A DNA stretch of 64,000 nt from Octopus vulgaris (lineage: Eukaryota): the NCBI GenBank assembly GCA_951406725.2, contig OX597823.1, positions 109,306,001 to 109,370,000 of the forward strand. The letters are read 5' to 3'. The notes beneath the pieces are model-generated. The model was not told the origin of the DNA, did no database searches, and was given only the letters and a program-made list of their open reading frames with translations. How positions within the stretch are numbered: position 1 is the stretch's first letter; each line of letters begins with the position of its first letter. The translations under genes were made by a program, and so were the position numbers. Positions 1 through 64,000 of this stretch are shown one piece after another.

Positions 1-156
1 GCAGCGCATGCTCACTCATAGAGCACTAGTTTACAAGCAGACTATACCAAAAATAAGCTCAATAGGTAGTTTACATAACAAGCAATAGTAAAATAGTAAT
101 TTTTCCTGAGTTCATTTTCTGGACGCTATGTATTAACGGGTTAATGTCGAAATTTT

Positions 157-300
157 TGTTATTGCTTAGCGCAAGGTCAGATGCTATCAAAATCCTTTCA
201 GCTGTGACATATCTTTTTTCTTTATTTCTCTAGATCCACGTTATCTAAAGTGTCCTTCATATTTCAAGACGATTAATGTAATTCTATATTGCTTTTTCTA
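157..300 (+). repeat. Old, diverged interspersed repeat family (family D); further copies near 1650-1845(+), 7545-7625(+), 15325-15520(-), 18080-18195(-), 20580-20790(-), 44870-45065(+), 63875-63990(-)
   Basis: Recurring degenerate motifs such as 'gttgtttagc..caggtcag...tgatcaaag.cattcca..c.tgaccat' and 'gattt.gctgctatttct.gcagg'; boundaries approximate. Confidence 0.5.
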
Positions 301-499
301 TTATTTTTGTTGTTGTTTAGTCAATGTCAGCCCTTATTAAGTAGAGTTATCGTCAAAGGAATTTCTATATTTATAAGGCAGTAAAGCAGGAAAGATACTG
401 AACGAGTTGTTAACAAAAGTGCATGTTCAAAGTATAACAGATCTAAATTACTTAATTTAATTCGGAATCTCTCAGAAGAGTTTTGAGGCTTAAAGTCAA

Positions 500-1400
500 G
501 GAAAAACAAGGGACAAAGACCCATGGTAGGAGTGGAGATTTGCAAGCAAATTGATCAACCCAAGAGAGCTCTTAGAAGAATAAATGCAATAACTGAAAAG
601 AAGATGGTGAAAGAACGACACAAGAACAAGCTCCAAAGAAAGTACAACATTAAACACAAAGGAGTACGTGTACCTAAAGAACAAGGAAGCCAAAAAATGA
701 GGGAAACATCAGATGATGTTACGCTACATACCAACAAAAAAGGAAAAGCTCTTCAGAAACTATGAAATGAAATTTTTTCCAACAGCTGAACATTGAAAAT
801 GGACAACAGAGAATGATATGCCAACTACTGAAGTAGCAAAGAAATTATTTGTTCAGATATTTGGAGCAAAGATATTCAACACAGCAGATAAGCTCACTGA
901 TGAAAAAATGTTGAAGCGAAAAGGAAAATAGATAAGAATAGAATAAATATTATATATGAGAAAGTAAAAGTGATGCTTTAGAAAATAAAAAAAAAACAGC
1001 AGAAAGCTCAAGGATCAGATAGTGTTCAAGGATTCTGGTTTAAAGATCTACCAAACATGTATCGCTATTTACAGCCGTTTCTGATTGTATGGAATGTAGA
1101 ACACTAGGATGGATGACAAAAAGAAAGACAGTGCTAATACGGAAGGTTGAAAATAAGGAAGGGGGTGTCAGTGATTATAGACTTATTACATGAGACTTAT
1201 TACAAGCCCACCATTTTCTGGAAATTATTAATTGCCATAATAGACGAAGTGTATAGTTTTCTGGAGAAGGGGAATTCATTACAAGAGAAGCAAAATAAAA
1301 CCAGAAAGAACACAAGAGGAACCGTTTATCTATTGTATATGGATAGCGTGAGAGTAAATGAGATAAGAATAAGAAAAGAAATCGTAGCTGTTGGATAGAT
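500..1400 (+). mobile_element. Decayed R4/Dong-like non-LTR retrotransposon fragment (pre-RT region and RT start)
   Basis: ORF 523-765 (KQIDQPKRALRRINAITEKKMVKERHKNKLQRKYNIKHKG), then frameshifted MPTTEVAK / SDIWSKDIQH and KAQGSDSVQGFWFKDL (cf. KAPGPDGxxGFWxK), typical of RLE-type LINEs. Confidence 0.7.
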
Positions 1401-2191
1401 AGATTACGATAACCTCCCACTGTATTGGCTCTTAGAGCACCTAAGAACACACGTGGTCGATGAGACAATAAACAGACCTAAAATTCACAACGGTCCAACC
1501 AAGAATATACGTTGTTTGAGTACAATATACAATTTGTGCATAAATTTGAGGGAGATGTGGCTGTTCTTTTAGCAGATTGTGCTGTTACTGAGTGATCTCT
1601 GCGCTGATTAATGCTTCTACTATTTATGTTGTTATTATTTTTATCCTGTTGCTTAGCTGTTGGTCAAATTTGATAGACATATGATCAAAGTCATTAAAAC
1701 CATGAGCACCACATCCTTCTATCGCAGATTGTCCTGGGTTTATATTATCCAGCGTGTCCCTTACTTCCCTAGACTGTAGATATAACTTCAGGAATATCTG
1801 TCTACTATTTCTTGCAGGTTAAGTGACCAGATAGATGCTGCCTGCCTGGGTATTGTTGAGTGCAGTAAAACTGCTAAAATTGGAAGGTAGACCTACTAGT
1901 GATAACGACACTGAGAGAAACAGAAGCTCTAGTTGTATGGTGAGAGATTAGTAGTAATGGCGATTATAATAATTAATTAGTGGGAAGCGGTATCTGCATT
2001 GAGATTGGTGGTAACAGGGGCTGTTTTGTTAGACAGTTGTGTTGATGGCATATCACTAGTAGTGGAGATAATAGAACTGCCGTTGATATTTTTGTATATG
2101 TCGTAGATGTGATGCAGATTATTGATGATGGTGGTAGCGAAGATGATGTTGGTGTTAGTGTAGGTCGGGGTGAAATTTGAAGGTAGATGTA

Positions 2192-2580
2192 TTTTTTACT
2201 TGCTTCGCTCCATTAGACTGCAGCAATACTGGGACACCTTCTTGAAGGGTTTAGTCGAACAAATCGATCTTAGTACATATTTTAAGTCATGCACTTATTC
2301 TATGGGGCTCTATTTTGCCGAACCATTAAAGGAATGTAAATAAACCAGCACCGGTTGTCAAGCGGTGCTGGGGGACAAACACATATTCAAAGGTACATAT
2401 ATATATAGATATATACATACGTATATACTACGAGCTTCTGCACAGTTTCTGTCTACCAAACTCACTCACAAGGCATTGATTGGCATGGTGCTATCGTAGA
2501 AACTATTTCCCGATGTGATGCACCCTGGGACAGGACGCAAATACCTGTAGTTGCGAAGCATGCTCCTTTATCACCCATCC
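2192..2580 (-). mobile_element. SINE family B (tRNA head, CORE-like block, internal TA/TG microsatellite), diverged
   Basis: Reverse complement matches the copies at 29045-29494 and 29762-30195. Confidence 0.7.
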
Positions 2581-3225
2581 GATATGATAACAGAAAAAAA
2601 TACATCTATGAAGCAGAAAAGGCGAATTGGTGGCTATATAATTGTGTTTCTGTACTTCTGTCAAGCAATCCAGCTAGAAGTTAGGGGTCCAGTCCAGTCC
2701 TGGGGTTTTCCATTTGTGAGACTTTCTAAGAACACATCTTAGCTCTTCCTCTCCTAGTGTTTCCTATTTCAGCTCTTCAACTTCATCCAGTCTCCCTTTC
2801 TCACGTTCTGTCCAGTGACCTTCAGCATTATATTCTTTTTTGATAATCCATATCTTCTTCCAGAACTCTTCCATTTTCTCAGTCTTAGGTTCTTCCTTTA
2901 CTTCTATCTTGCTTTTGACAATTTGCGATAAAATTTCTTTGCATCCATCTTGAATACCTTGATTTGAGAATGACATTTAATTCTTTTGTCATACATTCTG
3001 AGCTGTTGGGCTTTCAGTTGTATTCGTTGATTCCCTATTTCCTAATTTGCTGGGAGGTTTATAAAATCTTTCATTTTATATTTTTGCTTGACTCTTGTAG
3101 CTTTTTCCGTCTTAGCATTTACTCCTCTAGCAAGTTCATCGAGAACTGAAACATCCGCCTGCAAAAATTCGATCTCTTTTTGTATTACAACATACCATTT
3201 AGGAGGGCTATTGACATGGTTGCTC
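2580..3225 (-). mobile_element. Decayed R4/Dong-like LINE fragment
   Basis: Minus-strand PPKWYVVIQKEIEFLQADVS, EEPKTEKMEEFWKKIW..KEYNAEGHWTERE and KTPGLDWTPNF; abuts (TAT)n at about 3247-3310. Confidence 0.7.
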
Positions 3226-3313
3226 TATTCCTGTGTCGTCCTGACATTATTATTATTATTATTATTATTATCATTATTATTATTATCATTATTATTATTA
3301 TTATTATTATCAT

Positions 3314-3468
3314 TGAGTGAGAGAGCACTGCATGCTATCAAAGTGACACTGGGGTATAATATACGAAGACCAGTATACCCATCATGACTACCCGTCTGAT
3401 AAGGGTACACTAGGAACATGCATCATAACCATATGTGCGCGACATGATGATCTCATATCAAGATAAAC
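3314..3468 (-). mobile_element. 3' fragment of an (AAT)n-tailed retroposon family; longer copy at 49431-49967
   Basis: Similar to 49431-49570 (gtgagagagca.tgca...catgactac.cgtctg...accatatgtgc.cgaca...gatctcatatca.gataaac); ends in a TAA-repeat tail. Confidence 0.65.
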
Positions 3469-3505
3469 TTTGCCTTTCATCTTTTCGGGGTCGATAAATT
3501 AAGTA

Positions 3506-3921
3506 CCTATTTCTTTACTACCCACAAGGGCATAAACACGGAGAGGACAAACAAGGACATACAAACGGATTAAGTCGGTTATATCGACCCCAGGGCGTAA
3601 ATGGTACTTAATTTATTGACCCCGAAAGGATGAAAGGCAAAGTGGATCTCGGCTGAATTTGAACTCAGAACGTAACGGCAGAAGAAATACCTATTACTTT
3701 ACTACCCACGAGGGGCTACACACAGAGGGGACAAACAAGGACAGATAAACGGATTAAGTCGATTATATCGACCCCAGTCCGTAACTGGTACTTATTTAAT
3801 CGACCCCGTAAGAATGAAAGGCAAAGTGGACCTCAGCGGAATTTGAACTCAGAACGTAAGGGCAGACGAAATACCGCTGAGCATTTCGCCCGGCGTGCTA
3901 ACGATTCTGCCAGCTCGCCGC
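3506..3921 (-). mobile_element. SINE family A, head-to-tail dimer
   Basis: Reverse complement of head GCGGCGAGCTGGCAGAA, B-box GAGTTCAAATTCC and core GCCTTTCATCCTTTCGGGGTC; body repeated with junction near 3690. Confidence 0.9.
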
Positions 3922-4247
3922 ATTAATAAATCAAGTACCATTGAAAGACTGGGGTCGATTTAATCGACTAGACACCTATCACTAAATGTCAGGCCTTGTG
4001 CCTTCAATGGAAATGATTATTATTATTATTATTATTATTATTGTCACAATGATGGGATAAATATATCTTGTTTTGTTATCATTGATGTTGGTTGTGGAGA
4101 TATTTCAATATAGCCATAATGACTGTCCATATGAGGAAGAAAATAGTAATTAAAAATAATGAAACAGACACAGAAAGATATAAACAAAAACATGAATTTG
4201 TTTTCTTTTTACTGAAAAAATCAATTTGGCACTTCTGTTTTACTGTT

Positions 4248-4280
<33 letters not shown>

Positions 4281-4759
4281 ATGTGTGTGTGTGTATTTGT
4301 GTGTCTGTGGGGGGGGGGGGGGTAATTATACTCCAAATACAGAAATTTGAAATTAGCAATATAATAACCACAATTACAATTAAGATTTTTTAAATGAAGC
4401 CATTTGTCATTGATTGATTTAACCATGGTATATTACTGGTAATGTAATGATTTTATTATTGCTACAGAAAAGAGCGATGTTACTACTTACGTGATTCCGT
4501 TGGCTGGAACGTCGACCTGTCTATCGCAATTACCGGTTTACGTGTGCTTTAGCGGAGTCTCCAATTCTAAAGATCTTCATCATGCTTTCATTACGCAGTA
4601 ACTACCTTCCTTTCACACACAGAGTAACCGAAATTTGAACAACGAAACAATAGCAACCACTGATGCAAAGATCAAATTGATAGTTGTGGTTCACTTTTGT
4701 TAAAAACGACTTGTACACATACATACATACATAGATACTTACATACACATTTTGTTGTT

Positions 4760-5119
4760 TGTACTCCGTCGCCTACGACGACGAGGGTTCCAGTTGATCC
4801 GATCAACGGAACAGCCTGCTCGTGAAATTAACGTGCAAGTGGTTGAGCACTCGACAGACATGTGTAGCCTTAACGTAGTTCTCAGGGACATTCAGTGTGA
4901 CACAGAGTGTGACAAGGCTGGCCCTTTTGAAATACAGGTACAACAGAAACAAGAAGTAAGAGTGAGAAAAAGCTGTGGGGAAAGAGTACAGCAGGGTTCG
5001 CCACTATCCCCTGCCGGAGCCTCGTGGACTTTTAGGTGTTTTCCCTCAATAAACACTCACAGCGCCCGGTCCTATGACCGCGAGTCCGCTGCCCTAACAA
5101 CTGGGCCATTGAGCCTCCA
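4760..5119 (-). mobile_element. SINE family C (tRNA-derived head, tail type 1)
   Basis: Reverse complement of 19690-20066. Confidence 0.85.
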
Positions 5120-5417
5120 CATATATACGTATCTCCACATACATACATATGTACAAATTGAAGAATATTACATCAGACTTATAAAAATATGGTAATCGGA
5201 TCTTTCATCATCTAAGAGGACAATATTTTATAATGCATCTGCGTTACCAGAGAGGATAATAACACTTGGGACCCTTGACAGACCTATAGAGGAAATTCCG
5301 TTTTACGGGCATTAAACCCACAAGATCCTGATATCACACACATAAACACACACACACACGCACTTTTATTTAGATATATCATAGCCATCACCATCAGCAT
5401 AACTCTCATCATCAGAA

Positions 5418-5644
5418 CCTATTTCTTTACTGCCCACAAGGGGCTAAACACTGAGAGGACAAACAAGGACAGACAAACGGATTAAGTCGATTACATCGAC
5501 CCCCAGTGCGTAACTGGTACTTAATTTATCGACCCCGAAAGGATGAAAGGTAAAGTCGACCTTGGCGGAATTTGAACTCAGAACGTAACGGCAGACGAAA
5601 TACCGGTAAGCCCGGCGTGCTAACGATTCTGCCATCTCGCCGCC
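5418..5644 (-). mobile_element. SINE family A monomer with 16-bp TSD
   Basis: TSD tctcatcatcagaacc at 5404-5419 and 5648-5663. Confidence 0.9.
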
Positions 5645-5897
5645 CAATCTCATCATCAGAACCATCATCAACATAACCCTCATCATCACCATCATCACCA
5701 TCCACAAAAGCATTACAACTACAAATAGCTTTAGCACTTAAAAACGACAATACCTTACAGAAAATATTTTTTGAAAAAGTCTCATTTATTGTGGTTTCAC
5801 TTATCGATAATGTCGTAATGAGAGATGAACGGTTTTGTTGGTTTTGTCTGAATTATTTTTACCGTCGTCGTTGTCCCAGTTGTTGCTGCTGCTTAAA

Positions 5898-5962
<65 letters not shown>

Positions 5963-6305
5963 TTAATAGTTGTTGTTGTTGTTGGTGGTGGTGGTGGTGG
6001 AAGTGGTAGTGGTGGTGGTGGTATTAACAGTTGTAGTTGTTGGTGGTGGTGGTATTAATAGTTGCTGTTGTTTTTGTTGTTGTTGTTGTTTGTGGAGGTA
6101 GTGGTGGTGGTGGTAATGGTGGTAGTGGTGGTAGTGGTGGTGGTATTAATAGTTGTTGTTGGTGGTGGTGGTGTTAGTGGTGGTGGCGGTGGTGGTATTA
6201 ATTGTTGTTGTTGTTTTTGTTGTTGTTGTTGTTGGTGGTGGTGGTATTAATAGTTGTTGTTGGTGGTGGTGGTGGTGGTGGTGCACCGACGGTGCTGCTG
6301 CTGCT
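5898..6305. repeat. Compound trinucleotide microsatellite (TAG)n/(GGT)n/(GTT)n with higher-order unit
   Basis: Repeated ggtattaa(t/c)(a/t)gttg spacer (7 copies) separating GTT and GGT runs. Confidence 0.95.
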
Positions 6306-6783
6306 GTTGAATATCGATATTTTAAAAAACGATATGAAAAATAAAGTAACAAAAAGCTTTATATTTCTCATAACATTTGATGACAATTCTTACTAATTAT
6401 GTCGAAATATTGAATTGCTTCATGAACCTAATTAAACTGTTTTATATTATTGTGTTGTTGTTGTTGTTATAATTTTTGTTGTAACTCTTCGTAGCTTTTC
6501 AAGCAGCTTGAAGGAGATTTCTATTAATATAATGGTTGTTAAAAGTGTGATGAAATGTCATTTTCAGACGGACTTCGATCAAAATCCTTGTAGTATTCAG
6601 TGTTCTGCTATCAAAGTCTTCTAGAGGCGAATTCTGGTTTTCATCCTTACTTGATCGTTGAATTGAAGTACCACATATATACTGGGGTCGATATGTCCAA
6701 CTCTTCGCTCAACCATAATCTGTAATATGGTTCTAATGTTTAAAACTCGATATTATTGTTCGTATGATATTGCACGTTTTTAA

Positions 6784-7180
6784 GGCGGCGAGCTGGCAGA
6801 GTCGTTAGCACGCCGGGCGAAATGCTTAGCGGTATTTCATATGCCGCTACGTTCTGAGTTCACCGAGGTCGGGACTTTGCCTTTCATCTTTTCGGGGTCG
6901 ATTAAATAAGTACCAGTTACGCACTGGAGTCGATGTATTCGACTTGATCCGTTTGTCTGTCCTTGTTTGTCCACTCAATGTTTTGCCCCTTGTGAGTAGC
7001 AAAGAAATAGGTATTTTGCCCGTCGCTTCGTTCTGAGTTCAAATTCCGCCGATGTCGACATTGCCTTTCATCCTTTCGGGGTCGATAAATTAAGTACCAG
7101 TGGAACACTGAGGTCGATGTAATCGATTGGTCCCATCCCTCAAAATTTCGGACCTTGTGCTTATAATAGAAAGGATCATT
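6784..7180 (+). mobile_element. SINE family A dimer
   Basis: ggcggcgagctggcagag head; second body starts at the aaagaaatag|gtatttt junction near 7010. Confidence 0.9.
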
Positions 7181-7879
7181 GTTCGATATTTGTTGATTAA
7201 ATTGAGAAAGAAACTAAATGTTCTGCAGCATCTAGTTCTGCCTTTTTACGTATGTGTGACTTCAAAAGACTCCAAGGTGGACTTCTTTCATGTTTAGCGC
7301 TCCTGTAACATAAATTCCCGTAACAAACTGCTAACTGAATCTCGAATGATCCGTCTCTGAAAATATATTATCGCGCATTTAGATTAGATATTAAAATGAA
7401 TGTGGATAACTGGGGGCTTTAAAATCCAAGTGTAGTTCCTCATGTTTAGAGCTTGGTTAACTTTGACGGAGTAGATCGGTGATGAAACTGAAATTTTAGT
7501 CAGACGGAACACTTAGGTCAGCAATAAACTGAAATATCTTCTCGTCGTTTTAAGATGGTAGTGTGTGATTTAAAAAAGATCTATTTTAACTGCTGGAGTG
7601 ACTAAGTAAAGGTCATTTCGTTTGGTTGTTCTCAGAGTAATTGTTTTGTATAATGCCTAATTGACATAATGTCTGCTTTGAAGTGATAAAGATTAAACAA
7701 CAACTGAAATATTATCAATGGAAGCTAGCAAGCGTTGAAAACAAAATAAAGATATGATATCTCTATCTCTCGACTAGGGTTTTAGAATCAACGATATCAC
7801 AACCAAAAGCATTGCAAATTTTAATGTTAATAACAACCAATGAGGTTTCTAAAGTGACATACTGCCTTTCACAGTCAGG

Positions 7880-8222
7880 ATTTTAAGTATCTTCTACTAT
7901 AGCCTCAAGACGAGTAAAGTCTTGTGAGTGGATTTGGTGGACGGAAACTGTAAAGAGCATGTGCGTATGTGTGCGCGTTTGTGTGTCTGTGTGTCTATTT
8001 ATGTGGGTGTATCTTTATGTGTGTTTGTCCTCACCCCAACATCACTATGACAACAGATGTTGGTGTGTGTTTATGTAGGCGTAAGTTAGCGGTTCGGTAA
8101 AAGCAACGGATAGAATAAGTACCAGACTTACAAAGAATTAGTGCTGGGGTAGATTTCTTCGAAAAAGGAACCCTTTAACGCTGTGCACCAGCATGGCCGC
8201 AGTCAAATTACTAACGTAAATG
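7880..8222 (+). mobile_element. SINE family B, 5'-truncated
   Basis: tcttctactatagcctc...gagtggatttggtggacggaaactg, TG run, then cagcatggccgcagtcaaat. Confidence 0.8.
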
Positions 8223-8243
8223 CACAATCCTTATATATATATA

Positions 8244-9416
8244 CTAGCAGTATCGCCCGGCGTTGCTCGGTTTGTAAGGGAAATAACTATATAAGCATTT
8301 TTAGAGAGTTATAGCCAAAAAATAGCAAAAAAATGCATTAAAAATTGAAAAAAAATTAAGGTAAATTTTTTTTTAAATCGTTGACACATCGTAGATATTT
8401 TTAGAGAGTTACTTCCCTTATATAAAAGCGAAAAAAATGCATTAAAATGGAAAAATATGATGGTAAATTTTTTAAAAAATCGTAGACTCATCGTAGACGC
8501 GCGCTAATACCCAGAAGGGCTCGATATGAATCACGACTATAAGATACCCGCTTTTGGTTAAACTGCACCGCAAAATGTGGGAGTAGTTACGAATCTAAAT
8601 CGAAGGGGACAGACACACAACTTCACTCTTATATAAAGATGGGTTTTTTTTTCAGTCATAGAGTTAGATTTATGAAGGTCTTCAGTAGAAAATCCTTCGA
8701 ATTCTGACTCGCTGCTTGATATAATGAAATTCGTATCCATTTTTTGTCAGAATTACAAATTTTGAAAACACAATAGGAACAAATTTCGGAAAAAAATCTC
8801 CCATAATTCACGGAATTAAAATTACACTTCGATTTTTGTACAAAACTGTATTTGAAGTGTTTACGAAGTATAATACGTGTTTTCACGAATGTACTAAAGA
8901 GATTTACTCTGATATTCTCATTTAAATATGAATAGGTAAATTCGGGCGGTTTGGTAACAAAAGGGTTTATATAAGTGTCGTCTGTTTATACATAAACACT
9001 GTTTCATACTTTCAGTTTAGTCTTGCTCAAATCACTCGCTAATTTACTCTCTTCCAAGAACATTTTCACTCACTGTTATCTGTTAGCTTCCCATACATTT
9101 TACTCATGTATCTATCAGCGTGATAGACAGAAACAAATATTACATTTACTTTCATTTTATTCGTCGCACACTGTGTGTGTGCGTTTGCGTGTGGTGTAAA
9201 GCAGACTAAGAAAAGCATTTGACACACACACCAGAATGTGAGTTTTCTGTAAATTTTGCTTAATTGGAGTTTAAATTTTAAAAACTGGACCTGGTATGAC
9301 GCGATGCATTGTACTGTTAAAAATGCCAGGTAAATTGTAATTGAAGAAATCGTATATTGTAGATTTGTATAACTCCCAAAGGGAGGCAGATAAAATCTGC
9401 CTTTTATAATAAGAGA
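8244..9416 (-). mobile_element. Composite non-autonomous Helitron (family H1) with an internal second 5' end at 8639
   Basis: Minus strand: A|TC 5' end at 9416, GC-rich subterminal hairpin ccgagcaacgccggg and CTAG|T at 8247-8244; closely matches 40899-42528. Confidence 0.85.
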
Positions 9417-9492
9417 TTTATATATATGTTTGTGTGTGCATGTATGCATATGTATATTTGCAGGGAATATGTATAGAATATGTATATGTATG

Positions 9493-9551
<59 letters not shown>

Positions 9552-9556
9552 GTATA

Positions 9557-9875
9557 TACTCTTTACTCTTTTACTTATTTCAGTCATTTGACTGCGGCCA
9601 TGCTGGAGCACCGCCTTTAGTCGAGCAAAGCGACCCCAAGACTTATTCTTTGTAAGCCCAGTACTTATTCTATCGGTCACTTTTGCCGAACCGCTAAGTG
9701 ACGGGGACGTAAACACACCAGCATCGGTTGTCAAGCAATGCTAGAGGGACGAACACAGACACACAAACATATACACACACATACATATATATATACTTAT
9801 ATACGACAAGCTTCTTTCAGTTTCTGTCTACCAAATCCACTCACAAGACTATAGCAGAAGACACTTGCCCAAGAT
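9557..9875 (-). mobile_element. SINE family B, 5'-truncated
   Basis: Reverse complement of the family B tail and CORE-like block. Confidence 0.85.
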
Positions 9876-10077
9876 GAAACTTAAGATGGGACAGAAGTGT
9901 TTTGACTCTGGTCATCCGAGGATACGCATGTACACAGCTATGCCTGAATCTTATCAACACAATATTGTATATAATTCATGTGACATTCAACAGTTAACAG
10001 CTGATAATTATGAGTTGAAACAACTGTAGTGATTTATAATAAAGACTGTTAAATCCAACTTTCCGTGTTGAAACTGT

Positions 10078-10089
10078 ATACATACATAC

Positions 10090-10120
<31 letters not shown>

Positions 10121-10216
10121 CATACATAAATACATAAATACAGAGAGACAGAAAAACAAACGAGTACATACAAACACAACCACATACATACATACATACA
10201 TACATACATACATACA

Positions 10217-10267
<51 letters not shown>

Positions 10268-10399
10268 GTATATGTATGTATGTATATGTACATATATATG
10301 TATACACGCACGTACACACACACATATATATATGCGCACGCACATACCCACACACACGCACACGTGCATCGCTTATGCATGTATATACATATCGATACA

Positions 10400-10436
<37 letters not shown>
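10078..10436. repeat. Compound (TACA)n/(TA)n/(TG)n microsatellite
   Basis: Direct inspection. Confidence 0.95.
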
Positions 10437-10444
<8 letters not shown>

Positions 10445-11321
10445 CCTGTTGTTGAATATTCACTCATAAAGAGAGTAAGAATGCGGGTGGAGTTCTGAAT
10501 TGCAGATAGTATTTATACATTTATGATTCGATTTGCAATAAAATCGAATTTAAAAGGAACGAGATTGATTCTGGATAAGGGGTTTACTTGCATCAGTGAT
10601 GCAGTGACATTGAAATTCTAATGGTTTAGTCGTAAGGACGAAGTGAGAAATAAAAAGAGGTGAAGCGATGCGTGTATAGAACTTAAATTCAGAATGTGGG
10701 AGGGATAGGAAAATGAAAGACGTGGGTAAATAAAACGATTAGGTTAGATATCTTGTCGTCAATTTATCATGACAAGCTAAGTATATTTCTTTGGCAATAT
10801 TTGAAGATTTTCTTAAATATTATTTAAGATAAATTATGTAGCTTTTTGTATTTGTATACATCCTTAAAGTGATAGCTTTTAAAAAATGATGGATGAACGA
10901 GAGAGATATAGACAACGGTAACGCTAAAGTTTTAGTTTTGTGAAGTTATATGAAGAGTGAGAGAAAAAGAACTGATAAATTCTTGTAAATGTGATTTCTT
11001 GTGTCCGTAATGTTGCAATTTGAACGGGATGTTTCGAAGGATGTAGAGACGAACGGAAGAAAAGTGACCCGGTGAAGAAAATGTTGAAATCAGCTAAATA
11101 AAGAATCCAGGTAATATATTGAATACTAAGCTTATCATGGAGGAGAGATAATCAAGTTTATTGTTTTGACAAAGTTTATAGATTCTCAAATATAGAATTA
11201 AGATAAAATATATGGTTTATTTGCGATTTGCAAAGATCGATGAATTGACAGTTTTTAACCGTGATGGATGGGTGATAGAAAAGTTTCACTTCTCTAAGTG
11301 AATTGTAGAAATATAGCGGAC

Positions 11322-11375
<54 letters not shown>

Positions 11376-11397
11376 TGATGATGATGATGATGATGAT

Positions 11398-11614
11398 AGA
11401 GATTTTGGAGCTGGATGACATTCTATGCAGAGAAATGAAAGTCAAGGTCAGTGAGGCGTATAAAAAATGTGTGAAGATGGTGTTGAAATGCAACCTGAAT
11501 GCCAAAAATTTGATTACCGCAATGAATATCTGGGCAGTTGCAGTGGTCAGATATAGTGCGTTCATCCTCAAATGGACTAGGGAGGAAATATCAACACCGG
11601 ATAGAAGGACGAGA
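11398..11614 (+). mobile_element. R4/Dong-like LINE fragment (RT C-terminal/thumb region)
   Basis: ILELDDILCREMKVKVSEAYKKCVKMVLKCNLNAKNLITAMNIWAVAVVRYSAFILKWTREEISTPDRRTR, a typical R4-clade motif; preceded by (AAT)n(GAT)n. Confidence 0.85.
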
Positions 11615-12250
11615 GGACCGATCGGGAGATCTGAAACAGTTCCATGTGGTGGCCATTAACTTTGACCACCGAGCAGATGCCGCTGTGCATTGCAGTGATC
11701 CAGCTTCTGAAGATGGGGTCGAAGCCAGCTGCCTTGAGGACAGCCTCCAGGTACCGATGGTCGACCCTATCGGATTCATCTAAATTGATCAGAACCCCTC
11801 CGAAGCCCTTTCTATGATGTCTCGCATGAAGTGGAGGTTGTGTATGGACCTGGTCGGGATTGCGCTGGTTTGCGTTTCCCTAATCAAATCACCGGCGACG
11901 AGCGCCAAACTCTTCGCTAAAATCTTGACCAGAATTTGAAACTGTGTTGAGCAGAGTTATGGGTCTGAAGTTATCTAATGTGTCCCTCTTGTTTTTGTCT
12001 TTCCTTATCAGCATCACTACCCCTCACAGAACTGGGAATACGCCCGTTCTGCTTCGAGTTCCAGTAGAGCGCTTCGAGGAGATCGGAGAACAAGTCTGGC
12101 ATATTTACGTCAGCGCTCTCATTGATCGATAGTAGTAGTAAATAAATTTGACCTCTGCTGACGCCAAGGGTATGAGGTTCATTTTGTCTCCTGCTCTCGC
12201 AGGAATGCGAAGGCCCCTTGTGGATCTCCTTCTCACCATCTGCCGTACAC
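11615..12250 (-). mobile_element. L1/Tx1-like LINE reverse transcriptase fragment, frameshifted
   Basis: Minus-strand GVVMLIRKDKNKRDTLDNFRPITLLNT, ILVKILAKSL, IPTRSIHNLHFMRDII and DRVDHRYLEAVL. Confidence 0.85.
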
Positions 12251-12499
12251 ATTTACAGGCCTGTGGAATTGAATCTATTCACGAAGCTGCTTTATTTCCT
12301 CCTGATTATCTCAAGTCGAAACTAAACAACATTTAATAATACTACACACTAGTAGGAGCAAAGATGGCAGATTTGACTAATGTTGGTAACTAACGATAAG
12401 CAATGCTATGATAGCAAGATTAAAGTAACTATAACGGTATTAATGGCGGAGTCGCTAATAGTGACAGAGACAACAACTCTCTCTAGTACACCACATCGC

Positions 12500-13290
12500 T
12501 TGTCTTATGGTTAATCTGAAGCGTGTCCCACTGGAGTGAGCCTTCCTGGGGACGAAAAATCATCTATTGGCACTAAACGCTTCCCTGAATACGAACCTGG
12601 ATGGTTACTTGAACGGGAATTGCCCCAACTCGAGTCCTCCAAGTTCGCCACCACACCCACCACAGAAAGAAAAAATATAAGAGGATCATATGGACCTGAG
12701 AAGAGTATACAGAAGTAATATACCTTTATTGCTACGCATTAGGCAGGCCATCTGAAGAGAAACACACCGCACACTCTAGTCAAATATAGAAAACACTAGG
12801 AGGGATATTTTCATTAATAAAAGACTCACAGATAGTGAAGTAACCGCGAACCAGCTCGCAGCGGAAAATGACATAAATATAAAACAGAAAGGAATTGAAG
12901 AACTAGACGAAGAGAGCAAATTTCCATGAGTCTCAATTGAAAGACTGCCATCTGACCAGAACACGCAAACGTCTTGAGAAATGAATTGTAATGAACCTGA
13001 TAAAGAAACAATATTTGAAGACTACACATTTACTGAATAACATAGACAGTCTATGATAGAACTGAAGCAGAAAATCCCGAATAAGCTTGAAGTTGTAAGG
13101 CACGTCAATATGCAAGAGAGAGAACCATTTCATAAGCTATCAAATACAATCCAAAATAGAAAACAAATTAAAATTGGAAATTAAGTAATAAAGGAAATTA
13201 TACAAGAACTAAAACGAGATCATATAGAATTAAATCAAATTAGTTACGCAGTTACTAAAACAAATGAAACCAGCCTCTAAAAAACCTGCA
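12500..13290 (+). mobile_element. Probable decayed N-terminal region of an R4/Dong-like LINE
   Basis: A-rich, coding-like sequence (IENTRRDIFINKRLTDSEV..; ELNQISYA) resembling R4-clade N-termini; many stops. Confidence 0.5.
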
Positions 13291-13788
13291 GGCAGTAAGT
13301 ACGCTACGCATGCAAGATCCAGGAGCTCCAACAAAGCCTGCGATGAAGAGAAAATAATAAAAGCAGCGGGTGGAAAGAAGATTTATTTCAAAATTTCGCA
13401 GAAGACCAGCGTTTTTAGTTGGAGGATATTGGTAAATCACATTGACAACCTCACTTGCTTATAAAAGATTGTGAATAAAGTCTATGGGTCCTAGATCGTT
13501 TGTATATTTTCATATATATAGGCCTGTCTCAATATTGAATATGGTGAACTTACGAATTCTCAATCTTGATTGTTGGAGATTTAATACATTAGCAATAAAA
13601 TGGCATATATCTTTAATCAATCGAAGATTAATTTAGGAAATATTAGTCAATAATACTGTGATGGATTTGACTTTTAGTTATAAATATTGACATAACAATT
13701 CATGTAATGCATGAATGAACAGTAAGGGTTACATATGACTTTCAGCAAGTTTTATGCAGTCTGATTGCTTCAGAGACAACAACTAATA

Positions 13789-14177
13789 CCTATTTCTTTA
13801 CTGAACACAGAGGGGTCAAACACGGGATTAAGTCGATTACATCGACCCCAGTGCGTAACTGGTACTTAATTTATCGACCCTGAAAGGATGAAAGTCAAAG
13901 TCGATCTCGGCGGAATTTGAACTCAGAACGTAACGGCTGACGAAATACCTATTTCTTTACTACCGACAAGGGACTAAACACAGAGAGGACAAACAAGGAC
14001 AGACAAACGGATTGAGTCGATTACATCGACCCCAGTGCGTAACTGGTAATTAATTTATTGACCCTGAAAGGATGAAAGGCAAAGTCGACCTCGGCGGAAT
14101 TTGAACTCACAACGTCACAACAGACGAAATACCGCTAAGCGTTTCGCCTGGCGTGCTAACGTTTCTGCCAGTTCGCC
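13789..14177 (-). mobile_element. SINE family A dimer
   Basis: Two tandem bodies with junction gaaatacc|tatttcttt near 13948. Confidence 0.9.
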
Positions 14178-14584
14178 TAAGGAGTCTAATGAAATCGAAT
14201 CATTCAGAGTTGTCTCCCTTATTTGCTCATACAAAGAACAGGTGTTAATTTGATGCCTTGTATATTTGCCTAATCAATATATTGAAATCTACTGCTACTA
14301 TTTCTAATATTATAAGCTCTGGAAATAATGTTGTCCAAATTTTTATTACTTAAATATGGGCCAGTGTCCATCGATAATTAAATTAACGATTTTAATTTAA
14401 AATCATTCTTCTGTAAGCTCGGTGATAGGAAGAACAGCATGGGAGATAGAAAACCTTATATTTTAATCAACTCACTAAACTAGCTATAGGCGTCCTATAA
14501 AGTCAGTCGCATCAGCATCAATAACCCCATTATTTTCAGAATAACCGATGGCTACAAACATTGGAAAGATGATCAATTTTATCA

Positions 14585-15230
14585 CCGCCACGGTCATCAC
14601 CACCGCCAGCTCCACAGCTGATGCAGCCTGTACTGCTACTGTCACAACTAGCAGCAACAGCAGCATCACCACCACCACCACCACCACCAGCACCACCAGC
14701 ACCACCAGCACCACCAGCACCACCAGCACCACCATCAGTAGCTTCACCACCACCACCACCACCACCAGCAGCAGCATCACCACCACCACCACCACCACCA
14801 GCATCACCACCACCACCACCACCACCACCACCACCACCACCACCACCAACACCACCACCACCACCACCACCATCACCACCACCATCACCATCACCACCAC
14901 CACCACCACCACCACCACCACCACCACCACCACCACCACCACCACCACCACCACCGCCACCACCACCACCACCACCAGTAGCAGCAGCGCCACCACCACC
15001 ACCACCACCACCACCACCACCACCACCACCACCAGCTTCACCACCACTACCGTCACCACCACCATTAACATCACCACCACCACCAGCATCACCACCACCA
15101 CCACCACCACCATCACCACCACCACCACCACCACCACCATCACCACCACCACCAGTAGCAGCAGCGCCACCACCATCACCACCACCACTACCACTACCAC
15201 TGCCATTATCACCATCAGCAGCAGCATTTC
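14585..15230. repeat. Long imperfect (ACC)n trinucleotide repeat with AGC/ATC variants
   Basis: About 640 bp; produces the poly-T, poly-P and poly-V ORFs. Confidence 0.95.
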
Positions 15231-15975
15231 TAGTAACACAATCGATACGTGACTAAACAGGTACAACAGCAACAACATCAATAACCGGCATCAAAAAATA
15301 AATACATAAGAGATTTTCCATAAGGTCATTTTACCTGTCAGAAATAGCAGCTAAGTCGCTATCAAATCTGACTCCCACCAACGTTTTAAGAAAAGAACTC
15401 GAACGACACGGCGGTCCTTGATTCTTTGTACGTAAGAAAAACACTGCATGGGTCCGGGTGGAATGCTTTGATCATTGAAATGCTCGATAAGGTCTGACCA
15501 GGGGCTAAACAACAACGAACAAGAACAACCATCTGTGCCAGGCCATCAACTCCACCATAATTTTCGGTAACACCACAAAATACTTATGCTCACTCTATCC
15601 GCTCCTGTTTCTTGTCATTAACAAGTGACCATCACCACCAACAACAAATCTCTCATTATCATCGATGCGAACATTTACACTACCAACCTTTAACCACTTA
15701 TACTACAACCTCAACTCAAATACAACAAAGACGAACATTACTTCCATTTTACTCCACTACATCCCCACCACAAACAATAACAGCAACAACAAATTTATTA
15801 CCATGCTATCGCCACTTCACTGGTACCACTACCATCGGCTTGACCAAAACTGCTGCCAATAACTATAGGCATGGCTTTGAGGTAAGAAGTTCCCCAAACA
15901 CACAATTCTGGATTCATTCCCACGACCAAAATCTTTTAGGTGGATATTTGGTAGACGAAAATTGAAAGAAGCCCG

Positions 15976-16041
<66 letters not shown>

Positions 16042-16319
16042 TTATTTATTTTTTATTTATTTATTTATATATTTATCTTTATTTTATCTAGTTTCAGCTC
16101 ACGAGCTGTCGCCATGCTGGGGCACCAAAATAAAATAACGAACTTATCAAGTGGTTAGCATGAAAAAAATAATCTTCAAATGTAATAATTATTAAAATTA
16201 TAAGTTAGGGTATCTACGAGATACCAACATGCTGAAAATAGCAGCCATGATCTGACTCTAAAACCACCTTAAGTTTTCATATAGCAACATGGTGAGAAGA
16301 CAAAAGACAAGATGAAACT

Positions 16320-16662
16320 AGTAAAAAAATTACTGGATAATTCTAGATCCCGGATTTCTGAATTTGCATTTAGGAATGCTTTGCCTCGTCAGTAGAATAC
16401 ACACAGAAGAGAAACATAAATACATTTATATATCTATAGATACAACATACGAATACTTACATATACGAACATATACGAACATATATATGCATATATGCAT
16501 CATCAAGGCTAGTTCAAAATGCTCGCTAATTCCATGTGCGATATGGTAAAATATCACCGCAGTAAATACAGTGAGGAAATAAATTTAAATTTATATAAAT
16601 AAGAATAAGATCATTAATTTAAAATAAATCCGGGATCTAGAATTATCCAGTAATTCTTTACT
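16320..16662. mobile_element. Inverted-repeat, HHR-bearing Penelope-like remnant
   Basis: About 37-bp inverted repeat at 16320-16357 and 16626-16662 (aattactggataattctagatcccggattt), overlapping the 3' half of the HHR. Confidence 0.55.
16340..16398 (-). ncRNA. Type I hammerhead ribozyme motif with degenerate stem II base
   Basis: Minus: ATTCTA-CTGACGA-ggcaaa[gcatt ccta aatgc]aaattca-GAAA-tccggga-TC-TAGAAT; 6-bp stem I, intact core, AUC site. Confidence 0.65.
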
Positions 16663-17529
16663 GTAAACATGGGATTCCCCGTTCTCTGATTAAGCTCGGA
16701 AAGGTCCTTACAATCTATAAGCAACCTAAGAGATAAGTCATTTGTTCCCCCTCTTATGGCCCACAAACATTACTGGTCTGAGGGAGATAGCCCGTCCTTA
16801 CTGATCTCAATCTATTTATTCTTTGGTGACAACTGACCAAATGAGCCTCACGGATTCCTGCCTCCTAGAGGTGAAGAACTGCATTTATCTTTGGGTTTAG
16901 ATTCTTTAGAATCTATATTATTAATCATCATGGTCACTCATACGGTCATCATCAAATGTTTTCCCACCTCGCAATTATCAAGTCTAGAATTACTTGGACA
17001 GCAATAGTACCACCGACAGATATAATATCTCGAACAACAAATACTACCAACTCACTAACACAAGCAGCAACAGCATCAGCACCATCGCTATTATACGACA
17101 ACTAACACCAAAATACTCCGGAACTACACTGCAATCACCACTAACATCATAACCCCAACTGCAACTACAAAATGCAACAACCACCGCTGACATTATCGCT
17201 ACGACCGCAGCTACAATTACGAAAGTCATTGCTAACGCAATTACCACGACTACAATATAATAACTACCACTAACACTACTACTACAACTATAATCACAGC
17301 TTCCGTGGTTATAATTTATAGCCAAAGCCTAGGTTTGTATTTTCTAAGTTGACAGCCTGTATGCACTGAATGACACTGAGTACCACTGAGACGGTTGGTG
17401 GGCGGACACCTTTCCTCACAGATGTATCACATATTTTCAAATATTTATACATCCGTGCGAGTGAGTATGTGTGTATGTGTGTATGTGTGTTTGTGTCTAT
17501 ATGTATGTATGCGCGCACACACACCACGA

Positions 17530-17573
<44 letters not shown>

Positions 17574-18558
17574 AGAGAGAGAAAAAACAGGCGAGAGAGA
17601 GAACAGGGGAGAGAGAGAGAGAGAAGTTAGATCAAAGAAGAGAAATTATACAATACAAATAACACAATATTATCGTTAGAGGAAGGGACCAAATTAGAAT
17701 CCGCCGTTATATTTTCACAATTAAATTTTCATAAAATTTTATTTTCTTTCACGTTGTGACTCTGTTTATTTTCTTTTGCATGATTATTTAAAGACATACT
17801 TTGTTTATATTAAGTTTGCGGGGTGCCAGTGTCGTTACGGCGGCGGACAAAATTTTGAAGGGTATTCGAATTAAAGGCGGTAGGGGTAGCACCTTACAAA
17901 AATCCCTTCTTACCTAACTCCATTTATTTACACTTTTTTTTCTTTTCAGCCAGTAGTCTATGGCCATACTGCAGCACCGACGTATTTAATTTTGTTACAG
18001 ATGAGCTTATTATGAAACCTTTCACCCGATTTTCTGGAGATCTTATCCCCCGTAAATGGAGAACATATCTCCTTGTCTAAGACTCGCTAGATAATTTGTT
18101 ATTAGATGCTTTTATAACGAAAAGATGGTCACGGTTGGAATGATTTTGATCATATGCCTTCTGAATCAAGATTACCTTGTGTCTTAACAACTACGAACAT
18201 CAGTAGTAACAGAAAATTTGTTCTATGACATTTGAGTTCAAATCCCGTTATATTCATCACTTGTAACGGTTCCGAGGATCGTTGCGTTCAGTACCAGCCA
18301 TGTAACGAAATCAATGTATTAAATATATTCTTGCCTGAAGTTAATAACACGTATTCTATTTAGTTCCGTGCGTATATATTTATCCATAGTGTGAGAATGC
18401 CAGTGCAGAATGTAACTACTTGTGAATGTGACGCTATGAATCTCCTCCTACAAGCCTTATGCCTTACTCTATTATTCGAGTTCTAGATTCAGTACAAATT
18501 TTTGGAGGCTTTAGCACTTAATGCACTTAATTTACTCTTATATAACAAAGTAATGAAG

Positions 18559-18605
<47 letters not shown>

Positions 18606-18658
18606 AAACTTATTTGGAAATGGATGCGTGGCGTTCGATCATATCATACTATAAATAA

Positions 18659-18725
<67 letters not shown>

Positions 18726-18730
18726 TATAT

Positions 18731-19657
18731 AGAAGGAGCTTCTACAGGACTAGAACTGTTTCATTCAAGAGAAATCATCAGGAAGCTAGTTAACAAGAAT
18801 ATGTACATATATATATGCATATATACATACATACATACATACATTTACATACCTACATATATATGTATATTTACATGCATATATGGGTACAGGGATTAAA
18901 AAACGTGAATAAAATGAGAAACGAGAACATAAAAAGCAAAAGCATGGAAAACGAATATTTTTTCGAGTAACGAAAGAAACAAACAGAGAAACGAAACAGG
19001 CAACATAAAGAACATTCCCTTCATCGGTTGTTGCCTAGTTTATCTACTCCACGTATCGAAGGTAGGGACAAGACGCGATTTAAAACAGTCCTTCCCGCAA
19101 AGCAAATTAAAAAAAATTTGGTTAAAGTGGTAACAAAAACAGCACAGTAAGAACAAAACAGCAAAAGTTAACGGTGAGGGCTGTTAAGCCATTACGAGGT
19201 GAAGTGGTGAAAGCTAGAAAAACGAGCTTTGAGAAGAGACAGGCAAAAGCACGTCTTGTCTTTAGGAAGGAAGTGGAAGAAAGAAAGATAAATGTTGGTC
19301 ACGTGTGAGCAACGAGAGAGTCAAGGAGGAAGAGTGAGGTAGAGAGAGAGGGGGAACGGTGAAGGGGAGAGGACTGTTTTAACGAAGTCACATTTTGTTC
19401 TACCCTCGAAACGTTGAGTAGATAAAACAGGGGACAGCTGATGAAGGGAATGTTCTTTATGTTGCCTGTCTCGTTTCTGTATTTGTTTCTTTCGTTACTC
19501 GAAAAAATGTTCGTTTTCCATGCGTTTGTTTTTTATGATCTCGTTTCTCGCTTTGTTCACGTCTTCTTTCACTCTTGTACCTATATATTCATGTATATAT
19601 ACATATGTATGTAGGCATGTACATGTATGTGTGTATATATGCATATATATATATGTA
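18731..19657 (-). mobile_element. Non-coding foldback element with terminal HHR, between TA microsatellites (Penelope-like)
   Basis: Imperfect inverted arms at about 18803-19092 and 19370-19657; HHR distal to the left arm; flanked by TA-rich runs. Confidence 0.65.
18737..18787 (-). ncRNA. Type I hammerhead ribozyme motif
   Basis: Minus: AGCTTC-CTGATGA-t[ttc tctt gaa]t-GAAA-cag ttctagtc ctg-TA-GAAGCT; 6-bp stem I, 4-bp stem III, GUA site. Confidence 0.75.
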
Positions 19658-19689
19658 TATATAATTTATATTATATATATATATATAAT

Positions 19690-20066
19690 GGAGGCGCAAT
19701 GGCCCAGTGGTTAGGGCAGCGGACACGCGGTCGTAGGATCGCGGTTTCGATTCCCAGACCGGGCATTGTGAGTGTTTATTGAGCGAAAACACCTAAAGCT
19801 CCACGAGTCTCCGGCAGGGGATGGTGACGATCCCTGCTGTACTCTTTCACCACAACTTTCTCTCACTCTTGCTTCCTGTTTCTGTTGTACCTGTATTTCA
19901 AAGGGCCGGCCTTGTCACTCTCTGTGTCACGCTGAATATCCCCGAGAACTACGTTAAGGGTGCACGTGTCTGTGGAGTGCTCAGCCACTTGCACGTTAAT
20001 TTCACGAGCAGGCTGTTCCGTTGATCGGATCAACCGGAACCCTCGTCGTCGTAACCGACAGAGTGC
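19690..20066 (+). mobile_element. SINE family C, full length (tail type 1)
   Basis: Pol III A-box TGGCCCAGTGG and B-box GGTTTCGATTCC, followed by a (TTCCA)n-like tail. Confidence 0.9.
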
Positions 20067-20156
20067 TTCCATTCCATTCCATATATATATAATCTATATT
20101 ATTATACATATATGTACACACATATACATATTCATTTATATATATGTATATGTAAA

Positions 20157-20184
20157 TAGATAGACAGCAGACAGACAGACAGAC

Positions 20185-20241
<57 letters not shown>

Positions 20242-20242
20242 C

Positions 20243-20325
<83 letters not shown>

Positions 20326-20350
20326 CATAGATAGATAGATAGATAGATAG
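20157..20350. repeat. (GACA)n(GATA)n tetranucleotide microsatellite
   Basis: Direct inspection. Confidence 0.97.
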
Positions 20351-20845
20351 TACAATATTTCACACGCAGATTATTAAGAACCTAACCAAAATATTCGTTA
20401 GGACAACATTAAAATGTAATAAAATAAATGAAAGTAGTCCTGTATAACGTTGGCGATATTCAACATGAGACGTTAATATAAGTTTAACTCGTATCCAAAC
20501 AATAAAGCTTTGCTCAACAAAAGACAGAGAACAGGTGCACTGAGATTACACTAAAGTTTTATAACAGGAGAGAACAGCATATAGGACCCTTGGGTTTCAT
20601 ACTAAGGACAACTTAATGAGTTAGAAATAGCTGTTTAAATCTCACTAAAATCACATACTGCTGTTTTTAAAAATAGCATATTGGTAATTATGGGACTTTG
20701 TACTCTAAGATTTAAAAAAAAAATTAGAAAGACAAGATGGTCCCAGCTGCAGCGTCCCCGAGCTATGATCAAAAGTGTTCTTGCATGCACATTCAGTTGA
20801 TCTCTCTCTCTCTTTCTCTCTCTCTCACACACACTCACACACACA

Positions 20846-20906
<61 letters not shown>

Positions 20907-21541
20907 GAACTTAGTATCTAAAACCTCAATTTCTAATGTGTTCATATCTCCTTATTTTTCTTTTAAACAATTAGACATCTGAGTGTTATTTGAGATAGAT
21001 TTAACTGCTATTTCTAGCAGGTCTAATGACTACGTCGGTCCCGCAAAATAATGAGTGTTTGAAAGAATTAACGACACAGTAATTACTTTTATAGATTCAT
21101 CGTCATGTCAACAAGGAAAGCGGAGACGATGTTGCGGTTGCAGGAAAAATTTATTGGATAAGTCAATAGTCTATCGCAAGCACCATTCTCTGGAAGCATA
21201 TTCCTTTAAACTTGGGTAAGAGCATAACATTTTCTTAATTGTCATGTCTCAGTAGATCAAAGTAGTGGACGGAAATATAACGAATACACGCTAACAAGCC
21301 AGCGTAGCGCAGAGCGGATCTCACTGTTACCGGACAACCACGCATAAAGACTATGATTAGTATTTTATTATAGATATTGAATTGTTATTTTTATAACGGA
21401 CTGATATACTTTGCTCTCGATTAACTGTTACGATTCACCGTGGTAATCGATGATAGCAGAGTAAAATTGATGACTGATTCCTTGTGGTGCAAATTTTAAA
21501 TTTTTTTTTAATAGAAATTGTACCTTTTTATATACACGGTA

Positions 21542-21770
21542 GGCGAGCTGGCAGAAACGTTAGCACACCGGTTAACATGCCTAGTGGTATTTCGTCTGCC
21601 GCTACGTTCTGAGTTCAAATTCCGCCGAGGTCGACTTTGCCTTTCATCCTTTCGGGGTCGATGAAATAAGTACCAGTATATCACTGAGGTCGATGTAATC
21701 GACTTAATTCGTTTGTCTGTCCTTGCTTGTCCCCTCTATGTTTAGCCCCCTGTGGGCAATAAAGAAATAA
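21542..21770 (+). mobile_element. SINE family A monomer
   Basis: Head ggcgagctggcagaaacg through tail gtgggcaataaagaaata. Confidence 0.9.
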
Positions 21771-22955
21771 AAATCATAAACAGAGAAATATTTCTTTCCC
21801 TTTCAAATATTAACAGACATTTGGGGTATATCTTTGTTGTTTGCCTTCTGTAAGGTATTTGATTTCATTTCTCCACTTACGATTCGTTTCTATTTAGCTT
21901 GTTATAGTAGTAGTAGTAGTTGTTGCCTTTGATTTTGCCGTCATTGATGATTGGGTCATAGCATATTATACATAACACGATGCCAAGTTATCATTCACAT
22001 AAGTCTTAGTTATCAGGTGTATATAGCAGATACTGCTCAACTAAAAGAGTCAACTCATATAATAAGGGCTAAAAAATTCACTTGATGCTCTAAGTTTCGA
22101 TTGCATCTACTTGCATTAAGGTAATTCCAAGTATCTTATCCTTCATCGGTTTATGAAGATTGCTCTCTACAACTGACAGAATTGCCTAAGGTGCATTCAG
22201 TTTCTGTCTAACCCGACTTTAATCACAATACTGAGAAATCTTAAGCAATGATTTCATCATGTACTCCATTTCCAGTTTACACTACACCTGTTATAATTTT
22301 TCTTAAATCTTACAATTTCTATTTCTAATACCAGCTGTCTTTCTTTCGTTCGTTCTTGCTTTTCTTTCTCTCTTTTTCTTTCTACTTATTTATTTATTTA
22401 TTTCTATCTTTCTTCTTTCCTTTCATTCTGCTTTTCTTTCTTTCATTTTCCAGTTCCCTCAATGCCTCTCTTTATAAACCTATTACTCCACCTCGCTCAC
22501 TCCTACCAAATCTCTTTTCATCCCACCACCCCGCAACTCCTCTTCGTCTTCTTCTTTTTTCTCACTCTCGCTAACAATAATACCCCACCCCACAAATATC
22601 TAACTCCAACTCACCGTTATATATTTAGCATTATCCATCTGCAAAACACATTATCACTTCTGTTAAGTCATTATCACTGTAAAGCAAACATTAAACTTTA
22701 AACGTATCATCTACAATTTACCGTAAAAAACTCATTTTAAACGTGCATCTTTATCGCAAATACCATCATCATCATTATCATCACCCCACTCCTACCTCCA
22801 CCCTCGCCACCACCACCACCACCGCTGCCGTCGACACCATTTTAATCATCAGCAGCAGTAGCATCTCTATAATCTCATCATCGTCGCCATCATCATCCGT
22901 TGTCGTCAAGATGATCAGCATCATTATCCTTGTATTGATTGTCATCCTATTCCTT

Positions 22956-23188
22956 ATCTATTTCTTTACTACCCACAAGGGTTAAACACAGAGAGGACAA
23001 ACAAGGACAGACAAACGGATTAAGTCGATTATATCGACCTCAGTGCGTAACTGGTACTTATTTAATCGATCCTGAAAGGATGAAAGGCAAAGTCGACCTC
23101 GACGGAATTTGAACTCAGAACGTCGCGGCAGACGAAATACCGCTAAGCATTTCACCCGGCGTGCTAATGTTTCTGCCAGCTCGCCGCC
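22956..23188 (-). mobile_element. SINE family A monomer
   Basis: Reverse-complement match to family A. Confidence 0.9.
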
Positions 23189-23528
23189 TTTTCTTTATCG
23201 TCATCAACCTCATGGTCGTTGTTGTCATCGTGGTCATCCTCATCCTCCTCATCCTCATCTCCATCATCATGAACATCAGCCGCTCACCATATTCGTGATC
23301 AACATCTAGACAACAATATTCTGAACTTCAATATACAATAACGATTTCTGCTGTCGGCAGAAGACCATCAATTTTAAGGTAAGGTGTTAATTGACACCAT
23401 CGTATCCGAAAGGCTTAAAGGATTCGTTGAACTAGCTCGACATGATTTGAAACCTGATTGAAAAGAACCAGGTAAGAAATGCAGCATGGAAAATAGTTTG
23501 AAGCTCTAAAGACTCTGCCAGCACGCTG

Positions 23529-23762
23529 CCTATTTCTTTACTAGGCACAAGGGGCTAAACACAGAGGAGACAAACAAGGACAGAGAGACGGATTAAGTCG
23601 ATTACATCGACTCCAGTGCGTAACTGGTACTTAATTTATCGACCACGAAAGGATGAAAGGGAAAGTCGACCTCGGCGGAATTTGAACTCAGTACGTAACG
23701 GCAGACGAAATACGGCTACGTATTTCGCCCGGCGTGCTAACGTTTCTGCCAGCACGCTGCCT
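23529..23762 (-). mobile_element. SINE family A monomer
   Basis: Reverse-complement match; tctgccagcacgctgcct also occurs at 23514-23531. Confidence 0.88.
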
Positions 23763-24239
23763 TAATTGCAGAAAACAATGATAGCAATAAATAACAATAA
23801 CACCACCACCAGCAACAGCAGTTGGAACAACAATAATATAAATAATTAAAAAAATAACAGTTATTATAACGACCATACTAGCATCAACATTAACAAGAAC
23901 CACGGTAGAATTTCAGCGAAAGCTACAGCATGAGCAGTTGGGATTATTTCGTGCTAGTCTCAAATCGTTTCTCTTTTGAAGCCATCTTGCGCATTCTTTG
24001 TGATATTAATATCTTGCAAACGATCCGAAACAAAGATAACGCAATAAGTGGCACAGAGGTGATCCTACATTCTACCCTCCTCTTTTTTTTTTATTGTATA
24101 CTATTTATTTTTTTTATATTTATTCATTTTGTTTTTAGTTTTTGATTTAGTGTCGATTAAAATGCTACCACTCATCCTTGTGTCGACTCAGAGCCATTTG
24201 GCACATTCCCTGTTGGTTCCATTTTCAGATCTAACATTC

Positions 24240-24930
24240 GTTTCAAATTTTAGCACAAGGCCAGCAATTTGGGGGGAAAGGAGGAAAATTGATTACATCG
24301 ACCCCAGTGCTCGCGAAAAGATGAAAGCCAAAGTCGACGTCGGCAGAATTTGATTCTCAGAACGTAAGAACGGACGAAATGCCGCTAAGCATTTTTACCG
24401 GCGTGTTAAAGATTCTGTTAGCTCGCCACCTTAGAATACTATAAATTACAGACTCCCTATAACATTGGTTTCAAACTTTGGTACACGACCATCAATTTAG
24501 GGATGGTCGCTAAGTCAATTACATCGACACATCAACCCCAGTGTTCAACTGGTACTTATTCTATCGACCTCGAAAGGATGAAAGGTAAAGTCGACCTCGG
24601 CGGAATTCAAACTCAGAACGTAAAGATGGACGAAATGCCGCTTAGCATTTTACACTGCACAGCAATAATTCTGCCAGCTTGCTGCCTTCCTTCGGTCGAA
24701 TATTCGAATATTCTTTTCTCCTCTAAGTTCAAGGCCCGAAATTTTTGGGGAGGGCACCAGTCGATTAGATCTACCCCAGTACGCAACTGGTACTTAATTT
24801 ATCGAACCCCAAAAGGATGAAAAGCAAAGTCGACCTCGGAAGAATTTGATTCTTAGAACATAAAAATGGCCGAAATACCGCTTAGCATTTTAACCTGGGC
24901 AGTAACGATTCTGACGGCTTGCTGCATTCC
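24240..24930 (-). mobile_element. Three tandem older family A-related SINE copies (different tail)
   Basis: Three repeats of aaagtcgac(c/g)tcgg..gaatt and gaaat.ccgct.agcatttt at about 240-bp spacing. Confidence 0.75.
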
Positions 24931-25397
24931 TTGGGTGGAATATTAAACCAATCATTCATTTCATAACCGTATATTGGTAGATTATTCGGAAGCATTTAAA
25001 GTGACATAGAATGAAATTTAAATATTTCTGGATTTAAATAGTTTTTGTACAAGCTGATTTTCATGCGATGGAGGGTTTTCTTGAAACATCTGATATTGTT
25101 CTTAAAATTAACTGGCAACCTCCATCCCAGTAAAAAGATGGAGCAATGCCAACGAACAAGCAGCTTGCAGAAGCAAAATAATAGCAAACAAAAAAAAAAA
25201 AGCACACACAACAGTAAACAACAATAACAATAGTATCGCTAACATAATGAACAACATTAACTTCATCGCCGTCAAAGTGATATGTTTATGTTAACCAAAC
25301 AGCGAAAGCGATGAGGACCAATAAAGCAAAATGGGTGCCAAGAAAGCAACAAAACGAACTCATTAACTAACTAATTAGCTATCAAAATAACTAGCTA

Positions 25398-25460
25398 ACT
25401 ACTACTACCACTACCACCACCACCACAACCACCACAACCTCAACCTCTACTACTACTATT

Positions 25461-25499
<39 letters not shown>

Positions 25500-25759
25500 T
25501 ACCACCAACACCACTACGACTACTGCTACTACTACTACAACTACTACTACTAACATCATCACTACTACTACTAACACTACCTCCACCAACACCACCACTA
25601 CTACTACTACTACTACAACTACTACTACTACTACTACTACTAGTGCTATCACCATCACTACTACTACTACTACTACAACCACAACTACTAATACTACCAC
25701 TACTACCACAACTACTACTACTAGCACCATCGCAACTACTACTGCTACTACTGCTGCTG

Positions 25760-25795
<36 letters not shown>
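25398..25795. repeat. Imperfect (ACT)n/(ACC)n microsatellite
   Basis: Direct inspection. Confidence 0.95.
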
Positions 25796-26656
25796 ACAGC
25801 GTTGCATTTGTCAGTAGCCTCATTGAAACAATTAAATATCTTAGACTAAAATAAAAATTAATATAAACAACTTAATGCAAACCAAATGATAAACTCCATG
25901 TGACAGCAACAACAACGACAAGACCAATAGCAACAACAATACTACCGACAACGTCACCAACAACACCAGCAACAACAAGTACAGGAAGTTGAAAAGGCAT
26001 CAGAAACCAAAGAGAAGCAAAAGAAGCAGAATATGTATTTAAAAAAATATAAGCTGAATATATAGAACAACAGCAACAACAACAGCAACAACAGCAGTAA
26101 CAGTACCACCACCACCACTACCATTATGCTAAAAGAGTGAACTATGATAAACAATAATTGCAGGAACAATTGTAACAACGACATCAAGAAAACTTTCAGT
26201 GGGACAATTAATACAGAGAAGCCTCGAAAAAAATGTCCAGATGTTGATTAATTAAATCTTTTAATATTTCCATATTTAATTAAAGTTGATTGAATACATA
26301 CTTCCATATTAACATAGCAATGTTGCTGTTGTGATTATTGTTGCTATCGTTGTTGTTGCTGTTGTTTTCGTTGTTCTGTTGTCGCTGTTGTTGTTGTTAA
26401 GCAGCAGGACGGGTAAGGGTGATTAGGTGATGGTTTAGGGCTTAGGGGCGGGAGACCTCAGACCTTGGAAAAAAAAACAACTTTGGTCGTCTTGTTGTAG
26501 TCAAGGGCCCTTCGTTGACCCTCGACACCACTGGGAGGTGGCCCTCGAAGTTGCTGGAAATGGAGATCTCCAGGTCCAAATTCTTGAACTTGCTGTTGAT
26601 TTTGTCCCTTATTATTTTTTTTCTTGTTCTAGTGTAGCGTCCTCCAATCCCAGATA

Positions 26657-27189
26657 TCTATATATATAAAACTGTAGTTGTGTGAGTGTCTGTCCCCTTC
26701 GATTTAGATTCCTAACTACTCCCACATTTTGCGGTGCAGTTTAACCAAATTCGGGTATCTTATAGTCGTGATTCATATCGAGCCCGTCTGAGTACTAGCG
26801 CGCGTCTACGATGAGTCTACGATTTTAAAAATAATTTAACATAATTTTTTATTCCATTTTGATGCATAATATTTCGTGTGTCGATGGCGGCGGAGTTGGC
26901 GTCCATGGTCACACCTGCACCTGTTTGCTTCTCCCCCTTCTTCCCTCCCTCGTGAAGCTGTGGGGAAGGGAGTGTAAGGAAATCAACGTCGTAAAGCGTT
27001 GTCAAGGAGACCAGCGTTCTTTTAGAACAACGACTTCATGGCTTGAAGACACTGAGTCAACGATTTAAAAAAAAAAAATATCATAATTTTTTATTCCATT
27101 TTTAATGCATTTTTTTGCTATAACTCTCTAAAAATGCTTATGTAGTTATTTCCCTTACAAACCCGAGCAACGCCGGGCGATACTGCTAG
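26657..27189 (+). mobile_element. Non-autonomous Helitron (family H1 core with extra internal segment)
   Basis: A|TCTATATATATAAAA 5' end; cccgagcaacgccggg hairpin; CTAG|T 3' end; no TSD. Confidence 0.9.
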
Positions 27190-27547
27190 TCATCTATAAT
27201 TAAGCACACCCCTGATCAAAGGTTTTCCAACCTACGCAGATCCCAGTGTTTAGGACAACACTGATTGTATTTGAAATTTCTCTTTTTAAAATACATCAAA
27301 GTTATAAATAAGTTCTGTTTCGAAAGCCAACTGATGAAAGTGACTGGTTGTGTTACGATCCTGTCAGAGCTCATGCGTGACGCATATCTATCTCATTTGG
27401 CAACAAATAGACATGTTAAGTACCTTTATATCTGTGCATGTGTATATATGTATATGTGTATATGTGTATGCGTGTGTTATGGATACATACATACGTACAT
27501 AATACATATATACATGCATATATATATATATATATATACACAAACAC

Positions 27548-27592
<45 letters not shown>

Positions 27593-27633
27593 TACATATG
27601 TACACGCATATACTTAAGTATGCATTTATATAT

Positions 27634-27699
<66 letters not shown>

Positions 27700-27791
27700 T
27701 TATATATGTGTATGAATGTATAAATATATTTATATATACTCATGTATATATATGCATATATGTATGTATGTGTTTGTATATATATATATAT

Positions 27792-28021
27792 ATTTCTTTA
27801 CTGCCCACAAGGGGCTAAACATAGAGGGGACAAACAAGGACAGACAAACGGATTAAGTCGATTACATCGACCCCAGTGCGTAACTGGTACTTTATTTATC
27901 GACCCCGAAAGGATGAAAGGCAAAGTCGACCTCGGCGGAATTTGAACTCAGAACGCAACGGCGGACGAAATACGGCTACGCATTTCGCCCGGCGTTCTAA
28001 CGTTTCTGCCAGCTCGCCGCC
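27792..28021 (-). mobile_element. SINE family A monomer inserted in (TA)n
   Basis: Near-consensus reverse complement flanked by TA runs. Confidence 0.9.
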
Positions 28022-28109
28022 TTCATATATATATATATATATACAAAGAGAGAGAGAGAGACAGAAAGAAAAAGAGAGAGAAGGAAGAGAGACAGAGAGA
28101 GTCGTGACT

Positions 28110-28545
28110 GTGAACAGGTGCAGTGTCTCTGATAAGAAGTTTGCGTCTCAGTCACGTGGTCCACGGCGCAATCCAACTGCATGTTACTTTGGGCAAATAT
28201 TCTTCGTTATATATATCTAAGCCGACCAAAGCTTGTGAGTGGATTCGTTGGAGAGATGAAAGAAGCCCGTCGTATGTGTGTGTATATGTGTGAGTGTGTG
28301 TGTGTGTGTGTGTTTGTGTGTGTTGGTGTATGTATCTATGAGTGTGTCTTTGTGTTTTACTTCTGTCTCCCACCAATTCTGACAGCTGGCATTGCTCTGT
28401 TTACGTCTTTGACCCTAGCGGTTCGAAAAAAGAAAACGATAAAATTAGAAACAACTATAAAAAAAAGTACTAGGGTCGATTTGTTCGACTTAAGCGTCAA
28501 TGCAGTGCTTCAGTATGGCCGAAGATTAATGACTGAAAGAAGTTA
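28110..28545 (+). mobile_element. SINE family B, old diverged copy
   Basis: gccgaccaaagcttgtgagtggatt, gaagcccgtcgtatgtgtg and tail motifs. Confidence 0.7.
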
Positions 28546-28629
28546 ATAGATGTACATACATACATACATACATACATACATACACACACATATATCTTGA
28601 AAAGAGAATGAGAGCAAATATGATAACGC

Positions 28630-28727
28630 TGTTTATAAATATCAAACATTATATTGACGGTGGGTAGGGGAACCCCATGGGCGCTTTCTAAATATAAAAT
28701 ACAGGTACGTTAGAATCTCGCATATGT
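28630..28727 (+). repeat. About 98-bp unclassified dispersed repeat; second copy at 36655-36752
   Basis: Both copies contain aatatcaaacattata...ttctaaatataa.atacaggtacgttagaatctcgcatatgt. Confidence 0.8.
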
Positions 28728-29044
28728 GATACAAAGATTTGAGATTATACGCACAATACGAAGACAAACACACGCTTTAGCGTTGTTAAAAAAATCTAAC
28801 CAACGTGCTTGGCTGATATTGTTAATCCATATTTTGGGTAGACTAAATGAAAAACAGGGTGAGGAGAGGACCGTGCCTCGGTGCAATCCAGTGATATTTT
28901 TCTATTTTCTTCATCCCTGGTTACGTGGTGCTCTTCCGAATGTGTATTATTTATGCTGAAGATACTCTAAAAGCAGCTACTTGAGGTGTTTTTCTCATAT
29001 AATTACATACATATGATTATATACATATAGTTATATACATTCAT

Positions 29045-29207
29045 AGGCGTAGGAGTGGCTGTATGGTAAGTAGCTTGCTTACGAACCACATGGTTCCGGG
29101 TTCAGTCCCACTGCGTGGCACCTTGGGTAAGTGTCTTCTACTATAGCCTCGGGTCGACCAAAGCCTTGTGAGTGGATTTGGTAGACGGAAAGTGAAAGAA
29201 GCCCGTC

Positions 29208-29261
<54 letters not shown>

Positions 29262-29494
29262 GTGCGTGTGTGTGTGTGTAATGTGTGTGTGTTTATGTAT
29301 GTGTGTTTGTTCTCCTCAACATCGCTTGACAACCGATGCTGGTGTGTTTACCTCCCCGTAAATTAGCGGTTCGGCAAAAAGGAACAATAGAATAAGTACT
29401 AGGCTTACAAAGAATAAGTCCTGGGGTCGATTTGCTCGACTAAAGGCGGTGCTCAAGCATGGCCACAGTCAAATGACTGAAACAAGTAAAAGAG
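29045..29494 (+). mobile_element. SINE family B, full length
   Basis: A-box tggctgtatgg, B-box ggttcagtccc, CORE-like gcaccttgggtaagtgtctt, internal (TA)n(TG)n, tail gactgaaacaagtaaaagag. Confidence 0.9.
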
Positions 29495-29517
29495 TATATA
29501 TATACACACATAGATTT

Positions 29518-29572
<55 letters not shown>

Positions 29573-29761
29573 TTCAGTTTAATTTCAAGATTTCTTGTCG
29601 ACTGTGCGTGAGCTGATTCCTGAACTAAATCCAAGCTTCGGTCATTGGAACTTTTACAACATCAACAGGGTAGTTCTGCATGTATGAGTGTATGTGTGCA
29701 TCATTTGTATTCGCTGCATATGTAGTTTTCTACGTTTTGTTTTTGCGCACGCGCATATATA

Positions 29762-29925
29762 GGCGCAGGAGTGGCTGTGTGGTAAGTAGCTTGTTTACCA
29801 ACCACATGGTTCCGGATTCAGTCCCACTGCGTGGCACCTTGGACAAGTGTCTTCTACTATAGCCTCGAGCCGACCAATGCCTTGTGAGTGGATTTGGTAG
29901 ACGGAAACTGAAAGAAGCCTGTCGT

Positions 29926-29994
<69 letters not shown>

Positions 29995-30195
29995 TTGTGT
30001 GTCTGTGTTCGTTCCCCTAGCATTGCTTGACAACCGATGCTGGTGTGTTTATGTCCCGGTTACTTAGCGGTTCGGCAAAAGAGACCGATAGAATAAGTAC
30101 TGGGCTTACAAAAGAATAAGTCCCGGGGTCAAGTTGCTCGATTAAAGGTGGTACCCCAGCATGGCCGCAGTCAAATGACTGAAACAAGTAAAAGA
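29762..30195 (+). mobile_element. SINE family B, full length
   Basis: Same organisation as 29045-29494. Confidence 0.9.
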
Positions 30196-30229
30196 GTGTA
30201 AAAAAAGAAAAAAGAGTATACCCAAATGA

Positions 30230-31280
30230 TAAACCTTTGTAAAGTTTTACAGATTTTGACAGTTCCATTGATGGCTTGAATCTCTATCTTCTAAACTTTC
30301 TGGTCTTGAGAAGCCTAATTTCTCAAAATCGATGCTTAGGCAGTGTATTATGTACGACAGTGCCCCCATAGTTACCAGTAAAACCCCGGAACTGGTAATC
30401 TAGTTACAATAACTGTAAACTTCTCAGAAGTTCAGTGTAGGCGTTTTCCTTTTCTTTGAACTTTAGCTTTGTGTAGCCATCTGTAGGGAAACTGAATTTT
30501 ACTACAGTACACAGTTTCACTCCTTCGTCCCAAATCATTATTCTTGGTGTACTATGCTTACATTTTATTGAAGTCTTCACAGAGATATTCCATCAGTGCT
30601 CTTTCATATTATGAGTGAATATAACTTCTACCATCTTATTTCTTTGGCCACAGAATTTCCCTCCCGATGCATCGCATTATACAGTGTCACGGCTACAACA
30701 TCTTGTCTCATCAGTAAATAACAATACGATGACATTTTTGGACAACTGCTTATGTTATGGGTGATATCTTTGGTATTAACCACAAAGTTTGCATCGATTA
30801 TCACATTTTGCTGTCTTTTCCTGCCTCTCTGTTCCTTTTGTGCTTCTGGTATTTGATTGCTATTTCCTGCCCGTGGATTGCAAACGCATACCTTTCTAAG
30901 TGAGAGTCAATAATACGGTTATTGGCCCATGATAGACTGCTCTGGAACTTTCTAAGATATCCATGTTTGATCCTTTGTTGATATACAATCATTCTTTCAT
31001 CCGATGATAGTTACATTAGAAAAGTACAACTTCGTTGGGCATATACCCATGGCTATCAGAGCAGGTATGTTGCTTCAGGAGCTGTTTTCTAAGTTTCATT
31101 AGATTATATGCCTCTTGTGCGCAAACTTGGTCAAGGGATGTAATTCGACACTTGGTGGTTAAAAGATGTTGCCTAAGAAATATGATATTACTTTCAAAGA
31201 ACGTTTATATCTATGGTAAGCCTCTGCTTCCCAGCTTTCGTTTTAGGGAGAGGCATTCTACATCACTTTTCATATGACAT
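30230..31280 (-). mobile_element. Decayed R4/Dong-like LINE 3' region (thumb, zinc knuckle, RLE endonuclease)
   Basis: Minus-strand fragments HGYLRK..SSLSW, AFAIHGQEIAIK, CPKMSS..YLLMRQDVVA and GTVKIC; many frameshifts. Confidence 0.65.
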
Positions 31281-31949
31281 TTGTGCTAATTAGTATCGGG
31301 TTTCTACATCAGTGGTTCGGATGCCTTTCATCCTTATGGGATCGACGAATTAAGTACTAGTGAAGCACTAGGACCGGTGTAATCGACTTGTCCCCTCTCC
31401 CCAAATTTCCGGCTTTTTGACTATAGCAGACAGGATTATCATGGTTATTATTATTTCCTACAAGTTCTTTATTAATCTGATTTCATTCACGTTTTATTTT
31501 ATTTTCAATTTTATCTTGCGATATTTCTCTTTCTATTTCCTCACGTTTTTGTCAAAATAATAATCAGCAGCAGCAGCTACATACTCATCATCATCACCAT
31601 CATCATCGACATCTTCAACACTTCATCTACCACCACCACGACTACCACCACCACCGCCATCATAGACAACAACAATAACAACAACAACAAAAACATCAAC
31701 TGCTGCTGCTGCTGCTGCTGTTGCAGACACAGCAGAAACAACAACAGCAGCGGTCTGGAGACGGGACATTTCTTCAGCGTTCCCATCCCTTCTTGTCATA
31801 CAATAGATGTAGATAAGAATTGCTAATTTGAAAGGTCATTTGATAAGTAGGTAGAAAATAAGAAATGTTCAGTTTGACGGTAAATTTCGTATTGATTTGT
31901 TTAATGTGATGGAAGAATATAAATGGTTGATTCATTTATTTCAATTGTT

Positions 31950-32420
31950 TTCTTTTATTTAATCATATATTTATTTTGGGGAATAACAACATTGTTGCTT
32001 TTTCTGTCGTCATCACTGCGAAAGATTGATATATGTTCATGGAATTCCAAGAAATACTTTCCACACTGATCGTCTGACAGTGTAGTTCTAATTTGCCAAG
32101 AAAGTATTGTGAAGATTTTAATGCCAATACTCAGAACGGTAGTCTTATATCTAGAAATGGCTCCTGAATATAACTTCTTCGTCAAATTCTCTGTCCATAC
32201 TAGCGCTAAGTTATATTGGATGTGATCGATGTTCAACATTTTGAGAGACGGAGAGGACATCGCTTGTTTTCGTAATCTCAAAGGAATGATTGGGGACATA
32301 CAGATAAATTTAAAGTATCCAGAAAGTTCTCCGGTTTGTAAAGGGTTTCATTGACATTTGTCAATGGTAATGTTTGCGAAAGTCTTCAGTGTATTGAACT
32401 GCAGTCTAAAATTTCTGGGA
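31950..32420 (-). mobile_element. Decayed RLE-LINE RT fragment
   Basis: ORF 31955-32299 and neighbouring frames resemble degenerate RT central domains. Confidence 0.4.
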
Positions 32421-33447
32421 CGTACCCATCATCATTATCATCATCACTTTCTCCTCCTGGAAAAAGACAGAGACAGACTGAGTGATGGAATGAGTGAGAG
32501 AAAATATGTATGTAGAAAGTTGATATTGTACCAGGACAATTTTATCACCATATCCATATCACCTATATATATGTGTGTGTGTGTGTGTGTATGTGTGATT
32601 GTGTGTGTGTTTTTGTTTGTGTATGAATATGATTATACATTCTTTGTCTCCCTCTCTCTATTGTTTGTGGAAAAATGTAAGTGCTGCGAATAAAGTCTCT
32701 ATTTCCTCCTCGAATCCTTCTGTGAAATCTCTGGTGCCTTTACTTTATCCAAAGTAGACCATCTTCAGTTTTCTCAGTTCTTGGATTTAACTGAACAGGC
32801 ATTTAAGTGTGGCTATTTATTCCGATAGCCACAAAATATCAAGCGAATGAGACTGAGATATAGAAATATAATAATATTATTTTATGTATAATAAGGTGGC
32901 GAGCTGGCAGAATAGTTACCATACCGGACAAAATGTTTAATGGCATTTCTTCCGTCTTTACTTTTGAGGTCGACTTTACTTTTCATCCTTGCTCAAACTG
33001 GTACTTACTTCCTCGATCCTGTATCAAGGAAAAGCAAAGCCGACCTCGGCAGAATCTACACTCAGAAGGTAAAAATGGGCAAACTGTCGTATGTATGGGA
33101 AGTGTAAAGTAACCAAATATCTTTCCCCCTGAAATATATCTAGTTGGGTACGCTTTCATACAAAATATATACATACAAGCGCTTGACTTTTTCAGCAGTA
33201 GGCAACCAAAAGGAAAACTACTTGAAAATCATTCATTTATATATCCTGGAAACAGAATATGCCAAAAGTCACCAAAATGCCACGGATCAATGTTACAGAG
33301 CGGAGCTCTGAAGAAAAGTTCTCGAATTTCTGAATTTAACATTAAATTTAACAGAATTACAAGAATACTTTCATCGTAAATTTAAAACGTGCTCAATGAA
33401 TTTGAATCTAATATCAAAATTACATGAAATCTGGAACTATAATATAA

Positions 33448-34144
33448 CTAGCTTTAGCTGACCCGCTCTATGCGCGGGTAAGAGTGTGGTTGTTACTTTC
33501 TGTTGCTTCTTTTATGCTTTTTATCACTACATTCTCTATCTTTGTTTCTCTCTCCTTTCTCTCTCACTTTTCCACTCTCTTACTCTACATTTCTCTCGGA
33601 CTCTCCCTCGCTTTTTCTTACTCTCTATCTTTCTCTATCTATCTCCCATTTATAAACAACAAAATATCTTGAGTAAGTTGAGAAATAAAATATTTTGAAA
33701 GATCAATCATAAATATCAGGCAGTGACAACGGAAAGGTCTGCTTCAAGACAGACAGCAAAACACTAACATTTAAAAGGGACAGACGAACATGCGAGCTGA
33801 ATAAAAATTTAAAAAATATTGGAAACCCCTTCTAGCCCCATTTAGACCTCTTTTCACATTTTGGTTAATATAACCTGATTTTATTCGGGTCTACTCGGGC
33901 CACATTTTATAAGATGAGGAATTTTGTCCTTGAGGTCACTCCTTTCATTTGAGGAAGTGTGCATTTTTTGCCCTAGTAACCACACCTTTTAAGATAGGGA
34001 TTTCTAAGCTAGCCCACTTATATCCTCACCTCATTTTACATGTCCCTGTAAATTTTGGAGTTAATCCGACGGGATCTAGTAGCCTTTAACCCGTTCCAAT
34101 GCCAAAACCAGACAAACAAACCTTTCGCATTTCAGATTTATAGA
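33448..34144 (-). mobile_element. Non-autonomous Helitron (family H3)
   Basis: Plus strand a|ctag at 33448 with hairpin acccgc-tctatgc-gcgggt (33461-33479); other end acaaacaaacctttcgcattt...taga|t, i.e. A|TC on the minus strand. Confidence 0.7.
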
Positions 34145-34149
34145 TATTG

Positions 34150-34222
34150 ATATAATATAATATAATATAATATATTATAATATAATATAACATATCATAA
34201 CATAACATAATATAATATAATT
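34150..34222. repeat. (TATAA)n/(CATAA)n pentanucleotide repeat
   Basis: Direct inspection. Confidence 0.9.
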
Positions 34223-35223
34223 CAGCTATAAGACCATCCAAACGGAATAAGACAAAAATGCCAACTAGGTATATTAGACTAAATGTATTTTTTACCCTTA
34301 CAAGTTCTGTGATTCTGACTGAGGCTATGCTAAATAGTTAAGAAGTTCAGTTCACAACCGTGAGTTGCTGTTTCAATTCCATTGCACGGCATCTCAAGAA
34401 AGTCCAATTTGCCAAATCATTCGGTCATCTAAGCCTTGCAGATGAAACTAGGTAGACAGAAGCCGTGTGGGAACCTGTGGGATGGTTTTCACTTGTAATT
34501 CAATGGTTCAAATTTCGTCAAGCGGAGTCACACTACTTCTGCTCCAAGGGATAAATGTCTGTGGGACGCCCGGCCAACTGTCTGGACTTCAAGAAGCAAG
34601 TAGCTCAGGACATCGAACAACTAAACAATCATCGCCGACACCAATGAAGATCCATTTACTTGTCTGTATTTGTGTCTGTGAGTCTCTGGGGGATTCCGTA
34701 GGGCTTTGTGAATGTCTGGCGTACATTTTGAATTCGAATTTGTGTTGCTATGTGATGCGCACACACACGCACTCACGTACACACACACGCACACACACAC
34801 ACACATACACACATACAGACACACACAGACACACGCGCACGCGCGCAAACACATATTTACATAAATATATGTGTGTATGGATATGAGCTATTATGTGTGT
34901 GCATGTATAAACATAATTTACAAATGCCAAAATATATGTGCAATTCTTATGTATGTATATACTACATATATGTGTGTGTGTGTGTGTGTGACTATCTGGG
35001 CGTATGTGTTAAAGAATAAACACGTACCTCCGCATATTTCTATTTATATAATTTTTTTTCTTTCGGTATTTTCGTCATCTGGAAATTATATCTTTCAATT
35101 AATTTCTCATATTTTTAGGTGTAGTTTTCTAAAATTATAATATACTTTCGACAAAGATAAATAAAGATGTTTATTTTTCTTAAGAGTTTTTTTCTTTATT
35201 GTATTTTAAATATCCTCATTCAG

Positions 35224-35546
35224 TTCTTCTTCTTCTTCTTCTTCTTCTTCTTCTTCTTCTTCTTCTTCTTCTTCTTCTTCTTCTTCTTCTTCTTCTTCAT
35301 CATCTTCTTCTTCTTCTTCTTCTTCTTCCTGTTCTTCCTGTTCTTCTTCTTCTTTTTCTTCTTCGTCTTCTTCTTCTTCTTCTTCTTCTTCTTCTTCTTC
35401 TTCTTCTTCGTCTTCTTCTTCGTCATCATCATCATCATCGTCATCATCGTCATCATCGTCATCATCGTCATCATCGTCATCATCGTCATCATCGTCATCA
35501 TCATCATCATCATCATCATCAACATCATCATCATCATCATCATCAT
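35224..35546. repeat. Compound (TTC)n then (ATC/GTC)n microsatellite
   Basis: Direct inspection; produces poly-E/D, poly-F/I and poly-K ORFs. Confidence 0.97.
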
Positions 35547-36294
35547 TAATGGCGATGGATTGGTAATCATAACAACGTCCGCAAAAATGTTTTGCGTTAT
35601 TTCTTCCGGTTAGTTGTTGTGACTTCAAAAGTGTTCAGACAGTCTTTCATCCCTTCGGGGGTCGATGAAATAGCGTAGAGTCAGGTACTGGTGTTCATGT
35701 AACCGACTAACGTCCTGCCCTCAGGTTTCCTGGCCTAGTGCCCAAATTTGAAATTATTACTATAAATATTGTTCTTCATTTTGTTCTTATTCTTGGACGT
35801 GTACTATGCTTGTTTTTTTTTATGATTACCGATGATATATTGAGCAGAAAGGAAAGTAGAATCTGAGAACTAAAGTTCTGTTAAATTTGTAACATTTCAG
35901 TGTTGAAAGCGTTTGAAGAGAATGGGGTGGATATGTGCAGTACCCATGGGGACAATTTTTTGTAGTGCTTTCTTGGCTACTGATATTTCGCCATAGAGTT
36001 TAAGTGTGCCTTTTGGTATTGTCCCCAAGCTCCGATGATTACAGGCACAGCTATTTTTCTTACATGGCATACTTTTGAAACCAATTTCAAGGTCATATTT
36101 ACTTAACTTTTCAAGTGTTTTACATAATTGCCACAGTCTGCTAGCGTATTATTATTATTACTAGTGGGACCCGTGGAAATTCCATAGAACGAAAAAGATT
36201 AAGAGAAGCTATTTAACAGAGAAAGGATGATTTGCAATTTTATTTTTATTTTGTAAAGTTATTTTCCTTCCAGTTACTATAATATATTATATGA

Positions 36295-36638
36295 CTAGCA
36301 CTATGACCCGGCAACGCCGGGTCATAGTGTTAGTGCATGGATATACAGCTGCGTGCCTGCGCACATACACGCGAGTAATGTCCAAATCTCCGACCAATCA
36401 CATACAGCTAGCTGGCATTCAATTGGCGTATCAAGTTTCGAGCATTTTGATTGGGTTTTGGATAGTAAATTTACAAAAAAGTCACTTCTATTGATTTTTT
36501 AATGGCTTTGCGGGGTAACTGGGGAAAAGGACGGTTTTAAATGACCATAGAAAGTGCGAGCCCTCTAACTGAAAAATTGTAGATTTGTATAAAGGACATT
36601 CACACAGACAGTCATTTTGCCGTTTATATATAGAGAGA
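36295..36638 (-). mobile_element. Non-autonomous Helitron (family H2); a second 3' terminus lies at 36161
   Basis: Hairpin cactatgacccggc-aac-gccgggtcatagtg next to a|ctag; homologous to 44188-44552. Confidence 0.88.
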
Positions 36639-36939
36639 TTTTAAAATTTCCATTTGTTTATTAATATCAAACATTATACTGTAGGTGGATGGGGGAATCC
36701 CACGAGAGCATTCTAAATATAAGATACAGGTACGTTAGAATCTCGCATATGTTATTTCTTATATTTCTTTCTTTTCTCTGCCTCTTCAACAAATTTTTTA
36801 ATCATGTAATTCTTCTCTTCATGTCATTGACACTTCTCTCATTCTCACTTCCACTCACTTTCACTAATCACACTAATCACAGCATAATGCATCGGCTGGC
36901 AATTTGCTCTCTTACTTCCTCTTATATACCTCCTCCAAG

Positions 36940-37348
36940 GGCAGCGAGCTGGCAGAATCGTTAGCACGCCGGGCGAAATGCTTAGCGGTATTTCGGCTGC
37001 CGTTACGTTCTGAGTTCAAATTCCGCCGAGGTTGACTTTGCTTTTCATCCTTTCGGAGTCGATAAATTAAGTACCAGTTACGCACTAGGGTCGATATAAT
37101 CGACTTAATCCGTCTGACCGTCCTGGTTTGTCTCCTCTGTGTTTAGCCCCTTGTGGGTAGTAAAGAAATAGGTATTTCGGCTGCCGTTACGTTCTGAGTT
37201 CAAATTCCGCCGAGGTTGACTTTGTCTTTCATCCTTTCGGGGTCGATAAATTAAGTATCAGCACTGAGGTCGATATAACCGATTTAAGCCCTTTGTCTGT
37301 CCTTGTTTGTCCCCTCTGTGTTTAGCCCCCTGTGGGCAATAAAGAAAT
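36940..37348 (+). mobile_element. SINE family A dimer
   Basis: Junction aaagaaata|ggtatttcgg near 37170; approximate TSD tatatacct(c/t)ctcc. Confidence 0.9.
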
Positions 37349-38113
37349 ATATATACCTTCTCCTACTCTCTCACTCCACCTTCTTCTTTATAACAAGCTA
37401 AAGCTTAAAGTTTAAACAAACAGATAGAAGAATAATATTATAAATTTAGTTCAACAAACGTTTTCCCTATCATCAGACCATCATCATCACTATAGTTTTC
37501 TATACAAAGCTCATTTCATTTCAATTCAGCTGTTTGTTTACATCTATTTCTTCCTGTCGGTGTATCTCTACTGTGACAGTACAAACCCTATCTGTCTGTC
37601 TCTCTCTTTCTCTCTCCCTTTCTCTCCTCCCTCTTTCTCTCTCCACCTCTCTCTTTCTCTTTCTTTCTTTCTTTCTTTCTCTCTAATTGGTAGTTGAGTA
37701 CTGATACATTCAAGTGCGATAGTTACTATTAGTATCACGTCTGCTCTCCTCATTGACCACTATCTTCGTAGAGAATGTCTGAGACAAAAGTAAATTAGAA
37801 TTTTATTTTAAAAGTAATTTGTTAAGATATCAATTTGTTCAGATGACAGTAAAAAGTATTACTGTTATGTATATTTAAAAGATTTTGACACTTTTTTACT
37901 CTTTTACTCTTTTGTTTCAGTCATTTGACAGCGGCCATGCTGGAGCACCGCCTTTAGTCGAGCAAATCGACCCCAGGACTTATTCTTTGTTAGCCTAGTA
38001 CTTATTATATCGGTCTCTTTTGCCGAAGTGCTAAGTAAACACACCAGCATCGGTTGTCAAGCGATGTTGGGGACACACAAACATACACACACATATATAT
38101 ATATAAATACATA

Positions 38114-38160
<47 letters not shown>

Positions 38161-38291
38161 AATAGTAAAGTGTGAAAAAACGACAGAAGGCTTAAATGTT
38201 AAAAGATATATATATTTGTGTCAAAATGTCTGGAGAATATTGGAAAAATTTTTTTTCCTTTCCTTAAAATGACATAATTTTTAAATTTTTA

Positions 38292-38331
38292 AAGAAATTA
38301 CCGGTTTCGCGTGTAGCTTTTCAAATTTCTT
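38292..38331 (-). ncRNA. Minimal type I hammerhead ribozyme, U3:A8 core variant (sense copy)
   Basis: AAGAAAT-TTGAAAA-gc tacac gc-GAAA-CCGG-TA-ATTTCTT; 7-bp stem I, palindromic loop III, GUA site. Confidence 0.75.
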
Positions 38332-38467
38332 GTGACGTTATGTTTATATTGCATGGATTTATCGTTGTTTTTATTTCCAGGAGATTTCTAAATAAGGGGA
38401 GGTAGTGAGTGATTTTTTCCGGTGTAGGGGAGATAATCGCTTAAAAAATTTTTTTCCCATTTCCTTG

Positions 38468-38696
38468 TTAATTTCTCTGTGTCAGTATGTTCGGATGGTT
38501 GAGTCTGGGTTTGTACTTTTCAATGAAGAATGTTTCCTTGTTCAGTCTCATTTGTGTTGATGATCCGAAAGCACATTGGTAAAATGGGAAGATTAAAAAT
38601 TGTGGCAGTAGTTGCTTTGCGCATTTCTCAATGTGCTCACTAAAAGGTATCATTCTATATTCTGGGAATGCAATCTGTTGTCGATGCAGTGTGCAT
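38468..38696 (-). pseudogene. C-terminal fragment of a Penelope-type GIY-YIG endonuclease
   Basis: LHRQQIAFPEYRMIPFSEHIEKCAKQLLPQFLIFPFYQCAFGSSTQMRLNKETFFIEKYKPRLN; H...H-C and R-x3-E-x2-FI-x4-P-x-LN ending typical of PLE endonucleases. Confidence 0.75.
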
Positions 38697-38742
38697 GAAA
38701 TAAAAACAACGATAAATCCATGCAATATAAACATAACGTCAC

Positions 38743-38782
38743 AAGAAATTTGAAAAGCTACACGCGAAACCGGTAATTTCTT
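38743..38782 (+). ncRNA. Minimal type I hammerhead ribozyme, U3:A8 core variant (inverted copy)
   Basis: Identical to 38292-38331, on the opposite strand. Confidence 0.75.
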
Positions 38783-38959
38783 TAAAAATTTAAAAATTAT
38801 GTCATTTTAAGGAAAGGAAAAAAAATTTTTCCAATATTCTCCAGACATTTTGACACAAATATATATATCTTTTAACATTTAAGCCTTCTGTCGTTTTTTC
38901 ACACTTTACTATTTTCTTATATATTCACCCACGTGCTTTACCAAACAAACTTTCTTATC

Positions 38960-39039
<80 letters not shown>

Positions 39040-39946
39040 TACGACAGGCTTCTTTCAGATTCCGTCTACCAAATCCACTCACAAGGCTTTGGTCGGCCCG
39101 AGGCTATAGCAGAAGACACTTGCCTAAGTTGGCACGCAGTGGGACTAAACCCGGAACCATGTGGTTGGTAAGCAAGCTACTTACCCCACAGCCATGTTGG
39201 TAGCCGAGTGCTGATACTTCTAAGTGCACCAATTACTATTGGTATCACGTCTATTCTCTTCATTGACCACAACCTTCGTATTTCTCATCATCATCATCAG
39301 CAGCAGCAGCAACAGCATCACCACCACCACCACCACCACCACCACCACCATCATCATCATCATTATAACACTGTGACATATAACTTTAGTTAGCAGGGAT
39401 GTCTTGAGGCTATTGGACGAATATTTCTTAGAATGTTCGCAATAACCAGTATAGCTCTTTTCTGCTAGTGGACAGCGTATGTCGCTACTCCAATATCCCT
39501 CAAATTCTTATATATTTGTTTCGATGTTGTGTAAAGTGCATCCGTTGACTCAGCGACAATTGTCCCTTTTGCCTCCGTCTAGGACCTTATGTTTCTCAAA
39601 TTTTCCATTCCGTTTGTATCCTCATAATTTTCATATGGTATTTGCAAAGTCTCTGATTTTACGCTGTTTATTGCTGATTTACAATCAAATCTGAAATCGA
39701 TGAAATCGATATTTTCCTCCCTTCAAAATTACAATCAGCACAGCCATTCAAAATTATTTTAAGAATCATGACATCCCTACTGAGCTTTATCCATCTTATA
39801 CCAATAAGTGCGTTATCATTTTCTGGAAATTAAAACTCATATAACTATAACCCTGTACATCATATTTCGAGTTAGGATGTTTCTCTATTTTTCTTATTTG
39901 TATTTTCGCCTTTTGAAATTCATAGAATATATATATATATATATAT

Positions 39947-40198
39947 ATACAAATAAATGAAAGAATGGAGTTGAACGACGAATTAACATTATCGCTATGG
40001 GCTCCGTGTGGGCAGTCATCTAAAAGTTTTTGTGCATCTTGATGCTGACATAAGTTCCTTGTTTTTCCTGATGAGAAGGCGGCATAATGCACCCCTTATT
40101 CCTTCGAAATTCGGAATATGCAGCCTTCGAAACATATGTCGAAAATAAAGGAATTTTGTTAATTCGTCGTTCAACTCCATTCTTTCATTTATTTGTAT
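39947..40198 (+). mobile_element. About 250-bp non-coding foldback element containing a canonical HHR
   Basis: Perfect 42-bp inverted repeat at 39947-39988 and 40157-40198; (TA)n immediately upstream and again near 40347. Confidence 0.75.
40052..40156 (+). ncRNA. Canonical type I hammerhead ribozyme (GUC site, predicted cleavage after 40140)
   Basis: Stem I aagttcctt-gt-ttttc / gaaaa-ta-aaggaattt; CTGATGA at 40068-40074; stem II gaaggc/gccttc extended by gcata/tatgc; GAAA at 40129-40132; palindromic stem III ACATATGT; C17 at 40140. Confidence 0.9.
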
Positions 40199-40342
40199 TT
40201 AAAAAAACACACAAATTTCCACACGATAGCACGTGATCTCTGCCTTAGGCATGTAGCTTCAACCGTGTTTTTCTGACGTGAATTTGCTACCCAGGTATCG
40301 GTTACCGAATTATCCATAATAAGATAATTCATTCAACTACTC

Positions 40343-40401
<59 letters not shown>

Positions 40402-40838
40402 CCCGTCATCTTTTTATATAATGTTCAAGAAATGTCTGCCTAATATATTTATTTCTGAAAATCAAGATACTCTAGAGCTGAGGCGGGGCAGCATAATTTG
40501 GTTCTTCATTTTGAAACACCTCTAAGAATTAATTGTAATCTAATATGACCACAATAAAGAAACTTTTTTATTAAATATACGAGGAAAATGTAATTATATA
40601 TTTATTGTGAAAATGTAGCTATAAATATTAAAGTAGGAAATTAAAATGCAAATTTGTGGTTGATTGTGCCAATAATTTATAAGATTGTCTTTACTATATA
40701 TACACAGATGCGTGTGCATGTTTATCAGAGAATGAGTGTATTATGCAAATGTATAGATATATTTTGCTTGTGTGTGTGTGTGTGTGTACGTATGTATCTA
40801 TCTATCAATGTATCTATTTCTTTCTCTCTCTCTATATA

Positions 40839-40898
<60 letters not shown>

Positions 40899-40901
<3 letters not shown>

Positions 40902-42528
40902 TATTATAAAAGGCAGATTTTATCTGCCTCCCTTTGTAACTTATAGAAATCTACAATATAGGATTTCTTCAATTACAATTTACCTAGCATTTTTAAGAGT
41001 AGAATGCATCGGGTCATGCCAGGTCCAGTTTTTAAAATTTAAACTCCAATTAAGCAAAATTTACAAAAAACTCACATTCTGGTGTGTATGTCAAATGCTT
41101 TTCTTAATGTGGTTTACACCACACGCACACGCACACACACAGTGTGCAACGAATAAAATGAAAGTAAATAGCGACAGAGTGATTTGAGGAAGATTAAACT
41201 GAAAGTATTTAAACCACTACTCAAAAAATAAAAAAAACACAGCAAACAGAAACAAATAAATACATAACGATTTACTCCTCACACCATTTCTTCAATTAGA
41301 GTGTACCCATGATTTTTCAGAGTTCTTCAGTGGGTGATGCCATAAAACATTTCTTTCAATTTTACCACCAATTAAGACAAAATTCGAGAAAACTCAATAT
41401 TTTAACATTTCACTCCGAAAGCATTGATGTACATGTGTGCGTGCGTGAGTGTGTGTGTGTCATTCCTCACACACATGCATACACATACATATATGAGAGT
41501 GGCAAACACAAACGTTTCAAACAACTACATACAAACACGTGTGTGTTTGTTATTAGTAAAAAAGGCGCCAAAACACAACTCACTTATCATTCCAACACAT
41601 TTGCAAAGACACACGGACGGTGGAATTGCTATAACAATACGGAAAAGGTAAATTGGTTTTTATTTTACTCTGTATATATTTTATTATATAATATTATATA
41701 TAGATATATGTATATATAATTGCAGTATGAAACAGTGTTTATGTATAAACAGACGACACTTATATATAGTTATTATAATAAGAGATTAATAAATGTATGC
41801 ATCCGTTTAACCCTTTCGTTACCAAACCGCCCGAATTTACCTATTCATATTTAAATGAGAATATCAGAGTAAATCTCTTTAGTACATTCGTGAAAACACG
41901 TATTATACTTCGTAAACACTTCAACTACAGTTTTGTACAAAAATCAAAGTGTAATTTTAATTCCGTGAATTATGGGAGATTTTTTTCCGAAATTTGTTCC
42001 TATTGTGTTTTCAAAATTTGTAATTCTGACAAAAAATGGATACGAATTTCATTATATCAAGCAGCGAGTCAGAATTCGAAGGATTTTCTACTGAAGACCT
42101 TCATAAATCTAACTCTATGACTGAAAAAAAAAGCATCTTTATATAAGAGTGAAGTTGTGTGTCTGTCTCCTACGATTTAGATTCGTAACTACTCCCACAT
42201 TTTGCGGTGCAGTTTAACCAAAACCGGGTATCTTATAGTCGTGATTCATATCGAGCCCTTCTGGGTATTAGCGCGCGTCTACGATGAGTCTACGATTTAA
42301 AAAAAATTTACCATCATATTTTCCATTTTAATGCATTTTTTCGCTTTTATATAAGGGAAGTAACTCTCTAAAAATATCTACGATGTGTCAACGATTTAAA
42401 AAAAAAATTACCTTAATTTTTTTTCAATTTTTAATGCATTTTTTTGCTATTTTTTGGCTATAACTCTCTAAAAATGCTTATATAGTTATTTCCCTTACAA
42501 ACCGAGCAACGCCGGGCGATACTGCTAG
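40899..42528 (+). mobile_element. Composite non-autonomous Helitron (family H1) with internal 5' end at 42136
   Basis: A|TCttattataaaagg at 40899; ccgagcaacgccggg hairpin; CTAG|T at 42525-42529; homologous to 8244-9416. Confidence 0.85.
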
Positions 42529-42602
42529 TATATATATAAATTAGTGTATAATATATATCTATTATATAGATACACAGATAAATAGATAAATAGATACATA
42601 CA

Positions 42603-42654
<52 letters not shown>

Positions 42655-43724
42655 TACGCACGTACATAAGTATAGTTGTATGTGTATGTTTATTTCTGTT
42701 GAAAGAGTCTTGGTCTTGCGGTAATAAGAAAGAGAAATAAATATTAAGGGATATTATCTCAATTCAAAAGATGTTATGGATTTGTGTTCAGTAAGTGTTC
42801 ACAATGTATTCGGGAAATATTTAATCACTGTGTATACACACAGTGTGAATATAAGGATGCTTCCTTGGTGATCAACATTTATAAGGCGCCACCACGTGTA
42901 TAGAGGACAAAAAAGATGAAACGAAAGAATAATTGTGATGCTTCTGCCGGAGAGAATGCTTCAAAGACTCTGGACATAACGTTATTCCTAATGTATGCTA
43001 ATTCCAAGTTGGAAGAAAGTTTTAGCTCAAATATTTGCAGAATATAGTTTGTAAATATTGTTGAACTATGTAACAGGTTTGTTAGAGGAGAAAGCATTTA
43101 GAATTAATAGAAACCTTAGTTTATTTAAGGCAAGTGGGGCAAGAAAAAGAAAAAGAATACTAGAAGGTTTTCTTTCTATGTATAACGATACCAAGCGTAA
43201 AGTGTTTTTATTTGTGAGACAAAGTCAGGGCAAATTACTCTCCGTTTAGTATCACACATGGCGAAATCGGCAAGGTGTCAATGGGGAAAGTTGTATGAGA
43301 TCCATGAAAGTTAGAAGGTTAAAAGTTTATTCCAAATGATAGACGCATTCCAGTAATAGAAGAATATGTTGCAGAAATTGTATGAAGAATAAATAGTAAA
43401 TGGATCATAGGAAGGAAAATAGGAAAAATATTTTCTAGTTTTCAGGAATAGATTCTTAAATATTGCATCAATATTGTAAGATGTCATAACAAATATTCTT
43501 ACGTAAGTTGTGTATTCGCATGCAAAATATTACCAGGAGTTTCAATAAAAAATTACCACCAGAAAATCGGTAATGACTGATGGAATGATGAGCTGTTTCT
43601 ACTTTCAATATCATTGTGGTTTGACTTGATTGCGTATGTTATTTATAAAGCGAGACAAAAATTATGGTATCATTGTAGACTCTAACACAAATCTACCGCT
43701 GATGCAGCTGCTACTACTCTTACA

Positions 43725-43760
43725 ATAACAACAATAACAACAACAACAACAACAACAACA

Positions 43761-43848
<88 letters not shown>

Positions 43849-43873
43849 CTGCTGCTGGTGTTGCTGCTGCTGC
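43725..43873. repeat. Compound (AAC)n(ACT)n(GCT)n microsatellite
   Basis: Direct inspection. Confidence 0.95.
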
Positions 43874-44187
43874 CCCCTTTGTTTTTACCTCGTTTGTAAT
43901 TCGTTGGTTAATCCTTGCCGCATTATCACGTTAGTTCGACCTGAAAATAGTCATGGGTAGATCTGTGCACCCTATACTCAGTCACTTCTAACGCATTTCC
44001 ACGAAGGAATAAATATTCAGTTGTTCAAACAAATGAGTATTTGTTTGCCGAGACTGGCGGTGAGTTTACCAGTCTATACGAATAGATTAGTTGTTGTTCA
44101 GAGTTCAAACGTCTTTGACCAACGGTCGATCAGATGAATGCTACTGTCAAATATCAACAATAGCAGAAACAGCAAAACTCACTCACA

Positions 44188-44552
44188 TCTATATATATAA
44201 ACGGCAAAATGTCTGTCTGTGTGTGTGTCCTTTATACAAATCTACAATTTTTCAGTTAGAGGGCTCGCACTTACTATGGTCAATTAAAACCGTCCAAGGG
44301 TGGTCGTGCACATCTTTATATTTCCCAGTTACCCCGCAAAAGTCATTTAAAAATCAATAGAAGTGACATTTTGTAAATTTTCTATCCAAAACCCAATCCT
44401 AATGCTCGAAACTTGATACGCCAATCGAATGCCAGCTAGCTGTATGTGATTGATCGGAGATTTGTACAGTACTCGCGTGTATGTGCGCACGCACGCAGCT
44501 GTATATGCATGCACTAACACTATGACCCGGCATTGCTGGGTCATAATGCTAA
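44188..44552 (+). mobile_element. Non-autonomous Helitron (family H2)
   Basis: A|TCTATATATATAAACGG 5' end; hairpin tatgacccggc-att-gctgggtcata; CTAA|T 3' end. Confidence 0.88.
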
Positions 44553-45087
44553 TCACAAATAAATCGTCATTACTTTCAGGGTTGAATTGTGAAGCAAAAG
44601 CAGAAAGGAAAACAAGCAGCAGTCATTTTAATGTATATCGTGATATAAAGATTAAAAAAAAACAACAAAGATTTTTAAAATGTTTTTAGTAGGATTAAAG
44701 TCGCTTGATAGATAAATAATTAGATTAGTACTTACAAAACTATAAACTGCTTCTGATACAATTAGAACGTTTGCAGTTTGTTCAATGCAGGTCATCAAGT
44801 ACAAAGTTAATGCACAGGATGATATAGATCAGTCGTTGTTGTTTGTTGTTGTTGTTCTGGTTGTTATTGTTTGTTTAGCTGCTGGTCAGTTGTGGTAGAA
44901 TAAGCATCATCAGTCTCTTCGACCATGATCATGTTTTCTTTTCAAGGTTATATATTAATGCATCATTTAACGGACTTTTTTTTTTCATTTCTTGAGATCC
45001 CTGGTGTGGTTCGATTGATACTTCTAGAAGTTTGAACAACCACGCAAAGGCTTTCTTGCTGGTTCCAGTAACAAGCTCTTATCTATT

Positions 45088-45945
45088 TGATATAAGATAT
45101 GTACCCCTAAATGATATTGATAAATGAAATGAACTATTAAGCAATTGATAAATGATATGTATACCGAAGGCACTGATAAGACATGTAACCCGAACGTATT
45201 GATAAAGAATCTTTATAAGTCACCTGTAGTTATTGATAAGAAATATGTGCCCTTCCGTTATTGTTGAAGGATATGTACAGTATGTACTTTGAAGGTAATA
45301 CTAACCGATATATACCCTGAAGGCGGCGATATTTACCCGAAGGCTGCGAGCTGGCAGAAACGTTAGCACGCCGGGCGAAATGCTTAGCAGTATTTTGGCT
45401 GCCGCTACGCTCTGAGTTCAAATTCCGCCGAGGTCTACTTTGCCTTTCATCCTTTCGGGGGCGATTAAAATGTACCAGTTACGTACTGGGTTCTATATAA
45501 AGGACTTAATCCGTTTGTCTGTCCTTGTTTGTCTCCTCTGTGTTTAGCCCCTTCTGGGTAGTAAAGAAATAGGTATTTCGTCTGTCGCTACGTTCTTAGT
45601 TCAAATTCCGCCGAGGTCGACTTTGCCTTTCATCCTTTCAGGGTCGATTAAATAAGTACAAGTTACGCACTGGGTTCGATATAATCGACTTAATTCGTTT
45701 GTTTGTCCTTGTTTGTCCTCTCTGTGCTTAGAGCCTTGTGGGTAGTAAAGAAATAGATATATACCCTGAGACTATTCATATACGTAATATACCAAGAAGG
45801 TATTGATACAAGATATGTACAGTGATGGCACTGATAAAAGATAAGCACCTTGATCTTATGGATAAAGGCTATGTGTCGAAAAGTAATTACCAAGTGATAT
45901 ATGCCTTGAAGAAAGGATATGTGCACTGACGTTATTGATGTTATC
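45088..45945. repeat. Degenerate minisatellite of about 26-30 bp (gatatgtaccngaaggyattgataa) interrupted by a SINE
   Basis: Many recognisable units on both sides of the SINE at 45342-45754. Confidence 0.7.
45342..45754 (+). mobile_element. SINE family A dimer with 14-bp TSD
   Basis: TSD gatatataccctga at 45307-45320 and 45756-45769; dimer junction near 45572. Confidence 0.9.
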
Positions 45946-46164
45946 AAGGGAATATTGTGTTTAAAATGAGTCAAGATCTATAATGGTTAGTATCCTTCTA
46001 TAAGACTGTATCTGCATAGAGGGCAAAAAGGTTTGGAGAGAAGTGCTGGAAACGTGACTACAGGCGAATACTTTTTGCGAAGCAGAGACATTTTTACAAG
46101 CTTATTCAAATACTAATATTGAATAATCGAAACGATTATTACTGGAAAACAAAGCAGAAGCAGC

Positions 46165-46211
<47 letters not shown>

Positions 46212-46324
46212 ACAAACAAATATAAATATGTATGTTTAGTGTTGACTGTCGGGAAAAATATTTACTCAATACCATAGTAGAAATTAATATATTTTTTTTG
46301 GTCGAGTCAGTCGACCAAAATAAA

Positions 46325-46375
<51 letters not shown>

Positions 46376-46419
46376 CATGTGTGCGCGTGTGTGTTGATAT
46401 AAAAGACAAAGAATGAGCC

Positions 46420-46870
46420 TGGTTGTTGCTTATCTGCAGGTCAGAATTACTCTTCCGATCTATATTCAAATTGTTCAAATTCTTGATTTTGAATTCCGTT
46501 ATTAAATAGGCCTTTATTTTAAGACACTCCTCCGAGATTTGCGTAGGTTTTGACATCTTTTTCTACTCGAAAGCATGTGTAATGCATCATTATGCATTAA
46601 TGTGTTAGAAGACAAAACATCTCCTGACAGCCTATCAACATAACACTTCCAATTTTTGCCGAATTCAATCCTAAGAGATACAGGTCAGCTCTTGTCTGTT
46701 CTGCATTCTTGGTAATATCATTCGATAGGTCTTGTTTTACAAAGCGATTAATTTTAATTTTTTACTGTTTCAATCTGAGAATAAGCTTTCACGACTTTAG
46801 CTTGAACTGTATGAAAACATATGGCTCCTGTATACGGCTGTAAGACAAATATGGAATTCTGTCTAAACAG
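46420..46870 (-). mobile_element. Decayed RLE-LINE RT thumb fragment
   Basis: Weak similarity in minus-strand frames (GGL-like region; KIKINRF..R); heavily decayed. Confidence 0.4.
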
Positions 46871-48199
46871 CTATACATACCTCACCCCTATTTATGGAAC
46901 TAAGTAGGTGCACATATACCCCATCATCCACCCACCCACACAGACACACGCACGCACACATACATACACACACACATATATATATATATGGGAGTGGTGT
47001 ATAGACACATATGTGAATATATATATATATGCCTGTGTATACGTGTGAATGTATGTATAATTAATATTAATTTTAGTTCGTAATTTAGGAACACTAAGGT
47101 CGTTGTATACAGTCAATATGCTAAACAACTGATTTAATTGCTATACGACAGAATGTTATATCTACGCTAATATATATTTTGACGAAGCATGGCGCATGAT
47201 TCTGTGATAGTTTCCCTAGAAAAACAGCGGGTTCTACTTCAATTATTTTGTTATCCATTTAGCTAACATTAGAAAATATATGAAGTTGTACAAACCCATG
47301 TAACGAGAATATGCAAACGTCCGCAGTTAACGTGTAAACGTGACTGGTGGAATCTTCTATAACCAAAATAGAACCCAATGACCTGCTATCACCATGGAAA
47401 TTTCAATTGAACATATTCTTGATAGTAAAACGGGCGTCTGATGCTGTAAGTCAAGAAACTTTAACATAATTCATGTTACATGGTGATGAGTATAATCTTC
47501 AGCGTGTAACCGATATTCTTGTTCTTTGATCAACACTTAGACCCGTATTTTCAATTCTTACTTAGAAGTGGTAGGAAATAGCGAGACAGACGCACAGACA
47601 GCTTGTGGCACCGATTTTACTCATGCAACGCCGACATTTGCATACTACATATTTTGCTTCATCAAATAATATGTAGACATAATGGTTTCTTGGCTCCAAT
47701 ATCGTTTATCTTTGTCCGTAATTTTTCTTTAAACAATATTATTTCCTTATACGTCTTTTCATTTTATATTTATTTAGTTATATTCTTTATCCCAGACATT
47801 TCTTTAGCGTTAGTTATTATTATTTTTTATCTTGTTTTGCTTTGTTTTTGCAACTTTTCATTTTTCTGATATTGATTTAAATGTCGAAAAGTATAGCAGT
47901 AACAACAACCACAAGAATAGCAAAGCAGCCGCATGAATTATGCGTATATTTGTTGTTATTGTGTATGTGTGTGTATTTGTATAGGTATATTACATTAACC
48001 CTAGTGTTCAACTGGTGCTTATTTTATCAACCCTGAAGTCAACCCCGGCTCAAATACACGTTGCACGTCTGTGGTTACTGAACTCGCATACAAACTTTAA
48101 CGACCTCAAGTGTTCTTCAATTTCCACCTAAGTACCAAGCTCCTCGACTTTATTATTATAAATAGGATCAATAGTGAGATTGATAACGTCCATATATCA

Positions 48200-49150
48200 C
48201 CACAATAAAATACTCAGAACAAGTACATCGTAAAGAAACCTTTCAAAACCATCCTCCCTACCAAGATAACATGATTAACCGTTCTTCGAAAATAAATTAA
48301 ACGAACTGCATCATTGATTTTCCTCCTAGTAAAACTGTGATCACGGTAGCTTGTATAAATGGAGATAACCTAGAAGACTTTATCAGGAAGCAACGTAACT
48401 TATTTAACCTTATCAGATCAGTAGATTTTAATGTGGTACCCATCAGTGAGATTAGGATTTTCGATGTGCATCTTCTCGCGACCACGCAGTTCACGCATTT
48501 ATCAAACTGCCTAGTTATGCAAATTTGTTTTAGAAAGGTATGGCTCTCGATATATGAGCAACCTTCTTACCCGCGACTTTTAATCGAGAGTCCTTGATGG
48601 GAACAACAGCTAAGTGATCCTCCAGAATTGTGGGAATGAGTCCAGTAATCTTCAGGAGTCTTGAGTCCTCGTTGAAACCGTTCATCCTCCAGTATATTAG
48701 ATACTTATTCTGACTGTATGGGAATATCAGATAAGAAACGAAGATATAGTGTCTGGCGAAACTGCTCAGACTGGTTCAACTGCATGAGGTAGCCACAAGA
48801 TTTCCAAAATATTCCAAAGTGAACATAAACCATACACAATGGTCCACTCAAATTGTATCAGAATATTTGTATGGTACTTGCTAAATAAGCTGATAAGGAT
48901 AGCTGTATCTACAACTTCAGTTGGCCAGTTGCACAAGCTACAAGGACAAGCCTTTTAAAAGCTGAAGTAGTGGCCTCCAACGAATAGTTTACTGTGACAG
49001 GAACTCTCTAAAGTGATTCATTAGTGCAGACTTCTTAAGGTAGAGAAGAGAAGTAATGATGAAAAACAATGTCCATAGTGAGATGAGAGATTTCCATCAC
49101 GATGAAAAAAGAAGTTTTCATAGGGAAACTTTCCAATTAAAATAATTAAA
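48200..49150 (-). mobile_element. Decayed R4/Dong-like LINE fragment (RT C-terminus to zinc knuckle)
   Basis: Minus-strand RHYIFVSYLIFPYS, GGSL, and LIRLNKLRCFLIKSS..FIQATVIT remnants; broken by frameshifts. Confidence 0.5.
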
Positions 49151-49291
49151 TTACGGAGATGTACTTGCATAGCTAGTGACTTGATCTGAGATTGTGTGCT
49201 GGAACGAAAACAATTGCAGCGTGGAAGGTGTTTATAAGCCATCTAAGAAACACACAAAAACCGTTAGATTCACTTCAACATTTAAATTTAA

Positions 49292-49342
49292 TTTGTCAAA
49301 ATATTTTCGTCGCTTTGAGCCCACGACCTGTTCACTGACAAA
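49292..49342 (-). ncRNA. Minimal type I hammerhead ribozyme, G3:C8 core variant
   Basis: Minus: TTTGTCA-GTGAACA-g[gtcg tgggctcaaag cgac]-GAAA-ATAT-TT-TGACAAA; 7-bp stem I, 4-bp stem II, palindromic loop III. Confidence 0.72.
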
Positions 49343-49430
49343 GCTTCGTGCTTAAATTATTTCTTAACATTCGAAAATTATTTCTTAACATTCGAAAATG
49401 TTAAACACATATATTCATATTCATATTATT

Positions 49431-49967
49431 AAGTGAGAGAGCAGTGCACACAATCCATGTAACACTAAACTAAAATATACTTGTCATGACTACTCGTCTG
49501 CTAAGCGTCCAACAGGCACATGCATCAGAACCATATGTGCACGACAGACTGATCTCATATCAGGATAAACAGCGCATGACCTTGCAGGTGACGCCCAGTT
49601 AGAATTTTCTTTAGGTCGAGTAGCCCATTCTGCTCAAAAGGTCCCTGAATAAGGGTTATTTAAGGAACGAAACGTCCATGGGTTCAGACGTGAATTATTC
49701 AAACCCAAATGACTTCCCGTCAACACATGATTATGATGCTTCCCCCAATACTTCTGCTCATGATCAGAGATGTACATATCGTCAGCCACCAAAAGACATG
49801 CTCAACTGGTTAATATCAAACAACTGACACGCAAATCAGTGGATATTGAGCAGAATATTTGCTGAAGTCCATATTTTATATCACGACAAAACGTATACAT
49901 GAAAACACTTTCAAACAGTTAAGATCAGGAGCCATGAGAGCCGGTCGCTGGTACTGCATCAAGGCAA
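49431..49967 (-). mobile_element. About 540-bp non-coding retroposon with TAA-type tail, flanked by TAA repeats
   Basis: Shares its 3' end with 3314-3468; no ORF; adjoins (TTA)n/(GTT)n at 49968-50130. Confidence 0.65.
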
Positions 49968-50001
49968 TTATTTATTTATATATTCATTATTATTATTATT
50001 A

Positions 50002-50040
<39 letters not shown>

Positions 50041-50055
50041 CTGCTGTTGATGTTG

Positions 50056-50130
<75 letters not shown>

Positions 50131-50131
<1 letters not shown>

Positions 50132-50551
50132 TTTTAATTTGCATGTTTGTTATAATCACTTGCTGAGATACACCCAGCGTCGTAGGACGTGTAAAGGGTA
50201 AAGGATATTACAGTATGACTGAAAGCTTGGGGAGACGAGGTGGCAGGGGCAGTAACGAAATATCTTCATGTAATACAAAAACAGACAATTAAATTGATAG
50301 GGATTTTCTGAGGAAGTGGGCAGTAATTGTTAGCACAATATTTTGGATTTCTCTGAAACACGGTTCTCCTGGGATATCATCTTATGTTTTTGACATCCCT
50401 TTCTTATCATACCTAGGGTACCCACAATAACAGAAACACTTCTCATTTTAAGATGCCACATCTTTTGTATTTCAATTTTCAGCTCATATTTACTTAATTT
50501 GTCAAATTACTTTATAGATATATTTTTATCAGTGGGAACACTTACATCTAT
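50131..50551 (-). mobile_element. 3' end of an R4/Dong-like LINE: RLE endonuclease C-terminus, 3' UTR and (TAA)n tail
   Basis: IDVSVPTDKNISIK*FDKLSKYELKIEIQKMWHLKMRSVSVIVGTLGMIRK...EIQNIVLTITAHFLRKSLSI* (stop at 50289-50291), then about 160 bp of UTR and TAA repeats. Confidence 0.88.
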
Positions 50552-51277
50552 AAAGTGCCACGCAGTGGGACCGAACCCGGAGCCATGAGGTTCGTAAGGA
50601 AGCTACTTACTTCACAGCCACTCCTGTACTAATTGAGCACTAGGGTCGATGTAACAAACTTGCCTACTCCCTCAAAATGTTGGTGATTTGCCATAATTTT
50701 AAGCTATTATTAAAACAAACACAACTGCCAATACCACCACCACCACCATCATCATCATCACCGTCATCATTCTCATCCTCCTCATCATCTTCTTCATCAT
50801 CATCGCCACCATCATACTGATCATAATGACTCAGTGTCCTGGAGGCATGTATTTCGAGACGTTTCAGCCATTGAAAATTATGTTGTGTCCCAGGACTAAA
50901 TTCGTTTATTTTTTTATTTTTGTATCATTTATTATTTGTATATTTTTACTTGAATAAAACAAGAAGTTTTAATGGAATAACAGTAAGCAAAAATTATCAA
51001 CAAAGAAAAAGTTAACTAAGAATAAATATGAAAAAATAAATTAATAAATTGAAAGAAGCAGATTATTTCAAAGAAAAGCGTATAACACGTCACCAGTTCT
51101 ATCTTTTACAGTTATTTCATTGCTTTGCGTCTGTCTGATATTTTAAAATGGAAGCAAAATGCATCAATTTCGCATTTAGTTTTTTTTTATCATATTTGTA
51201 ATCTAGTGAAATTAATCTGATATTTATTCAGTGAGACATTTTGAATTTTAGCACCACCGACCGCCACCGTCACAAAA

Positions 51278-51690
<413 letters not shown>

Positions 51691-51899
51691 CGTTGCTTGC
51701 CTCAAGAACAGCAAGAGATCTACAAAGTTGGTGCAATAATGGTCGTTGCTGCGCTTTGCATGTTGTTCTTTCTTGTAACTGTTGTAGCTCTCTGAGTTGT
51801 GGCTGTAGTTGTTGGTGGTGTTGAGGTAATGGTATTGGCAGTAGTGGAGACCTTCTTCAGTTGCCATTGCTTTCGTTGTTCTTCTGGGAGGCAGGCAAC

Positions 51900-52660
51900 T
51901 TTCATGTGGTTATTCTTTCTATACTTCTAGCAAAGACGTTTTCTATCCTCCACAATTACATTCAGTTGTGATCCTCTTCGTATCTCTGTTATTTCGGAGA
52001 TTTTGTTTCGCGGTTCAGGTTTCACCTGAATTACATCCCCCAAAAGATTCAAACCCAAATTTCTTTTCGAAATCATTCTATTTGTAGCAGCGAGCTAGGG
52101 TCTTCCAAAAGCAAATATTTCTCTATAACAGGGAATCTAATTTTGATGGTATTGTTGAGAATTTGACTCAGTGGAGTGCTTCTTGGCTATGTTTTCTGTG
52201 CAGAAAACTACATCGGTTGTATCCGAATTTATGGGAATGTCCAAGAAAATTCATGTCTAACCAAAGATTTTTAAAACAAAGTTCAGGTTAGTCATTTTGT
52301 GGATAAGCATCTCTACAAAATAGTTTTCCTTTCTGTTTGGTTTAAATAGTGTTGTGATATATTGAGCATAACATTTATCTGTTCAAATCTGCTGATGTAT
52401 TTTTCGTTCTTCTAAATGGACATGTTTTTTGTCGAATAAGACCAAGTCGAAAACGCTGGCAATCTTGGCAAGATAAATATTTCCATCTGTGTTTTTACTG
52501 CTGCCCTCTGTAATTGTAACATCTAATGACTTTGCCCCTTCTGTCGTTGTTCCTTTTCCAAACATTATTGCTACTGTTGATGTTGTTACTTTTGATAATG
52601 CTATCGTTGCTGCTTTTCTCATTTGCCTTTGTAGCCTTCACCTAAGTTTTTGAACTTTAA
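51900..52660 (-). mobile_element. Decayed RLE-LINE fragment (RT N-terminal region)
   Basis: Minus-strand FWKTLARCYK and YLAKIASV; many stops. Confidence 0.45.
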
Positions 52661-52768
52661 AACAACTTTGGCAATGAAAACTCCACACCCACTTCCATAA
52701 GAATAGTGACGACGTTGCTATTATTGCTGTTGTTGCTTCGATGTTGTCGAAGTTATTGTTATTCATAA

Positions 52769-52990
52769 GGCGGCGAGCTGGCTGAACCGTTAGCACGCCG
52801 GACGAAATGCATTATATTCTGCCGTTACGTTCTGAGTTCAAATTCCGCTGAGGTCGACTTTGCCTTTCATCCTTTCGGGGTCGATAAATTAAGTACCAGT
52901 TATGTACTGGGGTCGATAAAATCAACATAAACCGTTTGTCAGTCCTTGTTTGTCCTCTCTGTGTGTAGCCCCTTGTGGGTAATAAAGAAA
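52769..52990 (+). mobile_element. SINE family A monomer with 16-bp TSD
   Basis: TSD agttattgttattcat at 52751-52766 and 52992-53007. Confidence 0.92.
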
Positions 52991-53399
52991 CAGTTATTGT
53001 TATTCATCGTAGTAACAATAGTGAAAATATTTGGAATTGAAGATCGTGTTGCATCTAACTTAGATCGTTCTTCTTATTTCTCTCTTCAGATTGCTAGCTG
53101 CTAAAACCGATGCCATGCTTTGTTTCCAAAACAAAAAAGTAATCAATTTTCACAAAAATTTGAATTTCAGAGAACGAGACACAAAGAAACCGACAACTCT
53201 TATGCAATTAACGTCTTTCGTATACATAAACAGACACGTGCACATATATGCGCCTGTGTGTATATGTGTGTGTGTACGTGGGTGTGAATATGTGTGTGCA
53301 TGAAGTTTTGAGTGTGTGAATATGGTAGGATCCAATAATAAGCTGAGAAAGCATTACCTCAACATTCAACCCTCTGTAAAATATAGGAAAAAAATGGTA

Positions 53400-53705
53400 T
53401 TCTGTCGCTTACGACGGCGAGGGTTCCGTTGATCCCATTAACGGAACATCCTGCTCATGAAATTAACGTGCAAGTGGCTGAGCACTCCACTGTCAGGTGT
53501 ACTCTTGACGTAGTTCTCAGAGAGATTCAGCGTGACACAGAATGTGACATGGCAGACACTTTGAATTAGAAGTACTACTCATTTTTGCCAGCTGAGTGGA
53601 CTGGATCAACGTGAAATAAAGTGTATTGCTTAAGGACACAACGCGCTGCTGTGAATCGATCTCACGTTCTTACAACCATGACCCGAAAGCCCTAACCACT
53701 AAGCC
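53400..53705 (-). mobile_element. Older SINE with family C tail type 1 and a different central region
   Basis: aaattaacgtgcaagtggctgagcactccac shared with 4760-5119; tRNA-like head remnant near 53640-53705. Confidence 0.7.
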
Positions 53706-53759
53706 TATTCCCTTTGACTCACGTTAATCGGATACGATGTGGAAGTAGACAAATGTCAA

Positions 53760-54153
53760 TATTTCTTTTCTACTCTAGGCACAAGGCATGAGATTTTGGG
53801 GGAGGGAGCCAGTTGATTAGATCGGCCCCAGTACGCAACTGGTAGTTAATTTATCGACCTCGAAAGGAAGAAAAGCAAAGTTGACCTCAGCAGAATTTGA
53901 ACTCAGAACGTAACGGCAGACGAAATACCTATTTCTTTACTACCCACAAGGGGCTAAACACAGAGGGGACAAACAAGGATACACAAACGGATTAAGCCGA
54001 TTATATCGACCCCATTGCGTAACTGGTACTTAATTTATCGACCCCGAAAGGATGAAAGGCAAAGTCGACCTCGGCGGAATTTGAACTCAGAACGTAACGG
54101 CAGACGAAATACAGCTATGCATTTTGCCCGGCGTGCTAACGTTTCTGCCAGCT
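53760..54153 (-). mobile_element. SINE family A dimer (distal unit has the older tail)
   Basis: Junction gaaatacc|tatttcttt near 53927. Confidence 0.88.
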
Positions 54154-54387
54154 GGTTGATATTTCTGAGTCGAGACTTTATTAGTGGTAATGGAAAAAAA
54201 ATGTATCCACTGCAAATGTAATCTTTTTTACAAACGTGCACCTGTAATTTTACAAACAGTTTAGTCACCAGTTGCTGTTTAGTCGTTTATGCTTATTTAC
54301 AACCTAATAAGATTAATCCTGCTGATCTGTTCGTTGGCATACTAGTAGATTTCAGCCATCAAACAATAAGAACGTTAACAACAAAAC

Positions 54388-54455
<68 letters not shown>

Positions 54456-54493
54456 GATGCTGCTGCTGCTGCTGCTGTGGCTGCTACCGCTGC

Positions 54494-54847
54494 TGTTGAG
54501 CGAAGCGGTCTTCGTCCCAGAGTGGGAGAAATCCGAAGCGTAGTCCTTTGTTATTCGTAAGACCCGCAGAAGAGAAGTCAGGTCAACCCCCGACACCGAG
54601 AGCATCGACGGATGGATGAATGCGCAGCCACGCTCAGCGGTTGCGTAGGAAGTCGGGGATAAGAAACTGGAAGAAAGAGTGAGAGAAAGTTGAAGCGAAG
54701 GAGTACAACAGGGATCGCCACCACTCCCTACCGAAGCATCATGGTGTTTTCGCTGAATAAACACACACAACGCCCAGTCTGGGAATCGAAACCCCGATCC
54801 TCCGACCGCGAGTCCGCTGCCATAACAATTGGGCCATTGCGTCTCCA
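54494..54847 (-). mobile_element. SINE family C, tail type 2
   Basis: Head as in 19690; 3' half matches 60420-60585. Confidence 0.85.
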
Positions 54848-55491
54848 CTTGCTGCTGCTGCTTCTAGTTGCAGTTGCTAAATATACAGATCGTATGGAAA
54901 CTATAAATGTCTAGCAATAATTCAAATAATAATAATGAACTTCGATGTTTTTTATTATAAGACATTGATATTGTAGAAAGTTGCTTAAGGGTAGATTGCA
55001 TACAAGGATACTTTCATAGCATATACCGCACTTAGAATTCATATGAATATCAGTCAAGGTTTGAAATGAAGGTTACACATCACATTCACCACAATAGTAC
55101 TCTGATCAATTAAAATATTCATTAATCAACAGTGTTTCATTTAAATCACTTATCAATGGTTCGACATGATATTTGCCCAACATAAACTTTTCAACCCTCG
55201 TATGAAAAACTACATTCGTTTTTCCCGCAACTTCTCATTATCTTCAGACATTGTCCTTTATAAGAATCACTGCTAAACTTTACAATTCGTTTTTATAGTT
55301 ATCCAACCCTTCAGTAATAGAAATTCGAAATACAAGGAAATGTATCTTCTTGTGGAACTGACCAAAATACATAAAGAACTATTTCCCAGCACTGTTGAAT
55401 ACATTGTGAATATGTAAGACAAACAGATGTTTCCCAGGCGTCATCATCATCATCAGCTGCTATCATATTTACATATCAAGTATACGTAGAT

Positions 55492-55584
<93 letters not shown>

Positions 55585-55596
55585 GTAATAATAGTA

Positions 55597-55673
<77 letters not shown>
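55492..55673. repeat. (CTA)n(ATA)n microsatellite
   Basis: Direct inspection. Confidence 0.97.
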
Positions 55674-55675
<2 letters not shown>

Positions 55676-57760
55676 ACAGGCATACACATATACACCCAGT
55701 GACAAACATTTATATTTTAGCTGGGTATCAAGTATTACGGTTATGAATCCAACCTACTATCTGCTACCTCTATCCTACATCTGCTCTCATCTGCTGCCAT
55801 CGCATTACACATTCCTTACACACGGCAGCGATCTCCTCAGTCTTTTGCTATGAATTACCATCTTCACATGTTTTTAACATATTGGTGTAATTTCACTTTG
55901 TTTAACACAACCCATCTCCCGTAAAATGTTATTCACAGACTTCCCAGTATCTCAGTATCCTATACAATCATAATAAGCAAGATAAAAAGAAAAATATACA
56001 TTTAAATGCAAACATCTATCATTTTGATACTGTTAAAATAGAAAAAGTAATAAAAAAACAAGAAAGAAGAAAAAAAAGCATCGCATCTAAATATATCGAC
56101 CTAGATTTAAACTAAAATAATAAAAACTCGCAAAAAAGTTTTGTTGTAACCGAGCCTTTCAGTGTCAATTTATTGTATTACCGTTTTGCTTTCTTTCCCA
56201 GAGAAATATGATTTATCAACGATAGTGCGCCTTGAAGTTTAATATTATCACTGCTGTTAATATTATTATTCGTGGTGGTGGTATGTTGATGATGGTGGCT
56301 TTTTTTCTGTAATTTACTTTAATATTTATCTATGATTTAATAAAAAAATAAATAAATGAAATAAAATAAAAAAGAGGAAAAGGAAAAGACAAGTTTCACT
56401 TACATTTATTTGCTGTTTGAAATTTGAAATTGTAGAGTATCGTGGTTGGAGCAGCTGTGTTTTAGAAAATAAAAAACCGACTAAATAAATTATAAATAAA
56501 AAAAGAAAGGAAGTGTTGAAAAGATGGATTGGTAGGATGTAGAATAAGATATTTTATTAATGAAAACAAAAACTACAAACCGAGAAAAATAAATGAATAA
56601 TATAAATTTTAACATGGTGGGAATGAAAAAGATAGGAAGAGAAAAAATTGTACTGAAATTACGAAGAGGTAAACTATACTTTATTAGGCCACCCATCACT
56701 TCGTATGTTAAACATATCCTTTTACTGTACTTTTATTTTGATTCATACTATGTACTTCGGGGAGCAGAGACAGAGAGTAAGTAAAATATCGTCCTATATG
56801 TCAAAATAGTAATACTGTTTCAATACTGAGTCATAGATACTTTATTTCACATAGTGAGTTATTTGATAACTGATTGAGTGGAATAAGTGATGGGCATTTT
56901 GCACATGATACTTGAATTCTGAATTCACTAATGTTATTATGTTGCGTATCTAGGGAGACATTGTGTCTAGAGATAAATATTTATTCTACATGGGCTTAGG
57001 TCACTAAAAAGGAATTGATAGCAAAAATTTACCAAGAATCTCTTTTTATCTCAGGACTGATGTTGTCATATCCAGGAGAGTCATCACATCCACTTCATGT
57101 AATAAAACTCTAACTAAAACATGGCGCTCAAACTGTATCTCAAGTGTTTGGCGGCATATAACGCTCATACACTTAATAGTCAGTTAAAGAATGAACATCA
57201 CAACATATCATTTCCAAATCTCTCATTAAAATATCGAGACAGTGTAGACAAAAAATAAACTAATAGATATTGTCGTCTTTGAGGAAGGTAAAAATAATAC
57301 AGTTAAAAATATGCTTAACTAAACAGCATAAGGTATGATGTATCTTACGGATTGAATCTCGAAATAACATGATATATGTTATCTCAAAATCCATCTAGGA
57401 TTTTTCAAATATCCATACCAAATTTTCTTACGATGGTAAAGATCAAGATTAAAGGTGGGGTTCAACAAGATTCTCGAAATCCCTCACTCTAATTATTATC
57501 ACAAATGTAATAGGGGCAATTATATTAACTATAAGACTATAATTATTGGCAACATATCTCTCTCATTATCTCAAAGTTGAATATGACAGTGTATTATGTT
57601 TTACAGGGAATGGTGCAGTTCCGGAATGAGTAGCTCGCGGGACAAGGACTCTGTACGATCGAAATTCTTTCTTTTTATTCTGAGTTCAAATCCTTTTGGG
57701 GCCAACGTTATTTGTCACAAAATGTGTAACATTATCGTTGCACGAAAATCAAAGGGGTTT

Positions 57761-57818
<58 letters not shown>

Positions 57819-57952
57819 TGTGTGTATCTGTGAGTGAATATATGTATGAATGTACATACACACACATACACACACACACACACACACACATATACATATA
57901 TATGTATATATGCCCACACATTTACATATATGTGCATATATCTAAGAAATAA

Positions 57953-57991
<39 letters not shown>

Positions 57992-57999
57992 CATATATA

Positions 58000-58061
<62 letters not shown>

Positions 58062-59171
58062 ATACACCGCTCAGAAGAGAGAGAGAATGCAAGAGACAGA
58101 GAGGTGGTGATATGTTGTGTTCTATTGATGCCACTAATGCTGTTATTATGCGCATCACTGACCTTAATGAAGTGAAAAAAAACTCAACATCCGGGAATCG
58201 AACACATTCCTATATTTTGTAAAGATACCAAGCTAGTTTTAAAAGGAAAAAGCCGCCGTTTAGATTTCAATGATCAGTGTGCGGAATTTTACGCTTAGAA
58301 GCGGGTACATATCTGAGTAAAGTATCCAGAAAAATATAAAATATAGCTATTAAATGTAAAAGCAATAACAGCAACGATAATAACAACAATAACAATAATA
58401 ATGATAACAACAATAATAAAACAAAATCAGGAGAATAAAACTCTGAATTCTAAATAATCAAAATCTGAAAACCTCTTGTTGAAATCAAGGGAAGGACAAA
58501 ATATCACAAAAGCAAGAAAAAATGGATTGAAATTATATTTATTAGAAAAAAGAAAATCAACATATGAAAAAATAAAAACAATAAAAAACGTTGATTTAAA
58601 ATGAATTAAGGAAAAATAAAATAGTAAAAACAAACAAACATTATATATACAAAGCGGGAGAGAGAGAGAGAGAGAGTGAGAGGAAATGAGAAAAAATAAC
58701 AATATATAAACACAAATTTTTATTTTTTTAAGTAGTTTCGCTTCGAAATCACTGATAGAAGTTGATATGAGTAAAAACAGTTTTTTTTTTTCCATTGAAT
58801 GATTGTGAAAAATATAGAAGAAACAAACCCAACATAGAAAAACAGATAAAAACTTCACAAATACAAAAGAACACACTTGAACACAGAGATACACACAAAC
58901 ATATATATATATACATACAGTTATATACATATATATGTAAATACAAACATATAATGTGTGTGCGTGTGTGTATTGGATGTGTATGTGTGTATACAATGAA
59001 TGAAAGGATATAAGACTAGAAAGAACAACAACAAAAAAACGAAAAATAATTTAATCAAAATTAAATAAAACGGACAAACGTAGAGTGAAAGAAAATGTAT
59101 CTCATAAACATTTCAATGAAATAAATTAAATGAGAGTGTGTATATATGTGTACATGTGTGCACATATACAT

Positions 59172-59268
<97 letters not shown>

Positions 59269-59549
59269 TATATATATATATATGTGTGTGTATATATATA
59301 GAGAAATACATACATGTTATGCATAGAAACTTACACACACGTACACACACGCACGTGCGCACACATATAATGGAATAAATGGATGGGTGGAACGAGAAAT
59401 CTGGGGGAGAATAAAAGCATTTAAGTAGAAAAAATATTTAATCAAATCAAATGAAGCTGTTTGAAGGGATAATTCTGTCCGTTTTAAAAATTTACATTTA
59501 TGCGTATATTTCCATAAAATCTCATTATTGTTGCTTTATTGGTTAGTAG

Positions 59550-59694
59550 CCATCGTCAGCAGCATTATCATCAGCAATACCATCATTATCACGATCATTA
59601 TCATTCCATCACAACTATCATCATTATCCTCCTCTTCATCATCATCATCATCATTATCTTCATCCTTCATCAGCATCATAATCAGCAACATCAT

Positions 59695-59726
<32 letters not shown>

Positions 59727-60210
59727 TCACTATCACCATCCTCCTCCTCCTCCTCCTCGTCATCATCGCCATCGTCATCATCATCATCATCCTCGTCATC
59801 GTCGTCATCATCATCGTCATCGTCGTCGTCATCGTCATCATCGTCATCATCATCATCATCATCATCATCATCGTCATCATCATCATTATCATTATAAACA
59901 CCCTAATTAGTATCATCGTCAGCAACGGCAGTAGCAATAAACCACATTATCATCATCCTTTTATTTACAGACATCATCATTATCACCATCATAATCATCT
60001 TCGACAACAAAAGCACCAGCATTATTGTGTTCTTCATCAGCATAATCATCATGATCGCGTCAATGGTAGCGTCAATGGTAATGACGACGATGTTGATGGT
60101 GGTTCTGCTGTTGATGATCATTATTTGCGTAATCATCCAAGTTGTCATCATCGTCATTCTCATCCTGATCATCATAATTAAAATCACTATCGTCATCATC
60201 GTCATCGTTA
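59550..60210. repeat. Long imperfect (ATC)n-rich low-complexity tract
   Basis: Direct inspection. Confidence 0.9.
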
Positions 60211-60261
60211 CATAGCAATCGTTATTTTCATTTAAAAAAAAACTCATCATATGTAGCATCA

Positions 60262-60600
60262 TGGGGCAGAGGACTCGTGGTCGGAGGATTGCGGTTTCAA
60301 TTCCCAGACCGGACGTTGTGTGTGTTTATTGACCGAAAACACCTAAAGCTCCATGAGGCTCCGGCATTATCATTGTACCCTTTCGCTCCAACTTTCTCTC
60401 ACTCTTTCTTCCTGTTTCTTGTCCCCGACTTCCTACGCAACCGCTGAGCCTCGATGCGCATTCATCCATCCGTCGATGCTCTCGGTTTCGGGGGTTGACC
60501 TGCTTTCTCTTCTGCGGGTCTTACAAATAGCAAAAGACCACGCTTCGGACTTCTCCCACTACGGACGAAGACCGCTTCGCTCAACAAACAAACAAACAAG
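60262..60600 (+). mobile_element. SINE family C, tail type 2, with (CAAA)n tail
   Basis: ggtttcaattcccagaccgg...gcgggtcttacaaatagc...gaagaccgcttcgctcaacaaacaaacaa. Confidence 0.85.
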
Positions 60601-61270
60601 CAGCATCGCCATCATCATCGTCATCATCATCATCATCATCATCATCGTAATCGTCAACGTGGCAGTCGTTCATCGTCGTTGCTGTCATCATTCTCGCATT
60701 TATGATCAACATGATTTTTATCACAGTGATTCTCATCCTCTTCATCGCTGACATCGACATCATCTTCATCACCTCAGTCCCTGTCATCCTCTTCGTCACT
60801 ACCACCACCGCCGCCGCCGCCGCCGACGCCACCATCATCATCATTCTACCCCTCACCTTCCCCTCCCCCTCCTCCTCCTCATGATAATGATGATCATCAT
60901 CATTATCATTATTCATATGGCCGTGATTTTCATTACCAACATTATCATCGTCAACACATCCACCATCCGGTCAACATACACTTAACCATGTGTACCAGCA
61001 TCACCCCTCACACCGTAGTACATGTACATTCTCATCATCTTTTTTTCTCAGTTGTCTGCTATCTTCCGAGTTGCATTATCAAAATATTGTTCCTTCTTCC
61101 GAACATCGTCTTCATCACCATTATCAACAGGTTCACCATTTCCGTATGACACTCACGATGTCCATCTACATCAGAAGTGTCATCGACTAATACATTGATG
61201 CTAACAACATTCACAATTAAGTCTACATCTAATCCCATCGCACTAATTTCCATTTTAACCATGAACTATG

Positions 61271-61815
61271 GGTACAGACGTGGCTAGATGGTTGAGTAGC
61301 TTGCTTCCCGATCTTGTGCTTTTGGGTTCAGGCCCACTGCTTGATACCTTGGTTATGTGTCCTCTACAATAGCTCCGGGACAACCAAGACATTGTGAGTA
61401 GACTTTATTGACAGAAACTTTATTGACGAGCTGGCAGAACCGTTAGCACGCCGGGCGAAATGCTTAGCGGTATTTCCTCTGCCGTTACGTTCTGAGTTCA
61501 AATTCCGCCGAGGTCGACTTTGCTTTCATCCTTTCGGGGTCGATAAATTAAGTACCAGTAACGCAATGGGGTCGATGTAATCGACTTAATCCATTTGTCT
61601 GTCCTTGTTTGTCTCCTCTGTGTTTAGTCCCTTGTGGGTAGTAAAGAAATAAGAAACTGAAAGGAGTTCGTAGATAGATAGATATGTACGTGTGTATATA
61701 TCTAGGTGTAATTGTGTTGTGCTTGTTTTCCACCACCGTTTAACATGTGGTGTTGGTTTATTTAGGTCTTTTAACTTAGCGGATCTGCATAAAGAACAAT
61801 AGATTAAGCACCAAA
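61271..61815 (+). mobile_element. Old SINE family B copy with a nested family A SINE (61427-61651)
   Basis: Family B head at 61271-61420 and its continuation at 61652-61815 flank a near-consensus family A copy. Confidence 0.8.
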
Positions 61816-61865
61816 CACAACATTAAGTTACTCTGGTCCTTGTGTAAAATGGACCAATATTAACA

Positions 61866-62147
61866 ACGCCAATATTAACAACACGCGCACCGATTCAATT
61901 CCACTCCCTTACTATTAATGAATTCGTTAATGTCTACCCAACTAAGCAATCGAACGCTTGTTTAACTTGTTGGGTATAAAGTCAAAAGTTTTAATTTTTC
62001 TATTTTTAAATAAAAAGAGAAAGCAATTAACTGTTTAACTAACAAGTTAAACAAGCAATCGATTACTTAGATGCATAGATATTTAACCAATTGCTTTATA
62101 ATAAAGCAGTGGAATTGAAACGGTGCGTGTGTTATTGATATTAGCGT
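61866..62147. mobile_element. Foldback/MITE-like palindromic element
   Basis: acgccaatattaacaacacgcgcaccgattcaattccact vs agtggaattgaaacggtgcgtgtgttattgatattagcgt; inner gcttgtttaacttgtt vs aacaagttaaacaagc. Confidence 0.75.
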
Positions 62148-62149
62148 AA

Positions 62150-63020
62150 TAACTGTCCCAAAACACAACAAAAAGCAAGATAAAGTTTATAAGAAAACAA
62201 GATTTATCCTAGAACGACCACAAAATACTGCCTATCAAATCCCTGGACCTCAAGCACAAATTAAAAGTAAATATAAGAGAGTATGTGGAAATTTGGCGTG
62301 AAAGTAATTAAAGATTTTTGAAAAATACATCTGATATGTAAAAAAGACATTGCCTCCTAAAGATAAAACTTTTTGATGAAATAGCAACAATAAAAACGCA
62401 AGGAAGGATATTGCAGACTTTATGGAAGCACAACGGATCTCAAAATATTAGGAATATCGAAATCCAACACAAAGAAGGTATAAAAGAAATATGCATATAA
62501 AGACAGATAATAAGATAAAGTCAATCCCGCAAATTTTTATGAAATTAATGAGGAAATTACTATCCTGACCAAAGAATGATGATTAAGTATAAAAGTGCAC
62601 CTAATCAAAAAATGCCAGAAACAAGGGATCTTTCAGTAAATCGTAAGGAATGTGTAGGTGTAAAATGCGATATTATTTATTTGAAATAAGGAAACGGTTC
62701 GTCTCCAATCCAAAATCATTTTATCAAATAAAAATAAAATAGATATCGATACATATCAACAATATGAGAAGTAAACTAAATCTGGAAATCAGTAAGAAGA
62801 TCGAAGGAATGTCCCTGGAGGTGATTGCTCGATAAAATGTCCATAACATCTGAAGAATCATTGAAGAGCACAGCAACATGTCAAGTTGCTCAAACCTTAT
62901 AAAAAGCAAAGAACTGGTAAAAATATTTAGCAGAAGATGTAGGACATTAGCAAAGATGTTCGATAAGAAAATAACTTGCTGGCGGCCAAAATATATATCC
63001 TCACGAATAAGGCAACAGCT
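62150..63020 (+). mobile_element. Highly decayed RLE-LINE RT region
   Basis: A-rich, coding-like sequence with a KS/TPGP-type remnant (aaatccctggacctc). Confidence 0.4.
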
Positions 63021-63038
63021 AACGTCAAATATATACCC

Positions 63039-63454
63039 ATTTCTTTACTACCCACAAGGGGCTAAACACAGGGAGGACAAACAAGGACAGTCACACGGAT
63101 TGAGTCGATTACATCGACCCAAATGCGTAATTGGTACTTAATATATCGACCCCGAAAGGATGAAAGGCAAAGTCGATCTCGGCGGAATTTGAACTCAGAA
63201 CGTAACTACAGACGAAATACCTGTTTCTTTACTACCCACAAGGGGCTAAGACAGAGAAGACAAACAAGGACAGATAAACGGATGATTAAATTGATTATAT
63301 CGACCCCAATGCGTAACTAGTACTTAATTTATCGACCCCGAAAGGATGAAAGGCAAAGTCGACCTCGGCGGAGTTTGAACTCAGAACATAACGGCAGACG
63401 AAATACCGCTAAGCATTTCGCCCGGCGTGCTAACGTTTCTGCCAGCTCGCCGCC
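63039..63454 (-). mobile_element. SINE family A dimer with 16-bp TSD
   Basis: TSD acgtcaaatatatacc at 63022-63037 and 63460-63475 encloses both units. Confidence 0.92.
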
Positions 63455-64000
63455 TTTATACGTCAAATATATACCAAGAACTAAAATATTGCAGCTATCT
63501 AAATCTTGAAATAGAGATAACCAGCATGTTAAAAAAATATGCATGCAAATATATATTCTAAAAACAAACATGGTTTACAAAACTTACACAATATAGAGAT
63601 AGCAGCATTATAAGAAATATACATATGCAAAACGAAAATACTTTGGTGTGCATATTCTGCAATTACTTTTCAGGTGAAAGCACGTATCAAAATAAGTTTG
63701 ATAAAAAATACAATCTTTCTATTAGTATTAATTCGGTCTGAGTTCAAATTCCTGCTAGGTCGATTTGCCTTTTCATCATTTCTGGGTCGATAAAAGAAGT
63801 ACTCGTTGAGCTCTGAGGTTGATTTAATTGTCTTTCCCTGGCCTTGTACTAAAATTTGAAATTATTTTTAGTAAGATCTCAAATTTAGGAAGAAGACCAG
63901 CAGTTTAAAAAGGAAGTTATAAGCCTATACCATCTACCGTATTACTTTAGACACGAGACCATCAGAATTAAGATGGCGGATCAGCAGATAGCAATGACCT

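Follow-up and report, generated by a model that had tools for sequence, protein, structure and literature searches.

Predicted minimal hammerhead motifs in truncated, mostly Penelope-like element ends of Octopus vulgaris, including a family with a natural G3:C8 core

A first-pass annotation of a 64-kb window of the Octopus vulgaris genome (the whole stretch of DNA analysed here) reported five unrelated hammerhead motifs that differ at the tertiary 3:8 pair, which raises the question of whether these motifs are genuine and which elements carry them. A type I hammerhead descriptor run on the window recovered all five where they had been placed, each within a high-copy repeat, and the 3:8 pairs were exactly as claimed (C:G in three motifs, U:A in one, G:C in one). 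The core N3-UGA-N7-N8-A9, GAAA, UH with a Watson-Crick 3:8 pair is present in all five, as is a stem I of 5-7 bp. Stem II is regular in three of them and irregular at 18737 and 16340. The loop III sequences are those given earlier, with ctag sitting inside a 16-nt imperfect palindrome. In folding predictions only the 18737 motif forms a helix III hairpin; the helix III self-duplex is at -7.0 to -12.8 kcal/mol in four motifs and, at -0.2, very weak in the G3:C8 motif. A short, self-complementary helix III of this kind would be suited to dimers, as expected of minimal hammerheads from Penelope-like elements (PLEs). The motifs and the element pieces around them are listed in Table 1.

Table 1. 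Hammerhead motifs and associated element pieces, in window positions.
Feature	Position	Strand	Remarks
Type I hammerhead motif, C3:G8	16340..16398	-	irregular stem II, near-palindromic helix III
Copy of ~480-490-nt tandem non-coding unit	16128..16628	-	5'-truncated, through hammerhead and ~210 nt beyond
Inverted 37-nt piece of 16340-family element	16626..16662	+	at element's 5' end
Type I hammerhead motif, C3:G8	18737..18787	-	U10.1·U11.1, 16-nt imperfect palindrome in helix III
Short 3'-end copy of young Hydra-type PLE	18725..18805	-	inserted at (TA)n
Minimal type I hammerhead motif, U3:A8	38292..38331	-	2-bp stem II, ACCGGU palindrome
Second, identical U3:A8 hammerhead motif	38743..38782	+	type I descriptor
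5'-truncated copy of young Neptune-like PLE	38149..38696	-	hosts 38292 motif
Inverted 5' copy of 38149-38696 PLE end	38697..38961	+	tail ~40 nt longer, then (TA)n
Inverted 45-nt tail piece of 40052 element	39944..39988	-	inverted piece of own element
5'-truncated end of Hydra-like PLE	39987..40345	+	between (TA)n tracts
Type I hammerhead motif, C3:G8	40063..40145	+	long stem II, ACAUAUGU palindrome
204-nt end-piece of autonomous PLE family	49149..49352	-	flanked by 7-8 nt target duplication
Minimal type I hammerhead motif, G3:C8 core	49292..49342	-	bulged G after A9, 5-bp stem II, AAUAUU palindrome

Under five criteria, the motif counts in the window were 8, 5, 4, 4, and 7, compared with means of 0.22, 0.02, 0.05, 0, and 0.05 in 60 shuffles of 1-kb blocks. 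The descriptor thresholds had been fixed after seeing these motifs, and the folding z-scores are unremarkable for three of them (0.78, 0.29, and -0.04); both points leave some room for chance matches in AT-rich, repeat-rich DNA. However, when the same thresholds were applied to an independent, evenly spaced 600-kb sample of the genome, with all 16 combinations allowed at 3:8, 16 motifs passed, compared with 1.25 in shuffles; 10 were C:G and 6 U:A, and none was mispaired. The remaining core was intact in all 16, and within PLE terminal repeats the window's motifs lie where they would be expected. We consider chance a negligible explanation; the expected excess over shuffled sequence was found. 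Extrapolation gives ~75,000 motifs genome-wide, or ~1 per 37 kb. All five window motifs belong to high-copy repeats of the 2.8-Gb genome, with 926-2024 first-look candidates per family, which disposes of the objection that they might be single-copy. Two further loose matches in the window, at 793 (+) and 31555 (-), failed the stricter filter and were dropped; the former had no match to the fetched repeat loci.

Standard models had been expected to miss part of this diversity through its core variants. The Rfam hammerhead models indeed gave no match in the window at E<=1, nor at gathering score in the 12 sampled loci holding the 16 motifs. However, the core variants are not the main cause, because motifs with canonical cores were missed too; the minimal architecture is the chief reason. 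With a strict CUGANGA descriptor, a further 6 of the 16 sampled motifs would be lost. Other Rfam matches in the window fell below the gathering score, mostly in microsatellites.

Very probably, the five motifs are predicted minimal hammerheads, each in the truncated 3' end of a different, unrelated high-copy family; four of these families are PLEs (RT/GIY-YIG) and one is a non-coding tandem unit. An RT with a C-terminal GIY-YIG domain is colinear with the motif in every family except 16340, and partial tandem terminal repeats, 5' inversions, and tail extension, which are hallmarks of PLEs, are present. The proposed ribozyme-bearing Penelope-like mobilome is thus borne out for four families and lacks an ORF to support it in the fifth. 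An association with inverted repeats, claimed for four of the five motifs, was found for three (16340, 38292/38743, and 40052), each next to an inverted piece of its own element; it did not hold for 18737 and 49292. At 18900-19565, a 166-nt inverted repeat was rejected as part of the 18737 element on account of its match to another repeat, and the 49292 copy is without inversion, with its target duplication present.

Published PLE work suggests how such ends might arise. The PLE protein would nick AT-rich DNA, reverse transcription would start ~20-260 nt downstream of the hammerhead, and frequent early stops or flips would leave behind short ends in (TA)n that carry the hammerhead and are often inverted. 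Where a transcript has two terminal repeats, their hammerheads may pair through the self-complementary helix III, allowing slow dimer cutting. Cutting is probably dispensable for each insertion, because the sequence flanking the cut site is retained on either side in every copy inspected. The tertiary 3:8 pair would be held by pairing and not by letter, and lineages would therefore have fixed C:G, U:A, or G:C. The basis of this picture is in the covered parts of PMC4209133, PMC11167929, and PMC8557442.

Natural copies of full length, in which hammerheads flank the ORF on either side, were found for the U3:A8 family (unit of 4007 nt; locus L031), the 18737 family (5239 nt; L158/L164), and the G3:C8 family (4261 nt; L294). 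ORF2 of the U3:A8 family matches Pfam RVT_1 (E 2.8e-7) and has 773 homologues at E<=1e-20; among the matches listed, most carry RVT_1 and many GIY-YIG. It contains GxKF, DKG, a CX4CxxC linker, and a CCHH-type GIY-YIG endonuclease, whose final 75 aa are encoded at 38471-38695 in the window. The Neptune clade, in the portion of PMC8557442 covered, has GxKF, DKG, a CX2-5CxxC linker, a CCHH-type EN, and (TA)n targets in common with this family; the clade labels Neptune and Nematis were assigned by motif only. Unlike that clade, the U3:A8 family has, in addition, a distinct ORF1 of 451 aa, whose overlap with the RT frame lies at the heptamer U UUU UUA. A -1 frameshift at this heptamer is likely; no convincing pseudoknot was predicted behind it. 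Compensatory changes in stem II and the palindrome occur among natural relatives of the 40052 and 38743 motifs.

Two frames of the 18737 family at L158 hold DKT, a CxCX5C linker, and, at the C-terminus, GIY-YIG with CxxC and CxH and no CCHH, and the target is (TA)n, which also adjoins the window copy. All these features and the hammerhead are common to the Hydra clade as far as it is described in the covered part of Craig et al. 2021 (PMC8557442). The family differs in having RWR in place of RWK and in size; its unit is 5.2 kb with a 3' region of 2.9 kb, whereas the clade is 'generally <3 kb'. The 18737 stem II opens with the U·U pair given in Table 1. The 40052 family, a candidate member of the Hydra clade, has an RT (44%) and EN (36%) related to those of the 18737 family and has CxxC and CxH; an Asn-rich stretch stands where the Hydra CxCX5C linker (PMC8557442, same portion) is expected, and the N-terminus was unrecovered. 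In four of the five long loci fetched for this family, 557-573 nt separate the end of the ORF from the hammerhead downstream, and the predicted stem I of the window motif extends to ~40053-40153. A Naiad reading of the 18737 and 40052 ORFs was rejected because the endonuclease sits C-terminally.

The 16340 family forms natural dimers with a spacing of 478 and 492 nt (loci L101 and L109) and one type I hammerhead per unit. The window copy is ~90-93% identical to the L101 dimer, and the family is old, its copies being ~88-91% identical. No RT/EN ORF was found in it, with 30 of 30 top loci lying within the ~480-nt unit; a rare ORF-bearing master could still exist, since the query used to choose these loci ran across the unit junction. 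Some RT fragments lie close to copies of the 16340 and G3:C8 families (L170, L171) but lack colinearity with the hammerhead, and they were disregarded. The 16340 stem II needs an extra A before GAAA, and the window copy has lost one stem II pair that most family members keep. The minimum-energy structure of the motif is not hammerhead-shaped. Among 34 rows of natural relatives, stem I has a compensatory double change in 4 and G-U in 2, whereas C·A is absent.

This family would behave like a retrozyme. It shares with metazoan non-LTR retrozymes a non-coding unit that is repeated in tandem and holds a single type I hammerhead; however, its unit of ~480-490 nt compares with ~220-350 nt in the parts of PMC7229834 and bioRxiv 10.64898/2026.07.22.740005 covered. 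It further differs in having been seen only as dimers, in its dispersal with PLE-style inversions and tails, and in its age. The unit was likely copied by PLE enzymes, a link drawn from insertion shape only because no ORF was found. That all five families are non-autonomous retrozymes or SINE-like elements, spreading as ribozyme-released small RNAs, is improbable: the ORF-less tandem unit and the many ~205-nt G3:C8 units with target duplications and clustered 5' ends fit such a history, whereas the colinear RT/GIY-YIG ORFs refute it for four families, and the short G3:C8 copies start ~15 nt ahead of stem I instead of at the cut site. For their clustered 5' ends, no fit to a transcription start or 3' splice site was established.

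Truncated PLE ends with predicted hammerheads, the reading we prefer, agree with what is in print, in the portions of PMC4209133 and PMC3088659 covered, where minimal hammerheads of PLEs are already described as diverse and where a palindromic loop III and a natural U3:A8 pair are on record. The PLE pseudo-LTR hammerheads of Cervera and de la Pena 2014 (PMC4209133) are of type I with a short palindromic helix III, come in many unrelated families per genome, occur mostly as single truncated copies or close opposite-strand pairs, and have a bulged base between 9 and 10.1, all as in the window; a U3-A8 family occurs also in Schistosoma (~1,300 matches). The overall picture is already published for other animals, and our results confirm it for one more, at high density. 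The estimate of ~75,000 exceeds the 2,000-9,000 per genome of that paper, though with different descriptors. The part of its text covered makes no mention of G3:C8 or of a cephalopod.

The G3:C8 family is the only one of the five to stand out, and it would likely cut weakly. Its CX3CxxC linker and CCHH-type GIY-YIG are common to the Neptune/Nematis clades (PMC8557442, in part), a label by motif only. The same swapped pair was engineered as C3G/G8C in an anole PLE hammerhead (Frangieh et al. 2024, PMC11167929), where the double change partly rescues cleavage according to the portion covered and where the motif needed protein in order to cut; in the 49292 family it is the natural state, retained in ORF-intact copies. 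No natural G3:C8 was found in the literature searched. Within that literature, the swap fixed naturally in this autonomous family is so far otherwise known only from engineered mutants. Among 92 distinct copies parsed, 76 are G3:C8, 10 G3·G8, 4 G3·U8, and 2 others, so that the pair cannot be a requirement for each copy. The mismatched G3·G8 sub-lineage comprises at least 10 separate copies with different flanks.

These mismatched copies, together with the cut-site sequence kept on both sides, would also fit folds that are genuinely hammerhead-derived but that in several families (G3:C8, 16340, perhaps 18737) no longer cut, persisting as protein-binding or structural signals of the terminal repeat or as passengers. 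Such a loss is unlikely in our judgment. In most 16340-family copies, pairing is possible between the CUGAC core and a GUCAG downstream, and, in the part of PMC11167929 covered, core mutants of the anole PLE show normal insertion in vitro and none of the anole RNA-seq reads ends at the cut site. However, the 3:8 pair was Watson-Crick in all 16 sampled motifs with the remaining core kept, 19 of the 20 copies parsed for a young G3:C8 subfamily retain core and stems although loop II has changed, the engineered swap restores some cleavage, and both U10.1·U11.1 and a 2-bp stem II are found in natural hammerheads (PMC3088659). No RNA dataset was listed for the G3:C8 piece. In three raw RNA runs from a diverged relative (~6% of each), reads cover the piece on both strands about equally with no read-end pile-up on the motif, which is a weak test; cover of the U3:A8 hammerhead region is almost nil and so uninformative on cleavage.

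Within the reading of truncated PLE ends, we tentatively suggest, while leaning somewhat against it, that long-term selection for cleavage makes the 3:8 pair covary from one PLE lineage to another, although single rounds of transposition can do without it, because one genome holds the G3:C8 family, the sub-lineage with G3·G8, and a relative of the family (55% protein identity) that has C3:G8 but C at position 9. If this is true, the genome is a natural experiment on the function of PLE hammerheads. The natural G3:C8 family and its paired, unpaired, and C9 relatives are ready constructs for asking if PLE transposition depends on cleavage. Beyond these, the window contains examples of Hydra-type PLEs, of a Neptune-like PLE with two ORFs, and of a retrozyme-like unit that bears PLE insertion marks.

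A type I hammerhead descriptor permitting any Watson-Crick 3:8 pair was used to scan the window, and it recovered all the motifs named in the first-pass annotation, with the cores and loop III sequences claimed there. Under five criteria, the window contained 8, 5, 4, 4, and 7 matches, far above the shuffle means of 0.22, 0.02, 0.05, 0, and 0.05 (60 shuffles). The claimed ties between four motifs and inverted repeats stood in part: three motifs are accompanied by an inverted fragment of the element they belong to, whereas the fourth tie was not upheld, and the 49292 motif has only a target duplication. The 18737 copy adjoins (TA)n; the inverted repeat nearby is unrelated.

Hammerhead motifs located in the window
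Feature	Position	Strand	Basis
Hammerhead motif	16340-16398	-	Type I descriptor
Hammerhead motif	18737-18787	-	Type I descriptor
Hammerhead motif	38292-38331	-	Type I descriptor
Hammerhead motif	38743-38782	+	Type I descriptor
Hammerhead motif	40063-40145	+	Type I descriptor
Hammerhead motif	49292-49342	-	Type I descriptor

Searches of the assembly holding the window (2.8 Gb, 227 contigs) revealed that every motif, together with its flanks, is a repeat in this genome. The numbers of first-look candidates, which are not copy numbers, were 1605 (38292 query), 1998 (40052), 2024 (49292), 2009 (16340), and 926 (18737); 40 were scored per query. As an unbiased sample, 60 evenly spaced 10-kb stretches (600 kb) were scanned for all 16 letter combinations at positions 3 and 8, with the descriptor thresholds fixed on the window's six motifs. 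The sample contained 16 motifs, all Watson-Crick at 3:8 (10 C:G and 6 U:A, with none in the other 14 combinations), versus a mean of 1.25 matches, scattered over eight combinations, in eight shuffles of the sample. The extrapolated genome total is about 75,000 motifs, with a Poisson range of 43,000-121,000 that is too narrow because matches occur in pairs; the window's six motifs compare with 1.7 expected from the sample rate. No G3:C8 motif passed in the 600-kb sample, though there were five BLAST matches to the 49292 family in two of the 60 stretches. Rfam returned no hammerhead at E<=1 in the window, and nothing at the gathering score in the 12 stretches containing the 16 sample motifs. Loci fetched elsewhere in the genome contained further hammerhead families that bear no relation to the five of the window (L222, L226, L233, L239, L249, L254, L261, L290, L298, and L301), several of them U3:A8 with CCGG or CGCG loops.

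The motifs had also been attributed to Penelope-like elements (PLEs). For the U3:A8 family (38292/38743), this is seen in L031, a full copy in which a hammerhead, a 451-aa ORF1, and an overlapping 811-codon RT/GIY-YIG frame are followed by a second hammerhead 140 nt past the RT/GIY-YIG stop (unit 4007 nt). The family protein carries RVT_1, GxKF, DKG, a CX4CxxC linker, and a CCHH-type endonuclease, which is the Neptune-type set in the text of PMC8557442. Window positions 38471-38695 correspond to the last 75 aa of this protein with 100% identity, and the top-scoring copies are 100% identical over 427 nt among the matches listed. Where ORF1 and the RT frame overlap, there is a U UUU UUA heptamer in the -1 register (L031:4932-5103, contig C12), unchanged in 37 of 37 occurrences (30 loci, some overlapping, of which 12 contain the entire ORF1). 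Judging from these reading frames, a programmed -1 frameshift in this EN+ PLE is likely. In PMC8557442, the legend to Fig. 1 refers to a frameshift-separated ORF1, the clade not being named in the text.

The 18737 family is young, with identities of 96-100% among the matches listed. In its L158/L164 copy, which has a frame break, the ORF is preceded by one hammerhead and followed at a distance of 2.9 kb by another (unit 5239 nt). The protein displays RWR, DKT, CxCX5C, CxxC and CxH, and no CCHH, in agreement with the Hydra clade definition in the text of PMC8557442. The U10.1·U11.1 opening of stem II is the family state, and such an opening is known from natural hammerheads (PMC3088659). For the 40052 family, four of five long loci carry a related GIY-YIG ORF whose end lies 557-573 nt upstream of the motif, and the protein is 44% (RT) and 36% (EN) identical to that of 18737; in the loci examined, neither the N-terminus of the 40052 protein nor its linker motif could be located. 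Relatives of 40052 exhibit compensatory changes in stem II and the palindrome.

In the window, the G3:C8 family (49292) is represented by a fragment of 204 nt, accompanied by a 7-8 nt duplication. In longer copies, a microsatellite-rich 3' region connects the motif to an RT/GIY-YIG ORF. A younger subfamily has open frames of up to 1025 codons, with the stop about 1.0 kb ahead of the hammerhead; one locus, L294, is arranged as hammerhead-ORF-hammerhead (unit 4261 nt). In this subfamily loop II has changed, but G3:C8 and the stems persist. Another family, related to it at 55% identity over 815 aa, has a C3:G8 core; it shares the bulged G, its stem II is one compensatory pair away, and all 6 of its 6 occurrences carry C at position 9. 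The 92 distinct parsed copies of the 49292 family comprise 76 G3:C8, 10 G3·G8, 4 G3·U8, 1 G·A, and 1 A·G, a mix that speaks against a strict need for the pair. The G3·G8 copies differ in their flanks, nine have a common loop variant, and all are on contig C16. This sub-lineage comprises L184, L191-L197, L203, and L205; many longer copies of the family are likewise on C16. For 20 of the 38 short copies from the first search, the 5' end falls 14-16 nt ahead of stem I, and several show an additional G (window 49352; L065-L094). The position is compatible with either a capped transcription start or a 3' splice acceptor. In a young PLE family whose open frame reaches 1312 codons (L295-L297 and L300; e.g., L296:5718-5765), position 9 of the hammerhead-like motif is C, and even the relaxed descriptor did not detect this motif.

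The features of the 16340 family fit a non-LTR retrozyme, and we liken it to those described in the text of PMC7229834 and bioRxiv 10.64898/2026.07.22.740005. The copies are about 87-91% identical among the matches listed, sequence upstream of the motif recurs downstream, and L101 and L109 contain head-to-tail dimers of the unit (spacing 478 and 492 nt). None of the 30 loci examined extends past the unit, and 5' truncations, inversions, and (TA)n ends occur among them; they were selected with a query that spanned the unit junction, so a rare ORF-bearing master may have escaped it. Stem I covaries, with four double changes, two G-U, and no C·A in 34 rows. In most copies (L095-L124), the CUGAC core can instead pair with a GUCAG immediately preceding GAAA; this alternative pairing would prevent the active core from forming.

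Beyond the motifs, repeat families, ORF links, and 3:8 pairing bias that we observed, the octopus PLEs may follow the same cycle as an anole PLE, in which reverse transcription begins inside the element's own RNA and AT-rich DNA is nicked; hammerhead cleavage there requires protein, core mutants still insert normally, and C3G/G8C partly rescues the hammerhead (PMC11167929). Minimal PLE hammerheads are described as poor cutters that act as dimers (PMC4209133; PMC6765202), and transcripts with two terminal repeats would undergo slow cleavage as dimers. The predicted helix III self-duplex ranges from -7.0 to -12.8 kcal/mol for four motifs and is -0.2 for the G3:C8 motif.

The window motifs are real, mostly known biology. 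PMC4209133 and PMC3088659 already describe genomes with many unrelated minimal families, as well as a palindromic loop III, pairs on opposite strands, a bulge following A9, and natural U3:A8. Neither a natural G3:C8 nor a cephalopod survey was found in the paper listings and text passages searched, among them passages of PMC6155905 and PMC6431247. G3:C8 is the one natural core variant deserving a bench test.

Other repeats were seen in the window. Positions 18900-19565 hold a MITE-like repeat with 166-nt inverted arms, 66-84% identical in other loci; it does not belong to the 18737 element. A loose U3:A8 match at 786-869 (+), with a 7-bp stem I and without stem II, has no counterpart among the fetched loci and is probably due to chance. 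Two-copy tandems with a 184-186-nt unit, at 3504-3875, 45390-45760, and 63033-63407, probably represent a common SINE-like repeat.
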